Part shown: positions 1 to 64,000 of the stretch, piece by piece | Numbering within the stretch: position 1 is the stretch's first letter | How the letters are laid out: every line of letters starts with the position of its first letter | Assembly (NCBI GenBank): GCA_000091205.1 | Contig: AP006497.2 | Source: Cyanidioschyzon merolae | Taxonomy: Eukaryota | DNA length: 64,000 nt | Direction: 5' to 3' (one strand) | The notes under the pieces: model-generated | What the model was told of the DNA's origin: nothing | The model's database searches: none | The model's input: the letters and a program-made list of their open reading frames with translations, nothing else | Translations under genes and position numbers: made by a program

Positions 1-1646
1 GCATTTTGCGCTGCCGTTGCTGCTGCGAGATGACGACGACGACGACGATCCTTCGCTGTTTCCGCACGTCGACGGTGTGGTCGGCTGCGCTCGCGATCTC
101 CCAGGGCCCGCAGCTCGTCCGTATGGGCTGCAGCGTGCGTGCCTGCTTCGATATCTCGGCCCGCGTTCGTTGATTTGCCGTTCATGTGGGCGTCTTGCAT
201 GGAGCGAGTGCGTTCAGCCTCTTTAGTGGCGCTCTTGGGATCACTTTCAGAATGTGCATTCCTGGTGCCGACTGGAACGGCGAGGTCGTCTTCGATCTCA
301 TCATCATCATCATCATCGGCATGGTGGCGCCTAGAAACGCTCTGTTCCGATTCAGAAGAAGCCTCGACGGAGCTTGCAGGACGCACACCGGCTTGTTCGT
401 CTTCTGAACATTGACCCTCGCAGAGCGAGCCGTCCCCGTCAGGCAGCTTTTTTTGTCTCTCGCTGGATGCACGTTGTCGCATCGTCTCGTTGGGGTGCGC
501 GTCTCCATTCACCACGTCGTAGACGTGATCCTCGTCTCCTGTTGCTTCCACCTGACCCATAATCCGGAATACCTGCACTTCTTCGCCTTTGGCAAGACAA
601 AGATCCTTGCGAAAGCGTCGTACGCAATCCCGATGCTTCTTGCTATGCTCATGATTTTCCCACTGGGCAAACGTTTTGAAATACTTCTTACACGCAAGGC
701 ATTGAACACCTTCGATCGTTGGTTGAACCGCATCACTTGCTCCGTGAGGCTGGTTCACATCAGGTGCCTCCTCGCTGATGCCAGCGTACTCCAAATGCTC
801 CAGTAGCTCCTCAAGATTCGGTATATCCTCTTCAAGCTGCGCAGCAAGCCTCGCCGCATGCAGAGACCGAAGGCGTTCCCACTGTTCTCTTTCCTGGACT
901 TGTCGTTCTAGCTTCTCAGCTTCTTTTCGTGCTTCTTCTTCCTTGTGTTTCAATACTCGACGATCCCGCTTTTTCACAAAGGCAACGAGCTCTCGCACGA
1001 GCGCTTGGAACTCTCTGCGAGCACGCTCCCGCTCGCGGCGGTTGTCGCGTTCTATGGCCCGTCGAATCTCCCGGTTCGGCGCCTCGCTCGGGTTCCAGGA
1101 GTCCGCAAACGCGAACGTCTTCGCTGATACAAAGTTCTCCCAGAAGTTATAGAAGCGACGTACACTGGGCCAGTCCGCTGTGGCACTGCCGAACGGGGGC
1201 GGCTGTGCGCCTCCGGCTGCCACCTCTTCTCTCGCAAGCTGCTCGAACGCTGCTCCGTATACGTGATAGAAACCTCGTTCTCCGTCTTCGTAGCCATTAT
1301 AAGCAGAAGATCGGAAATATTCATATATATTGAGTTCTGTCGCCCGGTTCACCGTACGCTCTGTACGAGAAGCGGCACCGGTGTCCGTCCCAGGCGCTTG
1401 AGTCGCCTCCAGCGGATCCCGGCCGCGCAGGATATCCTCTCGGTGGTCATCATACCATTTTCGTTCATGTGGGTCTGAAAGCACTTCGTAGGCTCTCCGA
1501 AGCTCCTTGAAAGCCTCCGCTGCCTCTTCTGGTCGGTCGGGATTCTTGTCAGGGTGCAGGCGAAGCGCTGCTCTGCGAAACGCTCGCGTGATCTCCTCCG
1601 CGGTGGCGTCCCGTGGAACACCAAGAACTTCGTAGTGACAGCGCAT
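1..1646 (-). CDS. J-domain co-chaperone of the DNAJC21/Jjj1 type; partial, 3' end runs off the window
   Basis: My own reverse-strand translation starts at the ATG (complement of 1644-1646). It reads MRCHYEVLGVPRDATAEEITRAFRRAALRLHPDKNPDRPEEAAEAFKELRRAYEVLSDPHERKWYD, a J domain with HPD. Further on come FYNFWENFVSAKTFAFAD and a C2H2 finger, CLACKKYFKTFAQWENHEHSKKH. The frame stays open to base 1, which explains its absence from the ORF track. Confidence 0.85.
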   Translation of the reverse strand, partial: MRCHYEVLGVPRDATAEEITRAFRRAALRLHPDKNPDRPEEAAEAFKELRRAYEVLSDPHERKWYDDHREDILRGRDPLEATQAPGTDTGAASRTERTVNRATELNIYEYFRSSAYNGYEDGERGFYHVYGAAFEQLAREEVAAGGAQPPPFGSATADWPSVRRFYNFWENFVSAKTFAFADSWNPSEAPNREIRRAIERDNRRERERARREFQALVRELVAFVKKRDRRVLKHKEEEARKEAEKLERQVQEREQWERLRSLHAARLAAQLEEDIPNLEELLEHLEYAGISEEAPDVNQPHGASDAVQPTIEGVQCLACKKYFKTFAQWENHEHSKKHRDCVRRFRKDLCLAKGEEVQVFRIMGQVEATGDEDHVYDVVNGDAHPNETMRQRASSERQKKLPDGDGSLCEGQCSEDEQAGVRPASSVEASSESEQSVSRRHHADDDDDDEIEDDLAVPVGTRNAHSESDPKSATKEAERTRSMQDAHMNGKSTNAGRDIEAGTHAAAHTDELRALGDRERSRPHRRRAETAKDRRRRRHLAAATAAQN

Positions 1647-1695
1647 GACAAATGTTTGTGCCGCTTTTGGGGTCTGCCCCTGATCGTTATTAGAA

Positions 1696-2870
1696 CCCCA
1701 CCAGAAGAAACGCATTTTCCCACGGAAGCGGCAGCGAACGCCGTTCAACAGTCGAAAGTCGCCAGCAGTGTACAGTAGTTGCGAATGACCTGCCCTAGAC
1801 GAGACACGTCCGAATGACGTGCAGACGCCTCCCAGTATTTTTGGACCGGCCACCGACTACTGGTTCCATTTTTTTCTCATATAATCTAACCTTGAGATGT
1901 TGCCCTGCAAAAATTTCTCTTGTCATCTCTGGAGGCCTCTTGTCCATCACCGCACGTCTCCTGATATTGATAGTGGCATTAAAGTCTCGATTCACAAACT
2001 CCATGCGTTTCCTGCCATTGGTAGTTGTATTCATTAGTGCGAGTAGTCCGCGAATTTTCGCCTTAGTTTCCATTTGCACTTCCGCCAGCGCTTTGTACTT
2101 TTTTACACCCTCAAGGCTCGGCTGACACTGCTCCATCTTGACCTTCTGGAGCGTACACCACAGCTCGTGGCGTATGTTGGATGTTCGGAACTCATATATC
2201 GGTATTGTGACGAAACATCGTGCGCATTCCTTGTACGCTCATTGCGAGTTGCTGTAAACCGGAAACGAAATTCTCCTCGACAAGCCATAAAAGTGGTGTT
2301 GTGGCTTTCCGCCAGACACGGTGGCTGTTTTTGCCGTGTCCATGGTCCCGCAGGCGTGTCCCGGAGTGCGCTGACTCCATAAAAGCCGCGAGTTCGCGCT
2401 GCTGCCCTGGCATCGGGGTGCTGGCGGCTCCACAGCACAGATACCTCATGATGTGCGGGCGAAGCATGCTGCTTCAGCACCGTAAGAACGATGCGCTCTC
2501 ATGCGCGTTCCCCTATGATCCGAGATGTAATCCACAGAGTGATGCTGGCGGCTATGACCGAGCGTCTTGCATATAGAATGCAAATCTGGGAACTGCGGCC
2601 TAAGGCTCGGAGTTCCAAGTCACGAATGGTCCATATGCTCACGATCGGTACTCGAAGCGAGCGCGCTGGACATTATACACTGCTTTGCTGCACGAGAACA
2701 GTGCTATGCTCGGGGCCGGCTAGAGTACCTTACGAAAAGTCAGCAGGAACGTCGCTTTCAGGTACGGTGCGTGACACGGGCTAGGCGAGAGCGATCCGTT
2801 TGCGAATCATTTCGGAATGCGAATTCGATGTTCATGAGTGTCTTCCCGTAGTAATGCCTCTTTACTTCAG
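1696..2870 (-). pseudogene. TnpB/Fanzor-like nuclease relic, copy A (5'-truncated, C-terminal half best preserved)
   Basis: ORF 1795-2136(-) reads ...GRKRMEFVNRDFNATINIRRRAV... (RuvC-III DxNAAxNI; Asp codon 1984-1986). My translation upstream in the same frame gives AYKECARCFVTIPIYEFRTSNIRHELWCTLQKVKMEQCQ, preceded by an in-frame TGA and a +1 shift relative to copy B. Weaker nucleotide similarity to copy B continues to about 2600, including a degraded GxDxG region. The 3' non-coding tail at 1696-1794 matches the tails of copies B, C and D. Confidence 0.7.
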
Positions 2871-2901
2871 GTTCGAGGCGCGCCTGTTCGAGTTGGTTTA
2901 G

Positions 2902-3675
2902 CGCTTGCGTTCGAGCTTTTTGTCGATTCCATCGGGAAGCAGACCTGCTTTTTATTCTTCCTTGCACTCCGTGATTCAAGCCCATCACAGACGTGTTTTC
3001 TATCGTGAAACGTAATGATCGCTGCACTGGGCGAATCGCTGAAGCGTTCTGCACAATCACGTCGGAGCATATATCGTCGTTTTTCAGCAAGTCTTTCTCC
3101 CTCCGGGCAGGTCGTCGACTACGGGCATTCAGAAGTACGTGCATTTGTCGAAATAGAAAATCCATGCGAAAAGTATGGACATGAAAGTTAGGGATCCCGG
3201 AGGGTCGTCATTGCCAGGCGCCGGAAAAATGGATATATTGCTCTCCTCGTCGACCAGTGAGCGAAGAAGAGCAAGCGAAGATGATGACGAAGAAGAAGAG
3301 AATAGATAGGCGAGAAAAGATGGATGCCCGACGAGACGCTGGCGATTCTTTATTAGCACTGACGGCGCGAGTTCTAGCAATCCTGGCAATCGTGCGTTCA
3401 ACCGTCGACGATGCTCGCATGTAGCTCGTGAACCGAGACTTCACTGTCACCATCAATATCAGACGATGCGCGGTGCAGGAAACGATACCCGAGGAGCTAT
3501 GACGATCCAACTTCGTAGGGCATGCGCTCAGGCTCGACGCGTGCCTGGATACACTGAAGCTGCCAGCAGGTGGCTGGTCAGAAAAAATGGGAGGCTTCTG
3601 CACGCGGGCACCAGTTTAACCTCCATGGGCGCGAAATGCCTATCGTTTTACTGACTACAGACGTTCATTCTCGAG
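2902..3675 (+). mobile_element. Internally deleted (MITE-like) derivative of the Fanzor-like element; 5' module joined directly to the 3' end
   Basis: 2902-3190 aligns with 16058-16329, the 'U' 5' module of copy C. 3190-3400 aligns with the first ~170 bp of the nuclease gene (gggatccNgaggg..., cgacgagacgctggcga). At ~3425 the sequence jumps to the C-terminal end, gtgaaccgagacttcactgtcaccatcaatatcagacgatgcgcg (VNRDFTVTINIRRCA). This is followed by the conserved tail blocks cagcaggtggctggtc and gggaggcttctgcacg. Confidence 0.6.
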
Positions 3676-4541
3676 CTCGCTCGTACGGCCACCAGCAACT
3701 AGTATACTGTGTTAAGAAGCATGCACAGTGAAATTCCGCAAAAGCTGAGCAGTCACCTGCATGCTGTTCTGATCTGGTAGGCTCGTACGCCATTTGGAAC
3801 GTTGGAGTCGTTTGCTTGTGCCTCCTTCGCGAACGAGCGATGCGGCGTCCGGAACCTTGGCCAAAACGCGTTCCAATACATTATTTCGAAAAGCTGGGCG
3901 TGAGACGCGAGTCAGGACGAAACGGCAATGCGCGCTCAAAGTATGGAAGACTCGATAGAGTCGACCTATCGAAAACAGCTGAGAACCCGAGGATACCAGT
4001 CGAACTTCAACGGTCTTGGACGAAGTTCACAGCCTCAGCACTTGAAATGCCATCCAAATCGCATCAAAACTTGAATATTGTTATTCGGGAGCAAATCGCG
4101 TCTCCGCGCTGGCCTGCCAGGGTTACGCCTCCGATGCCGTTCAGGTAGCCTTCATTGGAACTGGTTGTCTCCCAATGAGCCGTCTCGCTCGGCGGACCGC
4201 TCCCGCAGGCAATGTGCGTTTCCATTCAAAGTCAATCACATGCATCAAGCGTTCCAGGCGCTGCTCATTCGCCTGCACGGGACACTCGCAGGGCAACACG
4301 CTCTGCAGGCACAAGACACTAGTACGATATGCGCGTCCTTCGCAGATCAGCTCCATAGATTGTGGAACCCAAACGACGCTCCACATTCACCCAAGGACGA
4401 GAGAGCGCCCGCCCCGCAGAGCGATGGGATCCGCACGCGGCTCCGGTGCGCAGCCGCTGCCACGCGTCGTTATCGGGAGGCCTCTTCCGACTGACGGCAT
4501 CAGGTCATCACACGCTCATACAATGCTCAATCTCCAACCGG

Positions 4542-6167
4542 CTACGGGGAAAAGCTCTGGAAGAAGGAAATCGAAAAACCCTCGTCAAACCGGTCGCCAT
4601 CGCCACGTCGCAGAATACGTGCCCAGTTGACTTCAAACCGACCGAGGCTCGTACAGCAGGCGAGTCCAAGACCCGCTGACATGCGCCAACTCTGGCGCCA
4701 CGCGACAGCGTCCGACCATTCCCGACAGTCACCTATTGCACAGAACGTGTGGAACTGTAAGCCGAGGGAGCGTGCCACTGCACTGGTAACGATCGGGACG
4801 CCTAGATGTAAACCTAGTTTGTAGTAGACATCTCCACCGATGCTGTCTCCATCGGCGCTGGGCCCTAGGCCCCGATTCCGGAAGCCTCGGAATGCATTCG
4901 CACTGCCGCCGACGAAAAATCGATCGCAGATCCTCGTCTGACGCAACGCATGCCGGGGGCCGGCACGGTGCTCGCTTTTCCGGTCTTTCATCGCAGCGAG
5001 CGCTTGGTGGAAGGGAATGATCATTCCCCCCTGGAAGCCAACTGAGAACACGATAGGAGGCATCAGACGCTCGGGTGGTGACGGGGCAGCGTCACCAGCT
5101 GCAAGTGAATCGTCCACATTGCGCACGAGTTCGCTGCCGTCGGCTCCCGTCAGTGGCACATTCCACTGCCACGAGAGCTCGCTTCGAATAAATCTCGTTG
5201 CGGGATCGCCACCGAGTCCCGCTAGTTCACAGTTCCACTGAGCATTCGTACCCTGACGAGGCGCCAGCGGATCGTCGCGACCATCCCGGGTCCAGGTGTA
5301 TTTGAATGAGCTCTTCACTGAGTGCCCAGCTTGTTCACGAACCCTGATGCTTGCGTGCGGTGCGACTTGCCCCAGCTCGCGCCAGCTGCACTCATAAGCG
5401 AAACGTCCGAACCGCGTCTGGAGGCCGGCTTCAAAGCTGCGCTGAAACTCACTATACGAACTTGTGTCCATGCGATTCAGCAGGGCGCTCTCGGCACTTG
5501 CCGTCGCCAATGCGTCCAGTAACCCCCAGGGATGTGGTTTTCGCCAACCGCAAACAAGATGATTCGTGGCTGTTTGTTTTGCAAATAGGTAGCGGTTCGG
5601 GTGCACCAGTGCAGCGAGGCTACTCAAACTCGAGAGCGCGAATCCGGACCCGCCGACGCCCGCACCAAGTTGGCAATGCAAAGCATCTCCCGTCCCAGTA
5701 AAGTTTATGAAGCCTCCATCAAGCTCGAGAGCGGTCTCGCCGGTGCGCGTATCGGTAGAGGTCCCAATACGGAGTGAAAAAGGTGGCGCCTCACGCACAG
5801 TAACGAGTGCATCGCAGGGCACAGACTCTGCAGTTGGCTCACCGTTCGCAGGGACCGCCGATTCATCGATGAGAATGTCCACTGCACGGAAACACTCGGT
5901 CAGACGGAGTCGCTCGGTTGCGAGTGACGCTCGTTCGAGGAGCTCCTCGAGTGTCAACGAGCGGCGGCTAGACTCAGGAGGCAACGAGTCTCGGTTCTGC
6001 TCCTCCGACAAAGATGCATCTAGGAGGCTCTGGACAAAGTCGATGCGAGTTCGTTCGACGCCGCGAATAATGACCCGCCGCAGACGAACTGTTTCACGCA
6101 AGATGTCGCGAACTGGTGCTTCAAGATTTTGCGCTGAGGCAGTAGCTTGCTCAGATCCGGAAACCAT
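4542..6167 (-). CDS. SAM50/Omp85-family (bacterial surface antigen D15) outer-membrane beta-barrel assembly protein
   Basis: ORF 4542-6224(-), start moved to the first ATG (complement of 6165-6167). There is a POTRA-like N-terminus, VRLRRVIIRGVERTRIDFV. The barrel motifs are VREQAGHSVKSSFKYTWTRDGRDDPLAPRQG, ELAGLGGDPATRFIRSE, FFVGGSANAFRGFRNRGLGP and GGDVYYKLGLHL. Confidence 0.8.
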   Translation of the reverse strand: MVSGSEQATASAQNLEAPVRDILRETVRLRRVIIRGVERTRIDFVQSLLDASLSEEQNRDSLPPESSRRSLTLEELLERASLATERLRLTECFRAVDILIDESAVPANGEPTAESVPCDALVTVREAPPFSLRIGTSTDTRTGETALELDGGFINFTGTGDALHCQLGAGVGGSGFALSSLSSLAALVHPNRYLFAKQTATNHLVCGWRKPHPWGLLDALATASAESALLNRMDTSSYSEFQRSFEAGLQTRFGRFAYECSWRELGQVAPHASIRVREQAGHSVKSSFKYTWTRDGRDDPLAPRQGTNAQWNCELAGLGGDPATRFIRSELSWQWNVPLTGADGSELVRNVDDSLAAGDAAPSPPERLMPPIVFSVGFQGGMIIPFHQALAAMKDRKSEHRAGPRHALRQTRICDRFFVGGSANAFRGFRNRGLGPSADGDSIGGDVYYKLGLHLGVPIVTSAVARSLGLQFHTFCAIGDCREWSDAVAWRQSWRMSAGLGLACCTSLGRFEVNWARILRRGDGDRFDEGFSISFFQSFSP

Positions 6168-6918
6168 CCGCGGGTGCGTACCAGTGCAGCGCTCCTTGAA
6201 GAAAGCTGCCGATTTCTCCACCACACACTGGAGACGTAGACCTCAGACAGTCGAGGTCGATCGCAGCTGCCGAGCCTTTGCAAAACCTGTCCACGGTGTA
6301 AGCAGACACGTCGTCCCCAAAAGTCTGCACCAGCGCAACGCCACATTGGTTCGGGCGAGCGCTTCCGCTGCCGAGGGCGATCCTGCGGGCCTGCCTGCAC
6401 AGCCGCTCGATGAGTGCATTGTCGCCCGTTCGGCGTTCTGGATCGACTGCGTTGAATGGGACTGCATCTGGCAGTGACGTCGGAGGTGTTATGGTGTCAT
6501 CTGGGTGTGCAACGATGCTCAAATGCGTTGCATGGGACTGCATCTGGCAATAACGATCGACCGCGTTGACAGGGACTGCATTTCGCACTAAAGTCGGAGG
6601 TGTCATCGTATCATCTGGGCCTCAAGTCGTTCGTGCAGTGTTGATGCCGGGTCGAAGAAAGGGACCGATTGCCCGTGCGCTTTTGTCCATGCGCACAGTC
6701 CCTGGAAGGCGGAGTGCGTTGATGATGGAGGTCCTTTTTGGATGCGTCCCCCAGATATCCCGCTGTTCAGACTCAAAAGGGTGACAGTCCTATTGAAAAG
6801 GTTCTCGTGCATCATGCCGCTCGCTAGTTTCGTCCCGGACAGCAAGGATAACCCCTAAAAGAGCTACAGACCACGGCGACGAGCTCGATGAACAAGAGTC
6901 TGCTCGTTCGGCGGCTGA

Positions 6919-6922
<4 letters not shown>

Positions 6923-6957
<35 letters not shown>

Positions 6958-6958
6958 C
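6923..6958. repeat. (GCA)12 microsatellite
   Basis: Twelve uninterrupted GCA units read directly, about 130 bp upstream of the eL41 ATG. Confidence 0.95.
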
Positions 6959-7085
6959 GTTGCGCTGTCACGATCGAATTCGTGACATCACCGCCGCGCT
7001 TCACGGACGGCACACATCGCGCACCATCTACGAGCACATCTGTTTTCGCGCTGTACGCTCTTGAAGAGCAAAAACCAGGTGGCAT

Positions 7086-7163
7086 ATGAGGGCCAAGTGG
7101 AAGAAGAAGCGTATGCGCCGCTTAAAGCGAAAGCGACGAAGGATGAGACAACGTAGTAAGTAA
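7086..7163 (+). CDS. RPL41: 60S ribosomal protein eL41 (25 aa)
   Basis: atgagggccaagtggaagaagaagcgtatgcgccgcttaaagcgaaagcgacgaaggatgagacaacgtagtaagtaa translates to MRAKWKKKRMRRLKRKRRRMRQRSK*. This is the near-invariant eL41 sequence. It is too short to appear in the ORF track. Confidence 0.85.
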   Translation: MRAKWKKKRMRRLKRKRRRMRQRSK

Positions 7164-7554
7164 GGCTGCTCTTTTCGTCTCCATAAATGTTGGCAGCTTG
7201 GCTCGCAACGTGCACGACAGGCACTCGGGGCGCCAGTTCATGAACGAGCTCGCGGCTGTGTTGCCGGTTTACGTGTTGGGGCGACTCTTTTTAGCTGAGA
7301 GTCGTCGTTGTCGTTGTCATAAATTGCGACACAAAGTATTTGCCGCCTCTTCTTCTCTAGACGGGTGAGTTGAAGCTACGAACTCGGAGGGCACAACTTT
7401 GACCTCGGAAACGAACCAGTTGGAACGGTAACCACTTTTAGCGGTATTATAAACAGGACGGACAGCCTTTTCCCCCGATCACTTGCAAGATGAGACTCTC
7501 CAGAAAACGAGGCGTTCGCCGGTCTCTACGAACACTGGCCGCGTGCCCGCTGCG

Positions 7555-8547
7555 TTAGTGCGTTTGCTGGATCTCCCGTTGAATCTCAGCAAGCGCCAGG
7601 CGCACGTCCCGCTCTGTTACCACCCTGTTTTCTCGTGCACACTCTTGGAAGAGGCTGTACAACCGCCTTTTGGCGGCGCCCCAGGCATATGCGTACTCCA
7701 GCTCCAGCACCCGCTTGCCCTGAATCGAAGGCGGAAACGGAGACATTTCCACGTCGACGGCACCATCCGCAGCCTGTTCCTCATCAAAAAGCCATTCCAG
7801 ATGCGCAGCGTTTCGTTGTGAGCTGCAGGCGTCACATGGACAGACTACCGCCTCCAGTTCCTCCACAGTCACAAATATCGGAGCCATTTGCTCCGACTGC
7901 GTCGACGTGTCGCTGTCAAGTACCGCTTGCGCAATGCAAAGCGGTTTCGACACGCTGCCCGCTGCCTTGGCAGCGGGCACCCATAGCGCCAAGGGGCTGC
8001 AGCTCCGCCGGCACGCAGTGCACACAAGCAGCCCGTCCGTGGAGCCCGTCGTCGCGTCCAGGCCACCGAGGCACTTGACGTGGAACCAGTCCTCACAACC
8101 AATACACTGGTGCATGGTGTCGTCTTTCTCGCCTTGATACTCGGCGTCACATACACAGAACCTGTTTCGAGCGTTGTGATGCTCTCGCAGCCACCACACC
8201 TGAGAGGTCGGCAACGGCGCAGCGGCAACGTCGCTTAGCGCACAGTGCGGAGGCGCACACTGGCATACGAGTCCGTGCTTGTTTCCCAGCGCAAACGTGT
8301 CGTGGTCTGCGTGGCAGGCATCCGCACACGCCTGGCATACGATGGACGGTAAACTGGGGCCCTCGGGCAGCGCTGCCCGCGTCGTGCACGTCCGACAGAC
8401 ACACACTGCTATTGCACGTTCTGCTTGAGAGCGCTCGCGAGCACACTGCCAGTTGTGCTCTGGACACGCAGCACTGACTAGGTCCTCCAAGGTCACCACA
8501 TCCTCTGAGTCTTCGACTGAACCGAGAGCGTGCTCACTAGACCCCAT
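7555..8547 (-). CDS. UBR-box plus PHD-type zinc-finger protein (UBR7-like)
   Basis: ORF 7555-8574(-) starts on TTG; the first ATG gives MGSSEHALG at 8547. A Cys/His-rich UBR-like block reads CVCRTCTTRAA...CQACADACHADHDTFALGNKHGLVCQC. A PHD-like block reads FCVCDAEYQGEKDDTMHQCIGCEDWFHVKCLG. Confidence 0.6.
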   Translation of the reverse strand: MGSSEHALGSVEDSEDVVTLEDLVSAACPEHNWQCARERSQAERAIAVCVCRTCTTRAALPEGPSLPSIVCQACADACHADHDTFALGNKHGLVCQCAPPHCALSDVAAAPLPTSQVWWLREHHNARNRFCVCDAEYQGEKDDTMHQCIGCEDWFHVKCLGGLDATTGSTDGLLVCTACRRSCSPLALWVPAAKAAGSVSKPLCIAQAVLDSDTSTQSEQMAPIFVTVEELEAVVCPCDACSSQRNAAHLEWLFDEEQAADGAVDVEMSPFPPSIQGKRVLELEYAYAWGAAKRRLYSLFQECARENRVVTERDVRLALAEIQREIQQTH

Positions 8548-8575
8548 GCTTCGGGCGCCGTGGCAAAAGTGCAAA

Positions 8576-10919
8576 CCCCTGGAAACAAACGTCTTTCAAA
8601 AGAAAAACGATGCAGCCTGCGGTATACAGAAATGGCGCGCAGCGCGCCCGAGTCAGAACGTCTCCAGCTGACGTGCAGTCGCCTCCCCGTCTTTTTGGAC
8701 CGGCAACCTACTACTGATTCCAACTTTTTTTCATATAATTCCACTTTGGGAGGTTTTCCAACAACGTTCTCTCTTGTCAACTCTGGAGGTCTTTTCTCGA
8801 GCACCGCACATCTCCTTATATTGATGGCGGCGTTAAAGTCTCGGTTCGCAAACTCCATACGTTTCTTGCCATCATTGGTTGTACTTACTGATGCAAGCAA
8901 TCCTCGAACTTTCGCTCTCCTTTCCATTTGCTCTTCCGTCAGCGCTCCGTACTTTTTCGTATCCTCAGGGCTCCGCTAGCACTTTTCCATCTCCACCCTC
9001 TGAAGTGTACACCCCAGTTCATGGTGTGTATACGATGTTCGAAACTCATCCATTGGTATCGTAACGAAACGCCTCGCGCACTCCTTGTACGTTCTTGTCG
9101 TTGGAGCTGGAGTAGTCCCTTTTTGGGTCTTCCAGCGCCCTGCTCCGTACCCTGCTACGAGCCTCTGACTTTTATCCTCCTTCAGGGCACTCAACTGATT
9201 GAAAAAACTCTCGAACGCACGCTGCTTACCACACTATAGATTCATTCGCAAACGAGCCCACCGGGGCTTGGTATACTCCTCCCACAATGCATTCCAATGA
9301 GCAACGCGAACTTCCATGAATTTCCGAAAAGCTTTAAAGTCCGCTCCTCGGCTCGTCACCTCGCTCACAGCTTCCAGGTGCTCGTTCATTCCTGCATTCC
9401 ATTTCTCGATTTTCTTCCTCGTATTCATGATTCCCGATTCTCGATGGTATCTCGCTCTCGAGAACCTCAAAAGACGCATATCTTTCTGATGCAAGGTACC
9501 GTCAGTACCATCTTCCCCACGCTTCGGTGCTGCGATGGTTATGATACTTGTGTTTCCAGCGTCCGCGCCAACGACAAAGTCGTTCTCGTGCATCTTCTGT
9601 GTCGCAGGACCCGCCTTCTTCTCATCTTCATGGTTCTCCGAGGGCGGAACGGGCCGATCCACACTCAACCGCCGATAGTGTATGCACCTGGCTACTCCAT
9701 CGGTTTCGATCATCCCAGTGAATACCTTTTGTCTGCTTACTTTCAGACGTTTGAAATCGAAGATACTCTTCCGGGGCATCTCCCGGTTTTCGTCGGTGAA
9801 CTCCTCCCTGCGAACATCGAACTCCGGACAGATCTCCTTCAAGATGCCATGAAGGATTCTCGAGTCCATAGTCACAAAATGTGACTTGATATTGCAAATT
9901 GGAACCATGTTGAAGCGCTTCCCCATTAGGGCCGACTTCCGCCTCTCCCACTCTTTATTTGTCTCCTCACTCAGCTTCCTCTCTGCCTGGCGTTCGAGTT
10001 CTCGGTCCAGAACCACAGAATAGCGCAGGACGAGGCGATAGTATCTTTCCTTAACTTTTTTTCAACTCTGATATCTTTTCTGTTGGATTCGCCAGCTCCA
10101 AGACTGCACGGTGCTCTTGTATTACGGCACGGATGACGGAGTCCTCATTCATGCTCTGGTTTGACGCCTTCTTGTCGACGAATTCGATCTCATCTTCATG
10201 CTTACGATCGTTCGTGGTGCCATTGAGGTCCGCCTATACTCCATTGCGAGAGATGCGCGGGTAGCGTGCAAACACGGCACGTATCATGAAACGTTCGAGG
10301 TTCATTGTCAAATGGTTCTTCAGATTCGTGAGGTATTTCATGGCCCCATAGTCCTAAATATCCCGGTCACCCCTATACCGAGTACCCTCGAAGCGGAATT
10401 CCGGGAAGGTTTCGTGGAGGACATGCACTGCTCATTTTCCCTCCGCGCTTTCGCTGTACCAAGCATCAGGTGACGAATAAACGTCGTGTCGAAGAATTCT
10501 TCCGGAATCTCGACTGTTTCCATGTGCGTCACGTCGCGATACATCTCCTTCACCAAATGCATCAGTCCTATAGAGTCCATACGAACCCTCGTGAAGTACG
10601 AATCAACATAATTTCTGATGGCCTCTCGCAGATTTTGCTTGTGCGGATCCTGAATATGGCCTAGATGGCATGATTTCTTTACAATCTTGAAGTAGGGTCG
10701 TCTTTCGAGTTGCATTTGGCGCCGGGCCCCCCCTTGTTTTGCGTCATCGTCGTGTCTTGTTTCTCTTCGGTCGGTATTCTTTTTCGCTTTTTCCGCTAGC
10801 CGGCGACGCTGCCCCTCCAGGATCCTCCACTTCCTTTTCCATAACTTTCCTCTTTTATTTTTTTGTAACGCACTTTGAACGCTTCTGCTATAAACCGCGA
10901 AAAAAACACGAGAATACAC
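8576..10919 (-). pseudogene. TnpB/Fanzor-like nuclease relic, copy B (full length, disrupted)
   Basis: Four collinear ORF pieces are present.
- 10338-10919: basic N-terminus KRGKLWKRKWR.
- 9234-10016: ...[18 protein letters not shown], RuvC-I GxDxG.
- 8976-9194: ...RRFVTIPMDEFRTSYTHHE.
- 8493-8927: ...KKRMEFANRDFNAAINIRRC, with the RuvC-III Asp codon at 8838-8840.
An in-frame TAG at 8976-8978 is CAG (Gln) in copies A, C and D. Further stops and shifts lie between 10016 and 10340. The tail ends ...cgtttgtttccagggg at 8576. Confidence 0.75.
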
Positions 10920-11650
10920 TTGTTTGAGGTTTGAGACACAAATGAACGGAAAAACTGTACTTTGCTACAACTTTAACGCAAGTACAACTTTTATATTAGA
11001 GCAGCACGCTATTGATCAGGATCGCGTTTCCCTTCAGCTGCGGGATGCGCGTCGTGACTCGAAAACTAACAGATCTCCCTGGTGCGCAAATCGATAGCGC
11101 TATGTAGAACAAAGAACAGAGACTCACGACTAGCGAGCAACGATACAGCAATTTCTCTCCCGTTCTACGATAAACGTTGAAAACGGGGAAAAGGTTCCCA
11201 TATTCTGAAGAGTCCTCCCTCTAGGCGAAAAGTCCCGCGAGCCGGACGAGTCTCCCGGACTCGTGCTTCGTGCTCCACCCAGTAGCGGGCGCTGTGGCGA
11301 GACCTGAGCAGTTCGTCCGCAACGCGGTTCATTCTGGGACTAGATGCGGGATGCTGTGTTTGGTCGTCGCCCTGATCGCAGTAGACTCCTAATATATCGG
11401 TTCGCGCTTTCGCAGGCAGTAGTTCTGTCTGTTTAGCCTACAGGCTCCCAGAATTATTCTGGACTCCAACGCTGTATCAGGTAAAGCGTTCCTCAATCCG
11501 TCGCCCTCAGTGGTATGGCAACGCTGTTCTATCTCCATGATGCATCCGTCCCAGTGGTATAGGCGCTAAGGCGGGTGCCCAAAGCAGGCACTCGGTCGCA
11601 CTACAGAACGCACAAAACGATCTGTACATCCGAAAGGAAGTATAAGGAAC
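10920..11650 (-). repeat. 'V' upstream module attached to copy B (homologous to 36290-37062 of copy D)
   Basis: The reverse complement of 10920-11650 aligns by eye with 36290-37062. Matching pairs include tttttcgcggtttaYAScagaagcgttcaaa, gagccggacgagtNtc, gacctgagcagNtcgtccgca, and caggcactcgg...gtaYatccga. Confidence 0.6.
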
Positions 11651-11897
11651 GGAGCATGGAGGTAGAGTGCATCATGATGGACACTTTTTCGATCAGCTAT
11701 ACCCATCCATCTCGCTATCTGGAATCCAAGTACAATGTAAACGTTTTGTCATTGGAGAGAAATCAGCGGCAACAGCAAATGCAGCGGATTTTGTTCCATG
11801 TGAAAACTTCTCACACAGGCGAGCGTGCCGCGACTCTGTGTGCTTGCTACCTGCGCGCGGTGAAACTTTCGTCGTTCCACGCTTTACGTCCGAGTTT

Positions 11898-12185
11898 CAT
11901 AACCCATACTTCTTCTCGGATGTACTGGCGTTTCAGACGTACTATCGGGCGCCGAGTGCCTGCCCGTGAACATCCGCCTCAATAGCGCTTGTAGCGCCGG
12001 TGCTGTCGTAGCACAGAAACAGAACGGCGTTGCCGTACCGCAGACGGCGTCTGCTCGAGGCATGCTTCACCTGACGTAGAACTGGGTCTCGTTGTCAGGT
12101 TGTGCTCGGACAGCCTGCGGATGCAAAACTTGCTTTCGCTGCACAACACATTGGAGAAACTTGGCTGTTACGATGAATCCTGGGA
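11898..12185 (+). repeat. Second, inverted partial copy of the V module (homologous to 22052-22338)
   Basis: 11915-12170 aligns with 22069-22323 at a constant offset of ~10154. Shared strings include ctcggatNtNctgg, gaacggcgttgccgta, gacgtagaaNNgggtctcg and ctggagaaacttggctgtta. Its first ~165 bp form an inverted repeat with 11479-11641. Confidence 0.6.
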
Positions 12186-12701
12186 GCCGCCTCTCTCCTG
12201 CGTGATCGTACATGGAAAGCGTCGCCCTCGGTTGGCGACTCGGGTCTGTGCTTGGCACCCACCAGTGAGTAGGTACGCGTAACACTGGTCCCGTGTGCGC
12301 ATCTGGTTTGCTGGACCTTCCACCTAGAAGGTAGAGTATGAGTTCGCTGACCACTGGTGAGTGCTGGAGCTCAGTTACGGGACCATCAGTTGCTAGCACT
12401 ACACTCAAAGTAAGTGGCTGGCCTTCATTTACCACAGTGATTCCCAGATGTTAATGTCTCTCAAAGAGATAGCTGCGTTCTTTTTTTCCAGCACAGGCAC
12501 AGAAAGCTTAAGTGTGCTGGCGTCTCTGGCATCCCGATTCCGCTGCACCGAACGCCGCGATCCTTCGAAGCCCTGCATCGCGAGCACGCTGCCGCCCATC
12601 GTCGATGATCACGAAACGATTTTTCCGTTCGTGTTGCATGAACGTTTGCGTTCTTACTTGATTGCAACTCGCAGTTTCATTGTTGTGTATAACGCTGGAT
12701 A

Positions 12702-13424
12702 ATGTTCGTGCTTACAACAAATAGCCTTACGTTTAGAACGGTGCCTCGGTGTTATCCTGGTACGGTCGAACGTCAGCATACAACGCTGGGCAGGAAGCGT
12801 GTGGCACTGCGCATGACGTATGCGCTGCCGAGTACAGTTGATAACGCGCGTGGAGGGAGCGGAAGCGGTGGCGACGGTGGCGGCTCCTCGGGCTCCGATG
12901 ACGACTACATACCAGATATGGGGAAGCGCACGCTGCTGAGCCTCATTCTCTTGGGTTCAGTTGGACTCCCAGCAAGCATCATGCTGAGCACATACGCAAG
13001 CTACTTCATGCCGCCGTCGAAGAACAAGAGTTCAGGCGGCGTGATTGCCAAGGACGCCCTCGGGACGCCTATCAAGAAGGAGGAGTATCTGAAGACGCAT
13101 CCCCCCGGCTCTCGTGATCTTGTGCAAGGCCTGAACGGGGAGCCCACGTATCTTGTTGTGAACGACGCCGGCGAGCTCGAAACCTACGCACTGAATGCTG
13201 TTTGCACGCACCTCGGCTGCGTGGTGCCTTGGTACGCAGCACAGAACAAGTTCATTTGCCCTTGCCATGGCTCGCAGTACGATCGTACAGGGAAGGTGGT
13301 GCGCGGTCCAGCTCCGCTTCCGCTCGCTCTGGCACATACCAAAGTGGATGATGACGGGTTCGTACAGATCAAACCCTGGAAGGAGACCGACTTTCGAACT
13401 GGTGAGAAGCCCTGGTGGAAGTGA
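12702..13424 (+). CDS. petC: Cytochrome b6-f complex Rieske iron-sulfur subunit precursor (nucleus-encoded PetC)
   Basis: The ATG is at 12702. The Rieske boxes are [10 protein letters not shown] and [20 protein letters not shown], and the b6f-type C-terminus reads [29 protein letters not shown] helix [21 protein letters not shown] is present. An N-terminal extension of about 70 aa is consistent with a targeting peptide. Confidence 0.9.
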
Positions 13425-14410
13425 TGTTCTGTAAAATACCTAGTGTGTTGGAGGGCGCGGTCGAACAGACCTCGAGTGGTAAACGACATGCTTTTAGCTT
13501 GACTTGGTCGTAGTGCAATGCGCGATCATACGGCCTGTGGGCCAGCGGAGACGGCCTCGTAACGAGACGTTTTCGGGGTTCCCGTTTCTGCTGCGCACGT
13601 TCGACGTGTCTGTTCATGACCAGACTGTGATGGATGGACCCGAGGAGCAGCGCTAAAGACGCGCCCTTTCCGAATACATGTTGAAACGCGGTGCGAAACA
13701 GTCTCACGAAGGGCACGCACGAAGCGGAAACCCGGCAGTGTCTCCAGGTCACGCTCCACTGCATTGAACGTAGCGCCTTGGATGCACCGGTGGATATCGG
13801 ATTCGAGTACTACACGAGACGCAAAACGACGGAATGGAGAGGCGTCCTTGTTCCCACGACCAACTCTTGGCCAGGTACACCTACATGGCGCGCTTCCATA
13901 AACAGACAGCCCCACGACAGGTTCATCTCAATCACTGCCTGGAGAATATCATCAGACCAGTTGCTGGCCTGATGCAGACGAAGCGTGAACGGACGCATAT
14001 CGGTATCATGCACTGAATGCACAGAGACAAGTCCGTTGTCGACGGCAGCGCTGCAGGCATATTTGCACATGTGCACTTTATCGGGGGCGCGTCTTTGCTA
14101 GCTTGCTTGCTTGCTACTGGATGCTCGTTACCGCTTGTGGCGCCTTGCGCTCCAAAAGAGGTCTTGGAATAACAAAGTTCCGGATACCGCAGAACGCGCT
14201 GTTTGTAGCGAACGCAGCACGTCGCCTGCACCAGGCTGCCCCAGACTCGAGTGCCGACCAGCGAGCAGGCGGCCGCGGGTAACCTCGACGACAACAGCTC
14301 TGATTTGCGAAGACTCCCCAAAAAGCCAACAAAGTCCAAAGGTGCTTTCAACGTGGAAATCATCCCAGTCGGCCGCACAGGTTGCGGACGATTACCACCC
14401 AGAGCGAGGT

Positions 14411-14668
14411 TTAGCTGGTGTCCGGCGTTTGGCCCGTCACCGCCGGGTTCGGAAGTCGCTCTTCACGTCGTGCCTGGCGTATTTCGGCCAGCCAAAGGTC
14501 ACGACAGCGTCGATAGCACTCTTTCTTTTCGCGGCAGGTATCGTGTGCCCCAGGCTGGCGCTTGGCTTCCCCGACGCAGCGTAGCGCCTCCTCCCTGAGC
14601 CTAGCACAGGGGTCCGCCGGCGCTGCCGGACTCACCACGCTCGTCGAAGACGATCGCGCAGCGCTCAT
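14411..14668 (-). CDS. Small twin-CX9C (CHCH-domain) protein, probably mitochondrial intermembrane space
   Basis: ORF 14411-14767(-), trimmed to the internal ATG (MSAARSS...). Two exact CX9C pairs are present: C-ARLREEALR-C and C-REKKECYRR-C. Confidence 0.5.
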   Translation of the reverse strand: MSAARSSSTSVVSPAAPADPCARLREEALRCVGEAKRQPGAHDTCREKKECYRRCRDLWLAEIRQARREERLPNPAVTGQTPDTS

Positions 14669-14983
14669 GGCAAAAACGCAACTCGTGAACGTCCCCCGGC
14701 TGCTGGGTTTTCCTCTCGCAACAAGCTCGACTCGAAAGGCAGCGAGATGTCTACCGAAACATTCCAAGCGTTTTACGGATCAGTGCGCCCTCAGCAGCGC
14801 CGTGCGGAAAAGCGCTCTGAACGATTGGATGGGATCCAGATGCCTATGCTGCAGGGTATTTCCTGTGAATGCAGAGCACTCGTTTCCGGTTTCTATGTTG
14901 CCGTCGCATGCACAGGTGTAAGCGGACAGTGAATTGACCTCTTGCGCTGCACTCGTGAAATGTCGAGCACGAATTCATCCATG

Positions 14984-15403
14984 TCAAACTGAAATGGTAT
15001 TTGCCGCAAGCTTCCCATGAAGAGGCATTTGCTGGTCGCATTTGGACTTTGGAAGCGATGCTGAAGACAAGTTCATCGCCGCGAACTCGCGTTGGAGCGG
15101 GATGCTTTGGCATTTCGCGACTGCAAAGCAACGTTCAGTGAGTGCTGGTGAGTGCCAGCACGCACATGCCAGCACCATGCCCTGAACAGACCCAGAAAAC
15201 GAATCGACGCGAATGTTTAGCTGCTTTTTCACCAGATGTGTCATATTGGCATCTATCGGATGCGTGAACGCTACCATCAAAGAGGCCCGAGGTTTCCGTT
15301 CTTGTAGTCTTTGTACTAAATTCTGTTTCACTTCCGCTGCGATGTCTAGAAGGAGATCGAAATCACAATGCAATGCATAGTGTAGATCGTAGATGATTTG
15401 CAT
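14984..15403 (-). CDS. Hypothetical protein (139 aa), no recognisable domain
   Basis: ATG-initiated ORF in an otherwise unassigned interval. I recognise no motif. Confidence 0.2.
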   Translation of the reverse strand: MQIIYDLHYALHCDFDLLLDIAAEVKQNLVQRLQERKPRASLMVAFTHPIDANMTHLVKKQLNIRVDSFSGSVQGMVLACACWHSPALTERCFAVAKCQSIPLQREFAAMNLSSASLPKSKCDQQMPLHGKLAANTISV

Positions 15404-16057
15404 GTAGCATATACATTCATTTCTGAACAGTGCAAGGAAGACTGTATTCCTCGTTTAGGACAGTCATACCACCGTACTCAGATGGTTGGCAAACACTGTA
15501 AGAAAAATGTAGATGCACTCCGTGCCAGAGATCGATATTCATTGAGGTCGCTTGCAGTCGATCTTAGAAAACGATCCGTTGATCACCATTTTCGGAAAGC
15601 AACAGCGACGATAATAGCCGCCACAGGCGTCACCGTTTCTCAACAGCTTATTCTTATGATCCCGAAAACATTGGGATACAATCTCAAAAAAAGTCATCGT
15701 TCAAGCAAAGGCATCTTCCATCCAAATCGCAACGACAGAGTCCCTGGAACGTCACGATCGATAGGAACCACTGGATCGTCAGTTTGTTTGTTCAGTTGAT
15801 GAAAATTGCTTCAGAAGGCACGCTCGGAGCGTCAATGGGTATTCGAGGTGAAGGGCGCCCGTTGTACGTTCGATCGAGCTCGAAGAGAACGACGAAATCA
15901 TCATCTATTATAGCTTTAGAAGATTTATTTGGCGGCCTCAGTTTCACTTGTAGAAAAGACACATGCAACAGCACCAACCAATTTGTCCAAGCATTGAAGA
16001 CTTTTACCCGACGTCTGGCGACGTCCTTCTATTGGGCAACGTGGCATATCACCATAT

Positions 16058-18612
16058 CGCTTGCGTTCGAGCTTTTTGCCGATTCTATCGGGGTAGGGGT
16101 GATTTTTGTTCGTCTGTGCGCTCCGTGGTTCAAGCGCATTGTAGGAGTGTTTTCTATCGTGAAACGTGATGATCGCTCCCCCGGGCGAAACGCTGAGCGT
16201 TCATCACTCGGTAACACATCGGGGTACATGCCATTTATCTTGCGAAAGCCACGCTCCCTCCGAGAAAGCCCTCATCTAAGGGCAAAAAACGTGCGGTCGT
16301 TTTGACGAAATAAAACTCCAAAACAAAGCTATGCACGTGCAAGTCGGGGATCCTGAAGGGCCCTTGCCGCCGGCTGGCAGAAAAAAACGAAAAATTCTGC
16401 CAATGGAATAGGAACAAAACAGAACGAAGAAGCAAAAGGGCGAGGCCCGACGTCAAAAGCTGCGCGAAAGACGACTATGCGACGAGACGCTGGCGAAAGC
16501 CTGTCTTGGTAACCATATCAAGGATTCGGACAAGCAAACATGCAACAAGTCATCCGAGACCGTGTCGAGTCGCACTCCATGAGTATTGTAAAGGATTCTT
16601 CAGGACTAATGCCTTTGACGAAGGAGATGAATCGCGGCGTGACGGGCATCAAAACAGTCGAGGTTCCGGGAGAATTTTTCAACACCATCGTTATGCATCA
16701 CCTGATGCTTGGCACAGGGGAAACGTCGAGGAGAAAGGAGCGAATGCATGCCCTCCACAAAATTACCCCGAATACCCTTTTCATCGGTAATCGATACCGG
16801 CGTGACTCGGATATTTACACGTACGGGGCGAAAAAGTACCTCACGAACCTAAAGAACCATATGAACATGAACCTCACACGTTTCATGATACGTTCCGTCT
16901 TCGCGCTGGACCCGTGCCTCTTTCGCAAAGCGATAGACGGGTTACCATCAATGGCATCTCGAACGATAGTAAGAACGAACAGGAGATCGAACTCGTCGAC
17001 AAGAAGACCTCGCACAGGAGCATGAATGAGGCTTCTGTCATCCGCGCGGCTATTCAAGAGCACCGTGCACTCTTGGGGCTCGTTGACCCAGCAGAACAGG
17101 TATCAGAGATGAAAAAGATGGAAAAAGAAAGATGTTACCCACACTTCCTGCGCTATTTCGTGTATTTGGACCAAGAACTCGAACGCAAGGCTGGGATGGA
17201 GCAGGGTGTGCGGAAAAATGCAGAGTCGGTAGAACGGAAGGCTGCGCTTGCGGGTACGCGCTTCGAAGTCGTTCGGTTATGCGAGATCAAGTCGCACTTT
17301 GTGACAATCGACTCCAGAGTCCTTTACGGAATACTGAAGGAGATAAGTTCGGGGCTCGATGTACGCAACAAGGAGTTCACCGGTGAAAATCGGGACACGT
17401 ACTGGACGCATGTCTTCGACGTCAAGCGTCTCAATACGAGCCAGAAAAGGTATTCAGAGGTGTCATCGAAACTAAATGAGTAGCCATGTGTGCACACGAT
17501 CGGCGCTTGAAGGCAGATCGTCATATCGTGCCTTCGGCTTCGCCCGTGACGAAGCATGAAGATGTGAAGCAGGCGGATCCCGCGACGCAGGAGGTTCAGG
17601 ATACTGGCTTTGGCGGCGGCGCGGACCCTGGGATGACGAATATCATAACGATCGCAGCACCGAAGCGTGCGGGAGATGGTGCTGATGGTAACCTGCGTCA
17701 GATAGAAATGCGTCTCTTGAGGTTCTCGAGACCGAGATACTACCGAGAATCCGGTTCAATGAATGCGAGGAAGAAAATCGAGACATGGAATGCAGGAGTC
17801 AAGGATCAGCTGGAAGCTATGAGCGAGGTGACGATCCGACATGCGGACTTTCAAGATCTGCCAGAGTTCATGGACACTCAAGCTGCTCATGTCGAGGAGC
17901 TGCGGAAAGAGTATCGAAAACAAAGGTGCGCTCGTCAGCGTTTGAATCTGTACAGAGAGAACCAGCGTGCATACGCCAACGATTTCAATCCGTTGAGCGC
18001 CTTGAAGGAGGACGAGAGTCAGAGGCTGGTAGAAGCGTATGGGGCAGCGCGCTAGCTGGCCCGAAAAGGGACTACGCCAGCTCCAACGACAAGAACACTC
18101 AAAGAGCGTACACGGCGTTTTGTTACGATACCAATAGGTGAGTTCCGAACATCGTATACACACCATGAAGTGAGGTGCGTACTTCAGAGGGTCGAGATGG
18201 AAACGTGCCAGCGGAGCCAAGAGGATATAAAAAAGTACAGACCGCTGACGGAGGAGCAAATGGGAAGGAGGGCAAAAGTTCGCGGACTCCTTGCATTCGT
18301 GAGTACAACCAATGATGGCAAGAAACGCATGGAGTTTGTGAACCGAGACTTTAACGCCGCAATCAACATCAGAAGATGTGCGCAGCTGGAGAAAAGACCT
18401 CCAGAGTTGACACGAGAGAGAATTTTGTCAGACGACCTCTCAAGGTCGAAGTATACGAGAAAAAGTTGAAACCAGTAGCAGGTGGCCGGTCGAGAAAGTC
18501 GGGAAGGCGTCTGTACGTCGGCGTATAGGCATCCGATCTGCGGCGCGCCGCTCGCCACTCCTGTACCCCTAGCGACAGCGTTTTTCTTGTGAAAGGCGTT
18601 TGTTTCCAGGGG
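16058..18612 (+). mobile_element. Fanzor/TnpB-like element copy C ('U' 5' module + disrupted nuclease gene + conserved 3' tail)
   Basis: The U module 16058-16329 matches 2902-3190. The gene pieces are 16540-17025, 16914-17483, 17486-18055 (...GGGADPGMTNIITIAAP; Asp codon 17624-17626) and 18170-18469 (...MEFVNRDFNAAINIRRCA; Asp codon 18347-18349).
Lesions:
- frame changes near 16535 and 16925;
- TGG to TAG at 18053-18055, where copy B keeps Trp;
- a +2 bp 'ga' insertion near 18417, which breaks the C-terminal ...TRENFVRRPLKVEVYEKKLKPVAGGRS.
The tail ends ...gaaaggcgtttgtttccagggg at 18612. Confidence 0.75.
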
Positions 18613-18652
18613 TGCCCAGGGGGTCGCTTTAGCCTAGCTTTTGGTCTCGAAA

Positions 18653-20743
18653 ATGCCTCAATGGGACAAGCGCGCCAGACAGCGAAGAAGCAACCAGTCT
18701 CGTTGGCGTCGGGAACCATGGGAGACGCAGGAAGTCGCTTCACCGTTAAGTTGGCTCTGCTTGCCTGCGCGTGTGCTAGCGTGCTTTGGCTCACCTCCGA
18801 GCGAAGAGCTCGCTGAGTCGGCGCAGCCGCCCGACGACATTGTGCCTTGGGAGGACTCCGAAACCGCCGACTCGTCTTCTCAAAGCAGTTTTGGTGGCTC
18901 TGATGAAGGTGCGCGCCAAGAGCTTGCGTGCCGTACGCGAGCGGAGAAAGTGGACGGCAACGGCGCTGGCACCGAGAACGACCAGGATGAGCAACTATCC
19001 GTCGAGCTGGACGCGCTTCGTCGACGTCGCTCCTTCTCGGCCACGAGCTTCCACTTGCCAGCTGTATCCCGTCCAACAGCGGCAGGTAGCATTGTCGACA
19101 TACCGTCAGAGCGTCCACAGACCGCGCAACGCAGAGAACGTCAACGTATCGTGGGCAAGTTGGCGCTCGTTGGGCTCGGTACTCAGCTTCTGCTGCTCAG
19201 CTTGAAGTTGTACAGATTTGAATCGCTCTCACCAGCGTATCTCGTTTTTTCCGTCGCGTTTTTCGTGTTCAGCGGAGGACTTGCTTTCCTGAGTCTCCAC
19301 TACTTTAAAATGGGGCGCCTGCCACCTTTTCTGGATGTGGCTGCAAAACGGCGAGAAGCGTCGCACAACCGTTCGTGTGGGACAAGCCCGGCCCGCTCCA
19401 ACACCGACTCGACGATGCGTACGCTGAGCGGAGCGGGTTCGGCGTTCAGTACTCCAACGGCGGACAGATCGCCATGCACGCCCAAGTCTCGAATTGCCTC
19501 GCGCTCTCGAGAGTACGCTCAAAGCTTCCAAGAAAAAGGCGATGCGCAGGTCGTCAGAACGTCATTTGACTCGCGATCAAACCGACGAATCTTCTCAGTG
19601 CTGGGTGTCGAGAGCTCGCAGTCATTTTGCGAGCAACAGGGGTGCAGTACAAGAATGCCGAGCAAGAGTCGACCGGCAGCGATACGAATCGACGTTACCA
19701 GCGAGCGTACCGCGGCAACATCAGCGAGCGATGACGCAGTTAGTGCGGACAACATCGCCGTGTCCGTCAGAGAGCCGTCCACGCTCTCTGATGCCGATGC
19801 TGATCATACAGAGCATGGTATCGAGAAGCGTCGCGGCACCTTCCGCGAAAAGCCCGGCCAGCGAGGCACGCCCGGTGTTCGCGCTGCTGTTGCCGAAACC
19901 CAGCGACGACATGTGCAGCGGGCGACAGAAACTCGTAGCGCCGGCGCACCGGCCTTGCCGGTACCAGACGCTTCGGACCAGATGAGAGCTGGCGCATCCT
20001 TAGAGCAACGGCGTCGATCCCGCGAGGCATCCTCTCTGTCAGACGACGGAACGCCTCCCGAAGTGCAAATTGAGTCACTGCGTATTGTAGAGAGTTGGGA
20101 GAAGATGCGTATAACAGCAAAGAAGGAAATCTTAGCGGAAGATTTTTGCGAGGGAATGCTCAGTCTATTGAGCGTCATCGATGCATTGGGTCCCGCTTTT
20201 CGAATCATCAAAATCGACATTCGAAATCATGTGAATGGGATCCACCGCAGCTGCACGAAACACAACTGCCGCACCCTGCAGCGCCTCATTGATGCAGAGT
20301 CGAATCGGGTATCACGCTGGTTGAATCCATCGGGCATTGGCGATGGTACGGAACATGTGCTCTGGATGAAACGGGCCATGCAGTTTGTGTACATGCTGTT
20401 GTACATGTTTTTGGATGGCATCGATTTAGACCGGTGTGTATACCATGCATATCGCATGACGCTGCGAGCCTGTCACCCGTACATTGTCCGGAAAGTAGCG
20501 GAGAACCTGCACCGCTTCGTCCCTACCAGAGCTGGCTTTTTGCGCAGAATCCACGCAGATGAGGACTTTGTTTTAACGCAAATGCGGCGATTCTTGAAGG
20601 CAATCGAACCGCGTCTTGATATTATCGTTGAGGTATTCAACGCAAACCAGCTGGAACCGCACTGTCGATTCTCATGCGCAGAATTGCGCCGGCTGGCACA
20701 GCACTGTGCAAAATATGATATCGACGAGGATATGACGCAGTGA
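18653..20743 (+). CDS. Membrane-anchored protein with C-terminal glycolipid-transfer-protein (GLTP) domain
   Basis: ORF 18641-20743 starts on TTG; the first ATG is at 18653 (MPQWDK). Predicted TM segments are LALVGLGTQLLLLSLKL and YLVFSVAFFVFSGGLAFLSL. The GLTP-like C-terminus reads LSLLSVIDALGPAFRIIKIDIRNHVNGI...GTEHVLWMKRAMQFVYMLLYMFL...YHAYRMTLRACHPYIVRKVAENLHRFVPTRAGFL. Confidence 0.7.
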   Translation: MPQWDKRARQRRSNQSRWRREPWETQEVASPLSWLCLPARVLACFGSPPSEELAESAQPPDDIVPWEDSETADSSSQSSFGGSDEGARQELACRTRAEKVDGNGAGTENDQDEQLSVELDALRRRRSFSATSFHLPAVSRPTAAGSIVDIPSERPQTAQRRERQRIVGKLALVGLGTQLLLLSLKLYRFESLSPAYLVFSVAFFVFSGGLAFLSLHYFKMGRLPPFLDVAAKRREASHNRSCGTSPARSNTDSTMRTLSGAGSAFSTPTADRSPCTPKSRIASRSREYAQSFQEKGDAQVVRTSFDSRSNRRIFSVLGVESSQSFCEQQGCSTRMPSKSRPAAIRIDVTSERTAATSASDDAVSADNIAVSVREPSTLSDADADHTEHGIEKRRGTFREKPGQRGTPGVRAAVAETQRRHVQRATETRSAGAPALPVPDASDQMRAGASLEQRRRSREASSLSDDGTPPEVQIESLRIVESWEKMRITAKKEILAEDFCEGMLSLLSVIDALGPAFRIIKIDIRNHVNGIHRSCTKHNCRTLQRLIDAESNRVSRWLNPSGIGDGTEHVLWMKRAMQFVYMLLYMFLDGIDLDRCVYHAYRMTLRACHPYIVRKVAENLHRFVPTRAGFLRRIHADEDFVLTQMRRFLKAIEPRLDIIVEVFNANQLEPHCRFSCAELRRLAQHCAKYDIDEDMTQ

Positions 20744-21173
20744 ATGTAGATTTCAGTTGAGTCCAGCGAAACTCCTGTTTTGATCGGCGGTTTCCGCACG
20801 CGTCGCGTTCGCTGGCCTTTAGGTGCTCGCGGCATGACGAATGCGGATAAACGATCTCGTATCTTCAGAAAGCTCCTGAGCCATGGATGGATCGCGACCT
20901 ACCCTGGTTCGTCATGCGACCTTGTCCTGCGGTTGCGCGCACTCATTCATCGATATCGCCACAAAAATGCCGGTATCGGACACGGGGTGGTGTGTTCGCG
21001 AGGGTGATAGGGGGTTTTCTGTAATCATGCTGCTTGCATATCACGTAAGTGACATGCCGTAGAGTCGTGGTCAATCCAGGCTCTCGAAAAGCAACCTTCG
21101 TGGACTCGTTTCATAAACCCATCATAAGCTTCGTTTGGATGCTGTCGCGTGCAGACTGCCGCGTTTCTCCGAG

Positions 21174-21683
21174 TCAGCTTTGTTCATGGTCCTTGACCCA
21201 TTTCAAAAAGAGGATGCTAGCGTCCAGTGGGTCCACTTTTGGCGAAAAGCCCCAGTAGTAGACCGAGGCAGCGTGACCGCCCATCAGTGCTGCCGCTGCA
21301 AAGCCTGCAGTTGCAGCGAGTGTTGCCCCGAGCCCCGAGCGCCCATACTTGTACGCAAACGCACCCGACCCAACCGCACCAGCAAGTCCAGTGGCGATTG
21401 CGAAGTTACCTGCCCTTCGACTCTGCCTGAGACAGTTTGCCTCCGCGGGGTGCTCCCTGGCAAACTCGCGAAAAGCTCCGCGCTTCCAGGACTTTACCTC
21501 ACCAACAGCGGCATACTCTTTCAGTTGTCGAAACGTTCGGAACTGATCCCAAAAGGAATCTCCCTCTCTTGACATAGAGTCTCGGTAGCCTAAACTGTGA
21601 AAGCGACAGCAAATGCGCCCACGCAGAGCCAGGTGTCGATCATCGGAGAATGTCCGAGCGACTGCGAGCGTGCCTGTTTGCAT
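21174..21683 (-). CDS. Hypothetical small membrane protein with glycine-zipper segments
   Basis: ATG-initiated 169-aa ORF. Its Gly/Ala-rich hydrophobic stretches are GNFAIATGLAGAVGSGAFAY and GATLAATAGFAAAALMGGHAA. No family is assigned. Confidence 0.35.
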   Translation of the reverse strand: MQTGTLAVARTFSDDRHLALRGRICCRFHSLGYRDSMSREGDSFWDQFRTFRQLKEYAAVGEVKSWKRGAFREFAREHPAEANCLRQSRRAGNFAIATGLAGAVGSGAFAYKYGRSGLGATLAATAGFAAAALMGGHAASVYYWGFSPKVDPLDASILFLKWVKDHEQS

Positions 21684-22051
21684 CGCTGCGCGCCTCCGCG
21701 CGTAACCGCTATGTTTTTCGTGGAATACGACGTCTGCGATGAACCTGAATATCTCGAGTACGTGATTGTTGTCGGCAACGAGAAAACAGGCGACAATTCC
21801 TTTTCAGATGGTTTGATGCTTCACGCCTGCCAGCACAGTCTCTCGATTCGAACATAGGATTCGACTCAACGACTTTTGGGCTACAGTGCTCACTCGACGG
21901 TAAGCTCGCCACGACATCCGATTCTTTTCATGGACAAAACGTTTCCATCGGCCAGCGTTCTCCGATTACGCGCATTTTTCTTTTCTTACTTTTTTTGTGT
22001 TTTTTTTTCAGTGCGCGGTGAGGTATCCACCAAATCCCCTACTTCCATGTT

Positions 22052-22338
22052 ACATTACCTGCACTTCGTCTCGGATATTCTGGTCGTTTCATACGTCCTA
22101 TCGTGTGTGCCTAGTACCTGCCGAAAGCGACAGCAATAGCGCCTACAGCGCCAGTGCGGTCGCTGCACGGAGACAGAGCGGCGTTGCCGTAACACAAAGG
22201 GCGGCGGCTCGAGGCGTGGCTCACCCGACGTAGAATCGGGTCTCGTCGTCAGTTTGTGCTCGGAGAGTCTGCGGATGCAGGCTTGTCTTCGCAGCACGAC
22301 ACGCTGGAGAAACTTGGCTGTTAGGATATATCCTGGGA
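22052..22338 (+). repeat. Solo fragment of the V module (matches 11898-12185)
   Basis: See the 11898-12185 feature. The core ctcggatattctggtcgtttcatacgtcctatcgtgtgtgcctagtacctg also matches 36294-36342 in copy D. Weaker similarity may extend left to ~21930. Confidence 0.6.
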
Positions 22339-22723
22339 ACACGACATCCGATGCACCGCCGCAGTCGCTATACGCGCGCTCCGAGCGGCGTCGACATACC
22401 AAAGCAGGCGTCGGATCGACATAAAGATACAGGGGGCGACACCTAAATTTCCGGTGTAGTGGGATCGATGCATCCAACCAGAATCCCGGTAAGCACGAAT
22501 TGGAGCAGCAATTAGGGAAGCATTCCACGCTTCTCTCCGAAAACTACGCAACACTGGCATCCACAGAGGCCCTTCTGCACGAAGAGCAGATGCAACCTCA
22601 GGCATTTTCGATCCGGCACTGCAGCAGCAGCAGCAGCAGCCGATCGGCGGCAGCAGCGGCCGATCGCAGAATTTGAAATTGCCGTGCTTTTCCGGCTCGC
22701 TTGCCCCTTCACGGCTTGCCGCC

Positions 22724-25700
22724 ATGGCGGATGACAAGGAGAATCAACCGCGCCGGACACTTTATCCGAACGAGAGCACAAAGCTGTTCGGAGAGGGTCA
22801 TGATGTGAGAGAATGTCAATCCAACGGAGACGCCTCGTCAGAAACTTGGGTAGACGGCTGCAGTGACGCTATTCGGGTCGTGCTGCGTGTGCGCCCGCTG
22901 ACGCCGGCGGAGCATGAGCGCTCCCAGAGAACCTGCCTCGAACTGGACTCGGCAACAAACTCAGTTTTAATAGGAACGAATAACGACCTACGTCGATTCA
23001 CCTATGATCATGTGGCGTCGCCCGAAGTTGACCAGGCACAGATGTTCTATCTTGTCGGTCGGCCGATCGCCGACAGCGCTCTTGACGGCTATAACGGTAC
23101 AGTTTTCGCTTATGGTCAGACAGGGAGCGGCAAAACGTATACAATGCAAGGAGATGTCTACACGAACAAGGAATCCGAAGAAAAGGACAACCGGGGGCTC
23201 ATGCCACGGCTGTTCGAATACATTTTTGCGCAGATCGCCCGCCGGGAACGAGAGCACTCTGCAACGCGGTACCTCGTCAGGTGCTCCTACCTCGAAGTAT
23301 ATAACGAGGTTGTCACAGACTTGCTGGATCCTCTGTCTACAAATCTGGCCATTAGGGAGGACTTTCGCAACGGCGTCTCTGTGGAAGGCCTCTCCGAGGA
23401 ACTCGTGTCCAACGCGGACGACTGCTTGCACGTTCTCGAGCGAGGTCTCTCCAACCGCCATATTGGAAGCACGTCGATGAATAGGGAGTCCTCACGCTCG
23501 CATTCGGTGTTCATCATGGTTATCGAGAGCGAGACGACGAATGAAACACGTGTAACGACTCGGCGCCGATCCCGTCTGAATCTTGTTGACCTTGCAGGCA
23601 GTGAGCGTCAAAAGCTTGCCAGAACCTCTGGACAAACGCTCCGGGAAGCCGGCAATATCAACAAGTCTCTCTCTGCGCTGGGAAACGTTATTAATGCACT
23701 CGTCGATATCGCGAACGGCAAGGAGCGCCACATTCATTATCGCGACTCGAAGCTTACGTTTCTGCTCAAAGATTCTCTGGGCGGCAACACGAAAACGACC
23801 ATGATCGCAACGGTCTCTCCTAGTGAGCAGAATTTCGCGGAAACACTGAGCACGCTCAAGTTCGCGCAGCGCGCGAAATACATCAAGAACAAAGTTGTGG
23901 TGAATGAGCACCTCTCCAGCAACAACATTGCTGCCCTGCAGGCAGAGATCACTCGACTTCGGCAACTAGTTACTTCCGCTGGCATTCCAGTAGACGCAGA
24001 CGTCTCCAAAGTTGGCTGGATTGTTGCACGGCAAAGCGTGCCAGGCATAGACTGTGAGAAAATGCACCTACAGAGAATCGGCGATCTCGAGCGTCTCCTC
24101 CTTGAGGCCCTCGATCGTGCTCGCTATCACCAGGAGCAATACCAGGCACTAGAGCGACAGAACGAAGCTCTCAACACAGCGTGCCGCAAGCGAGACAAAG
24201 TTTTGCAGCAAAACAAGATGATCCTTCGATTGCGAGATGCCGCACTGGAACGTGTACGCAGTAGCGGCGAGGTCTATCCAACGTCAGAGGAGCTCCTGAA
24301 AGAAATTGAGATTCTCCGCGAACAGATTGAGCACCACCCTCAAGTAACGAGCTATGCTGTGGAAAATATGCGTCTGCAGGAGCGAATTCGCGTGCTAGAG
24401 AGCCTGGTGCCCGCAGATCAAGATCAAAGTGCTTTCGTCAAGCTGGAGCGCTTCGTGGAGCAGCTACGAATAGCATATCAGGCGTGCTGCGAAGAAAAGA
24501 ATTCACTGCACAAGAAATTGCACGAGCTCGTGTACGCTGAACTGGAGCCTCTTGATCAAGCGGAGAAAACACACAATCGCTTTATCGCCTTGGAACTGTA
24601 CAAATGGCGGGAGAAGGAACGTTTCGAACAGCAAGTCGAGGAAGCTCGTTCGGAATGCCGTCAGGCGATGCTCAAGTACGAGCACGCACAACGTGAGTTG
24701 GAGACGCTTCGAACGAAATTCAAACAGGTAGAACAAGCATACGAGGAGAAGAGAGCAGCATGCGTGGAGATGGAAACGGCGCTCTCCACGCTCCGTCTTC
24801 AACACGACAAACAAACGGACATCGAGCAGAAAATACTCATTTTAAGTGATGAGTTGCGGGAATCCCGTGAGCGGTGCCAGAGTCTAGAGACGGATGCCGC
24901 GGCGCTCGAGCAAGAGTGCGATCGCCTGCGTGCAGTGTTGAATGACACCAAGGACCGTCTGCAGCACACTGAGACGGAGAAAGAAGCTCTGGAGCAGCAG
25001 CGAAATCAGCTCGAGAAGCGCCTTGAGCAACTTGAAAAAGATGGCCAGCACATGCGTCAGGAAGCTGCGGAACGCGCGCAAGCCATGGAGGCTGCACATA
25101 ACGCCGCGCTCACCGATCTGGAGAGCCGTCTCGCGAACGTCCAGATGGAGCTCGAGTCGCAACTGGAACGGAACTGTGCGCTCCAAGATCAAATCGACCA
25201 ACTGCAGTCCGAGACAGATTATCACCGAGGTCGATATCAGGAAGCCCAGCGAGAGCTCGCCAACGCGCAAGAACAAGTCAAGGGTCTGGAGAGCAAATTG
25301 GCTCAAAGCAACGCCACCGTTGAGGAGTTGCGCGCCTCCCAATGCCAACAGGCGGCGAGCCACGACGAGCAATTGCGGAGCGCTTTGCGTCAACAGAGGA
25401 GTGCTGAAACCGCGCTGCAGCAAGAGCGCGAAACGCTTCACCGATTACAGAGCGATCATGAACAACTCCTTGCGCGACACGAAACCATTCAACAGGAACT
25501 TCGTGAGAGTAGAGACATGATCCAGCGACTGCGCGTGGGCATGCAAGCTGCACAGCACGAGGCGCACGCTCAGCAGGAAGCGCGGCTCGCACTCGAACGT
25601 CGCGTGACAGACTTGGAGCAGGAGCGAGCCCAGGGCTGCGAGCGCGTGGCGACGCTCGAGCAGGACCTCACCAGTGTGCGTCAACGTGCTGATGAAGCTT

Positions 25701-26596
25701 CCACAGAGGCTGCGGCTCGCATCAGCGAGCTCATTCAGGAACTCGAGCGCAAGCACTCGGCGCTGACCCGCGCCCAGCTCGCTCTAGCAGAAACCGTCGC
25801 CAAAGCCGACCTCGAGCGCAAGCAGCTAGCTGACGAGCATGCGGAACGCCTCAGGGCTCGCGATCGACTGCTAGCCCAGTCTGAGGTAGAGACTGCAAAG
25901 TTGCGCCAGGGAATTGAGAACTTACAGGCTTCTGTTGCCGAATATCGCAACGAACAACGTGAACTGCATCGCCTTGCAGCCCAGGAGCGGCAGCAGCGCA
26001 AAATGCTCGAAGATGACTGGGAGAAACAACGGCGTCAGTACGCGAGAGATATGGATGCACTCCGGAAGCGCCTCGAGGCGGCCGAAAGCGAAACGCGAAT
26101 GCGCTGCGATGCCCAAGCTGACGCTCAGCGAGAGATCGCTTGCATTCGTCAACAAGCGGAAGCCTACCAACAGAAATTGGCGCATGCCGAAAAGCATCGC
26201 GCTCAACTCGAAAATCGACTCGTCATGCTCGAGCGAGATAAGCAGCGACTTGTCGCCGAGAACCGCCACGCCAATGAGGCTTTGATTCGCGCACAAGCCC
26301 AGTTCGAAGCACTCGAGCGCGAGCACAGGCAGACCAGTGAAGCGCTCGAAAAGGAACGAGTAGCGCTCGCGAGCCTTCAGACCGAATTCGAACAGCTCCA
26401 GATCATGTGCGAACGCCTGGAGGAGGAGAATACCAAGCTTGGTGGACACCACAATTTGCGTCAGCGCATTCATCATCATATTCGAGTCAAGGAGGAGAAC
26501 GCGGTGCTTCGCAAAGAGCGCGACCGCATCGCTGCTGAGCTCGATGCCTGCAGAGCTCGTCTTGCCGAACTAGAGAACGCACCCGGCACCAGCTAG
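22724..26596 (+). CDS. Kinesin motor protein with very long coiled-coil tail (kinesin-12/KIF15-like)
   Basis: ORF 22673-26596 starts on TTG; the first ATG is at 22724 (MADDKENQ). The N-terminal motor has GQTGSGKT (P-loop), SSRSHSVF (switch I), LVDLAGSER (switch II), HIHYRDSKLTFLLKDSLGGNTKT and the neck KNKVVVNE. About 870 aa of heptad-rich sequence follow. Confidence 0.9.
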   Translation: MADDKENQPRRTLYPNESTKLFGEGHDVRECQSNGDASSETWVDGCSDAIRVVLRVRPLTPAEHERSQRTCLELDSATNSVLIGTNNDLRRFTYDHVASPEVDQAQMFYLVGRPIADSALDGYNGTVFAYGQTGSGKTYTMQGDVYTNKESEEKDNRGLMPRLFEYIFAQIARREREHSATRYLVRCSYLEVYNEVVTDLLDPLSTNLAIREDFRNGVSVEGLSEELVSNADDCLHVLERGLSNRHIGSTSMNRESSRSHSVFIMVIESETTNETRVTTRRRSRLNLVDLAGSERQKLARTSGQTLREAGNINKSLSALGNVINALVDIANGKERHIHYRDSKLTFLLKDSLGGNTKTTMIATVSPSEQNFAETLSTLKFAQRAKYIKNKVVVNEHLSSNNIAALQAEITRLRQLVTSAGIPVDADVSKVGWIVARQSVPGIDCEKMHLQRIGDLERLLLEALDRARYHQEQYQALERQNEALNTACRKRDKVLQQNKMILRLRDAALERVRSSGEVYPTSEELLKEIEILREQIEHHPQVTSYAVENMRLQERIRVLESLVPADQDQSAFVKLERFVEQLRIAYQACCEEKNSLHKKLHELVYAELEPLDQAEKTHNRFIALELYKWREKERFEQQVEEARSECRQAMLKYEHAQRELETLRTKFKQVEQAYEEKRAACVEMETALSTLRLQHDKQTDIEQKILILSDELRESRERCQSLETDAAALEQECDRLRAVLNDTKDRLQHTETEKEALEQQRNQLEKRLEQLEKDGQHMRQEAAERAQAMEAAHNAALTDLESRLANVQMELESQLERNCALQDQIDQLQSETDYHRGRYQEAQRELANAQEQVKGLESKLAQSNATVEELRASQCQQAASHDEQLRSALRQQRSAETALQQERETLHRLQSDHEQLLARHETIQQELRESRDMIQRLRVGMQAAQHEAHAQQEARLALERRVTDLEQERAQGCERVATLEQDLTSVRQRADEASTEAAARISELIQELERKHSALTRAQLALAETVAKADLERKQLADEHAERLRARDRLLAQSEVETAKLRQGIENLQASVAEYRNEQRELHRLAAQERQQRKMLEDDWEKQRRQYARDMDALRKRLEAAESETRMRCDAQADAQREIACIRQQAEAYQQKLAHAEKHRAQLENRLVMLERDKQRLVAENRHANEALIRAQAQFEALEREHRQTSEALEKERVALASLQTEFEQLQIMCERLEEENTKLGGHHNLRQRIHHHIRVKEENAVLRKERDRIAAELDACRARLAELENAPGTS

Positions 26597-26689
26597 CACC
26601 CCGTCACATCCGCACACTGTCGTCGACCGCCGACCGCGCCTAGAGCCGTCCTCCGAATGACGCGGGAGTTGCGACTCGGACACCACGTG

Positions 26690-27418
26690 CTACGTCGTTG
26701 GTGCGCTCGACGCTGCACCCGACACCGCTCCCGTGAGCTGGTCCTCTATCGCTCGAACGATGGTGTCGACGCTGGCCATTGCCCCCACTCCGGTGTCACC
26801 ACAGGCAAGCATTTTCACCGTCGGCTCAATGATGTGCGTCCCTCGCTTGACCAGTAATTGTAAATGTTCCGTTGTTACCGGATGATGCCACATGGCCGTG
26901 TTCATTGCGGGCGCAACCAGAACGGGTTTGGAGCCAAGTTCCCACGCTCGCGCAACGCACAACAGCAAGTTGTCACAGATGCCGTACGCCAGTTTCGCAA
27001 GCGCGTTTGCGGATGCTGGCGCAACAACCAAGATATCCGCCTGACGTCGAATCTCAATATGAAGCACGGGGTCCCCGATTTTCGCCCAGCTGCGCCACTC
27101 GTCCTCGTCCGTGAAAAGCGAAACGCCTCGCTCGCGAAAGAACGCTACTAGATCAGCAGGTGCTAGCGCTGACGCAGCACCAGAATACTCGGCTGCCGCC
27201 TGGCCGAGAAAGCGCAGTCCGTTGGCGGTTGCGACAACCAGCGCGTTTGCCCTGCGAGCCCGCAACGCTTCCACAAGCTCCAAAGAGCGTAGCGCGGCAA
27301 CGGAACCGGTTACGCCCACGACGACACAGCGTCCTTGCAGGGTGGTTGCAACCGCTGAACGTGGTGCACTCGGAGTGCTGTCACTGTTCTGGTTGGCTTC
27401 ACGAGCCTGTGCACGCAT
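26690..27418 (-). CDS. Phosphopantothenoylcysteine decarboxylase (HAL3/CoaC-type flavoprotein)
   Basis: ORF 26690-27469(-) starts on GTG; the first ATG is the complement of 27416-27418. Motifs are VVVGVTGSVAALRSLELVEAL, ILVVAPASANALAKLAYGICDNLLLCVARAW, VLVAPAMNTAMWHHPVT and MLACGDTGVGAM. Confidence 0.85.
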   Translation of the reverse strand: MRAQAREANQNSDSTPSAPRSAVATTLQGRCVVVGVTGSVAALRSLELVEALRARRANALVVATANGLRFLGQAAAEYSGAASALAPADLVAFFRERGVSLFTDEDEWRSWAKIGDPVLHIEIRRQADILVVAPASANALAKLAYGICDNLLLCVARAWELGSKPVLVAPAMNTAMWHHPVTTEHLQLLVKRGTHIIEPTVKMLACGDTGVGAMASVDTIVRAIEDQLTGAVSGAASSAPTT

Positions 27419-29246
27419 GAGGCCAGTCTTGTGTACGGTGCGCCGCGCTGTGCTCCGCGTGAGCTGCACCGTGCGCGCACTGCCGAGAAACAGCGGTGTT
27501 CGGGTTCTGGAGCTTCCGACGCTCTCGGGATCTTTTCAAGTTAATGTTTTAAGTGCGTAGCATGACGACCCTCGGAACGCGTCTCCCTGTAGCGAGGTAC
27601 GGACGGTTGCAGGCAGCTGTGCGCTCAGCTGACAACTGGCGTGCCTAAAGGCATATTTGACGCAAAAGTATCAATCCTGAGATACGTTCTCCATGATTCG
27701 CGTATGGACGTATCGAATTCATCTCTTATGAGTCATATTTATATTTATCTGGAAGAGTTGCACTTCGCAACGGGCAGTTTGCGGCGGCGTTGCGTTGCTG
27801 GTGGATGGGCGCTCGTCCAGGTGAGGGCTTGCCTGTTCATTCGTGCGCAACTTCGAGCCTGCGATATCGCTTGGCTCCAGATTCCGTACCAGAGATGGTA
27901 TGCGCTTCCAGGCGCATCGACATACAAAACAGATGCCCGATCTCCTGGTTATTCTCGACGAGGCGTTCGTACTGGATATGTGGATCGGAACGGGCCCTGC
28001 TTACCGCAGTCTGCGACTGTGCAGTGCAGAGGCACGACCGTGCATCGCTTGTCGTCTTTTCCAAACAAGGTTCGTCTCTGCGTATCGTGGTTATTGAGCG
28101 TCACATCGCCGTATGCTCATTCAGAAACATAACGTCCCAAAATGTTCAGGTTCCACGCATCGCCACATGTGCTTCCGCATTGCAGTCCAGGGAATCCGAG
28201 CCGAGTGCCCGGAGAGATTCCCATCACGACGTTTTCCTTCGTGCTGAATAATAGCTGGCGTTGCCGCAGCCATCAGCGTCATTGACGCGTCCGCCGGAAA
28301 GCCGAACTCCCGATTCGAAGCCCGCCTCCCCGGCCGCTTCCACAAGTATCATCATCCGGTCTGCTACGAGAGCCGAGATACCAGCATCAAGGGCGAGCTA
28401 CGCGTCGGGTGCCACCAAACGTACATATGCGGGCCAGGTTTTCATCCAGAATGACATTTCAGGGCGCTTGCCCGAGCTTTCTTACTGCCGCATCCAGGAG
28501 CGTCCGAGGAACAGTCGCACCGTTCACGCGTTCAAGGTTTGCATGGCATCACATCAGTGTATCTGACAGGTTTCCGCGAAGAGGTACGTGCTGCCGGAGG
28601 CAACGCAGCGGCCTTACCAGACGCTTCAACGTGTCCGACGCTGGAGCGCGCTCCCCGGGCCAAGTAACGCACCCACATCCAGTGCGTGACACGCCCGGCG
28701 GGTGCTGCGAGCCCGCCACCACCATCGAGCAATATCGCGCCGCCACGTGTCGGCACCAGATGCGACACCGGCGAGGCACCCCGGGATACGCTGCTGCACG
28801 CAGCACGCGGGAACGCCTCCGGGGTGACCCCGCGCGCTGCCTACAGAGCGGCGCCTGTTCCGTAGGCGCGCATCTGGATACGGAGCATCCGACGGCGCGG
28901 TTGGAGTCTCGGCGTCAAGCGTGGCACCAGAGCTCGCGAAAGCCGCTGGCGAGCTTGCGCCCGTCGATTGCGGTCCAATGAGGCATGCGGGCGCACGCTT
29001 TGGATTGCTGCCCGCGCCCGGCCGCACACGGCAGCGATCGACGGGCGCTAGCACCGAATTCGAATGCGCGCAGCAGTGCCGCGCTGTGGTGTCTGCTGGT
29101 GTTGGTGGTACCGGGTGTGCCTCGGATCGCGGCAGCCGATCAGGGCCGTGCGCGGCGGCTGGGCGTTTATTTCCTATCCCGTAAGTGTTCTGACGTTTTT
29201 GTTTTGCGCGCAGCCTTGACTTTCCTTGCTAACAAGACCTTCAGGT

Positions 29247-30413
29247 ATGAGCGAAGCAGCAATCCTCGCGGAGGCGATTGAGAAGGGCTCGACCTTCGAT
29301 GAAAAGCTTGTCACACAGCACGCGAATTGGGTCCAGAGCATGTCGTTCTCGCCCACAGCGCGGTCGCTGCTCACAGGCTCGAACGACGGCTCCGTTCGAG
29401 TGAGTGACCCTCGAACGGGTGAGAATCGGCTTGAGCTTCGGGGCGACTTTGGTGGTCAGGTGTACGCGTCGCTCGTAACGCCGACTTCAGACGCAGTGGT
29501 CGTGGCCTGTGGTGACGGCAAGATTTACGTCTACGACACCGAGACGGTCAAGGGCCCCCAGAAAGAGGTGCGTCTGGCGGCGCGCCTGCGTCGGACGATG
29601 GAGGCGCACGGATCGAATGCGGTGCTCTCGCTGGCGATAACGAAAGACGGAAGCACCCTCGTATCGGGGTCGGTCGGTCGCGATATCGTGAAACATGACA
29701 TGAAGAGCGGCGAGGAGCTCGGACGGTTTGTAGGACACGAGGGCTACGTGTATTCTCTCGCGATTTCAAGGGATAATACGCTGCTTGCTTCTGGATCTGG
29801 TGATGAAACCGTGCGGGTATGGAATATGAAGGAATGCACCTGTATCCACACGCTTACGGAGCATATTGGTTGGGTATGGGGCGTTGATTTCCACCCCAAG
29901 CGAGATATTTTGGCCTCTGGTTCGAATGACCGGACGATTTGTCTGTGGAATCCTCAGACTGGAGAGCTGCTCCAAAAGATCGAAACGTTCGAACACGTTT
30001 ACTGCTTGCAGTTCGCACCAATCACGGGCCGGTTTCTGCTCTGCGGAACCAGCGGAGAGAAACCACTACGTATTTATGATATGGAGAAAAACTATGCCGA
30101 GTATTTGATCAACAACACGAAGCAAGGGGGTCGAGTGTTCGCTGTCGCATTCGCCGCCTCTGAATCTGCATTCGCAGCCGGCTCCGAGGACGGCAACGTC
30201 GTGCTCTACCAACCCAAAATGCCGAGCGACAGCGCCAGTACGACGCGTCGCAGCGCGGCCGCTGCACGCCCGGCGGCCGAGCCCAGCCCAGTGGAAGATG
30301 CCGGTGCTGCTCGTGCGCCAAGCACGAAACGCACTGGCGGACGTCGCTCAAACTTTTGTAGCTGTTTTGGTGGTGGTGGTGGTGGTGGTGATGGTGGTTC
30401 CAGCCGCCGCTAA
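29247..30413 (+). CDS. WD40-repeat protein
   Basis: ORF 29226-30413 starts on TTG; the first ATG is at 29247. It has repeated WD units: VLSLAITKDGSTLVSGSVGRDIVKHD, VYSLAISRDNTLLASGSGDETVRVWN, VWGVDFHPKRDILASGSNDRTICLWN and VFAVAFAASESAFAAGSEDGNVVLY. A Gly-rich tail is encoded by a (GGT)n run. Confidence 0.8.
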   Translation: MSEAAILAEAIEKGSTFDEKLVTQHANWVQSMSFSPTARSLLTGSNDGSVRVSDPRTGENRLELRGDFGGQVYASLVTPTSDAVVVACGDGKIYVYDTETVKGPQKEVRLAARLRRTMEAHGSNAVLSLAITKDGSTLVSGSVGRDIVKHDMKSGEELGRFVGHEGYVYSLAISRDNTLLASGSGDETVRVWNMKECTCIHTLTEHIGWVWGVDFHPKRDILASGSNDRTICLWNPQTGELLQKIETFEHVYCLQFAPITGRFLLCGTSGEKPLRIYDMEKNYAEYLINNTKQGGRVFAVAFAASESAFAAGSEDGNVVLYQPKMPSDSASTTRRSAAAARPAAEPSPVEDAGAARAPSTKRTGGRRSNFCSCFGGGGGGGDGGSSRR

Positions 30414-31093
30414 GGCGAGCGCGCTACCGAGCAGGCCGCAGCACGCAGTACTTTTCGGTGGCAGCGAGCGCACACGCTATACTGCAATTTGGCGGCTAGA
30501 GAAGCGCCCCCGTAACCCATTGATATGCTCGCTTTGAGAGAGCCCGTCGTATCGAGGGCGGCTGTGGGTCGTTGTCGGTAGAGTATTAAGCAATAAAAGA
30601 TCTTGGTCGATATCGTGAACGTGTATCGGATTGATCCTCAGTCATCGTCGAGTTTGGTGTCGTTGCGGCAGTGCGAGTCTTCATCGAACGGCACCGTCTA
30701 TGCTGCCGACACGCGAGAATACCCGTCGAGCACACTCCTGATCCCGGGCTTGGTGCCGGCACCAAACCCGTATGCCAGACATCCAATGAGCATCCTAGCT
30801 GGAAACGGGATGCTGCCAGGGACCCGCTCAGGGCCATGCGGCAGCGACACTCCTAGATGTCATGGTGGCGGTACCCGCTGGGCTACGTGACTCGCCCGGC
30901 TACACGACAGATCCGCGCCATCGCGGTGGCATCGATAACGACTGTTTGTTCACATATTATGCATATAATTTCATATTTTTCTATTTCTGGACAATGTGCG
31001 CGGTGAGACACGCAGGACACCGCTCGTGTCACACGGACCGAAGGTCACGTTCCCAGCGACTGGCGTGCGCGCCGCGGAGCGAGACGCATTTGA

Positions 31094-33643
31094 ATGCCCG
31101 TACGCGCTCGGTGCTGTTCTGCGAGAACTACCAGGCTTGGTATGACAGGAGCAACCTGGAACCAGGGCCCGTATGCAACAAGATACACACCAAGGACTAG
31201 AGATAGGCTCTCAGCACTCGGTCGCCAGCTTTTGGATGCCAGATATGGCCGCTCACGAGAGTCACACGCCACAGTTCCGACAGCTTCATCTGTAGCCGGT
31301 GGTAACTTTGAGCACAGCGCGGCGTATACTGGGCGCTTTTATGACAGAACCGGAGTGGCTGTAGAGGGTAGCGTATTGAAATCCTCAACGACGGCGAATG
31401 ACCTGGATGCGGAAGGCTTCTTGCGAGCGCACACTTCTCGAATGTCGCTCTGTAACGATGGTGCGCAGCGCTCGCTTCTCGCTGACCAGAGCTCGATGGA
31501 CACGAGCTCCCCGGTGTACCATGGTATAGCGGCCGCCAACGTAGGTGAACGAGACACAGAGCCGTTTATAAAAGAGCCGAATTTCTGGATCACAACCGGC
31601 TCCAAGCCAGCGGTCACGCGGGCGGGGCGCGGCTCCCGAGCCGCTTTGGAGCCGAGGCCGCAGCCAGTGCTGCATCGACTGCACACCACGGATAGGGTCC
31701 TGGACAGTGCTACGATCACATCGCCAGCAACCGGTAGTGACCTGTCTCCACAACGCTTCCAGAGTTCGCTCCAAGCCTGTGTTGCAGGCAGCGCACCTGC
31801 AGATACGTCGCCTCGTGCATCCGCCACGATGCCGCAGGCGATCGATGCGAACCGTCGGATGCTCTACGCAAACGCTTCCCCCGCATGGAATCGTGCGGTA
31901 CCCGAAGATAACAGCGAGAACAACGACCTCGATTCCATAGACGCAGCATCCAGTTTGGATCCTGCTTCAGAGCGAGATTTCTATGACGAGATTGCGACGG
32001 GGAGGCGTCACGACATGAGTGCTAGACTTGAGGCTCTTTCCCCCGATCGAGCGCCGAGTGTCTCGGCGTGCAGCTCAAAGAGCTCCCCGCGTTCCCCAGT
32101 GGCGTCCAAGAGCTTTGCGCAGTTGCCTGATCCAGTCGCAGGACAAGCATTCGAATGGACAGAGGCGTGCGATCCGTTCACCGATGACGGCAGTGTAGAG
32201 GATACGTCCTCGAGATTTTCCACAGGTGAAATAACCCAGAGGCTGGAGCTTTTGCAACAGTTGCAAGAGCGCCTCGAACGGATCCGTGAAGACCTGAGGC
32301 ATCAATTCGAATCAGATTCCCCGCCACGAGCGCACACTCGTGATCAAAATCAGTCGTTCGAACACGATCCGAAATGGAGGCTTATCTCAGAACATATTCG
32401 GTGTCTGCGTGAGTTGTGGCGGCACGAGTCAAACCAGGCCAGCGAACTGCGTTCGGTACTCGCAAAGCAGCAGCAACAGCAGCAGCGACAAGAGAAGCAT
32501 GCAGGCCAGTGCTCAAGATATGGAGCTGCAGGGGTACCCGCGCCAGCCCGCTCACCCCGTCTCCAAGCTAGACAATCATCACCGTTGACAAGTCGCATGT
32601 CTGCCTCTTTTGAGCGGTCTCTACTGCCCGAAAATGAAAACATGGACCCCAGTTCCAGCTGCGCCATGCAAAACTGCGAGGGCTCACATCACCAGCACCG
32701 TTTGACGGGCGGAAACTTCGCGTCGTCAGTCAACTCAAGAACACTCGTAGAGCGTGCTGCGTGCACCCACAAGTCCAAAGAGGCGGCGAAAAAGCACCTA
32801 GCCGGCGGCAAACGCGTTTGCTCGACTCGTGACGCAAAGATGCCCGTTCGCGAAGCAGGTCGAGCAGCTCGCCAAGAAAACCGAGCGCGTGCAGTGGTTG
32901 TGTCTGCTTCGTGTAACCAGAAACCCGGTGCACACAATGATGAAGTGAGCTCGCAAACGGTTTCAGCGGCAGCACCGATGCACCTTCTGGCTAACGAGGC
33001 CGCAGCGAGGCATGCACACGTGTCGAAGGGAGCCACCGACACGTCACTGAGCAAAATCCCTGCTCGACGCTGTGAGCGCTGCGCGTCACGGCTCAGTCGC
33101 ACTCGCCAAAAGTTGCGAGTTGCGGTTCACGCTTTGGTTGCAATGCTGCGGTTGACAAAGCGCGTCCATCGAAGCAAATCTTCGCCCGAGCCGAAAGCTC
33201 CAAACTTCGCCTCTCCTGGGCGGCGAGAACAAACGCCCTCGCACCGAACAAGAGCAGCGAGCGCTTGTTTGTCAGTTGCCCAGGCTGCGGAAAACGAGTA
33301 CGAGCCGACGTTTCCAAGCCACCGAGCGACACGTTTCTCTGCACCGTTATCAGCGCAGCCGACTACTCAGTTACTCGAGTCCTCGTCCGAGCAAGCCGAC
33401 CCAGTGCAGGCACGAGCCAGGCGTCGAGGCAACGAAAGCTGTGACGGTCGTAGAGCGCGGGCGCTATTCCAGGCGCCGCCTTGCGGCAGAGACCCCCGAC
33501 GTGCCGACGTTCGAACAGTCTGTGTATACCGCCAGGCACTGCGGCGGGTTCTTCGCCGACTCATAAGCCTCACCGCAAGCTCGACTGCAACTGCGTCCAG
33601 TCCCGCACAACCAGCGGAGAACGCTGTAGCATCTGAGCGTTGA
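31094..33643 (+). CDS. Hypothetical low-complexity protein (849 aa) with short coiled coil and poly-Q
   Basis: This is an uninterrupted ATG-initiated 2.55 kb ORF. It contains ITQRLELLQQLQERLERIREDL and QQQQQRQ, and has Ser/Ala/Arg-rich composition. I recognise no domain. Length is the main support. Confidence 0.4.
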   Translation: MPVRARCCSARTTRLGMTGATWNQGPYATRYTPRTRDRLSALGRQLLDARYGRSRESHATVPTASSVAGGNFEHSAAYTGRFYDRTGVAVEGSVLKSSTTANDLDAEGFLRAHTSRMSLCNDGAQRSLLADQSSMDTSSPVYHGIAAANVGERDTEPFIKEPNFWITTGSKPAVTRAGRGSRAALEPRPQPVLHRLHTTDRVLDSATITSPATGSDLSPQRFQSSLQACVAGSAPADTSPRASATMPQAIDANRRMLYANASPAWNRAVPEDNSENNDLDSIDAASSLDPASERDFYDEIATGRRHDMSARLEALSPDRAPSVSACSSKSSPRSPVASKSFAQLPDPVAGQAFEWTEACDPFTDDGSVEDTSSRFSTGEITQRLELLQQLQERLERIREDLRHQFESDSPPRAHTRDQNQSFEHDPKWRLISEHIRCLRELWRHESNQASELRSVLAKQQQQQQRQEKHAGQCSRYGAAGVPAPARSPRLQARQSSPLTSRMSASFERSLLPENENMDPSSSCAMQNCEGSHHQHRLTGGNFASSVNSRTLVERAACTHKSKEAAKKHLAGGKRVCSTRDAKMPVREAGRAARQENRARAVVVSASCNQKPGAHNDEVSSQTVSAAAPMHLLANEAAARHAHVSKGATDTSLSKIPARRCERCASRLSRTRQKLRVAVHALVAMLRLTKRVHRSKSSPEPKAPNFASPGRREQTPSHRTRAASACLSVAQAAENEYEPTFPSHRATRFSAPLSAQPTTQLLESSSEQADPVQARARRRGNESCDGRRARALFQAPPCGRDPRRADVRTVCVYRQALRRVLRRLISLTASSTATASSPAQPAENAVASER

Positions 33644-33781
33644 ACGCTGTGGTCGGTAGTCGCAGGCCTCGTTCGTTGAGATCGCCGGGTCTGTCTTCGC
33701 GGTCATCGAAGCACCGACGGACACTGATCCAGCGTTTTTCTTGTACCACACATGCCTGTGCGATAAACCAAGGCGACGCGT

Positions 33782-34540
33782 ATGTTCCGCAGTGTGCTCG
33801 TTGAAGCCGCTGTTCGAGTCGAGTCGCCGCTACTCGCTCATCGTCTCGAGGATGCGCTGTTGCACGCTTGCAAACAGCGCTTTTGCAGCCGCATTCTGCC
33901 GTCGCTGGGCGTTTGCCTCACGGCTTTGCGGATCTGTAAGCTGGTAGACGGGGCGGGAAAACAGTTGGCTTTGGAGATATGGCCTGTGGAGGTCTCCGGC
34001 GGTGGCCTACGAGCTCGAGTTCACGTGGAGCTCTTGCTGTGGAGCCCGCTTCCGCACGAGCTCGCTTTCGCTCAGGTCCGTTCCTGTAGCCGGTTTGGGA
34101 TACGTTTATCCATATTGAACGGATTCGATTATGCGTTCGTACCACCGGGGAGCATGCCGGAGCCATGCACCTATCACGAGGAGCAACGTTGTTGGAGCTG
34201 GCGTTTCAACGAGGACGATTTTGTCATCGGTGAGGGTGACTGGGTTCGTGTTCTCATTGAGCGTGTGGAGTATGCCACGGACAGCGCAATGGCCACTTTC
34301 GACAGTCCGGGTACTGTCGGTAGCGGTCCGCCGCTGCATATTCTGCCGCCGCCTGTACCCGTAGGAAGAACTGTTATGGAAACGGATCAAGCGAACGCAA
34401 CACCCGGAGCGCATCCCGAACATGCACCGCCGCTGGAAACGGAACCGCCAGAATTCTGGGAAACGCCCAGCATTCTACCACTGCGTGTTTGGGCACGCTT
34501 GGACGCACCCGGTCTGGGACCGATCGACTGGTGGTCGTAG
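33782..34540 (+). CDS. RPB7-fold RNA polymerase subunit-like protein (RPC25/RPA43 family candidate)
   Basis: The N-terminus MFRSVLVEAAVRVESPLL... is followed by GVCLTALRI..., VHVELLLWSPLPHELAFAQV, GFDYAFVPPGSMPEP and CWSWRFNEDDFVIGEGDWVRVLIERVEY. This resembles the Rpb7/Rpc25 SHS2 + OB layout. The call rests on pattern memory only. Confidence 0.4.
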   Translation: MFRSVLVEAAVRVESPLLAHRLEDALLHACKQRFCSRILPSLGVCLTALRICKLVDGAGKQLALEIWPVEVSGGGLRARVHVELLLWSPLPHELAFAQVRSCSRFGIRLSILNGFDYAFVPPGSMPEPCTYHEEQRCWSWRFNEDDFVIGEGDWVRVLIERVEYATDSAMATFDSPGTVGSGPPLHILPPPVPVGRTVMETDQANATPGAHPEHAPPLETEPPEFWETPSILPLRVWARLDAPGLGPIDWWS

Positions 34541-35429
34541 AGTGCGCTGCGTCAAGCACCGAGGACACGAGCTCGTTACCCGACTCAACCGGTTGCAAAC
34601 GGTACCCTTGGACGCTCGACGAGGGCGATGGCGAGGTGTGCGCCTCCGTGTACCGCCCGCAAGTTCATGGAGCACAGCTGCAACGGGTCAAGTTTCGGTA
34701 TCACGTTGCTGGAACAGAAGCTCGTTTCACGCGCGTCAGGCGTGCGTATGTGCATGCTCGGGTATCGTATCTGGGAAGAGCAGGAGGAGGCGCGGCGGCT
34801 CACCCGGACTTGTTGTTGGGGCCGGTTTGCGGCTGCGTTTGCTGTCCGTAGCATCGACGCGCGGGCTGTTGACGAAGGCATACAATGTTGCTGATCGAAT
34901 GCGCGCATGCGGTGGTGACTTTCAATGCAACAGCAGCAGCAGCAGCAGCAGCGAGCGGTAGCCAGCATCGGGAACCTCCATCAAACAGGATCACGATGTC
35001 TCTGAAGCGCACGCTGCTAAGGCGCCTCGATGAGCGCATTAGGAACGTGTGTGAGTGCATGTGGTGGCGATGGTGGTGGCGGTGTGTAGGTACACGGCGT
35101 CGCGTGTTTTCCTACACATCCGGTGCGAGTGTGCGCTTGCGCACAAGGACCACGAGCGCTGTTGCAAGGCACATTCTAGTCGATTGAAAATGGGACACGA
35201 AACGACGCGCTCTGATTCTGTGTTGAGATGTTGTCAGAGCTAGTGTTTCATTGGACAGCCTGGACATCAGAAATGTAGCGTGCTTGGATTACGGATGCTT
35301 AGATTTTTTTAGGATTGTCGATCGTGGTTTCGGAGTGGCTCCTGCGACGCCATGCCGCTGGTTTTCGTGATGCCGCTACGATCCGCATGATTCGTGACGC
35401 TTTTGCGGACGATTCCGGAAATAAATGAT

Positions 35430-37062
35430 ACCATGATTCCAGTTCACATGCACAAGCTTCTATGCTCCTCCGTTCCTTGCATATAGCATGCTTGGATCAT
35501 GCATTGTTTACGTTTTTGATCTCTCCGTTTCAACGCAACTCGCGCCGCTGAATCGACGACGAAAAGAGCTCGACGAAACCCCGTGAAGACCGCGTCACAA
35601 GATCGTACCACAAATTCACTAAACTTTTCATTCCAAATAATAAGTTCAATTCAAAAGATAAATCCTCCTCTAATTGCGGTCATCAACGAAGCTGCATTCG
35701 ACAACAGCGGCGGCATGATGCCTGTCACAGGAGGTGCTCCCCGAGGCTTCCGCTTTCTCTGTGAGGAAAATGGTAATGGACCCGGCCATGGGTCATCACA
35801 GGGATCGCTACTGATAGAGCGCGCGTCGACATATAAAGCGCGAAGCGAGCGTAGACGGATCGAAAGTTTTGGAGTTGATCTCCAGCCTGGGTTGCCGTCT
35901 TGGTGCCTGATTCATCATGGACGGTAACATCGCGTCCCAAACAGCCTCGATCTTGGAAAGCAGCGTGCGCTTGCACGACCAGCGGACAGGGTACTCACCG
36001 AGGATCTCGCGCAGAGGAAACCCGTAATCGTCGGGTACAGCACAACGCGCTGCATCAAAGGGAGGCATCTTGCAGCGCCCTGCGTACCGGTCAAGCGGTT
36101 GTACTGAGCGGTGAAGCGAGCGCTGACGAGCGATAAGCGGCGGTTCCTCAGCAGCAGCAGCAGCGATACTGACTTTTTCGATGACAAAACGTTTACATGG
36201 GCTATGGATCTCAGATTGCGGGATGGATATCGGTAATTGAACATGCGCCCATCATGAAGCATCTACATGAAAGATCCATCACCTGTACTTGCTCTCGGAT
36301 ATACTGGTCGTTTCGTGCGTTCTAGCGTGTGCCGAGTGCCTGTTTGGAGCACCCGCCATGCGCTTAGACCGGTGGGGCTGATGCATCACAGCGGCAAAAC
36401 AGCTTTGCCCTGCCAGCGAGGGCGTCGACTCGAGGTGTGATTCACTATTCACAGGATCGGAATTGGTGATCATTTTGGGAGCCTGCAAGCTGCGCAGACA
36501 GACGTACTTTATGCAGCGGCGCCAAGCGATATTCGAGAAGTCCACGACGACCAGGGCGACGCCTAGACGCAGGCTATGCGCTCCTAGTCCCAGAATAAAC
36601 TGCGATGCGGACGAGCTGCTCAGGTCTCACGAAACCACCTGCAACTGGGGCGAGCACGAAGCGCGAGCCCGAGACACTCGTCCGGCTCTCAGGACCTTCC
36701 GCCTAGAGGATAAACTTTAGACAGTACGGAAACCTCTCCCGCTTTTAACTTTATATCGTTGCTAGTTAGGAGTGAGCCTCCGTTCTTTGTTCCGTATTGC
36801 GCGCTCGACACGCCCACCTCCATACTTGGCTGGCTGGCATGAAACACGACGTGCATCTCGCCGATGAAGAGAAACGCGATCGCGATCATTCGTTGACTTG
36901 GTGCTCTAACAGACAAGTTGCGTTTGCGCAAAAGTCCTAGAAAAGTATAGTTTTCATTTCAATCGCGTTTCAACCCTCAGTTTAGTGTACGCAGGTGATT
37001 TTTCGCGGTTTACACCAGAAGCGTTCAAAATGGGTTCATGTTCAAGAAAATATAGGAAAGTG
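35430..37062 (+). repeat. 'V' upstream module attached to copy D (longest version in the window)
   Basis: 35430-36340 aligns with 63110-64000 in the same orientation and with 59950-60670 in the opposite orientation. 36290-37062 aligns with the reverse complement of 10920-11650. It contains an ORF-like block on the minus strand (35808-36068) that is conserved in the other copies. Confidence 0.6.
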
Positions 37063-39341
37063 ATGCACGTGCAAGTCGGGGATCCTGAAGGGCCCTTGCC
37101 GCCGGCTGGCGGAAAAAAACGAAAAACTTTGCCAATGGAATAGGAACAAAACAGAACGAAGAAGCAAAAGGGCGAGGCCCGACGTCAAAAGCTGCGCGAA
37201 AGACGACTATGCGACGAGACGCTGGCGAAAGCCTGTCTTGGTAACCATATCAAGGATTCGGACGAGCAAACATGCAACAAGTCATCCGAGACCGTGTCGA
37301 GTCGTACTCCATGAGTATTGTAAAGGATTCTTCAGGACTAATGCACTTGACGAAGGAGATGAATCGCGGCGTGACGGGCATCAAAACAGTCGAGGTTCCG
37401 GGAGAATTTTTCAACATCATCGTTATGCATCACCTGATGCTCGGCACAGGGGAAACGTCGAGGAGAAAGGAGCGAATGCATGCCCTCCACAAAATTACCC
37501 CGAATACCCTTTTCATCGGTACTCGATACCGGCGTGACTCGGATATTTACACGTACGGGGCGAAAAAGTACCTCACGAACCTAAAGAACCATATGAACAT
37601 GAACCTCACACGTTTCATGATACGTTCCGTCTTTGCGCTGGACCCGTGCCTCTTTCGCAAAGCGATAGACGGGTCACCATCAATGGCATCTCGAACGATA
37701 GTAAGAACGAACAGGAGATCGAACTCGTCGACAAGAAGACCTCGCACAGGAGCATGAATGAGGCTTCTGTCATCCGCGCGGCTATTCAAGAGCACCGTGC
37801 ACTCTTGGGGCTCGTTGACCCAGCAGAACAGGTATCAGAGGTGGAAAAAGATGGAAAAAGAAAGATGTTACCCACACGTCCTGCGCTATTTCGTGTATTT
37901 GGACCAAGAACTCGAACGCAAGGCTGGGATGGAGCAGGGTGTGGGGAAAAATGCAGAGTCGGTAGAACGGAAGGCTGCGCTTGCGGGTACGCGCTTCGAA
38001 GTCGTTCGGTTATGCGAGATCAAGTCGCACTTTGTGACAATCGACTCCAGAGTCCTTTACGGAATACTGAAGGAGATAAGTTCGGGGCTCGATGTACGCA
38101 ACAAGGAGTTCACCGGTGAAAATCGGGACACGTACTGGACGCATGTCTTCGACGGCAAGCGTCTCAATACGAGCCAGAAAAGGTATTCAGAGGTGTCATC
38201 GAAACTGAATGAGTAGCCATGTGTGTACACGATCGGCGCTTGAAGGCAGATCGTCATATCGTGCCTTCGGCTTCGCCCGTGACGAAGCATGAAGATGAGA
38301 AGCAGGCGGATCCCGCGACGCAGGAGGTTCAGGATACTGGCTTTGGCGGCGGCGCGGACCCTGCGATAACGAAGATCATAACGATCGCAGCACCGAAGCG
38401 TGCGGGAGATGGTGCTGATGGTAACCTGCGTCAGATAGACATGCGTCTCTTGAGGTTCTCGAGACCGAGATACTACCGAGAATCCGGTACAATGAATGCG
38501 AGGAAGAAAATCGAGACATGGAATGCAGGAGTCAAGGATCAGCTGGAAGCTATGAGCAAGGTGACGATCCGACATGCGGACTTTCAAGATCTGCCAGAGT
38601 TCATGGACACTCAAGCTGCTCATGTCGAGGAGCTGCGGAAAGAGTATCGAAAACAAAGGTGCGCTCGTCAGCGTTTGAATCTGTACAGAGAGAACCAGCG
38701 TGCATACGCCAACGATTTCAATCCGTTGAGCGCCTTGAAGGAGGACGAGCGTCAGAGGCTGGTAGAAGCGTATGGGGCAGGGCGCTAGCTGGCCCGAAAA
38801 GGGACTACGCCAGCTCCAACGACAAGAACACTCAAAGAGTGTACACGGCGTTTTGTTACGATACCAATAGGTGAGTTCCGAACATCGTATACACACCATG
38901 AAGTGAGGTGCGTACTTCAGAGGGTCGAGATGGAAACGTGCCAGCGGAGCCAAGAGGATATAAAAAAGTACAGACCGCTGACGGAGGAGCAAATGGGAAG
39001 GAGGGCAAAAGTTCGCGGACTCCTTGCATTCGTGAGTACAACCAGTGATGGCAAGAAACGCATGGAGTTTGTGAACCGAGACTTTAACGCCGCAATCAAC
39101 ATCAGAAGATGTGCGCAGCTGGAGAAAAGACCTCCAGAGTTGACACGAGAGAGAATTTTGTCAGACGACCTCTCAAGGTCGAAGTATACAAGAAAAAGTT
39201 GAAACCAGTAGCAGGTGGCCGGTCCGAAGAAAACTGGGACGCGTCTGCACCTCAGTTCGGGACGTCTTGTCAAGGGCGCTGTCGTCGCCACGTCTGTATA
39301 CTGGCGGCGGCGACGTTTGTTTTTCGAGAAGCGTTCGCTGG
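37063..39341 (+). pseudogene. TnpB/Fanzor-like nuclease relic, copy D (near-identical core to copy C)
   Basis: The pieces are 37272-37757, 37646-38119/37758-38216, 38219-38788 (GGGADPAITKIITIAAP) and 38903-39202 (MEFVNRDFNAAINIRRCA). It shares with copy C the TAG at 38786-38788 and the +2 bp shift near 39150. It also has an in-frame TAG after MHVQVGDPEGPLPPAGGKKRKTLPME. The 3' tail 39225-39341 is diverged from C and closer to A. Confidence 0.75.
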
Positions 39342-39388
39342 TATCAGCCGTGGTCGCGCGTGTTTATTCGGTCTTCGACAGGCGCGAC

Positions 39389-40345
39389 ATGTTCCTAACC
39401 CCAGTTGGCACGTCCTGCACTGGAACGCTTCGACGTCCGATAATTGGGAGGCAGCGTTTACAAACCGCCAAGCTCGGGCGTCTGGTGGCTCGCACCGCGG
39501 TCCCCGACTCCCTTGAAGTTGCGGTAGCGCAGGCGCAGGAGGCTACTCGGCGTGCCCTGGCAAACTCCTTGCGTCAGCTGCGACTCGAACTCGATACGTC
39601 TCTCGGGGACGAGACCTACTCTCGATTGAAGCAAACGTTGCCGTTCTTGCGGCTGCTTTGTTTGGCCCTGCTTCAAAGTGACGAGTCGTTGAGGTCGAGT
39701 CTACGAGTCCTTCTTCCAGACGAGGGTGCGGCGGCAGCTCTGCGTAACGACTGGAAGTCCGAAGATCAACTATCTTCAGTTCCGGTATTTTCAATAGAGA
39801 GTAGAGTGCGGCGACGTGAGCTGGTCGCCGAAGCACGTGAACATACCGTGACCTGTCTGGCGGTGACGCCGCGCGCTACCGAAGTCGACGCGCTCCAGGA
39901 ACTGGCTCGTGCTGCGAACGAGCACGATTCACTGCGTTTGATTGTACTCAATCCAGAGTTGATCGATATGGGTGCAACTGGGCTGGGACTCGCAGCGCGT
40001 CGCCTGCGCGATCGCCTCCTGAACGGTCTCGAGCCTGTCTATTATCTGCGCACAGCGCCGTGGGGTCTCGTGCTACGTGTTTATCCCGACGCGTGGAGCG
40101 TCTGGATTGATCGTGAGCGGTACCTGGCCGTGAAAGGAGAGCATGAAGCAGAAAATGCTGCCAATGACGACGACGCCTTCGTTTGCATTGCAGACGACTG
40201 GCAGGAGCAGCCCACTGGTGATGCGCTCGCAGACCTGGTGGAGTCATTCATGAATCCAGAGCAGGCGTTAAGTGGTCCGTTGGCAGGGCTTATGCAGTCG
40301 TGGCGGAGTCTACAACGTTTTCTTCGGGCGCTTCGCCAAACTTAG
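39389..40345 (+). CDS. DUF1995-like protein (probable plastid protein)
   Basis: ORF 39215-40345 starts on GTG inside the element tail; I place the start at the in-frame ATG 39389 (MFLTPVG...). The layout resembles DUF1995: AVAQAQEATRRALANSLRQLRLELD..., VLLPDEGAAAALRNDW, LIVLNPELIDMGATGLGLAARRLRD, YYLRTAPWGLVLRVYPDAWSVW. Confidence 0.5.
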   Translation: MFLTPVGTSCTGTLRRPIIGRQRLQTAKLGRLVARTAVPDSLEVAVAQAQEATRRALANSLRQLRLELDTSLGDETYSRLKQTLPFLRLLCLALLQSDESLRSSLRVLLPDEGAAAALRNDWKSEDQLSSVPVFSIESRVRRRELVAEAREHTVTCLAVTPRATEVDALQELARAANEHDSLRLIVLNPELIDMGATGLGLAARRLRDRLLNGLEPVYYLRTAPWGLVLRVYPDAWSVWIDRERYLAVKGEHEAENAANDDDAFVCIADDWQEQPTGDALADLVESFMNPEQALSGPLAGLMQSWRSLQRFLRALRQT

Positions 40346-41044
40346 TATAGTGGAGTGCCGTAAAGGCTTCCCTTGAAGAGCGCGCGTTCGCGAGCCCCGA
40401 ATGTGCTCTTGGTATCGGCAATGAGCGGTGGTCGATCACTGCACGTACCGCAAGTGCGAGTAGATGCAAGCCAAGGCATTACGGAATCGGAGACGGAATG
40501 CTCCTTGTAGACGCAAGCCCCGAGCACACGCTCAGGCGTGCTCTGTCGTCGAAATGGACAGCGCAAAGCACATCCACTCGCGGTTCGCAGCGACGAGAAG
40601 CGCGATCACCGGTGTGATGCGACTTCGGGCTAGGTTTCTGTGATTTGCTCGTTTTAGAGGCAAGACGGGTACGCTCGTTCGATATCAGTACCAGAGGCGT
40701 CGGTGTCCGCTTGTCATCGTGTCTTTGATTATCGCCGAGGCCCCGCGTTCATCGCTCGCTCAAGCAGTCTCACTGAATGGGATACATACGAGCATACCCG
40801 CTCATTTGAGCAGGCCGCATCAAACTGCCACGGATGTCGCTAGCATGCTCTCTGGTTCAGGCCTGATGAAAGCCAGCTTCCAGAAGGTACGTTCCTTCAG
40901 GAAATTCTCGTTCACGAGGCGCGCGCGTGCATACTCCCGCTTCCCCGAGCAGCAATGCCCCGGGAAGCTGCGGCTACGAACGCGGTGCGCACGCTACGGA
41001 AACACTCAACCATTCGACGCAAGCGGTTCAGCGCTACCAAACAC

Positions 41045-52176: not shown

Positions 52177-54087
52177 TCACTTGGTCGGAGGGAGGACGCG
52201 CACCCGCTCCTGCCCAAAATGCGCCCGCAAAATGGGTTCCAGCTTGTTGCGATCGCCGAGAACCAAGGTTATTAAGGCATCATCATCGATGCGGTCTCGA
52301 GCCGCTTGTTGCAGGGAGCGCGCATCCACTCGTTCAATGCCTGCTCGTAATTGTTGCAGAAAGTCGTCGGGGTACCGATGGAACCGGTACAACACAAGAC
52401 GACGGAGCATTTCGCTCTTATTCGGAGCAAGCTGAAATACCATGCTATTCAAGACATAGTCTTTCGCATAGTTCAACGCGTCTGGCGAAACCAGCTCGTT
52501 ATCGAGTCGTCGGAACTCGGCCTGGATGCCCTCAACGAGCGCAGGCACCTGAGCGGTCTCGGTCTCGCCACCAGCGATGAATACCCCGGGATAGTTGTAC
52601 TTTGGCGACCACACGCCATATACCGAGTAAGCGAGACCTTTTCGTGAGCGTAGCTCATCGAACAGGCGTCCGCCGAGTCCATTCATGAGGGCGTTCATGA
52701 CATCCAGCGCAGGATAGAGTGGATCTCGTAGCGTGCCGCCGAGTTCGCCCATCGCCACCTGAGCCTGAGTGAGTCCCGGCTTCTCCACCAGCAGAACCAG
52801 CGACGCATTCGGGTTCGGCCGGGGCGCCGGTGCCAACGCCATTCTGGGCGGGTCGACGAGTCGCGACCAGTCACCAAACGTCTCTTCCGCAAGCCGACGA
52901 ACAGACGCTCGATCCAAATCGCCATACAGCACCAGAAAAGTATTGAAATCCGGTCCGAAATGATCCGCATGAAAACGAAACAAATCATCTCGTTCAATGC
53001 GATCGATGGACTCGTCGCTCGATTCGCGAGCAAACGGCGAGACGCTTCCGTAGACGAGCTTTGCAAACGTACGCCGGAGCACAGAGCTGGGTTCATCGTT
53101 ACGACGCGCGATGTTAGCGTGCTGGTGCTGCTTCACGAGCTCCAGTCTGGGTGCAGAGAAAAGAGGCGCTCGAACGAGTGAGCTGGCTGCCCGCAACACC
53201 TCACCTAGGTCCGATGGTTCGCACTGGAAAGCGATTTGAAATGACTTGACCCCCAGTGACGTTTCGATACTTGCGGCGCGATTCTCCAGGAAATCATCGA
53301 GCTCCTCGGGGCTATATGCTGCGCTACCGCCCTCTCGAATAAGAGCGGTAACCGTCTCCGCGAGCCCTACCTTGTTCGGCGGGTCCAGCCACGAGCCCGC
53401 CTCAGTGAGCAGAAAACCGCTGGTGAGCGGGACTTCATGGTCTTCGAGGATCAGAAGATGAAGGCCGTTCTTAAACGTCTCTTCGTAGATCGACTCTAGG
53501 GTTGGTAGAGCAGGTAGCGTCGGAAACGACAACGTTTCCCAAGGTGCGGGACCCGGTTCTGAACGCTCTGCGCTCACCTCAGTACACGGTTCCACCAGAG
53601 CGACAGCCTGATCAATGTCGTGGGAAAAATACGGGCTGAATCCAAGAAGGACAGAAAAGCCTATGACTGCGAGCTTGGCCAGCCTCTGCAAGGACGCCAC
53701 ATTAGGTCCAAGCTGCTTCCGTTCGGGCGTCGCGCAAGCTCGCCCCAGCCTCAATCTCGTTGCCGCAAGTTCATGTCGCCTTGTGAAGGGCGAAAAGGCC
53801 TCTGCTCGTACGAGCTTGCCACGGCCGAGTCGCTCTCTGCCTGGCGGGATCGCAACGAAAGCAGATTGCACGCACGCTCGCATAGCACTCCCTGCTACAA
53901 GTGTGCCCTTTGCACCACTCCAGCGACCACAAACAGTAATAGGTCTAGGGAGGCCGCGTTTTCCGACAAAAGATCCTTGTCCTGGCGAGATATTTAGCCC
54001 CGAGTACCTGACCTCACCAAATGATCGTGCCAGGTGCGCAAGCATGCGGCGACCCGTGCACGAGCGAGCATGTTGCTTGATGCGCAT
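52177..54087 (-). CDS. Peptidase M16 (pitrilysin/insulinase) family protein, apparently without the HxxEH zinc motif
   Basis: This is an ATG-initiated 636-aa ORF. M16-type segments include NGLHLLILEDHEVPLTSGFLL, GLAETVTALIREGGSAAYSPEELDDFLENRAASI, LRSRKGLAYSVYGVW and GVFIAGGETETAQV. The position that normally holds HxxEH reads GLAETVTAL. Confidence 0.75.
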   Translation of the reverse strand: MRIKQHARSCTGRRMLAHLARSFGEVRYSGLNISPGQGSFVGKRGLPRPITVCGRWSGAKGTLVAGSAMRACVQSAFVAIPPGRERLGRGKLVRAEAFSPFTRRHELAATRLRLGRACATPERKQLGPNVASLQRLAKLAVIGFSVLLGFSPYFSHDIDQAVALVEPCTEVSAERSEPGPAPWETLSFPTLPALPTLESIYEETFKNGLHLLILEDHEVPLTSGFLLTEAGSWLDPPNKVGLAETVTALIREGGSAAYSPEELDDFLENRAASIETSLGVKSFQIAFQCEPSDLGEVLRAASSLVRAPLFSAPRLELVKQHQHANIARRNDEPSSVLRRTFAKLVYGSVSPFARESSDESIDRIERDDLFRFHADHFGPDFNTFLVLYGDLDRASVRRLAEETFGDWSRLVDPPRMALAPAPRPNPNASLVLLVEKPGLTQAQVAMGELGGTLRDPLYPALDVMNALMNGLGGRLFDELRSRKGLAYSVYGVWSPKYNYPGVFIAGGETETAQVPALVEGIQAEFRRLDNELVSPDALNYAKDYVLNSMVFQLAPNKSEMLRRLVLYRFHRYPDDFLQQLRAGIERVDARSLQQAARDRIDDDALITLVLGDRNKLEPILRAHFGQERVRVLPPTK

Positions 54088-55562
54088 GGTGTACGCCTTG
54101 ACAAGACATGTCCAGTAATGGGTAGCTTACCGCTCAGCGCTTTGATCCGCGCACAGGCCATCGGATGGACGTTCAGGCAGCGATCGCGTACGCACATAGG
54201 ATTCTAGAAATTTGGCGACAATGCTGGAACTGACAGACAAGTGCGCAGGGCGCCTCCTGCAGTTGACCCTTACATGGCGCTTCTTGAGTCGTCGGGGTAA
54301 TGCAGTCTTTTAGGATTCGCTGATTACCGCCTGTAGGCCTGTTGGCTCACAATGGACGTCAGAGCGGCGTTAGACAAAAGGTCAGATTCGGGGCCTCATC
54401 GGCATGGAGGCACCTTGACCGATTGTCGCAGATGCCCAGCTCGCCTGCGCCTTTTGATTGCTAGCTGGTCAGCGTTTGCGTGCGCAGCACTGGTTCGTGA
54501 GCAGACCAACGCGTGCGCGCACTTTACACGAAAACATCACCGAATTGCATTTCGTGGCGAAGCAGCGGTGGCCCGTGGAAGCAAGAACTGCGGATGCTCG
54601 AATCGCATCGTCTTTTAGAGAGCTGCAGAATTTGGTCTGAATGCCCACGTTTGGGAGACACCCGGGCGTCGGCACTGCGGATGCACAACTGCTATCGTCA
54701 GGTACGGGCTGCCTTGGTCATTCACGGAATGCTTGGCCTTGAGGTCGGCACAGGAGCTGTCCGGAGCTCCATAGTATCGGCGAAAACCATCAGCAACCAA
54801 GTATCGCATGCACCCGCTTATTCGGGAATCGCGAACGCCACGGAATTGCTCCATCTCAGAATACCCGTGAATTCCTCGGACAGACGCAGACGCCAGCCGG
54901 CATGATGCCGCCGAGCTCGTAACGTACCGCCCGCATCGCGTAAACACCGTCGATTCGAAGCGGCTGTGGGGTTCGCACGCGTGTGCAGCGCACCGTCAAA
55001 AAGCCTAGCAAGCATGAGCATGGTGATGAGATACCCAAGTTGGCCGCATCAGGTCTCTCGGTATCAAGCCCGGAGCTGCCTGCATCAGGTGCAACAGGGC
55101 CACGGCAGGCTCCGCAGCGCTCGAACGACTCGAATAGCCGTTAGAGTGCCCCGGTGGTCGCAAACAGCACCCGCCGCATCACCAGAGATTTCATTCAATT
55201 CGATCCGCTGAAATGTCAGTGCGCAACACTGTCTGACCGCTGCGGTACCTGGCAGAGAAACCCTGCTCCGGGTACGTCGATACCCACCCTGGAGCCGGGA
55301 ATTCCCATACAGTACCATCGATCCTGTCCTGAAAAACAGCAGCCTCGCCTGCAAGTCGCCATTGCATTCGCAGCTGATTTCCATTCTTCTGATGGTGTCT
55401 GGTCGATGCATCAAGCCTTGGACCCTAGGAATGCGCGACGAGGATCAACAGCGGTAAAAGTATCAGTGATGCTGTTCATCTGGTGTCAGAAATGGCGATG
55501 ACCCCGTTGCCACTGCCACTGGTGTCATCCAAAGCACCGGGCGAACGTTGCGCGCTACCAGC

Positions 55563-56648
55563 ATGGGCGCATTCGTTCGTGCGAACGCTTCAGCGCTGTG
55601 CAGCTGCGCTCCATGTCGAAGTATGTTCCTATCATCTATATATGGAACAAACGATAAACCATCTTTCTTGGAACTTGTTTCACAGGAGCAGCTGCTGTTG
55701 GGCTTGCGACCGGCACTGGACCGAGTGCTCCACGGCCTGTGCGAACGGTTCTCCGGTCAGCACTGGTTACGGGCCCTGCACCGTCGCACTGACGAGCTCT
55801 GGTTGCTGATTCTGCTCGTCGTTGAAGGCCGCTCGCTTTATTCGAACGGAGCCACTGTTGCAGAGAGTTTTTACGGACTCCGAAGACGCACGAATGAAAC
55901 GTCCACACTGGCCTCGCGACCAAAAGAGGAGCACGGGCCAGCGCCTGGTCTGCCAGCGGCAGCGGTATGGAAAAGCGTTTTGGAAAGCGCAATATTGCCG
56001 TATTTGAGAACAAAACTTGACGCGTTGTATCAGGAATTTTATATCCAGGCTAGCCTTGGCTTAGACGGCTTCTGGAGCTGTTTTTGGAAGCGACTATTCC
56101 TCCGCCTCTACCCTTTCTTGCGAACGTTGGACCACTGCTTCGTGTTTCTCTTTCGTCTTCTCTATCTGTTCGGTCGAACCGAGTACTACAGCTGGCCTTT
56201 ACGACTTGAACGAATCGTTGTCGTGCGAGCGCCCTATGCCGCTGGGCTAGTCCAGGGGCGACCTGCGGCTACACTGCTGCAGCGGTTCCTGGACCGCGCG
56301 TTCTCTGGCGGCAAGCTCGCTCTTATAGTAGGACTTTACACGCTTCGTTTCGTGGACTGGTTTCGATCCAATTTAGAGCGCGAGCGCCGTGAGCAGGTTC
56401 GGTCCTTGCCTTTACCACCACCGCCAGAGCCTCTGGGTCCGCCGCAGACCCACGCGTGGACACCAGGCGCTTGCGCTCTTTGTCACAGAGCGGACTGCTG
56501 CGAGCCCTCTGTTTGTCTGGTCAGCGGCTTTGTTTTCTGTGACGCTTGCTTACGCGAGCATATTAAGATTCATCGGCGTTGCCCGATAACAAAGTTTCCC
56601 GCATCCGAGTTGGACATACGTCGGCTCTACTTCTCAGACGCTCTATGA
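55563..56648 (+). CDS. PEX12: Peroxisome biogenesis factor PEX12 (RING peroxin)
   Basis: ORF 55548-56648 starts on TTG; the first ATG is at 55563 (an alternative ATG is at 55623). The N-terminus KPSFLELVSQEQLLLGLRPAL is Pex2/Pex12-type. The degenerate C-terminal RING reads CALCHRADCCEPSVCLVSGFVFCDACLREHIKIHRRCPITKFPASELDIRRLY. Confidence 0.75.
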   Translation: MGAFVRANASALCSCAPCRSMFLSSIYGTNDKPSFLELVSQEQLLLGLRPALDRVLHGLCERFSGQHWLRALHRRTDELWLLILLVVEGRSLYSNGATVAESFYGLRRRTNETSTLASRPKEEHGPAPGLPAAAVWKSVLESAILPYLRTKLDALYQEFYIQASLGLDGFWSCFWKRLFLRLYPFLRTLDHCFVFLFRLLYLFGRTEYYSWPLRLERIVVVRAPYAAGLVQGRPAATLLQRFLDRAFSGGKLALIVGLYTLRFVDWFRSNLERERREQVRSLPLPPPPEPLGPPQTHAWTPGACALCHRADCCEPSVCLVSGFVFCDACLREHIKIHRRCPITKFPASELDIRRLYFSDAL

Positions 56649-56949
56649 CGCGGTGATGCGCAGCGGTCTCTCGAGCGATGTTCCAACATCGTGCCCTCCA
56701 GACGTAATGCTCACTGACTAGCCATTATCGATAACCCAAGGCATGTTCCTGCCGTCGAGTTCCAGCTAGGGCCTCACATGCCTGCACAGAGGGTGTTCTT
56801 CGCGTGCCACAGCAGCACACCGCGGGTGCGCGGTTTGTCTCCGCACCAGCGAATGCAGACACCACAAGCGCTTGCGCAGAGCTCGTTTTCGGGCCTATCC
56901 AACGGCCTCGAAGAACGGTTGCCTCCGCATCTGCTCAGCAGGTACTCGC

Positions 56950-57444
56950 TTACGGTTCCGTGCTGCAGCGTTCAATAAAGTTCCTGGTTCGTTCTTGCAG
57001 CATTCGGAGCATGAACCGCTCACGCCGTAAGTGCTCGTGCGCGGAGCGGTTGGCCCCCGGCTCAAGCGTTTGTTGCTCGACAGCGTGAACGTCCATCTCC
57101 GAGATGTTTACCTCAAAGTTTGCCAGGTTCGCACGTTCCCGTGCTCTCTGCATGCGCTCTTTGGACAGTTCGAGGCGCTTCCGCAAAAGTTCTTCCAAGT
57201 TCGTTTTGTCCAGCTTGGCTGGCCAGTAGAAACCGTCCTGTGGTCCCACGAGGATCGGCTCTAGTCTACGCTCCTCCGGCGGATCAAGCTTCATCTTCCG
57301 TAACTTGAACCGGAACGCCCCACCCTCGTTGACAGTCCAGTTCACGAGCCGGAAAAAAGCCAAGGAACTCAAAGACCCCACGAGAAAGTATACAAGCGGT
57401 GCTCTCCAGGTCGATAGTCGCGAAGCCTCAGAAAACGCTCGCAT
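56950..57444 (-). CDS. Hypothetical single-pass membrane protein (164 aa)
   Basis: ATG-initiated ORF with one hydrophobic helix (PLVYFLVGSLSSLAFFRLV) followed by a charged coiled region. No family is recognised. Confidence 0.3.
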   Translation of the reverse strand: MRAFSEASRLSTWRAPLVYFLVGSLSSLAFFRLVNWTVNEGGAFRFKLRKMKLDPPEERRLEPILVGPQDGFYWPAKLDKTNLEELLRKRLELSKERMQRARERANLANFEVNISEMDVHAVEQQTLEPGANRSAHEHLRRERFMLRMLQERTRNFIERCSTEP

Positions 57445-58504
57445 TTTCCAAAGAGTATACCTTTCGTTTATAGCTCATTCAGAGATGTACAGTAGAACAC
57501 AAGGTGCAACTGAAACAGGCATAGTGCGCCTTTACCTGAAACGAAAGCGAAACAAAATCGTTAGGCCGACGCAGGCACCTGCGGCGTGAAGCGCTGCAGC
57601 TGGAGTGGCGAAACGTTGCGGCTGTGGTACTGCCGCTGGACCCCGCAGGTGTGCGGGTGCGCTCCACCCACGATCACAATCATTCCAGTAGGAAACAGTG
57701 CGGATGAACCGTATAGTTCGCAGCGCATAGCTCGTTGGTAAGGACCAAGTTGGATACAAAAGCGCGTGCAGCATCGAGCATTAGTGTCAAAATCCAGCTC
57801 CGAAAGTCACCTGCTCCAGAGGAGTCCCTTGCACCAGGTGCCGGTCATACGAATTGCATTCAGAAGCAACACAAGCACCGTGCCAATGACACACACACAT
57901 GATGCACCAATGTAGGCATTGCGAGACCGTTACATTCTGATGCTGAGCCTTCTTGCCGCGTGCTCTGAAAAGCCAGGTCATTGGCGGTGGCTCTCGCGAT
58001 GAGGTTCTGCATGAAGCACCGCTCAGCGCTTTAAATGTACGGACAATGCGGTAATGGGATCCACTAAGGTTCCGCTGCAATGCATGTATTTCCAAGCCCA
58101 GTGCTCGGTGGTGTCATCCATGCAGTTGCTCTCCTGCACGGAAACGGAGACGCTGCGGCGCACAGCCACAAACGCTCTGGTACGACCTCGAGCGAAAGCG
58201 GCGATTGCATCATTCTACAGAAATCGGGCCAAAGCTGCTGCTCAACTTCAAACGCAGATGCAGCGATGTGCATACACAAGTATAAGCGGCACGAAAGACC
58301 TCGCTACTGGAGCGATCGCGTAACGAGGAACCCTACTGATCCGAGTACGAACCTTCGAGCACTCGACGTCCACGATACAGACCGACGGGGTCCCTGCTCC
58401 CGTGGCTAGTCAGTCCCCAGCAGCCAATATCCGCTGATATTGCTGGTAGCCAGCGAGACATCATCGGCAGAGACGCCGTCGCTCCGAGCTCAGACTGCTA
58501 AGCG

Positions 58505-59029
58505 TCAAGTGCTCGCGTTTTCATGGAACGTCAGGTCCGCCGATCCAAGAGCGACTCGTCTCTGGTATAGCCCGACGTATGGCATCACCATATAATGAAG
58601 ACGCATCGTGATGGAGTTGCCGCGAAGTGTTTCGTTCGGAAACGCACGCAACGGATATTTGGCTCTCTCACCTATGAGTCGGATAACTCGGCTGTCCCTG
58701 GATCCGACTACTTTATCCCACAGAGTAACTTGGCTCGACGCGTTTTTACTCTCTGCAACAATGAAGACATAGAGCTGCCGGTACGTACCTCTCCAGACGG
58801 GTTGGAAGTCAGCTTCCATATCTATGGAGAGAAACGCAGTTTCCGAGGCACGCGGTAAGTTACCGTGGAACCCCAGGATGCGCCCTCCAAAGTTCTTGAC
58901 TGTGATCTGTGGACATCGCGCCGTGCGCACTGCGTCTAACGCAACCTGCAGAGCCAGCAAGATCAAGAACCAGAAAAAGCAAGTAGCAGCGTAGGAAGTG
59001 AGGCGCTGCCTCCAGGTAGACGCAACCAT
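58505..59029 (-). CDS. SPCS3: Signal peptidase complex subunit 3 (SPC22/23)
   Basis: ORF 58505-59050(-) starts on TTG; the ATG is the complement of 59027-59029. It has an N-terminal anchor (TCFFWFLILLALQVAL) and the family pattern ...AFLSIDMEADFQPVWRGTYRQLYVFIVAESKNASSQVTLWDKVV. Confidence 0.7.
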   Translation of the reverse strand: MVASTWRQRLTSYAATCFFWFLILLALQVALDAVRTARCPQITVKNFGGRILGFHGNLPRASETAFLSIDMEADFQPVWRGTYRQLYVFIVAESKNASSQVTLWDKVVGSRDSRVIRLIGERAKYPLRAFPNETLRGNSITMRLHYMVMPYVGLYQRRVALGSADLTFHENAST

Positions 59030-59949
59030 ACTGGACGCTACCAAAAACAACTGCGAATGAATTGCCGAACGATCACACGTTCCTCCTTGTGCGAATACGC
59101 TCGAGATCTCCGTTCAATAACGTCTGCACTGAGAGCAAAAAACGAATGACGCTGCTGGGCCCTGGTCGACCTGCGCCCAGCATTGACCAATCCTAGTTTC
59201 GCGGAGACGACTGCTGATGATTCGCGTTCGCGCCGCTGCCACGGCAACGCAGGGTCACAAGCTGCATCACCGATGCTGGAAAGGCACGTCCCATGCAAGG
59301 TCCAGCACATCATGTTCTCCAAGGGACGGCGCTGTACGAACCAGTTCCTCAGACGCAGTTTGTAGCTGCGTATCTGCATCGAGATGGATCGCTGGTTAGA
59401 ACTGGGGGACGCACTACACAACGCTGCCTGGCGTACGCTGGAACGCTTCACCTCGATGTGTGCAAAGAGGCGCGCAAATACCGGTGCAGTTCAGCCGGAT
59501 GGAGCTCGACGAATCGCTCGGTGGAAGCAGGTATCAGCATCTGCGATTCGAACGCATGTCAATGTCGAATGGAACGGGGTCTCCGACTCGAGCGTATACA
59601 CGAAAATTCGGGTCTCTTTCTCTGGTCTTCAGCACTAGCGTTTGCGGAACTGTTCTGTGACTGCTTCCTTTTCCTCTGTGTGGCCGTCGGCTTTCCGTAC
59701 GGTGTCCTGCTCTTTCCCTACAATGTCCTTCGTTCGCAGTGGAAGGGTTTCGGTGGCAGCGTTGAATTCCTGAATGCGCTGCTTCCGCCTGTTACCGATG
59801 CATTTCATCCGCAGGCGAAAGCGGCGACGTATGCCTCGCTTGCCATTTTCATCTGCATCGTATACAGCTGAAGTGCGCCTTACATAGCGGTGGCACGCAA
59901 AACTGGTCAGCTGCTCCCAGAGGTCCGCCATACATCCACATCTAAAGGC

Positions 59950-60670
59950 CACAGCGCGGCGCGTGGACGCTTGCTTTATCGCGTCATACGAGCGCTTGAC
60001 GAGCCCATGAAGATCCCCTGGATGCTCCCCGCCGTTTCTTCGCCCGGGGTCGTACACTGCGATCGCGGGCCTCTTCGGGGTGACGTTCTCGGTCAGTACT
60101 CTGTGCAGTGGAGACGCAAGCGTACAGTGTCCCATTCGATAGAGGATATCTGGAACGCAAGGTTGTCTATGATGGAAAGAGTACAGGAAGCAAAATCCAG
60201 CATGGAGAACAAATCGAGAAATTTCGATTCATCTATGCTACCCTCGCGCAAAGCGATGGTGCATTCTCGACTAGAGGCGATCGCAGCGACGACAGAAAGT
60301 CTCAGTCCAGGGCCCCCTTCCATGGAATCAGAATCGAGGAGAGCCTCTGGGGGCATATCCAGTGGGCGCGATGATGCTGTTGCGAAGTGTTGCCTCGCCG
60401 ATGCCCGCAAAGGGCGGATTGTATGCCTTTTAAAGGGATTCAATCATTTGAAGAGCCAAGTCCAGTGAACTTTCGACGTGCGCTTGTGAAAAAAGTCATC
60501 GGGAAACGACGCGGATTTTTTTCCGCATCCATCCTGCGGCGCGAATCGTTGTGCCGCAGAGGAGCCTCCAAACAGAGCGAGGGAAAAGTTGAAGAATACG
60601 TGATCTGACTCTTCCACATACGTACGGAAAGGAGAAGGGTGAATGCATGGAAGTATGCATTGGAGAGTGA
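59950..60670 (-). repeat. Diverged copy of the distal part of the V module (inverted relative to copy D)
   Basis: The plus-strand translation ...PLRGDVLGQYSVQWRRKRTVSHSIEDIWNARLSMMERVQEAKSSMENKSRNFDSSMLPSR parallels the minus-strand translation at 35808-36068, ...PLREILGEYPVRWSCKRTLLSKIEAVWDAMLPSMMNQAPRRQPRLEINSKTFDPSTLASR. Flanking nucleotide similarity includes ctgcggcgcgaatcgttg vs cagcggcgcgagttgcgttg. The left boundary is unclear. Confidence 0.5.
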
Positions 60671-60964
60671 TATCGGTTATGTTATGAACTCAAGGGGCAC
60701 TGCCTCGGAGATGCCAATGGGAAATGACGACCAGGAATCCTAAACCTATGTATTACACCATGAGCGCTTATTCCTTCATTGAAATATTGGGGCGCTATCC
60801 CTAAAGAAAAGCTCGTGAAAAAACCAAGGCACGAACAGAGAAAGCAGTTCTCTTTCCGTTTCCATCCGACATGGGTGCAGGCAGCGGGTCCGTCGAGGTG
60901 GATAACCACGAGGATCCAGCGCTTCGTGCAACTCCACACGCTTGGGTCCTGGTCAAAGGCCCAC

Positions 60965-61258
60965 GTCGCAAAACGGCGCCAGAGTCCGCATCCAATAGCG
61001 GAACGGAGTCAATGTACTCTGGAATCGTTCAAGCTGCTAAGTTTCTCCATCGCTTGGTGCCCGTCGCAAAACGGCGCCAGAGTCCGCATCCAATAGCGGA
61101 ACGGAGTCAATGTACTCTGGAATCGTTCAAGCTGCTAAGTTTCTCCATCGCTTGGTGCCCGTCGCAAAACGGCGCCAGAGTCCGCATCCAATAGCGGAAC
61201 GGAGTCAAGGTACTCTGGAATCGTTCAAGCTGCTAAGTTTCTCCATCGCTTGGTGCCG
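60965..61258. repeat. Tandem repeat, 3 x 98 bp
   Basis: The unit is gtcgcaaaacggcgccagagtccgcatccaatagcggaacggagtcaatgtactctggaatcgttcaagctgctaagtttctccatcgcttggtgccc. It starts at 60965, 61063 and 61161. Units 1 and 2 look identical; unit 3 has a few substitutions and is truncated at its end. Confidence 0.95.
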
Positions 61259-61686
61259 CGCCGGCGAGTCCGCATGCACAGCGCGTCGGAGCACAACCTG
61301 AAGACGACATACGACCGCTCGTTATGCGAAAAACTGCTTGAACGAACGTCCTTATGGGAGTCGATAATCGGTTGTATCTCTGAGCTGCATACGTACCAGC
61401 GCTACGGGCATCCATTGAATGCTCGGCACCCAAATGATCATAGGAAATTATCAGTATTCCCAAAGAGACCAATAGATTATAACCTGTAGAATTTTTTGCC
61501 GTATCTTGTGGAATAACGGATTCTTTCTTACGTGCTGGTAACAATCGCCGTCCGAGCGATGCCCTGGTGGTCGTGCACACGATCCTCCACTTTCGGCGCT
61601 CTGCGATGCAGCCGAAAATGTAGTGGCGGCGCGCTCCGTCTGGGCCTTTAAAGCACGTTTCGAACGAACAAAACCCGCTTACCAGG

Positions 61687-62574
61687 ATGCAGCGCCCAGA
61701 GGGCCCAGGGACGCACACGATTCCTATGCCGAAACTAAACTCAGCAGAGGATGTTTTCACTTTTTGGTTTGGGGTAGAGCCGTCTCTTGAAAAACGCCGA
61801 AAGTGTCTTTCCTCCTTCAGCTACTTCGAGTCGCGCGTTGCAACGTGGTTTCTCGGGAAGAACAAGGAGTTCGAGCTAGTTCAGCTGGAAAGCGTTGACC
61901 TCGTGCATCGAGCCGGGCGAGGCGAGCTGCACGGCGGCGAGTGGGACCAACCTCTTGGGTTGCTTGCTCGGATCTTGCTGACGGATCAGTTTCCACGGTG
62001 CATCTGGCGCGGACGCGCGGAAGCCTTTCAGTACGACAACGTAGCGCGCGGCATATGTCGTGCAATCCTCGAGAAGGGCTGGGACAAGAGCGAGTTTTTT
62101 TTCGCAGAGCGTATATTCATATATCTACCTCTAGAGCATAGTGAATCCCTCGCAGATCAGCGCGAATGTGTTCGTCTGATGCGCACCGCAGCAGCGGGCT
62201 CGCCATGGCTCACACGCTGGAAACACGCGCGCAGCGTCAACGTGAAAATGGCTGAGGATCATCTCCGCGTAATCGAAAGGTTTGGACGATTCCCATATCG
62301 CAACGAGTCCTTGGGTCGGGCTTCATCGCCCGACGAAATAGCATGGTTGAGATCAGGGAACTTGCCGGTATTTGCAAAGAGCCAACTCGCATCATCGCAG
62401 CACAACGAGGCCGCGAGCACCGAGCCAGCTTCTGCGGGCGGGAATGCATCCACAGAACGTGCTTTTGGCAGAGTGTCCCGGTCACCGTGGACTGCGCTAT
62501 CGGCTGCGGTGCTGGCCATTGGAACTGCAGCTGCCATCAGCTATCGCATCTACCAAAGGCGCCATGAAGTCTGA
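61687..62574 (+). CDS. DUF924-family protein with C-terminal TM anchor
   Basis: The ATG is at 61687. DUF924-type motifs are VFTFWFG, LLARILLTDQFPRCIWRGRAEAFQYD, RIFIYLPLEHSESLADQ and HLRVIERFGRFPYRNESLGRASSPDEIAWL. The C-terminal hydrophobic helix is WTALSAAVLAIGTAAAISY. Confidence 0.75.
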   Translation: MQRPEGPGTHTIPMPKLNSAEDVFTFWFGVEPSLEKRRKCLSSFSYFESRVATWFLGKNKEFELVQLESVDLVHRAGRGELHGGEWDQPLGLLARILLTDQFPRCIWRGRAEAFQYDNVARGICRAILEKGWDKSEFFFAERIFIYLPLEHSESLADQRECVRLMRTAAAGSPWLTRWKHARSVNVKMAEDHLRVIERFGRFPYRNESLGRASSPDEIAWLRSGNLPVFAKSQLASSQHNEAASTEPASAGGNASTERAFGRVSRSPWTALSAAVLAIGTAAAISYRIYQRRHEV

Positions 62575-63109
62575 CGTCTGATGGGACTCATTGACCATCT
62601 GGTTTGCTTTTCCGCGATGCGCAACGCCAACGCAAACTGGTGCGCCAGGATCACATTTGGTGACAACGCCTCCCCGCGAAGCTCAGCGGTCATTGCTGGG
62701 TAGCCAAATTACCGATTTCATCGGATACCGCAAGGCACCATCATCAGCAGTGGCAGGTCTTCTGTTATGGCTCTGGGATAAATGGTGCATTCGTTGGAAT
62801 CTGTACCGACTCTGGGACGCAGTCTGGAACGGAGGGATCTGATGGCGTGCCGCCTTCTCAATCTGTATCAGACGAGAATGGAATGGTGAACTGCTCGCGC
62901 TGTTCCTGCATTTCGGTTTTTTTCGAACATTTCTGGAGTTGGTGGCGAGCTTCGACATTCAACGTGAAGCAACGAGGGACGATGGATTCATGAATATTTT
63001 AAGGATTTTTGGTCGTCTTTTCCGTATGTCGTCTCTGATTCTATGTCGCGGGAATTCGTTACATCAACGCAATCAAGATGTTTCGGGACGCCGCCGAATA
63101 AGAGTTCGT

Positions 63110-64000
63110 AAAATATCTGACAGAATCATCCAATGCATGCATACAAGTCTGGATGCTTCTCGTTTCCTGAAGTGCGGTCTGCTCCAATCTTGCATTCTCC
63201 AAATGTTCGGTCTTTCTGTTCTCGACGACGTCGTGGCCCGTCGACTTGCTTATTTGCTCATGGCATACGTTGACTGAACTTTTCGCTTCAGCGAATGATC
63301 GATTCGGTTTAGGAGACGAACCCTCCTATCTCACTGGTCATCGACGAGGCGGCATTCGACAGCAGCCTGCTGCCTCTCACATGACACGCCCGCAGACAGA
63401 CCCGTCTCTTCTGTTTCCATGGAGAGAGGCCTCGTTCTCGGACCTGAATCATCCCAGCGATCGCCCGCGGTGGAGCGTACGTCAACGCTTTCCACGCAGG
63501 TAGGGTAGACGAAACGAAATTTCTCGCCCAGGTTTCCCGCCTGAGTTTTATTGCGATTTCTGATGCCATCATGATGAACATCGCGTTCCACAAACCTCGA
63601 TCGAACCGAGGAGCGTGCCCGTGCTTGTGCAGCGGACTGAGCGCCTACCGAGGACTCTCGCCCGGCGGGTGCTCGATAGTGTAGGGTACGGTGCCGGGCG
63701 TGGAAACGGAGGATTGCAACACCGACAAGCATCCGTACCCGTCAAGCGCACAGCCCAAGCGAAGAAGCAAGCCCGTGCGTGGGCGCCACGCCCACCCGCA
63801 AGCTCCGTCGCGCTCCGGGGATGTCTGGTGGTGGATGCCCCGGAACACTCCACCACAGGATGCAGTCCTGCATCGCTTCAAGAGGTCTCGCGCCGGCAGT
63901 GCCGGATCGCAGCCACACCCAAAAAACCCCATTTGTGACAACTGTCTATCGTGACATTCGTGCGCGTGTCAGAACTGCCGGTGATTTGGCGGCAACGCGC
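63110..64000 (+). repeat. Copy of the distal V module, same orientation as copy D; runs off the window
   Basis: 63280-63700 aligns with 35620-36060. Matching pairs include actgaacttttcgcttca/actaaacttttcattcca, ggtcatcgacgaggcggcattcgac/ggtcatcaacgaagctgcattcgac and catcatgatgaacatcgcgttcc/catcatggacggtaacatcgcgtcc. Similarity continues to 64000. Confidence 0.55.

Follow-up and report, generated by a model that had tools for sequence, protein, structure and literature searches.

Predicted Fanzor1 elements of a cyanidiophyte red alga end shortly before co-oriented host genes

Elements and host genes in the window

The window, the whole 64,000-nucleotide stretch of DNA analysed here, carries four copies of one repeat family, recognized by sequence comparison, with copies A and B on the minus strand and copies C and D on the plus strand. 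The element belongs, by prediction, to the Fanzor1 group, and all four copies are pseudogenes. Copy A (1737-2240, minus) is reduced to the ~500 nt at the 3' end, in which the RuvC-III region and the tail are kept; it was delimited by a blastn match to copy C (1816-2222) and a tail HMM match (1738-1902). Copy B (8575-11765, minus), with its 5' end near 11765, and copy D (36172-39335, plus) are full-length elements of about 3.2 kb, the former interrupted by frameshifts and stops. Copy C (15408-18613, plus) consists of a DDE_3 (Tc1/mariner-type) transposase remnant at 15408-16167, a Fanzor pseudogene at about 16330-18525 and the tail. The 98% identity between copies C and D is confined to the body. 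Head-to-head with copy A lies fragment E (2899-3480, plus), an internally deleted element with a DDE_3 remnant (2900-3121) and a Fanzor RuvC-III piece (3370-3480); it lacks the terminal tail, and a tail HMM search of it gave no match.

Each of the four copies is followed by a host gene on its own strand. Copy A precedes a DnaJ/zuotin-like gene (DNAJC21/ZUO1-type; 1-1646, minus, ATG at 1646) that runs past the window edge and has Pfam DnaJ (residues 4-66), ZUO1-like ZHD and zf-C2H2_jaz domains, with support from the codon score. Copy B precedes a gene for a PHD-finger (UBR7-like) protein (7555-8547, minus, ATG at 8547), called from Pfam PHD, Met positions and codon score. Copy C is followed by a gene for a GLTP-domain protein (Pfam GLTP; 18653-20743, plus, ATG at 18653), in which codon 1 is the sole in-frame Met before codon 220 and the coding signal is present from codon 51 or earlier. 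Copy D is followed by a DUF1995 gene (39389-40345, plus, ATG at 39389; Pfam DUF1995 from residue 39). The identical 318-aa DUF1995 product was called on 31 metagenome blocks, and the element tail lies upstream of it in all eight contigs fetched. True host starts much further downstream would have undone the pattern, and the ATGs were checked for this. They are solid by domain position, Met spacing and codon score: after the first codon, no in-frame Met occurs until codon 220 in the GLTP gene, 145 in the PHD/UBR7-like gene and 194 in the DUF1995 gene, and the coding signal begins earlier.

All four copies carry the sharp 3' terminus of the family (...GAAAGGCGTT), and its distance to the host ATG is 40-90 nt, or 27-72 nt if the element is taken to include a terminal segment peculiar to the subgroup. 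In copy A the GGCGTT end is at 1737 (minus), 90 nt from the ATG, or 72 nt with the extra CGCTGCCGCTTCCGTGGG as element. In copy B it is at 8588 (minus), 40 nt away; 13 subgroup-specific nt carry the end to 8575, leaving 27 nt. In copy C it is at 18600 (plus), 52 nt away, or 39 nt from 18613, where the subgroup segment ends. Copies B and C share these 13 extra post-terminus nt, TGTTTCCAGGGGT, with one further copy (L025). In copy D the end is at 39335 (plus), 53 nt from the ATG. The preliminary description had placed all four ends shortly upstream of a co-oriented host ATG, at 49, 28, 40 and 47 nt for copies A to D; the placement stands, and the distances are replaced by those given here.

The spacers between terminus and ATG are host leader, and by analogy with the ωRNA of a characterized Fanzor their first 14-15 nt are where a guide would sit. 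This applies to the spacers of copy B (8548-8587, minus), copy C (18601-18652, plus) and copy D (39336-39388, plus). The spacer of copy A (1647-1736, minus) contains an in-frame ATG at 1716, an upstream start that is probably not used.

Identity, termini and tail of the family

Sequence and structural modelling together identify the family as a Fanzor1 element of a cyanidiophyte (Cyanidioschyzon/Cyanidiococcus-like) red alga, represented mostly by old, pseudogenised copies. The RuvC motifs GADPGNT, DEFRTS and NRDFNAAINIR occur in copies B and C, when these are conceptually translated, and in intact relatives. The split RuvC has the TnpB order (D...E...D), and D421, E592, D659 and N661 show little or no variation in a 68-sequence alignment. 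Relatives carry PF07282 (OrfB_Zn_ribbon/Cas12f1-like_TNB). The nuclease itself had no direct match in a search of a Pfam set without PF26935/DUF8286, nor did a single-sequence search against the PDB give one. With a profile, the sole PDB match at E < 0.01 was SpuFz1 (8GKH; E = 0.004), in two colinear stretches. AlphaFold with 27 close sequences alone gave an unusable model (pLDDT 44); with a deeper alignment, P0109, a relative that shares 41-44% identity with the window family, was modelled at pLDDT 87.6. The top Foldseek matches of that model are SpuFz, GtFz and PpFz (E 6e-17 to 4e-15, TM 0.53-0.72), with Cas12f and Fanzor2 far weaker than the Fanzor1 structures. By analogy with these proteins, the predicted function of the family is that of an RNA-guided nuclease.

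The family fits, as compared by description, the published CMe-1A Fanzor1 of Cyanidioschyzon merolae, an element of about 3 kb with a single Fanzor1 ORF and many copies that are about 80% identical (Bao & Jurka 2013, PMC3627910). CMe-1A has no TIRs and no definable TSDs, its 5' part comes in alternative forms or is one that other repeats also have, and a few copies are intact (PMC3627910). Red-algal group, size, single ORF, copy identity, absence of TIR and TSD, variable 5' parts and survival of a few intact copies are all features in common. The difference is that PMC3627910 describes no relation to host genes.

The elements descend from a Tc1/mariner-type transposon in which a DDE_3 transposase gene was followed by the Fanzor gene. 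In the relatives L092-L099 a DDE_3 gene lies directly upstream of Fanzor on the same strand. Searches with tblastn detected DDE_3 remnants in copy C, in fragment E and at several other loci; copies B and D have none. In a distant relative TIRs of 30 nt are present and end in TA. Neither copy C nor the family consensus yielded a TIR, and the terminus is seldom followed by A. The cyanidiophyte family would therefore be a derived, probably non-autonomous form. At the 5' junction no TSD, TIR, TAM-like motif or target motif could be defined. A TATA-containing promoter of the element's own, conserved among elements, lies ~60 nt upstream of the Fanzor start codon, and past the Fanzor stop codon neither a terminator nor a poly(A) signal is obvious.

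The two ends of the element differ, with precision at the 3' junction and a ragged or variable 5' side. The 3' boundary was set from 46-47 independent copies, in which conservation drops abruptly right after ...CGAAAGGCGTT. The tail extends about 60 nt past the stop codon, with a terminal hairpin, and is followed by 9-16 subgroup-specific nt. These 9-16 nt are common to copies at unrelated loci, and likeness decays with distance from the terminus. Further genomic matches to the shared 9-mers are at about chance level.

The tail is a candidate ωRNA scaffold. Its last ~110 nt are shared with ghost elements and are followed by a variable segment. Hairpins drawn by hand are found in 79.5% of cells, compared with 41-54% in slid controls; covariation is no better than in shuffles. 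RNAalifold gave no consensus structure for 47 tails, an Rfam search matched no family, and single-sequence folds have only a slight stability advantage over shuffles (mean z -0.9). Should the element produce an ωRNA, the first 14-15 nt beyond the terminus would serve as its guide; this stretch is host leader, extending as far as the start codon in some copies. For SpuFz1 of Spizellomyces punctatus the ωRNA guide is 14-15 nt (Saito et al. 2023, PMC10432273; PDB 8GKH, 9CEU). SpuFz1 is the best structural match, shares the Tc1/mariner-type association, and likewise has 'ghost' elements with which the right-end region alone is common. It differs in that sequence identity is only ~13-15%, in its clear inverted repeats of 30 nt, for which no counterpart was found in the window family, and in its known ωRNA, which here is putative; gene-proximal placement is not reported for SpuFz1.

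Bacterial TnpB of IS200/IS605 elements is also a RuvC nuclease whose guide comes from DNA past the right end, and a TnpB-style guide is a reasonable expectation, by analogy, for the window family. In bacteria TnpB helps its transposon to be retained or to home. Those systems have a Y1 TnpA in place of the DDE_3 ancestry seen here, where the host is a eukaryote, and we know of no strand or position link between bacterial TnpB systems and host start codons.

Placement of insertion sites relative to host genes

The 3' termini precede co-oriented host starts far above chance. Orientation and distance were compared, at 47 independent insertion sites drawn from the window and from 80 metagenome loci of this alga, with a null in which intergenic positions and orientations are picked at random from the same DNA; this null rests on ORF and codon-score gene calls. 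A co-oriented host ORF start lies within 160 nt past the terminus at 28 of the 47 sites (p = 8e-26; null probability 4.5%) and within 100 nt at 23 (p = 9e-23; null 3.0%). In the window alone all four copies are within 100 nt (p ~8e-7). In these ~60% of independent sites the distance ranges from 2 to 160 nt with a median of ~40. Among neighbours within 500 nt, co-oriented genes outnumber opposite ones 31 to 8. The 5' end of the element is far from genes (median 733 nt), and upstream neighbours are divergent in 16 of 23 cases. At about a quarter of the sites the terminus faces the 3' end of a convergent gene.

In a gene-dense genome any intergenic insertion might fall near some gene; four of four is a small sample, and the orientation of those four copies has by itself p = 0.06. 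With 3-4.5% expected and 49-60% observed over 47 sites, and with a 5' end that does not hug genes, chance is effectively refuted, and the earlier judgement that random intergenic insertion was unlikely is borne out.

Hosts outside the window include alpha-tubulin, RPS4, RPL37a, an E2 enzyme, KTI12, CysRS and a DEAD-box helicase. Pfam domains anchor the N-termini of all of these and of the DnaJ and DUF1995 hosts. For E2, KTI12, CysRS, the DEAD-box helicase and RPL37a the ATG is only 15-40 nt past the element end. These are essential genes. At such distances their promoter and leader would have to lie in the element or be read through from it, and from this arrangement we infer promoter donation or read-through into the host gene. 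A contrary reading would have the element spliced out as a 5'-UTR intron with a host promoter still active upstream of it. Some subgroups do end in a pyrimidine-rich, acceptor-like ...TTTCCAG|G; others have no terminal AG, there is no GT donor at the 5' end, and cyanidiophyte genomes have very few introns, so that this reading is highly improbable.

Comparison with a relative lacking the insertions, as had been suggested for this DNA, was made at one locus. In Cyanidiococcus, whose DUF1995 protein is 65% identical to that of the window, Rbc25 and DUF1995 are 660 nt apart and the interval contains no element; the insertion at the DUF1995 locus is thus derived. Empty alleles were also sought within the alga. 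Every contig fetched with the exact DUF1995 protein has the tail or breaks inside it, and the UBR7-like protein gave no record.

Origin of the placement

The best reading of the placement, which we hold with modest confidence, is insertion biased to 5' leaders combined with an orientation filter. Integration would favour the transcription-start or 5'-leader region of genes. There, only sense insertions would survive, in which transcription leaving the element still reaches the host ORF; it could begin in the tail or read through from the Fanzor promoter. The host leader, and probably also the core promoter, would now be element-derived.

Selective retention, or exaptation, would start instead from random insertion: copies elsewhere are lost, and those whose tails serve needed genes become unlosable. 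The copies are indeed all ancient (nearest-copy identity 80-89%) and mostly dead, a host whose ATG lies 15-40 nt past the terminus cannot do without element sequence, copy A is reduced to its gene-proximal 500 nt, and neither of the two copies with intact ORFs (L002 and L014) adjoins a co-oriented gene. However, gene-adjacent bodies are kept near full length (median span 2.7 kb) although old and although the tail alone would be needed, and solo tails are rare, which speaks against survivorship by deletion. Neutral intergenic space exceeds the favoured zone more than 20-fold, and the enrichment of more than 10-fold would require loss of over 95% of neutral copies without leaving fragments. The tails of orthologous copies, which are 98-100% identical, have no extra conservation, a comparison of low statistical power at such identity. 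For these reasons of length, tail rarity and neutral space, targeting is favoured and retention alone is less likely, perhaps one chance in a few. Because all copies are old, an insertion preference does not separate cleanly from long-term filtering. Of the three explanations offered in the preliminary description, supply of promoter or leader and read-through have become almost forced, targeting at gene 5' ends is preferred to pure retention, and sequence alone does not tell the three apart.

A more specific and rather improbable proposal is RNA-guided ectopic homing, in which the guide is the host leader, Fanzor cuts look-alike leaders of other genes, and one-ended, microhomology-primed repair that starts at the 3' side copies the element into the cut. 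If true, it would explain jointly the sense orientation, the pre-start position, the exact 3' and ragged 5' junctions and the 9-16 shared nt that decay with distance at unrelated loci. The lack of TIR and TSD and the layout, that of the SpuFz1 scaffold with a 14-15 nt guide, also agree with it. Essential-gene leaders as targets would disfavour resistant alleles made by repair, as for homing endonucleases. On the other side, the shared nucleotides could be mere subfamily-specific terminal bases, the 5' junction has no TAM-like motif, the tail lacks significant covariation and an Rfam match, and no empty target sites were seen.

Other transposons insert in a narrow zone upstream of genes. For example, Ty3 and Dictyostelium TRE5-A do so at Pol III genes, and S. 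pombe Tf1, P elements and Mutator at Pol II promoters; the orientation of TRE5-A is also fixed. These are retrotransposons, or DNA transposons with known tethering or chromatin cues. To our knowledge none of them is a Fanzor, and most have no strict sense orientation directly before a start codon. A literature search turned up no account of where Fanzor elements lie with respect to host start codons.

The placement bears on the role of Fanzor nucleases for their transposons in eukaryotes and on how mobile elements outside bacteria use RNA-guided nucleases; C. merolae offers a genetically tractable relative. In ~60% of copies the putative guide-producing end lies in sense, a few dozen bases before a host start codon. 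With targeting of gene 5' ends and with retention at them alike, the putative guides of the element would match essential-gene leaders. Several percent of the genes of this alga may use transposon-derived leaders or promoters; in the window the proportion is 4 of ~17 genes.

Copies of the family and their junctions with host genes

The window is eukaryotic DNA with few introns, about 55% G+C and about 17 genes, among them nuclear genes for plastid or mitochondrial proteins (the PetC Rieske protein, an Omp85/Sam50-type protein and a DUF1995 protein). Self-comparison of this DNA detects one family of Fanzor1 (eukaryotic TnpB-like nuclease) elements, with four copies and one internally deleted fragment. 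Copies B (8575-11765, minus strand) and D (36172-39335, plus strand) are full-length pseudogenes. Copy C (about 15408-18613, plus) is a pseudogene with a DDE_3 transposase remnant, copy A (1737-2240, minus) is a 3' fragment only, and the internal deletion is found in fragment E (2899-3480, plus). The RuvC motifs GADPGNT, DEFRTS and NRDFNAAINIR are present in conceptual translations of the family copies, which are broken by frameshifts and stops. Since these fall at different positions in each copy, the copies are pseudogenes, and a reading of them as intron-containing genes was rejected. Copies C and D share 98% identity across a 2.2-kb body (16325-18519 versus 37057-39253), diverge in the last ~100 nt (about 65% identity) and in their 5' parts, and precede different host genes 20.7 kb apart. 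Because the ends differ, the body identity suggests gene conversion among dispersed copies rather than recent transposition. Unrelated to the family is a 98-nt unit, tandemly triplicated with perfect or near-perfect repeats at 60964-61257, shortly before an ORF at 61687-62574.

Every tail in the window precedes a co-oriented gene, and no tails beyond these four were found there. The preliminary description had each copy ending about 30-50 bp upstream of the ATG of a host gene in the same orientation. When the junctions are read, the shared orientation holds in four of four. Distances were measured from GGCGTT, the last bases of the family-wide 3' terminus, with a shorter value if extra subgroup-specific nucleotides are counted as element. 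Those given previously are right for copy B (40 or 27 nt to the PHD-finger UBR7-like ATG at 8547) and copy C (52 or 39 nt to the GLTP-domain ATG at 18653), close for copy D (53 nt to the DUF1995 ATG at 39389), and too short for copy A (90 or 72 nt to the DnaJ/zuotin-like ATG at 1646). The host start codons can be trusted: the J domain starts at residue 4, DUF1995 starts at residue 39, and the next in-frame methionine of the GLTP, PHD and DUF1995 genes is 145-220 codons downstream, with the region before it already scoring as coding.

The DUF1995 protein is 65% identical to that of the red alga Cyanidiococcus yangmingshanensis, and exactly the same protein is present on many environmental metagenome contigs. 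On these grounds the DNA is taken to come from an uncultured cyanidiophyte red alga. The orthologous neighbourhood in Cyanidiococcus (L089, JANCYV010000004.1:168288-181268) has the gene order Rbc25, DUF1995, GATase, a 380-aa gene and NDUS4, syntenic with window 33782-43953. There the Rbc25-DUF1995 gap is only 660 nt and holds no Fanzor element, so the insertion before DUF1995 is derived. An empty allele of the insertion was not found, and orthologous copies are too alike to be informative about constraint. Most DUF1995 metagenome contigs (L081-L088) break within the Fanzor tail, 200-390 nt upstream of the gene. A family repetitive enough to fragment assemblies will cause short-read surveys to under-report element/host junctions.

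Placement across independent sites

A tail HMM run on the window and 80 metagenome loci from the same alga identified 74 complete 3' termini, which flank clustering reduced to 47 independent sites. Gene calling relied on codon usage, with the score trained on long ORFs from this DNA. At 28 of the 47 sites the nearest gene downstream is co-oriented and its start lies no more than 160 nt away (median about 40 nt); at 23 sites it lies no more than 100 nt away. At least two more sites are followed by a short ORF in the same orientation that gene calling missed, namely RPL37a and a 163-aa ORF. When intergenic positions and orientations are drawn at random from these sequences, the expectations for the two distances are 4.5 and 3.0% (binomial p = 8e-26 and 9e-23). 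Neighbours within 500 nt are co-oriented in 31 cases and opposite in 8 (p=3e-4). At the 5' end of the element the median distance to the closest upstream gene is 733 nt, and that gene is divergent in 16/23. Placement of these elements is non-random, directional and 3'-end-specific. That random intergenic insertion was unlikely had been proposed from the four copies, and the larger set makes the case much more strongly than they did.

Many of the host genes have housekeeping roles, and their N-termini align from position 1-2 of the Pfam model, so that their ATGs are immovable. For example, the ATG is 15 nt from the terminus for both KTI12 and a DEAD-box helicase, 18 nt for an E2 enzyme, 29 nt for CysRS and about 40 nt for RPL37a; it is 158 nt away for alpha-tubulin and 248 nt for RPS4. 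Literature searches produced no report of Fanzor elements placed in sense just upstream of host start codons, and such systematic placement appears to be undescribed.

Element anatomy and relatives

The elements are of a kind already known, a CMe-1A-like Fanzor1 family with Tc1/mariner ancestry. CMe-1A of C. merolae numbers about 150 copies, each about 3 kb long and about 80% identical, that lack TIRs and TSDs and have a composite 5' part; some of the copies are intact (PMC3627910). That description fits the present family, and the likeness is one of description; host genes go unmentioned in that paper (PMC3627910). Database searches returned more than 160 relatives, and a scan of the collection turned up more than 385 stretches that encode one; a few metagenomes account for nearly all of them. 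Against the PDB, SpuFz1 of Spizellomyces punctatus (8GKH) is the sole entry to match the family profile below E = 0.01 (E=0.004). PF07282 occurs in more distant relatives. An AlphaFold model of the relative P0109, built on a 68-sequence alignment, is confident (pLDDT 87.6). Its top structural matches are SpuFz, GtFz and PpFz, the three solved Fanzor1 proteins (E 1e-15 to 1e-17, TM up to 0.72), with Cas12f and Fanzor2 scoring far lower.

In distant relatives (L092-L099) a DDE_3 (Tc1/mariner-IS630) transposase gene directly precedes the Fanzor gene, and in one the pair is flanked by 30-nt TIRs ending in TA. Copy C, with a DDE_3 remnant (15408-16167, plus) directly upstream of its Fanzor ORF, retains this ancestral transposase-plus-Fanzor layout. 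A second remnant (2900-3121, plus) is inside fragment E. The 35%-identical relative on L099 (contig Ga0620986_00154, 560 kb), with its adjacent DDE_3 gene, sits among tightly packed RNA-polymerase subunit genes (Rpb2, Rpb6, RPB9 and RNA_pol_N), and the contig resembles the genome of a giant virus.

Most copies have in common the ~250 nt that precede the Fanzor ATG, with a conserved TATATAA ~60 nt ahead of it. Farther 5' the segments are alternatives: a ~650-nt variant, another repeat (11885-12536, 22039-22338) or a DDE_3 remnant. The separate ~650-nt repeat (window 11885-12536 and 22039-22338; also L013, L020, L031, L036, L067, L070 and L002) often adjoins the 5' side of Fanzor elements and replaces the usual 5' segment in some loci. 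It has an internal inverted repeat (11477-11643/11906-12074) and may be the counterpart of the TE-N-type elements noted in C. merolae.

The 3' boundary is sharp. In 46-47 independent copies conservation is high up to ...CGTTCGACTTTCGAAAGGCGTT and then collapses, about 58 nt past the Fanzor stop codon. Unrelated 'ghost' repeats (L034:1174-1393, L061:1117-1336, about 1020 in L004 and about 4103 in L077) finish with the same last ~110 nt as the element. Only this stretch, GGAAGCGTCTGCACG... to GGCGTT, is common to them and the Fanzor elements. Each of these repeats has another Fanzor copy about 700-1000 nt downstream, and they recall the ghost loci described for SpuFz1. Almost all copies have a terminal hairpin, which in one subfamily has a different sequence, CGTTTTTC-TTTT-GAAAGGCG. 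Because covariation in the tail hairpins does not exceed shuffled controls in a formal test, the RNA structure is only putative; an Rfam search of the tail gave zero matches.

Transcription, probable targeting and a possible guide

Essential host ORFs start too near the terminus for an independent promoter. For this reason host transcription would either start in the element tail or read through from the Fanzor promoter, which points in the same direction as the host gene; the roughly 60 nt of tail and spacer hold no recognisable termination signal. Orientation bias would then reflect selection, an antisense insertion at -40 being expected to sever the gene from transcription. Pure survivorship, with gene-adjacent copies retained and others lost, could extend this to placement itself. 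However, gene-adjacent copies are near full length (median 2.7 kb) where the tail alone would suffice, solo tails are rare, and the favoured zone makes up less than 5% of the intergenic space available. Targeting is favoured as more likely. The verdict is not clean, since all copies are old (80-89% identity to the nearest relative) and the two with long intact Fanzor ORFs are not in the gene-start configuration. These are L002:3261-5683 and L014 about 830-3112, with 778 and 759 stop-free codons. Each is followed by a convergent gene whose 3' end is 479 and 686 nt away, respectively, and adjoins no co-oriented start codon. As there are just two such cases, they only hint that active copies may reside away from gene starts.

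The guide of the SpuFz1 ωRNA is a 14-15 nt variable extension (PMC10432273), and the 3' layout of the present family fits that arrangement. If such an RNA were made, by analogy its guide would be the leader of the host gene, and in the closest cases it would include the start codon. Past GGCGTT, a further 9-16 nt are common to small subgroups whose copies come from unrelated loci (e.g., TGTTTCCAGGGGT, CGCTAGCAGCGG, GRTGGTGTGTGC and CGGATCGAC; window 8575-8587 and 18601-18613). These may be terminal element bases or, more speculatively, a mark left by copying that a guide directed into similar leaders. The similarity within subgroups decays with distance, and across the 3' flanks of the 47 sites positions +2 to +13 past the terminus are A-poor and G/T-rich.

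What the first reader, a model, noticed from the sequence alone, without database searches (positions are those of the whole stretch)
1696..39341. A multi-copy eukaryotic TnpB/Fanzor-like nuclease family in an otherwise compact gene-dense region
Five loci encode collinear pieces of one ~730-aa protein: 1696-2870(-), 2902-3675(+), 8576-10919(-), 16058-18612(+) and 37063-39341(+).
- The protein has the ordered motif series of TnpB-type RuvC nucleases.
- RuvC-I is GxDxG ([15 protein letters not shown] / GGGADPGMTNIITIA).
- A conserved Glu sits in IP(M/I)(D/G/Y)EFRTS.
- RuvC-III is NRDFNAAINIRR.
- A basic N-terminal patch (GKKRK, KRGKLWKRKWR) looks like an NLS.
- The reconstructed size and the NLS-like N-terminus fit the eukaryotic Fanzor branch better than ~400-aa bacterial TnpB.
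- The stretch where the canonical RuvC-II Glu is expected (LVAGYGAGRW) has no Glu. This would fit the rearranged-glutamate arrangement described for some Fanzors.
- Five insertions in 40 kb is a high density for a genome this compact.
Basis: partly seen in the sequence, partly recalled or inferred. Interest (0 to 1): 0.85.

Follow-up and report, generated by a model that had tools for sequence, protein, structure and literature searches.

The report
Decayed Fanzor1 transposon copies, red alga

Summary
A profile of 66 diverse relatives hits only the three solved Fanzor1 proteins in the whole PDB (E = 1.5e-23, 2.2e-15, 5e-9). An AlphaFold model (pLDDT 81) also matches only Fanzor1 structures (E = 2e-16, TM 0.72). 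The family's invariant D, E and D align with the SpuFz1 catalytic residues D383, E541 and D606. The canonical RuvC-II position is an invariant Gly, which is the rearranged-glutamate arrangement typical of Fanzors.

All five window copies are pseudogenes. Three are near full length with 2-4 frameshifts and 2-5 in-frame stops each. Two are short fragments. One quoted "NLS" is an out-of-frame artefact.

The host is a cyanidiophycean red alga. The unit is about 3.15 kb: an 880-bp non-coding leader, one intronless ORF of about 735 codons, and a 70-nt tail with a terminal hairpin. It has no TIRs and no transposase. This matches the CMe-1A element reported by Bao & Jurka (2013).

Three points appear to be unreported. 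The clade lacks the C4 zinc finger. Pfam files it as DUF8286. Elements sit just upstream of co-oriented host genes (32 vs 5 sites, p = 7e-6).

The parts
8577..11765 (-). Copy A: near-complete element (leader, ORF remnant and 3' tail), a pseudogene
   Evidence: blastn against copy E over 8588-11752 at 73% identity. Left-end motif ATGACAAAACGTTTACAT at 11735-11752. tblastn and HMM cover the whole protein, with frame changes -2/-3/-2/-3 and stops at 10356, 10236, 9236 and 8978.
10843..11752 (-). Copy A non-coding 5' leader (~880-910 bp)
   Evidence: Aligns with the E leader and with leaders of many metagenome copies at 67-73% identity. No ORF is conserved in frame or strand.
8649..10842 (-). Copy A Fanzor1 ORF remnant. 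ATG at 10842. RuvC-I GADAG 9555-9569, catalytic Glu DEFRTS 9033-9050, RuvC-III NRDFNAAINI 8817-8846. The natural stop position, ~8649-8651, is mutated.
8590..8609 (-). Copy A terminal hairpin CGUUUUUC-UUUU-GAAAGACG, 9-13 nt before the element's 3' end
16055..18611 (+). Copy D: alternative ~275-bp leader (16055-16330), ORF remnant (ATG 16331, to ~18541) and tail with hairpin 18579-18598; a pseudogene
   Evidence: The alternative leader is shared with F2 (2899-3204, 71% identity) and with L054, L069 and L022. Frames +2/+1/+3/+2, stops at 17477 and 18053. Hairpin.
36170..39346 (+). Copy E: complete-length element with leader 36181-37062, ORF remnant 37063-~39274 and tail with hairpin ~39312-39335; a pseudogene
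   Evidence: Stops at 38210 and 38786 sit at the same positions as in D. The interior (37057-39253) is 98% identical to D (16325-18519), while leader and tail differ.
1726..2244 (-). Fragment F1: the C-terminal ~155 codons (YEFRTS 2176-2193, NRDFNATINI 1975-1992) plus the 3' tail; 5'-truncated
   Evidence: tblastn 1768-2238 and HMM 1870-2244. Tail and 3' arm GAACGGCG at 1739-1746. One in-frame stop at 1797.
2899..3668 (+). Fragment F2: internally deleted copy with alternative leader, start-codon region (to 3204), C-terminal remnant 3362-3586 and a degenerate tail; head-to-head with F1
11885..12185 (+). Solo repeat sharing ~170-200 bp with the leader core, inverted next to copy A's left end
   Evidence: blastn: 78% identity to 22040-22338 and 71% to 36277-36445. 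Alignment.
22040..22338 (+). Second solo copy of the leader-related repeat

Best explanation
The five loci are fossil copies (three near full length, two fragments) of a non-TIR mobile element that carries one gene, a Fanzor1-type RNA-guided endonuclease. The host is a cyanidiophycean red alga.

The intact unit is about 3.15 kb. It has an ~880-bp non-coding leader that begins at a pyrimidine run followed by ATGACAAAACGTTTACAT. Next comes one intronless ORF of about 735 codons. Its product has a basic, NLS-like N-terminus, a helical REC/WED half, and a split RuvC domain. The catalytic residues are the Asp of GxDPG, the relocated Glu of DEFRTS and the Asp of NRDxNAAxN. The NUC region has lost the C4 zinc finger. 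The unit ends with a ~70-nt non-coding tail carrying a stable terminal hairpin 9-13 nt from the 3' end. It has no TIRs, no detectable TSD and no transposase.

By homology with SpuFz1, PpFz1 and GtFz1, an intact copy would bind an omega-RNA made from the 3' end of the element. The guide of that RNA would be the flanking host sequence, and the complex would cut matching DNA next to a TAM. This step is inferred.

None of the copies in this window can do that, because all carry frameshifts and stops. D and E share two nonsense mutations and are 98% identical only across the ORF interior. That pattern is best explained by ectopic gene conversion between two already dead copies 20 kb apart.

The element matches the description of CMe-1A and its leader-only derivative TE-N2_CMe in Cyanidioschyzon merolae.
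For: Homology to Fanzor1:
- The profile of alignment A4 hits only Fanzor1 chains in the PDB, E = 1.5e-23 to 5e-9.
- The AF2 model has pLDDT 81.3. Its Foldseek top 7 hits are all Fanzor1, E = 2e-16 to 4e-13, target-normalised TM 0.72, and the next hits are Cas12 at E >= 0.02.

Catalytic residues:
- Among only 15 invariant columns in 66 sequences are D484, G623, E656 and R724-D725-N727-A729-N731.
- These align to SpuFz1 D383, E541 and D606.
- The rearranged Glu is a Fanzor hallmark.

Pseudogene state.

Element anatomy:
- Boundaries from copy-to-copy alignments.
- Natural stop.
- No conserved ORF in the leader.
- No TIRs.
- Leader-only elements.
- Terminal hairpin in about 44 of 47 copies, mean MFE -11.3 against -5.6 +/- 3.4 kcal/mol for controls.

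Host: long intronless eukaryotic ORFs including plastid-type DUF1995 and Omp85. The M16 peptidase is 70% identical to the Cyanidiococcus protein and 51% to the Cyanidium protein.

Prior description: PMC3627910.

Family size: 1,508 clusters at 50% identity and 365 related stretches in JGI metagenomes.
Against: - Curated profiles (Pfam OrfB/Cas12f1-like_TNB, NCBIfam) do not reach significance on any member. The best is E = 0.0023, below the cut-off. The precomputed Pfam label is DUF8286.
- The C4 zinc finger, part of the 2013 definition of TnpB/Fanzor, is absent.
- The omega-RNA is not demonstrated. RNAalifold finds almost no consensus structure. The pair count shows 80% pairing, but this equals the column shuffles, so there is no covariation signal.
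- No fully intact copy with its start codon was recovered. The best, P0001, lacks the N-terminal Met region and ends at a lineage-specific CAA>TAA change.
- Identity with CMe-1A rests on matching descriptions, not on a sequence comparison.
Confidence: 0.9

Rival explanations
1. The copies are retained because they have been co-opted. Each decayed element now supplies the promoter, 5' UTR or read-through transcript for the host gene immediately downstream. Alternatively, the element targets gene 5' ends in a strand-specific way. This is compatible with the main explanation. It concerns why the copies are where they are.
For: - In the window, the 3' ends of A, D, E and F1 are followed by a co-oriented long ORF whose first ATG lies 15-47 nt away. 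These are PHD, GLTP and DUF1995 proteins, plus one ORF that runs off the window.
- Over 45 de-duplicated sites, 32 are co-oriented, 5 opposite and 8 have none (binomial p = 7e-6).
- The same procedure on 5' flanks gives 2 co-oriented, 6 divergent and 5 none, so the method itself is not biased toward '+'.
- In L039 and L040 one open frame runs from the Fanzor C-terminus into the next gene.
Against: - The sites come from a few related metagenomes, and some may be orthologous rather than independent.
- Start codons of the host genes are not verified.
- No transcription data are available.
- F2 is followed by a convergent gene (Omp85, 4542-6224(-)).
- No conserved target motif lies beyond the boundary.
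- In a compact genome, purifying selection alone could filter insertions into this pattern.
Confidence: 0.3
2. The loci are functional, intron-containing or recoded Fanzor genes. On this reading the apparent frameshifts and stops are introns, programmed frameshifts or assembly errors.
For: Motif residues D, E and D are still present in A, D and E. Fanzor genes in other eukaryotes do carry introns (PMC10530073).
Against: - Adjacent tblastn segments overlap or abut with no intervening sequence: 10428/10425, 10061/10057, 16537/16513, 17450/17444 and 38183/38177.
- In-frame stops replace conserved Y, W, Q and G residues.
- Different copies carry different lesions.
- Host genes in the same window have long clean ORFs, so assembly quality and the genetic code are fine.
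- Nearly all of the 80 related loci are broken in a similar way.
Confidence: 0.03
3. The family is unrelated to TnpB/Fanzor (a 'DUF8286' protein), and the D...E...RD motifs are chance resemblances.
For: There are no significant hits to curated TnpB/Cas12f profiles. Pfam files it as a DUF. The zinc finger is absent.
Against: The profile hits in the PDB are exclusive to Fanzor1 and extend over both the REC/WED and RuvC halves. The structure search, which does not use the profile hits, gives the same three proteins. The invariant residues coincide with the experimentally defined active site.
Confidence: 0.01
4. D and E are 98% identical because a dead copy was recently mobilised in trans or duplicated segmentally, not because of gene conversion.
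For: They share nonsense mutations (17477 = 38210, 18053 = 38786) and show 98% identity over 2.2 kb, against about 75% between other copies.
Against: The high-identity tract starts at the ATG and stops about 90 nt before the 3' end. The two copies have unrelated leaders (the alternative type against the standard type) and diverged tails, and their flanks are unrelated. Transposition or segmental duplication would copy the element ends too.
Confidence: 0.15

Closest known systems
CMe-1A Fanzor1 element, and TE-N2_CMe, of Cyanidioschyzon merolae (Bao & Jurka 2013, Mob DNA 4:12; PMC3627910)
   Same: - The host is in the same class (Cyanidiophyceae).
- The element is about 3 kb and encodes only a Fanzor1 protein.
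- It has no TIRs and its TSD cannot be determined.
- It is an old family with copies about 70-80% alike, most of them decayed.
- The 5' ~570-635 bp also exists as a separate short repeat.
   Different: - The host is a different, unnamed species. Its housekeeping M16 peptidase is only 70% identical to that of Cyanidiococcus.
- No direct sequence comparison with the Repbase consensus was possible.
- The 2013 paper does not mention a second leader type, the terminal hairpin, or the position just upstream of co-oriented genes.
Structurally and biochemically characterised Fanzor1 nucleases: SpuFz1 (8GKH, 9CEU-9CEZ), PpFz1 (9CF0-9CF3) and GtFz1 (9CER-9CET)
   Same: - The overall fold matches (TM 0.72 to SpuFz1).
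- The REC/WED plus split-RuvC architecture is shared.
- The catalytic D, E and D sit in the same motifs (DPx, DE[YF]xTS, NRDxxxxxN).
- The canonical RuvC-II Glu is replaced.
- The N-terminal extension is basic.
   Different: - Sequence identity is only 12-15%.
- The C4 zinc finger of the NUC domain is missing across this clade. CxxC becomes (K/R)(I/V)(H/Y)(H/Y), and the second pair is reduced to 'RGLLWC' or 'RGLLALV'.
- Spu-1 elements have 30-nt inverted repeats, and these elements have none.
- Activity and omega-RNA are untested.
Bacterial TnpB of IS200/IS605 (e.g. ISDra2)
   Same: [quoted passage not shown]
   Different: - TnpB is about 400 aa, against about 735 aa here.
- Most TnpBs keep the canonical RuvC-II Glu.
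- TnpB has a C4 zinc finger.
- TnpB is partnered with TnpA and found in prokaryotes.
- No TnpB chain appears among the significant PDB hits.

Membership tests
Fanzor1 | Significant sequence or structure similarity to established Fanzor1 proteins, better than to TnpB or Cas12 | tested here: met
   hmmsearch of A4 against the PDB finds only PpFz1 (1.5e-23), SpuFz1 (2.2e-15) and GtFz1 (5e-9). The Foldseek top 7 hits are all Fanzor1, and Cas12 starts at E >= 0.02.
Fanzor1 | RuvC-I Asp and RuvC-III Asp ((N/D)RDxNAAxN) conserved | tested here: met
   D484 and D725 are invariant in 66 diverse members. They align to SpuFz1 D383 and D606. Both are present in window copies A, D and E.
Fanzor1 | Canonical RuvC-II Glu replaced by an inert residue (Gly/Pro), with an alternative conserved Glu tens of residues downstream | tested here: met
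   G623 is invariant in 66 of 66. E656 is invariant, lies 33 residues downstream, and aligns to the catalytic E541 of SpuFz1. The criterion comes from PMC10530073.
Fanzor1 | C4 zinc finger (OrfB_Zn_ribbon / TNB) between the [TS][TS] motif and RD | tested here: not met
   64 of 66 members have no CxxC in that interval, and most have 0-2 Cys in total. The window subfamily reads THHELGC...RGLLALVSTT. PF07282 scores stay below its cut-off. The clade is therefore a zinc-finger-less variant within Fanzor1 by homology.
Fanzor1 | Encoded in a eukaryotic (or eukaryotic-virus) genome | tested here: met
   The neighbours are kinesin, WD40, GLTP, PHD and NIF genes. The closest named relatives of a host protein are Cyanidiococcus and Cyanidium.
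Fanzor1 | N-terminal nuclear localisation signal | tested here: inconclusive
A basic stretch GGKKRK...KKQKGEARRQKLRERR in E/D, and similar stretches in P0035 and P0037, are present. No NLS predictor or localisation test was run.
Fanzor1 | Omega-RNA encoded at the 3' end of the element, with its guide in the flanking DNA | tested here: inconclusive
   The 3' ~250 nt is conserved. A terminal hairpin lies 9-13 nt from the end in about 44 of 47 copies. No covariation signal was found, there is no Rfam match, and no expression data exist.
Fanzor1 | RNA-guided dsDNA cleavage next to a TAM | not testable with these tools
   This needs biochemistry. In addition, all window copies are pseudogenes.
CMe-1A element family (C. 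merolae) | About 3 kb, a single Fanzor1 ORF, no TIRs, TSD not determinable, many diverged copies | tested here: met
   The unit is ~3.15 kb (36170-39346; 8577-11765). No inverted termini were found. Copy-to-copy identity is 70-78%. There are 365 related stretches.
CMe-1A element family (C. merolae) | The 5' ~635 bp also occurs as an independent short element (TE-N2_CMe) | tested here: met
   Leader-only copies of ~565 bp start at the same left end in L059, L058, L030, L016 and L015.
CMe-1A element family (C. merolae) | Nucleotide or protein similarity to the Repbase CMe-1A consensus | not testable with these tools
   Neither Repbase nor the C. merolae genome is among the searchable collections.
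Bacterial TnpB (IS200/IS605, IS607) | A ~400-aa protein with the canonical RuvC-II Glu, a TnpA partner and a prokaryotic host | tested here: not met
   The protein is ~735 aa, has Gly at the canonical position, has no adjacent transposase ORF, and sits in a eukaryotic host.

The most novel reading that the evidence does not exclude
Elements of this Fanzor1 family are not scattered at random. Their 3' (guide-proximal) end lies within a few tens of nucleotides of the start codon of a co-oriented host gene, often in a divergent-promoter region. This would mean either strand-specific targeting of gene 5' ends by a TIR-less, transposase-less element, or long-term co-option of the element's 3' end as the promoter/5' UTR of host genes in a very compact genome. 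In addition, the whole clade (more than 1,500 sequence clusters, filed in Pfam as DUF8286) would be a Fanzor1 lineage that works without the C4 zinc finger.
Probability: 0.35. Interest if true: 0.55.

Novelty: new member of a known kind. Interest (0 to 1): 0.3.

Why it matters
The finding confirms that a reader working from raw sequence can recognise a highly diverged Fanzor that curated profile libraries miss. It adds little new biology, because the element type has been on record for C. merolae since 2013 and Fanzor function since 2023.

Three by-products are useful:
1. DUF8286 can be linked to Fanzor1.
2. This large clade lacks the zinc finger that was considered part of the family signature. 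That matters for models of how the NUC domain holds the omega-RNA and for engineering small editors.
3. The position bias next to gene starts gives a testable handle on how these transposase-less elements choose, or survive at, their sites.

Tried and rejected
- Direct Pfam and NCBIfam scans of the window copies and close homologs gave no hits.
- A profile of the close subfamily found nothing relevant in the PDB. The diverse alignment was needed.
- A second word-indexed search with the diverse alignment returned almost only the same close subfamily.
- The Rfam gathering scan and tRNA scan of the window found nothing.
- An inverted-repeat search around each copy gave no terminal repeats, only chance pairs and the inverted leader fragment near copy A.
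- RNAalifold on 47 tails gave only a 4-bp helix.
- My own loose helix scan produced many chance stacks and was discarded.
- An explicit four-helix model gave 80% pairing but no excess over column shuffles, so covariation is not claimed.
- No fetched locus is orthologous to the window, so an empty-site search failed and exact ends and TSD remain undefined.
- The leader has no ORF conserved in frame or strand, so the idea of a hidden transposase or second gene was dropped.
- Helitron-like ends (5'-TC...CTRR-3') were considered because of the subterminal 3' hairpin. The ends read ...GTTTGTT...GTTGATGGTG and similar, not CTRR.
- Introns as the cause of the frame changes were rejected.

Full report
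**Observation.** Self-comparison of the window shows one repeat family:
- Copy A, 8575-11752(-).
- Copy D, 16055-18613(+).
- Copy E, 36181-39335(+).
- Two fragments, F1 (about 1730-2244(-)) and F2 (2899-~3668(+)).
- Two short leader-related repeats at 11885-12185 and 22040-22338.

A, D and E are collinear with a 752-aa homolog over its whole length. F1 matches only the last ~155 residues. F2 keeps an alternative leader, the start-codon region and a ~60-75-residue C-terminal remnant.

All copies are disabled:
- A has at least three frameshifts and four in-frame stops.
- D has at least three frameshifts and two stops.
- E has at least two frameshifts and at least four stops.
- The fragments also carry stops.

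Neighbouring tblastn segments overlap or abut, so the frame changes are indels and not introns.

**What the protein is.** Pfam and NCBIfam give no hit on the window copies or on close homologs. The precomputed Pfam label of the homologs is PF26935, DUF8286. A profile of the close subfamily finds nothing in the PDB.

An exhaustive HMMER search shows the family is large. It has 1,508 clusters at 50% identity with E <= 0.001, many of them 600-700 aa. An alignment of 66 diverse full-length members (25-39% identical to P0001) has only 15 invariant columns. Among them are:
- D484 and G486 (GxDPG).
- G623 (the 'AYG' strand).
- E656 (DEFRTS).
- R724, D725, N727, A729 and N731 (NRDxNAAxN).

The profile of this alignment hits exactly three distinct sequences among 177,635 PDB sequences, all Fanzor1: Parasitella PpFz1 at E = 1.5e-23, Spizellomyces SpuFz1 at 2.2e-15 and Guillardia GtFz1 at 5e-9.

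An AlphaFold2 model of P0001 built on that alignment is confident (pLDDT 81.3, pTM 0.79). Its only low-confidence stretch is a tandem-repeat insertion. Foldseek against the PDB returns the same three Fanzor1 proteins as the top seven hits (E = 2e-16 to 4e-13, target-normalised TM up to 0.72). There is then a gap of about eleven orders of magnitude to the Cas12 proteins.

The published SpuFz1 active site is D383/N385, E541 and D606 (PMC10432273). Counting through the HMM alignment (MBP-fusion offset 394) places these residues on DPN, DEYKTS and NRDM. They are therefore aligned with D484, E656 and D725 of this family.

The canonical RuvC-II position is an invariant Gly, and the catalytic Glu lies 33 residues downstream. 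This is the rearranged site described for Fanzors in general (PMC10530073).

One defining feature fails. The C4 zinc finger of the TnpB/Fanzor signature (PMC3627910) is absent. 64 of 66 members have no CxxC between the Glu and the RD motif. The first pair is replaced by (K/R)(I/V)(H/Y)(H/Y). The second is reduced to 'RGLLWC', or 'RGLLALV' in the window's subfamily. This probably explains why the zinc-ribbon Pfam model does not reach its threshold.

**Host.** The window is full of long uninterrupted eukaryotic ORFs: kinesin, WD40, GLTP, PHD, NIF phosphatase and M16 peptidase, plus plastid-type DUF1995 and Omp85. The M16 peptidase is 99% identical to a JGI metagenome protein, 70% to Cyanidiococcus yangmingshanensis and 51% to Cyanidium caldarium. 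The host is therefore an unnamed cyanidiophycean red alga. All close Fanzor relatives come from a handful of JGI metagenome samples.

**Anatomy of the element.** Eighty related loci were fetched, out of 365 related stretches. Nearly all are as decayed as the window copies. Only L001 and L003 keep a near-full ORF.

- **Left end.** Copy-to-copy alignments place it at a semi-conserved pyrimidine run followed by (G)ATGACAAAACGTTTACAT. This is window 36181 and 11735-11752(-).
- **Leader.** An ~880-bp leader follows. It is as conserved as the coding region but has no ORF conserved in frame or strand. A minority of copies (D, F2, L054) carry an unrelated ~275-bp leader instead. Leader-only elements of ~565 bp exist.
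- **ORF.** It starts at 37063, 16331 or 10842(-). In the largest group of copies it ends at ...RRLHVSWRRFV*.
- **Tail.** About 70 nt of non-coding sequence follows. Homology between copies is lost 9-13 nt after a terminal hairpin, and no conserved motif lies beyond it.

There are no terminal inverted repeats and no second gene.

The hairpin is present in about 44 of 47 non-redundant copies and has two sequence variants, CGUCGUUCGA-CUU-UCGAACGGCG and CGUUUUUC-UUUU-GAAAGGCG. Its mean MFE is -11.3 kcal/mol, against -5.6 +/- 3.4 for other windows of the same elements. Position and stability fit the scaffold end of an omega-RNA. The evidence stops there, however. RNAalifold finds almost no consensus. 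An explicit four-helix model is 80% paired, but no more so than column shuffles. Rfam has no match. The omega-RNA is therefore inferred, not shown.

**Comparison with what is known.** Bao & Jurka (2013) reported about 150 copies of a ~3-kb Fanzor1 element, CMe-1A, in Cyanidioschyzon merolae. Copies are about 80% identical to the consensus. The element has no TIRs and no determinable TSDs. Its 5' 635 bp also forms a separate element, TE-N2_CMe. Every one of those descriptors is met here. I therefore file the window copies as new members of that known element type in a related species. I could not compare sequences directly.

D and E are 98% identical only from the ATG to about 90 nt before the 3' end, and they share two nonsense mutations. 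Their leaders, tails and flanks are unrelated. Ectopic gene conversion between dead copies explains this better than transposition or segmental duplication.

**An unreported pattern.** In the window, the 3' ends of A, D, E and F1 are each followed by a co-oriented long ORF whose first ATG is 15-47 nt away. After collapsing the fetched loci to 45 distinct sites, 32 have a co-oriented ORF of at least 250 aa starting just downstream, 5 have an opposite one and 8 have none (binomial p = 7e-6). The ATG is commonly 10-150 nt from the element end. The same procedure on 13 distinct 5' flanks gives 2 co-oriented, 6 divergent and 5 none. The method is therefore not biased, and the elements seem to lie in gene-upstream regions.

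This could reflect strand-specific targeting of gene 5' ends. It could also reflect survival only of insertions whose read-through or 3'-end promoter activity keeps the downstream gene expressed. There are caveats. The samples are related, host start codons are unverified, and F2 is an exception.

**Verdict.** The Fanzor1 interpretation is supported by sequence-profile and structure evidence that agree. The copies are fossils, and the element type is already published. Interest is modest. The zinc-finger loss across a large clade, the DUF8286 label and the gene-proximal, co-oriented placement are worth a follow-up.

Noticed in passing
window 8577, 18611, 39346 and 1726 (element 3' ends) with downstream ORFs 7555-8574(-), 18641-20743(+), 39215-40345(+); loci L001-L081: The 3' end of the element lies 15-47 nt (window) or typically 10-150 nt (loci) upstream of the first ATG of a co-oriented host gene. 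Over 45 distinct sites, 32 are co-oriented, 5 opposite and 8 have none (p = 7e-6). In L039 and L040 one open frame runs from the Fanzor C-terminus into the next gene.
   Followed up: partly
family-wide (alignment A4); window 8847-9032(-), 18155-18340(+): This Fanzor1 clade (1,508 clusters at 50% identity) lacks the C4 zinc finger between the catalytic Glu and RuvC-III. Pfam files the family as DUF8286 (PF26935) with no link to TnpB/Fanzor.
   Followed up: partly
window 16325-18519 vs 37057-39253: Two dead copies 20 kb apart are 98% identical across the ORF interior only. They share nonsense mutations but have unrelated leaders and diverged tails. This looks like ectopic gene conversion.
   Followed up: partly
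window 16055-16330 and 2899-3204; L054:3534-3850, L069:8555-8896, L022:183-591: A second, unrelated ~275-bp leader type precedes the Fanzor start codon in a minority of copies, so the 5' region of the element is modular.
   Followed up: partly
window 60135-60470 vs 63269-63605 (inverted), 60051-60351 and 63340-63523 vs L050 and L004; 35651-36043 vs L001 and L036; 46224-46874 and 47350-47475 vs L017 and L024: Other low-identity (65-74%) repeats are shared between the window and the flanks of fetched loci. They are presumably further repeat families of the same genome.
   Followed up: no
window 60964-61257: Three tandem copies of a 98-bp unit at 99% identity.
   Followed up: no
P0001 residues ~388-469 (L001:6001-8259); P0003, P0012: A variable number of ~24-residue tandem repeats (...KHEE.KEA.PATQ.V.DND.VV.A...) is inserted just before the RuvC-I motif in some copies. 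The region is disordered in the model (pLDDT below 50).
   Followed up: no
window 6921-6957 and 47774-47818: The same short simple-sequence repeat occurs at two places.
   Followed up: no

Follow-up and report, generated by a model that had tools for sequence, protein, structure and literature searches.

A 5'-truncated short element in Cyanidioschyzon merolae and the multiplied, Fanzor1-derived family to which it belongs

The short element S, which spans 755 bases (2902-3656) on the plus strand of the analysed window, i.e., a stretch of 64,000 nucleotides from contig AP006497.2 of the red alga Cyanidioschyzon merolae (assembly GCA_000091205.1), is collinear with both ends of copy C, a full-length Fanzor1 element of the same window (Table 1). 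The most plausible explanation, to which a probability of about 0.8 can be given, is that S is an inert, 5'-truncated copy of a non-autonomous Fanzor1-derived family with elements of ~1.4 kb, which would have originated from a single deletion and then spread in ancient times. The initial annotation of this region had extended the element to 3675; its 3' end, however, lies at ~3656.

Table 1. Parts of element S and the related copies in the window
Feature	Position	Strand	Basis or remark
Last ~270 bp of the ~1.0-kb type-1 5' non-coding module (S)	2902..3174	+	matches C 16055-16327
Fanzor1 N-terminus remnant, frameshifted (S)	3175..3345	+	ATG at 3175; CMe-1 residues 1 to ~55
Deletion junction zone (S)	3346..3369	+	collinearity with C breaks here
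Fanzor1 C-terminus remnant, CMe-1 residues 647-723 (S)	3370..3604	+	tblastn 49% over 77 aa, E=2e-14
3' non-coding tail, short-type lineage, terminating in ...CGTTTTACTGAC(TA) (S)	3605..3656	+	seven short copies aligned at their 3' ends; no similarity beyond this point
Copy A, 5'-truncated CMe-1A fragment	1760..2240	-	consensus 2665-3145; CMe-1 residues 589-728
Unique spacer between copy A and S	2241..2901	.	belongs to no copy
Copy B, full-length CMe-1A, frame broken	about 8575..11752	-	85% to consensus
Copy C, full-length, type-1 5' module (15308-16327), pseudogene	about 15308..18598	+	frame and tail CMe-1A-like
Copy D, full-length CMe-1A, frame broken	about 36179..39335	+	82% to consensus

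TnpB and Cas12 have eukaryotic relatives in the Fanzor proteins, which are under development as genome editors. Host-transposon families such as CMe-1A have no known inverted repeats, target duplications or transposase gene that would explain how they move. CMe-1A is one Fanzor1 family of Cyanidioschyzon merolae, described by Bao & Jurka in 2013 (PMC3627910) with a consensus of 3,169 bp, a protein of 734 aa (CMe-1) and ~150 copies, each ~80% identical to the consensus; it has no inverted repeats, and its target duplications were undeterminable. The same paper reports TE-N2_CMe, a non-autonomous element of 635 bp that corresponds to the 5' end of CMe-1A and has ~70 copies.

Copies A-D were recognised by self-comparison of the window, and their family identity follows from direct comparison with the CMe-1A consensus DNA and the CMe-1 protein, both taken from the supplement of PMC3627910. 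The alignment with the consensus extends over its entire 3,169 bp for copies B and D, and for copy C only from position 868 (868-3169). According to tblastn with CMe-1, the identity is 84% for B (residues 261-732), 73% for A (589-728), and 72% for both C and D (371-723/734). Each of the window's four gene copies is a pseudogene. Apart from these copies, two solo fragments of ~200 bp (11885-12075 and 22038-22240) both correspond to consensus ~84-282 with the same boundaries; they may derive from TE-N2_CMe or represent a small repeat unit in its own right. A 98-bp unit in three tandem copies with 99% identity was also seen at 60964-61257.

The assignment of these proteins to Fanzor/TnpB, which is made from sequence, rests on the 84% identity to a published member and on motifs. 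The broken frames of the larger copies carry GADPGNTNIITIA, DEFRTS and NRDFNAAINIRR, and full-length relatives have GADPGNTNIITIA ... DEFRTSY ... NRDFNAAINIRR at distances that fit the Fanzor1 motif, tested in the form D-X(125,275)-[TS][TS]-X-X-zinc finger-X(5,50)-RD, of which S keeps the RD part alone. The full-length relatives have only two Cys and two His where the C4 finger is expected. Pfam and NCBIfam scans of the frame pieces and metagenome homologues reported no family, the only label being the uninformative precomputed DUF8286. When solved structures (PDB) were searched with single sequences and with profiles, the best match was SpuFz1 (8gkh, E=0.12), and it was lost with a second profile; the AlphaFold2 model, computed from an alignment of 20 sequences, has a mean pLDDT of 35 and is unusable.

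Comparison of S with copy C supports the internal loss of ~1.8 kb, with the gene start and the C-terminal part kept, that the initial annotation had proposed. Identity between S 2899-3204 and C 16055-16360 is 71% (E=1e-37), S 3329-3345 equals C 16480-16496 at 17 of 17 positions, S 3370-3480 matches C 18277-18390 (70%, E=1e-9), and S 3565-3604 matches C 18477-18517; the part of C absent from S amounts to ~1.76 kb (roughly 16512-18270). On the N-terminal remnant, tblastn with CMe-1 gives a weak match, with residues 1-18 at 3175-3228 and residues 20-48 at 3248-3334. CMe-1 codons ~55-646 are gone at the junction, and with them RuvC motifs one and two of the nuclease as well as the TS/zinc-finger region. 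The C-terminal motif that had been noted as retained is indeed present, the third RuvC motif NRDFTVTINIRR being kept at 3431-3466, and the remnant around it carries a premature stop and frameshifts. The junction, which had been put at 3400-3425, lies about 50 bp further left. It was placed by multiple alignment and a single-match criterion; when the short copies were aligned globally to the consensus at a low gap-extension cost, the noise was too high for this purpose.

On its sequence, S belongs to a sister family of CMe-1A with a different 5' module and tail. It matches the CMe-1A DNA only at consensus 2840-2971 (70%), and no similarity was found between consensus 1-867 and its 5' module; a comparison of S with consensus 1-635 likewise gave none. 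The 5' region common to S and C has no counterpart in B, D or the CMe-1A consensus. Within this type-1 module, minus-strand open frames reach up to 187 aa in some copies (15308-16327 in the window; L010, L034 and L019 among the metagenome contigs described below), and the conserved 20-mer used for the metagenome scan reads IITFHDRKH on the minus strand. In a search for a gene in the module, three-base periodicity was weak and limited to positions ~540-810, and no Pfam hit was obtained.

Copy C itself has an unusual composition. It is 98% identical to D over 16325-18519 and 37057-39253, which is almost exactly the reading frame from the ATG to near the stop, and the two copies have frameshifts in common; their 5' modules, in contrast, show no relation, their tails agree at only ~70%, and the boundaries are sharp. 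It seems that these two pseudogene copies, which lie 21 kb from each other, recently underwent ectopic gene conversion, and C looks like a chimera in which a D-like copy has supplied the reading frame in place of the original one. A short-type assignment of the C tail was dropped after a wider alignment, according to which this tail is CMe-1A-like or intermediate.

The distribution of the short form was obtained from one metagenome scan with the exact 20-mer TGTTTTCTATCGTGAAACGT, which is conserved between S and C in the 5' module and falls within the module part of S. The scan returned 30 contigs representing nine loci with unrelated flanks; since an exact match was required, these copy numbers are lower bounds, biased to copies that conserve the site. 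Eight of the nine loci occur in a single sample (Ga0080006), each once, and the loci of S and C recur at 98-99% identity across samples. Judging from this co-occurrence and recurrence, the loci probably lie in one genome population, those other than S and C being known from metagenome contigs and not from the window's assembly. Only one of the nine, C, is full-length, and the other eight are short.

The junction count that the initial annotation had suggested as a genome-wide check, made here among the loci of the metagenome scan, detects the S-type junction at S and at four other loci with unrelated flanks (L006/L010, L008/L025, L011/L034, and L012/L019). Alignments of S run unbroken across it at L006/L010 (2909-3537), L008/L025 (2910-3604, E=8e-93), and L011/L034 (2905-3513), and S is also contiguous across it with L012/L019. 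More generally, S aligns to other short copies in single alignments of 620-713 nt with E-values down to 1e-93, a similarity far beyond chance. The same junction at loci with unrelated flanks, aligned without a break, therefore means that the S-type deletion form multiplied. These loci leave hardly any room for the reading in which a full-length copy was inserted here and lost 1.8 kb in place, so that the junction would be unique and nothing would have been mobilised. Deletions did occur at this locus, given that S is old, frameshifted and 5'-truncated, and the heptamer GTTCGAG is found three times within 45 bp at its 5' truncation point; local decay, however, does not account for the same unbroken junction at four further sites.

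A second junction class is common to L005/L007, L020, and L027, in which the 5' module is joined directly to ...YTHHELGCTLQ, and this second deletion form arose independently. Two classes mean that deletion happened at least twice in the lineage, which lends something to the view that several full-length copies lost the same segment independently at a hotspot and that the short form never moved. That view, however, needs identical end points at five loci and is very improbable. The short copies moreover have in common derived changes that the long copies lack, namely a 3-nt deletion, several substitutions, and a tail of their own, with AGACGATG and GCGGAGCTGAC among the diagnostic changes. Further points against it are that a single full-length copy with the type-1 module was found versus eight short ones, and that the tree of the copies is star-like. 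Multiplication of one deleted form thus remains the preferred reading. An intact full-length parent with both the type-1 module and the short-type tail was not found among the loci.

Several other features of the metagenome contigs concern the family and its relatives. In the N-terminal remnant at L012/L019, which is one locus in different samples, a unit of ~93 bp is tandemly expanded, with L019 having two copies and L012 five or more; this array is a polymorphic minisatellite born within a transposon relic. Contig L016 carries a further short-type 3' end at its edge (12110-12469, minus strand), and the copies of the family therefore exceed the nine loci defined by the 20-mer. Contigs L002 (1-1200) and L004 (8300-9130) hold two CMe-1A copies head to head, of which the plus-strand one keeps ~160 bp of its 5' module and adjoins the complete inverted module of the other, a case of recurrent 5' truncation close to the gene start. 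An invertible upstream module was also considered and rejected, because L002 and L004 simply contain two head-to-head copies.

Element S is also incomplete at its 5' side. In C and seven other loci the type-1 5' module reaches ~795 bp upstream of the 20-mer, S alone being the exception; with a module of ~1.0 kb, a complete short element measures ~1.4 kb. The module part of S equals positions ~708-980 of the module in L010, L025, L034, and L007. Thus, S begins mid-module, with ~750 bp including the 5' terminus absent, and this missing part was not found elsewhere within the window. The edge at 2902 is accordingly read as a truncation point and not as an element end, which makes S doubly defective, by internal deletion and by 5' truncation. 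The claim that S keeps the 5' module holds for its last 270 bp only. As for the claim that both element ends carry the cis-requirements, it has to be given up for this copy: S has no 5' terminus and therefore cannot by itself indicate where such requirements lie. Of the three GTTCGAG heptamers at the truncation point (window 2861-2915), two are in the flank and one is in the element, and they may represent microhomology involved in the truncation.

The surroundings do not agree with the proposed head-to-head abutment or nesting of S with copy A, whose edge had been placed at ~2870. Copy A ends at 2240 and is separated from S by 660 bp of unique sequence, which has no match to the copies in the window, the CMe-1A consensus or the non-orthologous loci that were fetched, and is matched only by the same locus in other samples. 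The fragment of copy A and S share one intergenic region, which extends from a DnaJ/zuotin-like gene to an Omp85-family gene. Contig L001 from a JGI metagenome represents the same locus as window 1-11196 with 99.4% identity; it was searched for an empty site, and S is already present there. S is present in all samples that cover its locus and is fixed in the population. The window in general holds long intron-poor eukaryotic genes, and one host protein is 74% identical to its counterpart in Cyanidiococcus yangmingshanensis and ~49% to Galdieria proteins.

According to the divergence of the copies, the spread of the family is not recent. Pairwise identity among the copies is 64-73%. CMe-1A copies have diverged from their consensus to a comparable extent, which points to an old burst at roughly the time of theirs. 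Drift in the short copies is almost neutral: codon-position divergence in the C-terminal remnant is 0.28/0.30/0.37 for short copies versus 0.17/0.13/0.30 for long ones, and in the coding-constraint test the short copies show only a slight excess at third positions. Conservation is flat along the short element (~0.68), with the best conserved part, the stretch coding for NAAINIRRCAV, at 0.76-0.78. In the DNA of this stretch (S 3445-3475; columns 81-111 of alignment A4, all copies), RNAalifold applied to the 3' ends predicts a 10-bp hairpin.

These values bear on the idea that the 3' ~300 bp still make a Fanzor guide RNA, or act as another cis-acting RNA or DNA hairpin, and that a full-length Fanzor1 is borrowed for homing or retention. 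Guide RNAs of TnpB and Fanzor are usually encoded at the last ~300 bp of the element, and both deletion classes retain this part; the raised conservation of the NAAINIRRCAV-coding stretch and the hairpin possible within it point the same way. On the other hand, the predicted pairing shows no covariation (1 of 18 pairs), compensatory changes are absent from the hairpin, Rfam scans returned no match, divergence is uniform overall and near-neutral, every gene copy of the window is a pseudogene, and S is truncated and decayed. A working satellite is thus improbable. Equally doubtful is its wider form, in which the deletion classes would mark the minimal cis parts (the ~1-kb 5' module and the last ~300 bp) and the short elements would be guide-RNA-only satellites using RNA-guided homing through a borrowed Fanzor1. 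If the satellite part were true, the frame-limited 98% tract between C and D would be a trace of repair-based copying; if the part on minimal cis regions were true, this would be a class of transposons with no inverted repeats, target duplications or known transposase.

Regarding the element ends, no terminal inverted repeats were detected in S, in C or between the aligned ends of the family, with the termini known to within ~5 bp. The flanks, which had been named as a place to look for target-site features, contain no target-site duplication at C or at the five complete short copies. The description of S as MITE-like is therefore appropriate in one respect, namely that it is an internal-deletion derivative that multiplied; with neither terminal inverted repeats nor target duplications, and with a complete short form of ~1.4 kb, it does not strictly qualify as a MITE.

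Small hairpins occur near the 3' ends of long copies (AGACG-TTT-CGTCT, e.g., B 8600-8640 and D 39270-39300) as well as of short ones (AAACG-TTTT-CGTTT or AACGG-TTTT-CCGTT, e.g., L005:13090-13150), some substitutions in them appear to preserve pairing, and the terminal T-rich motif, CGTTTT(T)C(G)TTTT, is similar between the two lineages. Copies that are short at the 5' side and keep the 3' end are frequent, including A, S, the plus-strand copies in L002/L004, and fragments in L003. Full-length elements encode Fanzor1 only. As a lead for further work, the 5' truncation with a kept 3' end together with the 3' hairpins would fit best with one-ended copying of the Helitron/HUH type, and recalls the Helitron-like mode described for Fanzor1 elements of Chlamydomonas (PMC3627910).

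Under the preferred reading of S as a truncated member of a family that multiplied, the family would have originated once, by an internal deletion of codons ~55-646 in a 734-codon Fanzor1 gene. The parent would have been a sister of CMe-1A with the other ~1.0-kb 5' module and a diverged 3' tail, residing in a Cyanidioschyzon-like red alga. During an ancient burst, at about the time when the gene-bearing copies spread, the deleted form, which cannot produce the nuclease, would then have reached five or more sites in the genome, and a second, independent deletion form at least three. Mobility was presumably supplied in trans, and the type of machinery, too, can be suggested only indirectly. Finally, insertion itself or some later deletion would have cost S the first ~750 bp of its module, and neutral decay would have followed.

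A gene-less derivative that multiplied implies that the Fanzor gene is dispensable in cis, and it confines the DNA that is needed to the 5' module plus the final ~300 bp. The short elements are thus a concrete substrate for testing both the moving enzyme and the 3' guide RNA.

Among known systems, CMe-1A is the closest: it resembles S in the protein remnants and differs in the 5' module and the 3' tail. Its representatives in the window are B and D as full-length members and A as a 3' fragment, and they agree with the family description in having no inverted repeats and no detectable target duplications. TE-N2_CMe is similar to the S family in that both are short, gene-less Fanzor relatives from the same algal group with no inverted repeats. 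However, TE-N2_CMe consists of the 5' part of CMe-1A only, whereas the S family keeps both gene ends and the 3' tail and has another 5' module.

The Fanzor1 elements CRe-1/2/3 of Chlamydomonas, described as Helitron2-type and non-autonomous (PMC3627910), share with the S family the internal deletions, the frequent 5' truncation with 3' ends in excess, and the lack of inverted repeats. Unlike in the S family, their ends are recognised as those of Helitrons, and many have target duplications after TTTT; neither such ends nor such duplications could be shown here. Ds elements derived from Ac, as well as MITEs, are comparable in having an internally deleted gene, retained end regions, and propagation in trans. 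They differ in their terminal inverted repeats and target-site duplications, which the S family lacks; complete S-family elements are ~1.4 kb long, and the family was detected at eight loci or more, not at thousands. With regard to the definition of a MITE, the S family is non-coding and present at eight or more loci, and C, its sole full-length partner to carry this 5' module, looks chimeric.

Gene-less relatives of CMe-1A and internally deleted Fanzor elements had already been reported in 2013 (PMC3627910), and S itself is an ordinary fossil that adds little beyond that family description. In comparison with it, what is new here is modest and consists of a sister lineage with its own 5' module and tail, two deletion classes, and the multiplication of the S-type class.

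Follow-up and report, generated by a model that had tools for sequence, protein, structure and literature searches.

We read the interval at 18470-18612 (+ strand) as the 3' end of a CMe-1A-type Fanzor1 transposon whose last ~70 nt encode an omega-RNA (fRNA) scaffold, a reading to which we give about an even chance. The family itself is a known one, of mostly dead Fanzor1 transposons of thermoacidophilic red algae. The main outcome of the analysis is a correction of the preliminary description, in which the whole interval had been taken for a non-coding tail with a covarying GC hairpin: half of it is coding, and the evidence for covariation is spurious. The scaffold reading survives in part, since the position and a ~70-nt stem/linker/stem fold speak for it, but half of the interval is coding and the argument from covariation fails. 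The tail is therefore a plausible but unproven candidate for an omega-RNA scaffold.

A Fanzor1 element and its degenerate copies

Profile comparison places the gene of the element in the Fanzor1 family of eukaryotic, TnpB-like nucleases. A profile of 40 diverse homologues matches PDB 9cf0 (PpFz1) with an E-value of 1.4e-21, and the same profile matches 8gkh (SpuFz1; 3.9e-14) and 9cer (GtFz1; 1.2e-9). Searching the PDB with a narrower family profile found nothing, and neither the ORFs of the window (the whole 64,000-nt stretch of Cyanidioschyzon merolae DNA that was analysed) nor the full-length homologues matched NCBIfam or a Pfam set without PF26935 (DUF8286). The family consensus and the homologues carry the split RuvC motifs in order (GADPG, DEFRTS and NRDFNAAINI), following the pattern of a D in GxDPG, an E in DEFRTS and a D in NRDxNAAxNI. 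Copies A and B of the window have broken ORFs, and in both of them a mutation has replaced the aspartate before the catalytic glutamate of DEFRTS (IGEFRTS). We discarded an AlphaFold2 model of the nuclease because its mean pLDDT of 38 (pTM 0.26) was too poor for fold comparison.

The five tails listed in the preliminary description are real repeats lying near the positions given there, but the right end of one of them, copy D, is near 1724 rather than 1696. Copy A (16325..18613, + strand; tail 18470-18612) is 5'-truncated or replaced, and is a pseudogene with several frameshifts and fragmented ORFs. Copy B (36174..39347, + strand) is a full-length (~3.17 kb) pseudogene element whose flagged tail runs from 39203 to ~39347, with the part analysed here at 39254-39347, and copy C (8575..11758, - strand; flagged tail 8575-8720, of which 8575-8666 runs from stem H0 to the end) is likewise a full-length pseudogene, with an orthologue of its locus at 98-99% identity in metagenome contigs L030 and L040. 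Copy D (1724..2222, - strand; tail 1724-1812) is a 3' fragment, and copy E (2899..3675, + strand) is a fragment of a divergent subfamily with a weak, shortened tail (3560-3675) that aligns poorly with the others. By self-blast, copy A is 98% identical to copy B over 16325-18519 and 75% identical to copy C over 16325-18613; the tails of A and B, however, are only 57% identical despite their 98% identical bodies. All five window copies are pseudogenes, as are nearly all of the 45 copies analysed, so any activity would lie in the past of the family or with intact copies elsewhere, which are rarer.

In metagenomes of hot-spring type, a ~3.2 kb element occurs in at least 50 distinct copies that end in the same tail. 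Among 87 nhmmer matches, over 79 metagenome loci, 84 lie directly behind a nuclease C-terminus, far above chance. A search for stand-alone ("ghost") scaffold copies yielded only the other three of the 87 tails as lacking an upstream nuclease C-terminus, and these form a single composite arrangement that follows a degenerate copy upstream. Copies are 70-80% identical pairwise and match the consensus at 0.84-0.92.

These properties match those of CMe-1A, a Fanzor1 element family of C. merolae (Bao and Jurka, 2013; PMC3627910), which is described as ~3 kb long, with a single Fanzor1 ORF, no terminal inverted repeats (TIRs), target-site duplications (TSDs) that could not be determined, many copies ~80% identical to the consensus, and a 5' module of ~600-635 bp shared with a separate short element, TE-N2_CMe. 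The window element shares the size (3.17 kb at full length), the single Fanzor1 ORF, the lack of TIRs and of determinable TSDs, the high copy number with ~80% consensus identity, and the cyanidiophycean red-algal host; its 5' module of ~600 nt also occurs alone, as TE-N2_CMe does, in metagenome contigs L017, L018, L025, L029 and L051/L052/L068/L070. We describe the host as a Cyanidioschyzon/Cyanidiococcus-like red alga; its kinesin reaches 99% identity with a metagenome protein only, and is 70% identical to that of Cyanidiococcus yangmingshanensis and 52% to that of Cyanidium caldarium. The element is best called a member of a CMe-1A-like family, likened to CMe-1A by description rather than by the Repbase consensus sequence. 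The 2013 paper differs in that it predates omega-RNAs and describes no right-end structure.

Coding and non-coding parts of the tail

By its reading frame and homology, the first half of the flagged interval encodes the last ~25 residues of the nuclease. The conserved blocks had been thought to lie where the protein frame is already lost; in fact, blocks 1 and 2 code for parts of the native C-terminus, PVxGGRS and GRRLHV. The family consensus has that C-terminus (...KKLEAVVGGRSKKTGRRLHVSWRRLV*), as do homologues P0008, P0010 and P0013. In copies A and B, an insertion of 2 nt near 18416 shifts the frame, and the frame-shifted remainder in copy A (18418..18528, + strand), which includes both blocks, translates as ENFVRRPLKVEVYEKKLKPVAGGRSRKSGRRLYVGV* and matches homologue C-termini. 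Third codon positions in the C-terminal coding part are less conserved than first and second ones.

Two boundaries delimit what follows. The coding/non-coding boundary is the family stop codon, placed at 18539..18541 (+ strand) by alignment and stop-codon counts; 30 of 45 copies have TAG or TAA there, and in copy A the codon has mutated to TGC. The right-end boundary of the element is where similarity among copies stops, at 18612/18613. The description of the tail as a non-coding scaffold consequently applies to its last ~70 nt, about half of the interval being protein-coding.

We considered whether all of the conserved tail might instead be translated, as a C-terminal extension of the nuclease, the scenario that the preliminary description had named as fatal to its own proposal. 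The 5' half, from 18470 to ~18541, is indeed coding, and one lineage (L062, P0001, P0012) has CAG at the stop position and gains ~25 residues. Nonetheless, 30 of 45 copies have TAG or TAA at one and the same codon of the alignment; P0008, P0010 and P0013 end at the family stop or a few codons earlier, and distant homologues stop earlier still (...VGKTLRR*). Past the stop, indels often have lengths not divisible by three, and the right end comes in two variants of unequal length. A coding extension that accounts for all of the conservation is refuted for the last ~70 nt, and as an explanation of the whole tail it is highly improbable.

Predicted fold and conservation of the right end

The stretch of 67-75 nt that runs from the stop to where the copies all diverge (18542-18613, + strand, ~70 nt from stop to element end in copy A) is conserved and non-coding, and is predicted to fold into a stem-loop, a linker and a long stem-loop. 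Stem-loop 1, the GC hairpin (18542..18556, + strand), is a 15-nt frame of the form GGCG-N7-CGCC directly after the stop. It is followed by a conserved, putatively single-stranded linker (18556..18568, + strand) with the family consensus CACTACTGTACAC and the sequence CACTCCTGTACCC in copy A, a block that is confined to tails and occurs on the sense strand only. Stem-loop 2 (18565..18613, + strand) would extend to the element terminus, with the terminal CCAGGGG pairing with CCCCT at 18566-18570 and with an apical hairpin, in copy A at 18579-18598 (+ strand), of CGTTTTTC-TTGT-GAAAGGCG.

The four blocks described earlier as shared by the copies are all present, but the terminal one, cgtttttctt..ccagggg, is exact in copies A and C only and represents one of the two variants of the right end. 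All three GC palindromes quoted earlier are likewise present, though under other copy labels than those first assigned: GGCGCGCTGCGCGCC is located in copy C (the 8575 copy), GCGGCGCGCCGC in copy A at 18540-18551, and GGGCGCTGTCGTCGCC in copy B (the 39203 copy).

Folding predictions put the majority-variant consensus at -38.9 kcal/mol (z -6.3), copy A at -29.6 kcal/mol (z -2.1) and copy C at z -2.4. In the proposed structure 76% of cells are paired, versus 32-50% in slid registers. Both right-end variants form perfect hairpins that close at the same base. Rfam gave no match at the gathering score for the whole window, and a single chance-level match (E 0.83) for 18380-18680 at a permissive threshold.

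The claim that the GC hairpin covaries did not hold. Its outer four pairs (GGCG/CGCC) are paired in 84-98% of copies with zero two-sided changes, and hence without compensatory change, and its inner two pairs are mostly broken, being unpaired in more than 50% of 45-50 copies. For 45 tails, RNAalifold recovered a 5-pair hairpin only, with a covariation term of -0.04 kcal/mol. When sequence-only MAFFT alignments were compared with shuffles, the shuffles were either not exceeded or exceeded only marginally (73/500, then 24/500 and 8/500). An alignment fitted to the structural model did give an apparent signal (0/500), but a decoy structure slid by 2 columns gave the same significance, with decoy-model scores as high as true-model scores; we rejected the model-fitted result because the decoy reproduced it. 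Tested across many copies, covariation does not rise above the controls (RNAalifold, shuffles, decoy structure) and is not demonstrable in the tail.

This failure, together with the pseudogene state of all the window copies and of nearly all 45 analysed, could suggest that the tail is a neutral relic of one master sequence, with incidental hairpins that have no present or past function. Mean conservation points the same way, since the tail is on average not above third codon positions (0.84), with values of 0.83 for the H1 region and 0.78 for H2. A scaffold role is further weakened by the lack of a correlation between ORF intactness and tail stability (Spearman -0.11, p 0.46), of an Rfam match and of stand-alone copies beyond the composite arrangement. 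Substitutions are, however, strongly non-uniform and concentrated outside the stems. The linker, at a mean match to the consensus of 0.93, is conserved above codon positions 1 and 2, the loops fall to 0.4-0.6, and, measured against a permutation null, the stems are spared: for stem 2, the real substitutions leave -17.8 kcal/mol versus -13.0 kcal/mol for the same substitutions at random positions, and are the less destabilising in 30 of 35 copies (p about 1e-7). Stem 2 is also spared in 10 of 10 copies of the second right-end variant, whereas the coding control showed no effect in the same test. That the two diverged right-end variants keep a perfect hairpin in the same place, that the consensus folds at the z-score given above, and that a functional RNA occupies this location in every characterised Fanzor (PMC10530073, PMC10432273) all argue against a neutral relic, which we regard as unlikely.

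The apical hairpin is specific to the sense strand, with a mean of -10.6 kcal/mol (z -2.5) in the sense orientation and -5.3 kcal/mol (z -0.9) in the antisense, a difference that points to G-U pairs. Such strand specificity would also suit a 3' UTR of the Fanzor mRNA that acts in 3'-end formation or stability through a hairpin and a U-rich tract, and one variant does have UUUGUUU after the hairpin. The majority variant, however, has ...GGCGUUGAUGGUGCG in place of a U-rich tract, no recognisable polyadenylation signal was noted, and the closing of stem 2 exactly at the element boundary would be left unexplained. We consider a 3' UTR role very unlikely.

Possible roles of the right end

The preliminary description was right about the location and type of signal: profile matches identify a Fanzor1 gene, and the tail adjoins the right end of the element. 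Fanzor fRNAs, or omega-RNAs, have been found experimentally at this position (PMC10530073, PMC10432273). In the omega-RNA reading, a sense-strand transcript would run through the right end of the element, would fold into stem-loop 1 (GGCG..CGCC), the linker (ACUACUGUA) and the long stem-loop 2 closing at the terminus, and would bear the adjacent 15-20 nt of flank as a guide for the Fanzor1 RuvC nuclease. The flank at 18614..18633 (+ strand) would then be the candidate guide segment, by analogy with Fanzor guides (PMC10432273, PMC10530073). We infer that the tail may be transcribed, processed, bound by the nuclease and used with such a guide.

The SpuFz1 omega-RNA of Spizellomyces punctatus (Saito et al., 2023; PMC10432273; PDB 8gkh) offers a close parallel in layout: from stop to right end it has two stems with a linker, its long stem 2 closes just before the guide position, and its nuclease is of the same Fanzor1 superfamily. 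It differs in that the RNA sequences have no detectable similarity, in that Spu-1 elements have inverted repeats, the 3' one spanned by the omega-RNA, whereas the window element has none, and in that expression and binding were shown there, whereas the window tail is known from its sequence. The omega-RNA of TnpB in IS200/IS605 elements such as ISDra2 similarly lies at the 3' end of its nuclease gene, stops at the right end of the element, reads its guide from the flank, as we propose here, and may reach into the last codons, much as stem H0 of the window element overlaps the stop. Unlike ISDra2, the window element has no TnpA gene, its left and right ends have no demonstrable related hairpins, its host is eukaryotic, and its overlap with the ORF is much shorter.

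How the element moves bears on a second reading, in which the tail is a DNA-level cis element, the right end of the transposon, with hairpins recognised by a trans-acting transposase or by a replication or repair factor. The element contains no second ORF, transposase or TnpA (Y1) gene. No terminal inverted repeats were found, and the left end contains no inverted copy of CACTACTGTACAC and hence no TIR. An element with neither a transposase gene nor TIRs needs cis signals, and the tail ends exactly on the element boundary, with its terminal nucleotides belonging to stem 2. Bao and Jurka, too, detected neither TIRs nor TSDs in CMe-1A (PMC3627910). Relatives with 42-44% protein identity (L080-L085), which share the C-terminal motif NRDxNAAxNIRxC...RP..L.R, sit in Tc1/mariner-type elements (Bao and Jurka, 2013); unlike the window element, these carry a DDE_3 transposase gene upstream, TIRs of 30 nt (TATAC...GTATA) and a 3' non-coding region of 185-200 nt rather than only ~70 nt. 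A structural comparison with L080 and L085 was abandoned, as their 3' regions end in Tc1/mariner TIRs and are not alignable to the tail.

Against a cis element, left and right ends are no more similar than shuffles, in direct or inverted orientation (p 0.4-0.9), so a shared end-recognition motif is not visible; hairpin stability on one strand through G-T/G-U pairs favours RNA, or single-stranded DNA of the top strand only; and the window yielded no candidate transposase. IS605-style direct hairpins at both ends, seen by eye as TTTTTC..GA.AAA.CGTTT, did not withstand local alignment against shuffles (p 0.4-0.9). Against the omega-RNA reading, 11 distinct left ends yielded no clear conserved transposon-adjacent motif (TAM), the boundary being fuzzy in a T/C-rich run. 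GATT is often near the left end.

The trans-acting factor, which might recognise the hairpins as single-stranded DNA, would be what moves this transposase-less element. We consider a cis role of this kind somewhat unlikely. In TnpB elements, the omega-RNA and the right-end cis element overlap, and for that reason a cis role does not exclude an omega-RNA.

A bolder extension of the omega-RNA reading is that a ~70-nt minimal omega-RNA is functional and that nuclease and guide alone sustained a ~150-copy family lacking both transposase and terminal repeats over a long period in thermoacidophilic red algae, with RNA-guided cuts at empty sites repaired from a filled copy. We consider this improbable. 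If it were true, OMEGA would have driven the persistence of a eukaryotic family that has no dedicated transposase, and the family would offer a compact editor adapted to heat and acid.

Because the element falls in a known family, the general concept is an established one. Should the tail be an omega-RNA, a Fanzor1 family described in 2013, when RNA guidance was not yet known, would nonetheless gain its guide-RNA partner, and a thermoacidophilic eukaryote would provide a two-stem scaffold as short as ~70 nt, of possible interest for compact-editor engineering. Such an omega-RNA would also sharpen the question of how a Fanzor-only element without transposase or terminal repeats multiplies.

Element copies and their relatives

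The window is eukaryotic: its long ORFs, which encode a kinesin, a WD40 protein, an Omp85 protein and a NIF phosphatase, lack introns, and its G+C content is ~55%. The kinesin is 99% identical to one JGI metagenome protein only, 70% to that of Cyanidiococcus yangmingshanensis and 52% to that of Cyanidium caldarium, which places the source among cyanidiophycean red algae near Cyanidioschyzon/Cyanidiococcus. Self-comparison revealed five copies of one repeat: copy A (16325-18613, +); copy B, with a matched part at 37057-39253 and beyond (+, 98% identical to A); copy C, matched at 10848-8575 (-, 75% identical to A); copy D, a 3' fragment (2222-1724, -); and copy E, a divergent fragment (2899-3675, +). 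All five contain frameshifts and stops, and are dead pseudogenes. The full element is ~3.17 kb long, extending from 36174 to ~39347 (+) in B and from ~11758 to 8575 (-) in C; a search of the window element for a terminal inverted repeat (TIR) found none. Its non-coding 5' module (~600-850 nt) is also present on its own. Sites of the ~600-nt module in the window are 36174-36760, 11758-11170 (-) and about 21929, and an inverted module fragment lies just upstream of copy C (11884-12074); metagenome loci L017/L018/L025/L029 and L051/L052/L068/L070 have the module without nuclease gene or tail, as for TE-N2_CMe. Elsewhere in the window, a 98-nt unit is repeated three times head-to-tail (60964-61257, 99-100% identical), and a dispersed repeat pair unrelated to the Fanzor element (46751-47039 and 63351-63637, and also 35699-35767) is ~71% identical.

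As described by Bao and Jurka (2013; PMC3627910), the Cyanidioschyzon merolae element CMe-1A has ~150 copies of around 3 kb with ~80% identity to their consensus, lacks TIRs, has undeterminable TSDs, retains an intact Fanzor1 ORF in some copies, and has its 5' 635 bp in common with another element, TE-N2_CMe. Apart from the host, read from the kinesin identities as a related species, every testable published feature agrees with the window element, which, likened by description, we provisionally name CMe-1A-like. Conceptual translation of the window copies yields the split RuvC motifs GADxG, DEFRTS and NRDFNAAINIRRC. Searches of the nuclease against Pfam, NCBIfam and, with a narrow profile, the PDB gave no matches, and its AlphaFold2 model (pLDDT 38) was too poor for use. 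Among 1.84 billion representative proteins, a profile search recovered 2,739 relatives; a PDB search broadened to a profile of 40 diverse relatives matched the Fanzor1 proteins of Parasitella parasitica (9cf0, E 1.4e-21), Spizellomyces punctatus (8gkh, E 3.9e-14) and Guillardia theta (9cer, E 1.2e-9). In relatives from saline or brine metagenomes (L080-L085; 42-44% protein identity; precomputed Pfam entry DUF8286, PF26935), a DDE_3 (Tc1/mariner-type) transposase gene precedes that of the nuclease, the element is bounded by 30-nt TIRs (TATAC...GTATA), and its 3' non-coding sequence is 185-200 nt long. Set beside these relatives, the cyanidiophyte family looks derived, having lost both transposase and TIRs.

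The C-terminal protein alignment, scanned against JGI metagenome contigs, gave at least 475 matching stretches, of which we retained 79 loci, representing 56 distinct genomic places; copy C has its orthologue in L030 and L040 (98-99% identical including flanks). In several separate places (L024 734-845; L035 354-465; L057 445-537; L079 466-579; also L021 and L019), the tail of a divergent or degenerate second-subfamily copy is followed directly by a main-family element. The ~700 nt in between are shared among these loci, so it appears that a tandem pair spread as one composite unit, or else that elements preferentially target the right end of another copy.

Coding and non-coding halves of the tail

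The five tails (18470-18612, +, in A) can be aligned, as the preliminary description had claimed, and the blocks and palindromes it quoted are present. Its first two blocks, taken to be non-coding, are instead codons of the nuclease C-terminus in homologues and in the copy consensus. Indeed, metagenome homologue proteins end ...YEKKLEPVEGGRSKAAGRCLHIR, ...GGRSKETGRRLHVSWRLLG and ...GGRSKKARRHLHVSWRLLL, and the 48-copy consensus has codons for ...KKLEAVVGGRSKKTGRRLHVSWRRLV, then TAG. Near 18416, A and B each carry two inserted nucleotides; read in the resulting frame, A gives ENFVRRPLKVEVYEKKLKPVAGGRSRKSGRRLYVGV and a stop. The family stop aligns to 18539-18541 (TAG or TAA in 30 of 45 copies), and conservation over the last 25 codons is 0.84 at position 3 versus 0.89 and 0.90 at positions 1 and 2. 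A C-terminal extension of the nuclease, a rival explanation of the conserved interval, accounts for its coding first half only.

A putative hairpin, H0 (consensus AGACG-TCT-TGTCT, degenerate in A), overlaps the last codons. Right after the stop comes stem-loop 1 (18542-18556, +, in A), a 15-nt frame GGCG-N7-CGCC, then a linker (18556-18568, +; family consensus CACTACTGTACAC) whose conservation, 0.93, is the highest in the tail and above that of codon positions 1 and 2. Stem-loop 2 (18565-18613, +) extends to the element terminus, where its base is formed by post-linker nucleotides paired with the element's final ones (CCCCU / AGGGG in A; CACCGYYGG / UUGWUGGUG in the majority variant). Its tip is CGTCGTTCGA-CTT-TCGAACGGCG in the majority variant and CGTTTTTC-TTKT-GAAAGRCG in a second variant (A, C and eight others). 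The terminal block described as shared is exact in A and C only, being one of two right-end variants. Conservation past 18612/18613 is at background (0.40). An nhmmer tail profile found 87 tails, 84 of them directly behind the nuclease C-terminus.

Over 2.2 kb (16325-18519 vs 37057-39253), A and B are 98% identical, but identity drops to 57% in the final ~93 nt (18520-18612 vs 39254-39348), and their 5' flanking modules are unlike; this mosaic suggests that element copies have recombined or undergone gene conversion, with the breakpoint immediately past the GRRLHV codons. At L077 (3798-4339), two copies stand tail-to-tail as a near-perfect inverted repeat, the arms meeting at the right ends near 4068. 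L041 (705-766) and L056 represent the same locus; in one haplotype, ~49 nt of the right end are tandemly duplicated internally, which gives two CACTACTGTACAC blocks.

Fold stability and covariation

Predicted folds reach -29.6 kcal/mol (z -2.1) for A, -28.4 kcal/mol (z -2.4) for C and -38.9 kcal/mol (z -6.3) for the majority consensus. The apical hairpin region, averaged over 45 copies, is more stable in sense (-10.6 kcal/mol, z -2.5) than in antisense (-5.3 kcal/mol, z -0.9), which points to G-U pairs. Against a permutation null in which each copy's own substitutions were moved to random positions of the same base, stem 2 was more stable in 30 of 35 majority-variant copies (-17.8 vs -13.0 kcal/mol; Wilcoxon p ~1e-7) and in 10/10 second-variant copies; a coding stretch of equal length showed no effect. 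Thus, substitutions spare the stems, and the loops, second linker and terminal arm are variable.

The hairpin covariation proposed in the preliminary description could not be demonstrated with RNAalifold, column shuffles or a decoy model. RNAalifold returned five pairs only, with a covariation term of -0.04 kcal/mol. With 45 copies aligned by MAFFT, the three helices were 76% paired versus 75.6% for column shuffles (reached by 73/500); the four outer pairs of stem-loop 1 had no compensatory changes, and its two inner pairs were unpaired in 26/45 and 23/45 copies. Among 25 majority-variant copies, extended stem included, pairs changed on both sides were marginally in excess (11 vs 6.9; reached by 8/500 shuffles). 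When the alignment was fitted to a covariance model with the proposed structure (R1), all five measures exceeded 500/500 shuffles. A decoy model (R2) started from the seed of R1, but each of its 3' arms was displaced by two columns. Its scores for these sequences were as high as those of R1, and in its fitted alignment three measures exceeded 500/500 shuffles, the other two being reached by 2/500 and 3/500; the apparent significance therefore comes from fitting and from relatedness of the copies. R1 did not report copy A (18526-18615) at E <= 0.001 and R2 reported it at 29 bits, indicating that sequence, not structure, drives the scores of these two covariance models. Single compensatory changes (G-C to U-A at the tip in L006 and L023; G-C to A-U in L003 and L062; U-A to C-G in L062) are anecdotes.

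A candidate guide RNA scaffold

The most likely reading, at roughly even chances, is that the last ~70 nt serve a CMe-1A-like Fanzor1 element as its omega-RNA scaffold, in which case the flank from 18614 onward would act as guide. This reading draws on family membership, position, architecture, strand-specific stability and spared stems; covariation and expression are no part of its basis. In the main rival reading, the right end would act at the DNA level as a signal for mobilisation in trans, which is compatible with an omega-RNA in the same sequence. Less probably, the tail is a purely neutral relic. Our literature search found no paper on a guide RNA of the CMe-1A-like family. In other Fanzors, the fRNA or omega-RNA is a product of non-coding sequence on the 3' side that adjoins the right end (PMC10530073), and the GtFz1 RNA has a 17-codon overlap (PMC10432273). 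Compared with these RNAs, the window tail has no detectable sequence similarity but the same design, 67-75 nt comprising a stem, a linker and a long stem.

Follow-up and report, generated by a model that had tools for sequence, protein, structure and literature searches.

A near-identical core shared by two broken Fanzor1-like elements of Cyanidioschyzon merolae, best explained by non-allelic gene conversion

Two broken copies (C and D) of a Fanzor1-like transposon family, which lie 20.7 kb apart and in the same orientation in the 64,000-nucleotide window analysed here from the genome of the hot-spring red alga Cyanidioschyzon merolae, share a 2.17 kb tract of near identity that is bounded on both sides by strongly diverged sequence. 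We regard non-allelic (ectopic) gene conversion between the two copies as the best explanation of this arrangement, and a quite probable one. The evidence consists of the mosaic itself, its sharp edges, the lesions common to both copies, the outlier position of this pair within its family, and the recurrence of the two-copy architecture in a second assembly. The coordinates of the elements and their parts are collected in Table 1. Elsewhere in the window, a homology search found an M16 peptidase that is 70% identical to its counterpart in Cyanidiococcus yangmingshanensis, whereas exact-protein look-ups of three ORFs (31094-33643, 52177-54087 and 42811-43953) returned no record. The site of copy C is upstream of a GLTP-domain gene (18641-20743), and that of copy D upstream of a DUF1995 gene (39215-40345).

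Table 1. Elements of the family in the window, and the parts of copies C and D.
Feature	Coordinates	Strand	Remark
U head, copy C (rare 5' module)	16052..16324	+	81% to mini-element 2899-3049
Near-identical tract, copy C	16325..18489	+	~98.4% identity to 37057-39222, stepwise edges
3' tail, copy C (last ~10 codons and structured 3' region, candidate omega-RNA part)	18490..18614	+	
V head, copy D (standard 5' region of the family)	36171..37056	+	73-75% to copy B 10849-11769
Near-identical tract, copy D	37057..39222	+	partner of 16325-18489
3' tail, copy D	39223..39354	+	homologous to family tail
Copy B, full-length (~3.2 kb) dead V-type element, outgroup	8575..11769	-	
Copy A, 3' fragment: RuvC-III region and tail	1770..2244	-	~77% to B, C and D
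Mini-element E: U head, ~200 bp of N-terminal coding sequence, internal deletion, C-terminal remnant, tail	2899..3640	+	

The near-identical, sharp-edged tract that had been predicted from the sequence is real. Self-BLAST of the window aligned 16325-18513 with 37057-39247 at 98.2% identity over 2192 columns (36 mismatches), and in copy C the tract runs from ~15-25 codons inside the Fanzor ORF to ~10 codons before the end of that ORF. In 50-bp windows, identity rises from ~0.35 to 0.9-1.0 at the left edge (16325/37057), and drops to ~0.5 and then 0.35 at the right edge (~18489/39222). Identity thus changes stepwise at both edges, reaching 35-55% within a few bases, and does not decay gradually. 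The last 440 bp of the core are 99.3% identical between C and D, as against 55% in the adjoining tail; if the tail had the mismatch rate of the core (1.6%), the probability of finding ~56 mismatches among 128 tail positions would be ~1e-64, which excludes chance as the cause of this contrast. The offset between the aligned copies is 20732 at the left end and 20734 at the right end. Some details of the original prediction needed correction. Two 1-nt length differences had been proposed; the one near 17112 was found (C lacks a G at 17110), whereas the one placed in an A-run at ~16380 is an A/G substitution at 16379, and the second length difference lies at 18490, the right edge itself, where C lacks a C.

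About 34 differences separate C and D within 16325-18489, and they are distributed over the entire tract. When polarised with copy B, they split ~15 to 13 between the two copies. This scatter and the even split argue for a single event that was followed by drift, with a total divergence since then of ~1.6%, probably about equal for each copy. In the window, differences are denser over the first 290 bp of the tract than further along (Fisher p = 0.037), which is only suggestive as a sign of later conversion.

At the right edge, copy B runs on in register with both C and D, and at the left edge it does so with D. This collinearity through the edges indicates that sequence was replaced in register, not inserted. 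The right edge lies within sequence that is homologous throughout the family, the tail being kept even in a distant metagenome relative (L001), and it is therefore not an element end. At the left, the homology of copy C begins at 16341 against B and at 16325 against D; because the edge coincides with the end of the homology of C to both, it is also a structural breakpoint. Only the right edge is a pure within-homology edge. Two further candidates were considered for the tract as a whole: segmental duplication was ruled out as the flanks outside the elements are unrelated, and nested insertion of a 2.17 kb unit was ruled out because copy B keeps its register with the tract at either side.

Outside the tract, C and D have different partners. 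The U module of C is shared with mini-element E, and the V module of D with copy B, both as originally claimed (Table 1). The mini-element is collinear with the U head of C up to and beyond the tract edge. A U-like piece was found in only 1 of 79 metagenome loci outside the orthologous contigs, while V-like sequence occurs in 44 loci. The V head is shared with B and about 40 other loci, and its left end (GAYTTTTTTTCG/ATGACAAAACGTTTACAT) is common to many loci. Homology between the U and V heads is undetectable beyond ~40 bp, and the heads of C and D belong to different element lineages. Solo head-like repeats also occur in the window, at 21922-22338 and 11885-12500. The tails tell a similar story. 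C and D are only 55-56% identical there, and their 56.4% falls below the 5th percentile of the family (59.8%; median 68.6%). The tail of C does resemble that of B, its nearest match (72%), but the claimed resemblance of the D tail to that of A is weak (59-64%) and no better than that of D to B (62-63%) or to other members. The core of copy B, the ORF of which is interrupted by frameshifts and stops, is ~76% identical to the cores of C and D. On this sequence comparison, C and D are separate, older paralogues, for which tract and flanks give conflicting relationships.

In one assembly, 252 pairwise core comparisons within the family gave a median identity of 80%, and none reached 87.5% except C-D at 99.1%; in a second assembly, the maximum of 153 core comparisons was likewise below 87.5%. 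C and D therefore form the most similar pair of the family by core, and one of the least similar by tail. With no other pair at 87.5% or above, there is no sign of recent transposition in the Fanzor family, and the original preference for conversion over recent transposition is supported. General homogenisation of the family does not occur either, since adjacent family fragments elsewhere are just 73-82% alike. The same comparisons bear on the possibility that a chimeric element (e.g., a U head, a D-like core and a B-like tail) was formed elsewhere and then mobilised in trans into the C or the D site, so that the mosaic predates the insertion and no local conversion took place. The family is indeed modular, with heads that are interchangeable and exist also as solo repeats; the 5' 635 bp of the published element CMe-1A likewise form a separate element, TE-N2_CMe (Bao and Jurka 2013, PMC3627910), and a working copy could in principle mobilise dead ones. 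Yet a second young pair was not seen in either set of comparisons, and the C/D core was found at no locus beyond C, D and their orthologues, the best match elsewhere being 78-82%. Moreover, C and D are near neighbours with a common orientation, as local conversion predicts. We consider such an imported chimera unlikely.

The lesions common to C and D concern the state of the sequence that was copied. The copies share three in-frame stops, among them the predicted TAG (18053-18055 in C and 38786-38788 in D), and four frameshifts, which confirms the frameshift sharing noted earlier. As all of these stops and frameshifts are held in common, the copied sequence was dead before the transfer, in line with the original claim. 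This damage, which in each copy amounts to three in-frame stops and no fewer than four frameshifts, leads us to reject the idea that selection keeps the two cores alike because they are functional. We found no evidence that speaks for it, in no frame that stays open do the differences cluster at synonymous positions, and copy B, although of the same family, shows just 76% identity; we give this idea almost no credence.

A metagenome contig of 48 kb (Ga0078972_1003392), which is 99.0-99.3% identical to the window and comes from an independent assembly, contains both copies with their own flanks, 20.7 kb apart and with the same edges as in the window, and it agrees with the window at seven copy-specific sites within the first 290 bp. 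Such an independent contig argues against an assembly artefact, in which one repeat consensus would have been put into two old elements or a duplication made by the assembler. The ~34 differences across the tract in the window also mean that its two copies were assembled separately. A few observations do point the other way. In contig L021 (Ga0080006_1118256), the left flank of C is joined to the right flank of D through a single hybrid core, and in Ga0078972_1003392 the two copies are identical over 16615-18489 (1.87 kb), where they have nine strain-specific variants in common, a possible collapse. The 2.2 kb repeat evidently misleads metagenome assemblers, but as the origin of the tract in the window an artefact seems extremely unlikely.

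The window copies differ at 23 sites within 16615-18489, and each of these differences is either unique to the window or otherwise present in L011 and L021 only. Identity of the copies in the metagenome contig resembles concerted evolution but is equally expected from a collapsed metagenome repeat, and we do not claim continuing conversion in strains. All four orthologous contigs (L002, L003, L011 and L021) already carry the tract, and no pre-conversion allele was found in any of these strains; we thus infer the event itself.

The assignment of the family to Fanzor1 relies on predicted fold. Intact relatives display, by inspection, RuvC-like motifs in the expected order (GADPGNTNI, VDEFRTS and NRDFNAAINI), and C and D retain GGADPG, GEFRTS and NRDFNAAINI in a broken frame. 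An AlphaFold model of the intact relative P0001 (752 aa; mean pLDDT 74) was compared with the PDB by Foldseek, and SpuFz, GtFz and PpFz were in the top seven matches with E values of 3e-14 to 4e-12. The TM-scores of P0001 against SpuFz were 0.57/0.69 (Foldseek), and the TnpB structure 8h1j was matched with an E value of 0.09. By this modelled fold, the family is Fanzor1, which is TnpB-like. Sequence profiles gave a mixed picture. Five of 20 family members matched PF07282, with a best E value of 1e-5, and DUF8286 matches are precomputed for many relatives. Neither P0001 nor the reconstructed B protein nor any of the window fragments had a Pfam match. When the ORF fragments and the reconstructed B protein were scanned with Pfam and NCBIfam, the outcome was only noise, and a sequence search of the PDB, with a single protein or with a 20-sequence profile, produced no meaningful match. 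There is no intact gene of the family in the window, copies A to E all being broken.

The 3' tail is conserved throughout the family, and four hairpins are predicted for it in two relatives that look intact (z-scores -4.1 and -1.5). No consensus structure emerged when 30 tails were analysed with RNAalifold, and Rfam gave no match on the whole window. An all-pairs covariation scan of the tail was uninformative because the terminal hairpin has two variants whose pairing registers differ.

The sequence of events under gene conversion was probably as follows. C and D are old, independently derived and already inactive copies of a ~3 kb Fanzor1-type transposon on one chromosome. A DNA break in one copy would have been repaired by homologous recombination with the other copy as template, and in a non-crossover outcome ~2.17 kb of the recipient core would have been overwritten. 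The tract ends on the left where the two copies have unrelated 5' heads (U vs V), and its right end is at GGTGGCCGGT, the last block of good conservation ahead of the fast-diverging 3' tail. Both the break-repair mechanism and the idea that these features set the edges are our inference. Transfer from D to C is faintly hinted at. Mini-element E gives no clear signal of direction, as it is too degraded (37-61% identity to everything), and neither do the family neighbours, among which there is no close relative of the C/D core (best 78-82%) or of the tails.

Had C and D before the event resembled each other only as much as each resembles B (~76-84%), uninterrupted matches between them would have been short (the longest exact run between B and C is 26 bp) and the substrate poor for recombination; the pair may, however, have been closer. 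In C. merolae, homologous recombination is an established means of nuclear gene targeting (PMC3764038, PMC8642924), and this supports a host lineage capable of it.

The break might also have been made by an active Fanzor-guide RNA complex of another copy, with the recombination otherwise the same, in a homing-like process analogous to restorative homing by TnpB/IscB. The Fanzor1 fold of the family, the existence of intact relatives such as P0001 (752 aa) in related organisms, and a tail whose position, together with the hairpins in intact relatives, fits a guide-RNA scaffold are all compatible with this. In addition, the tract ends exactly where the tail starts, and nuclease-stimulated gene conversion in bacteria has been described in an OMEGA review (PMC13565253). 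But the right edge is equally well explained by the drop in homology, and the tract is internal to the element instead of covering the whole of it. An intact copy was found neither in the window nor in the 99%-identical contigs, and the template of restorative homing is the sister chromatid, not a paralogue. We judge a guided break of this kind very unlikely. The same low standing applies to the more general conjecture that the exchange was no chance product of repair and that Fanzor elements of this lineage swap their nuclease-coding cores through homology-directed repair of Fanzor-guide RNA breaks while each copy keeps its own head and guide-RNA tail. Were it true, the end of the tract at the structured tail would be a footprint of core swapping, and repeat exchanges among strains would reflect continuing activity.

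Under gene conversion between C and D, the locus offers a clean and well-bounded case in which scattered transposon relics of a very compact extremophile genome have recombined. It also follows that similarity between copies of the C/D Fanzor family is unusable as a measure of age, since one pair looks young only through overwriting. The exchangeability of heads, cores and tails is relevant to the reconstruction of active Fanzor elements or guide RNAs.

Several known systems resemble parts of what we describe. In the restorative homing of IS605/IS607 elements by TnpB or IscB, element sequence is likewise copied via homology-directed repair (PMC13565253). In that system, nuclease cleavage takes place at the empty donor site, and the complete element is regained from the sister chromatid. 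In our case, an internal stretch passed between two dead paralogues, and nothing points to a guided cut. The solved Fanzor1 nucleases SpuFz1, GtFz1 and PpFz1 (PDB 8gkh, 9cer, 9cf0 and others) are similar to P0001 in predicted fold, and the motifs GADPG, DEFRTS and NRDFNAAINI are present. However, sequence identity is just 12-15%, with no sequence-level PDB match, the cysteine cluster that usually separates the second RuvC motif from the third is not apparent, and the window copies are pseudogenes. CMe-1A of Cyanidioschyzon merolae (PMC3627910) is also ~3 kb long, with a single Fanzor1 ORF and no recognised terminal inverted repeats, and its old copies are ~80% alike, a family likeness that is drawn from the published description only. 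Its 5' region exists as a separate short repeat (TE-N2_CMe), comparable to the solo head-like repeats in the window. Conversion between CMe-1A copies was not reported by Bao and Jurka (2013).

The phenomenon itself is well known for transposons, and no new mechanism is involved. Yeast Ty elements, for example, undergo ectopic gene conversion. Gene conversion among transposon copies has been documented for human LTRs and Alu elements (PMC4921805, PMC8230782, PMC6598467), with the same features as here, namely an abrupt-edged tract of near identity within diverged repeats, conflicting relationships of tract and flanks, and retention of both loci. Compared with typical conversion tracts of a few hundred bp, the C-D tract is long at 2.17 kb, and its setting, a Fanzor1 family in a compact red-algal genome, differs from that of ectopic conversion described elsewhere. 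It covers almost exactly the coding part of the element, and leaves each copy with a different head and tail.

Two copies of a repeat family, C and D, lying 20.7 kb apart in the window, share a core that matches at 98.2% identity over 2192 columns (16325-18513 against 37057-39247) in the self-comparison of the window, probably as a result of non-allelic gene conversion between them. In a global alignment of both regions with 1 kb flanks, profiled in 50-column windows, identity was ~0.35 up to 16319/37051, 0.88-1.0 inside the tract to 18468/39201, ~0.5 over about 100 bp to the right and then ~0.35. At base level, a short AAAG match and mismatches at 16329-16330 come first on the left; the unbroken match then opens at 16331 (ATGCACGTGCAAG...), and on the right it stops after GGTGGCCGG at 18489. 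The abrupt collapse of identity at both edges anticipated by the original prediction is thus borne out by profile and junctions alike: the pairwise alignment that it suggested as a check shows steps, not gradual decay, and its coordinates, length differences aside, are correct within a few bases. C and D differ at about 34 positions distributed over the entire tract. Their sole length differences are a G (17110) and a C (18490) missing from copy C. Accordingly, of the two 1-nt length differences first claimed, the one near 17112 stands, but the supposed one in an A-run near 16380 is an A/G substitution at 16379.

With the conceptual C protein as query, 79 loci were recovered from JGI metagenome contigs. 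Among the contigs, Ga0078972_1003392 (48 kb) matches window 15376-63297 at 99.0-99.3% identity. C (L003) and D (L002) are both present on it at a spacing of about 20.7 kb, in their respective flanks and with the tract edges seen in the window. This contig gives good indirect evidence for a genuine two-copy structure. That the pair arose as an assembly artefact is extremely improbable, given the roughly 34 differences between the copies and the presence of both in a second assembly. Another locus, L021, joins the left flank of C to the right flank of D through one core mixing C-type and D-type variants. A crossover between C and D that deleted 20.7 kb could explain it, but collapse of the repeat in the assembly is more likely; a real deletion would have removed the GLTP and kinesin genes, among others. 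Nearby ORFs encode eukaryotic and plastid-related proteins (kinesin, GLTP, PHD finger, Omp85, DUF1995 and M16 peptidase), and the M16 peptidase shares 99% identity with a JGI metagenome protein, 70% with that of Cyanidiococcus yangmingshanensis and 51% with that of Cyanidium caldarium. These matches place the host among the cyanidialean red algae. A CAG microsatellite a few bases 5' of the left end of D differs in length from that in the 99%-identical metagenome contig, and elsewhere a 98-bp unit stands in three tandem copies, 99% identical.

Coordinates of the repeat copies and associated features (window positions unless a locus or protein is named)
Feature	Coordinates	Remarks
Copy A, 3' fragment	about 1770-2244	minus strand; same repeat
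Mini-element E	2899-3640	same repeat, internally deleted
Copy B	8575-11769	minus strand; about 76% identical to C and D
U head of C	16052-16324	81% identical to E 2899-3049
Tails	18490-18614 (C), 39223-39354 (D), 8575-8698 (B)	alignment A1, 30 tails
L011		3' part of C and right flank
L009, L012, L075, L077		orthologues of B
L021 (Ga0080006_1118256)	1-10194	corresponds to window 12327-18513 and 37057-43258
Paired Fanzor 3' ends	L019 1888-2402 / 5830-6339; L067 and L078 ~2540-2800 / ~6010-6280	
Solo repeats	21922-22338 and 11885-12500 (+); L001 4401-5130	
~22-aa repeat, one unit	~17560-17620 (C), ~38290-38350 (D)	one unit also in B
~22-aa tandem-repeat carriers	P0001 residues ~374-470	also P0014, P0021, P0024, P0039 and others
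CAG microsatellite	36150-36165	compared with L002 3073-3088
98-bp tandem unit	60964-61257	

The conceptual translation carries the motifs GADPG...DEFRTS...NRDFNAAINI, and the reconstructed B protein matched 65 metagenome relatives, including the intact P0001 (752 aa, 63% identity). Pfam and PDB sequence searches mostly gave no match for the family proteins; PF07282 (TnpB/Cas12f TNB domain) was matched by 5 of 20 members. The AlphaFold model of P0001 (mean pLDDT 74) matched the solved Fanzor1 structures SpuFz, GtFz and PpFz in Foldseek with E values of 3e-14 to 4e-12. By the modelled fold, the repeat is a Fanzor1-type element. Just 5' of the first RuvC motif, many relatives carry tandem repeats of ~22 aa (e.g., TKDEDEKEADPATQEVEDNDLVV), which vary in number from 1 to 6 or more and are disordered in the model (pLDDT below 35).

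C and D have in common three in-frame stops, including the TAG at 18053/38786, and four frame changes. The copied sequence was therefore already a pseudogene, in agreement with the earlier claim of a dead template based on this TAG and a shared frameshift. Selection on a functional core is ruled out by these common lesions. The frame-shifting extra G at 37843 in D has an aligned counterpart in B (10063), and both C and D have it in their metagenome versions; because this frameshift is common to copies only 76% identical, the family seems, unless the alignment is misleading, to have spread from an already defective source. The G missing at 17110 is private to C of this strain and restores the frame locally.

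The core and its surroundings tell different histories. Over the last 440 bp of the core, identity is 99.3% for C-D and 84% for both C-B and D-B, whereas in the adjoining tail (~125 bp 3' of the right edge) it is 55% for C-D, 72% for C-B, in line with the predicted resemblance, and 62% for D-B; the tails of D and A are 59-64% identical. Pairwise identity among 30 distinct family tails has a median of 68.6% and a 5th percentile of 59.8%; C-D (56.4%) falls below the latter. In contrast, among 252 core comparisons from 23 loci of one assembly (median 80%), all lie below 87.5% except C-D (99.1%), and none of 153 from a second assembly exceeds 87.5%. Thus C and D have the most similar cores, yet their tails are among the least similar and their heads are unrelated. 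Since B is collinear with C and D across the right edge and with D across the left edge, the tract is an in-register replacement, not an insertion. Proximity by itself does not homogenise copies of this family; paired Fanzor 3' ends 3.5-3.9 kb apart are just 73-82% identical.

The heads differ as originally proposed, with one module common to D and B and another to C and E. The onset of B-D homology is abrupt and lies at GAYTTTTTTTCG/ATGACAAAACGTTTACAT (D 36171, B 11769), where many loci have their left end too; the homology spans ~3.2 kb to just beyond the terminal hairpin (D about 39354, B about 8575). The V head (~880 bp), found in 44 of the fetched loci, is the standard family head. In C, homology to B and D sets in only at 16325-16341; the U head of C is collinear with E through the left edge of the tract. 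U is rare: apart from orthologous contigs, one metagenome locus has a U-like piece, 3.5 kb from the Fanzor gene. Transposition of a pre-formed chimeric element into the site, which would agree with such a modular family, is nevertheless unlikely, as neither a further young copy nor the C/D core elsewhere was found among the fetched loci and core comparisons. Solo repeats starting with the Fanzor left-end motif TTTTTTCA/TTGACAAAACGTTTCCAT match the 5' region of the intact L001 Fanzor gene at ~76-81% identity, and one of them adjoins the left end of B.

Under gene conversion between C and D, a break in one copy would have been repaired on the other as template, with a non-crossover outcome. To the left, the tract would end where the U and V heads lack homology, and to the right where the last conserved block gives way to the divergent tail. 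Relative to the N-termini of intact relatives, its left edge lies ~15-25 codons into the ORF, and its right edge about 10 codons short of the ORF end. Since the event, which is not very recent, C and D have accumulated about 1.6% divergence; polarisation with B assigns 15 changes to C and 13 to D, a nearly even split. In the flanks, the window and the Ga0078972 strain differ by about half as much. Head, core and tail of D each match their B counterparts at roughly 62-76% identity, so that D seems self-consistent, while C has the unusual head, which hints at D as donor; comparisons with the mini-element, family cores and family tails gave no clear direction of transfer. A weakness of the conversion reading is that C and D, if previously as diverged as B, would have recombined inefficiently: the longest exact match between B and C is 26 bp. 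Homologous recombination is clearly available in the group, since nuclear gene targeting by this route is an established method in C. merolae (PMC3764038, PMC8642924).

The tail is conserved family-wide, including the distant locus L001, and in two intact-looking relatives its predicted fold has four hairpins. RNAalifold found no consensus structure for the family tails, and Rfam gave no match. By its position, which is that expected for Fanzor, the tail is a candidate guide-RNA scaffold, though only a lead. Its terminal hairpin occurs in two sequence variants, GTTCGACTTTCGAAC and CGTTTTTCTTTTGAAAGGCG, each able to pair. The right edge of the tract coincides with the start of this putative guide-RNA region, and in bacterial relatives gene conversion stimulated by the nuclease is established (PMC13565253), which makes the idea attractive; even so, a guided cut by an active Fanzor is a very unlikely source of the initiating break, with no intact copy found in the window or the 99%-identical contigs.

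The exchange may not have been a single event. In the first 290 bp (16325-16614), C and D are told apart by the same seven sites in the window as in the Ga0078972 contig, whereas the remaining 1.87 kb has no such site. Over that part, the Ga0078972 copies are mutually identical and have nine common variants lacking in both window copies; the 23 differences between the window copies are either private to the window or found otherwise only in the L011 and L021 contigs. At face value, this site table points to a later, shorter conversion or continuing exchange, although a collapsed repeat in the metagenome assembly would give the same table. In the window by itself, differences have a density of 3.1% over the first 290 bp and 1.3% over the remainder (Fisher p = 0.037).

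Transposon copies are well known to undergo gene conversion (PMC6598467, PMC4921805, PMC8230782), and Fanzor1 elements have been known in cyanidialean algae since 2013 (PMC3627910). The C-D tract is a new, unusually tidy case of a known phenomenon, and a caution for copy dating, Fanzor reconstruction and the assembly of such genomes. By description, the repeat matches CMe-1A of C. merolae, which has ~150 copies of ~3 kb, ~80% identical to the consensus and without terminal inverted repeats, and whose 5' 635 bp are also found as the separate element TE-N2_CMe (Bao and Jurka 2013, PMC3627910). The solo repeats here are similarly an element head that exists also as a separate short repeat.
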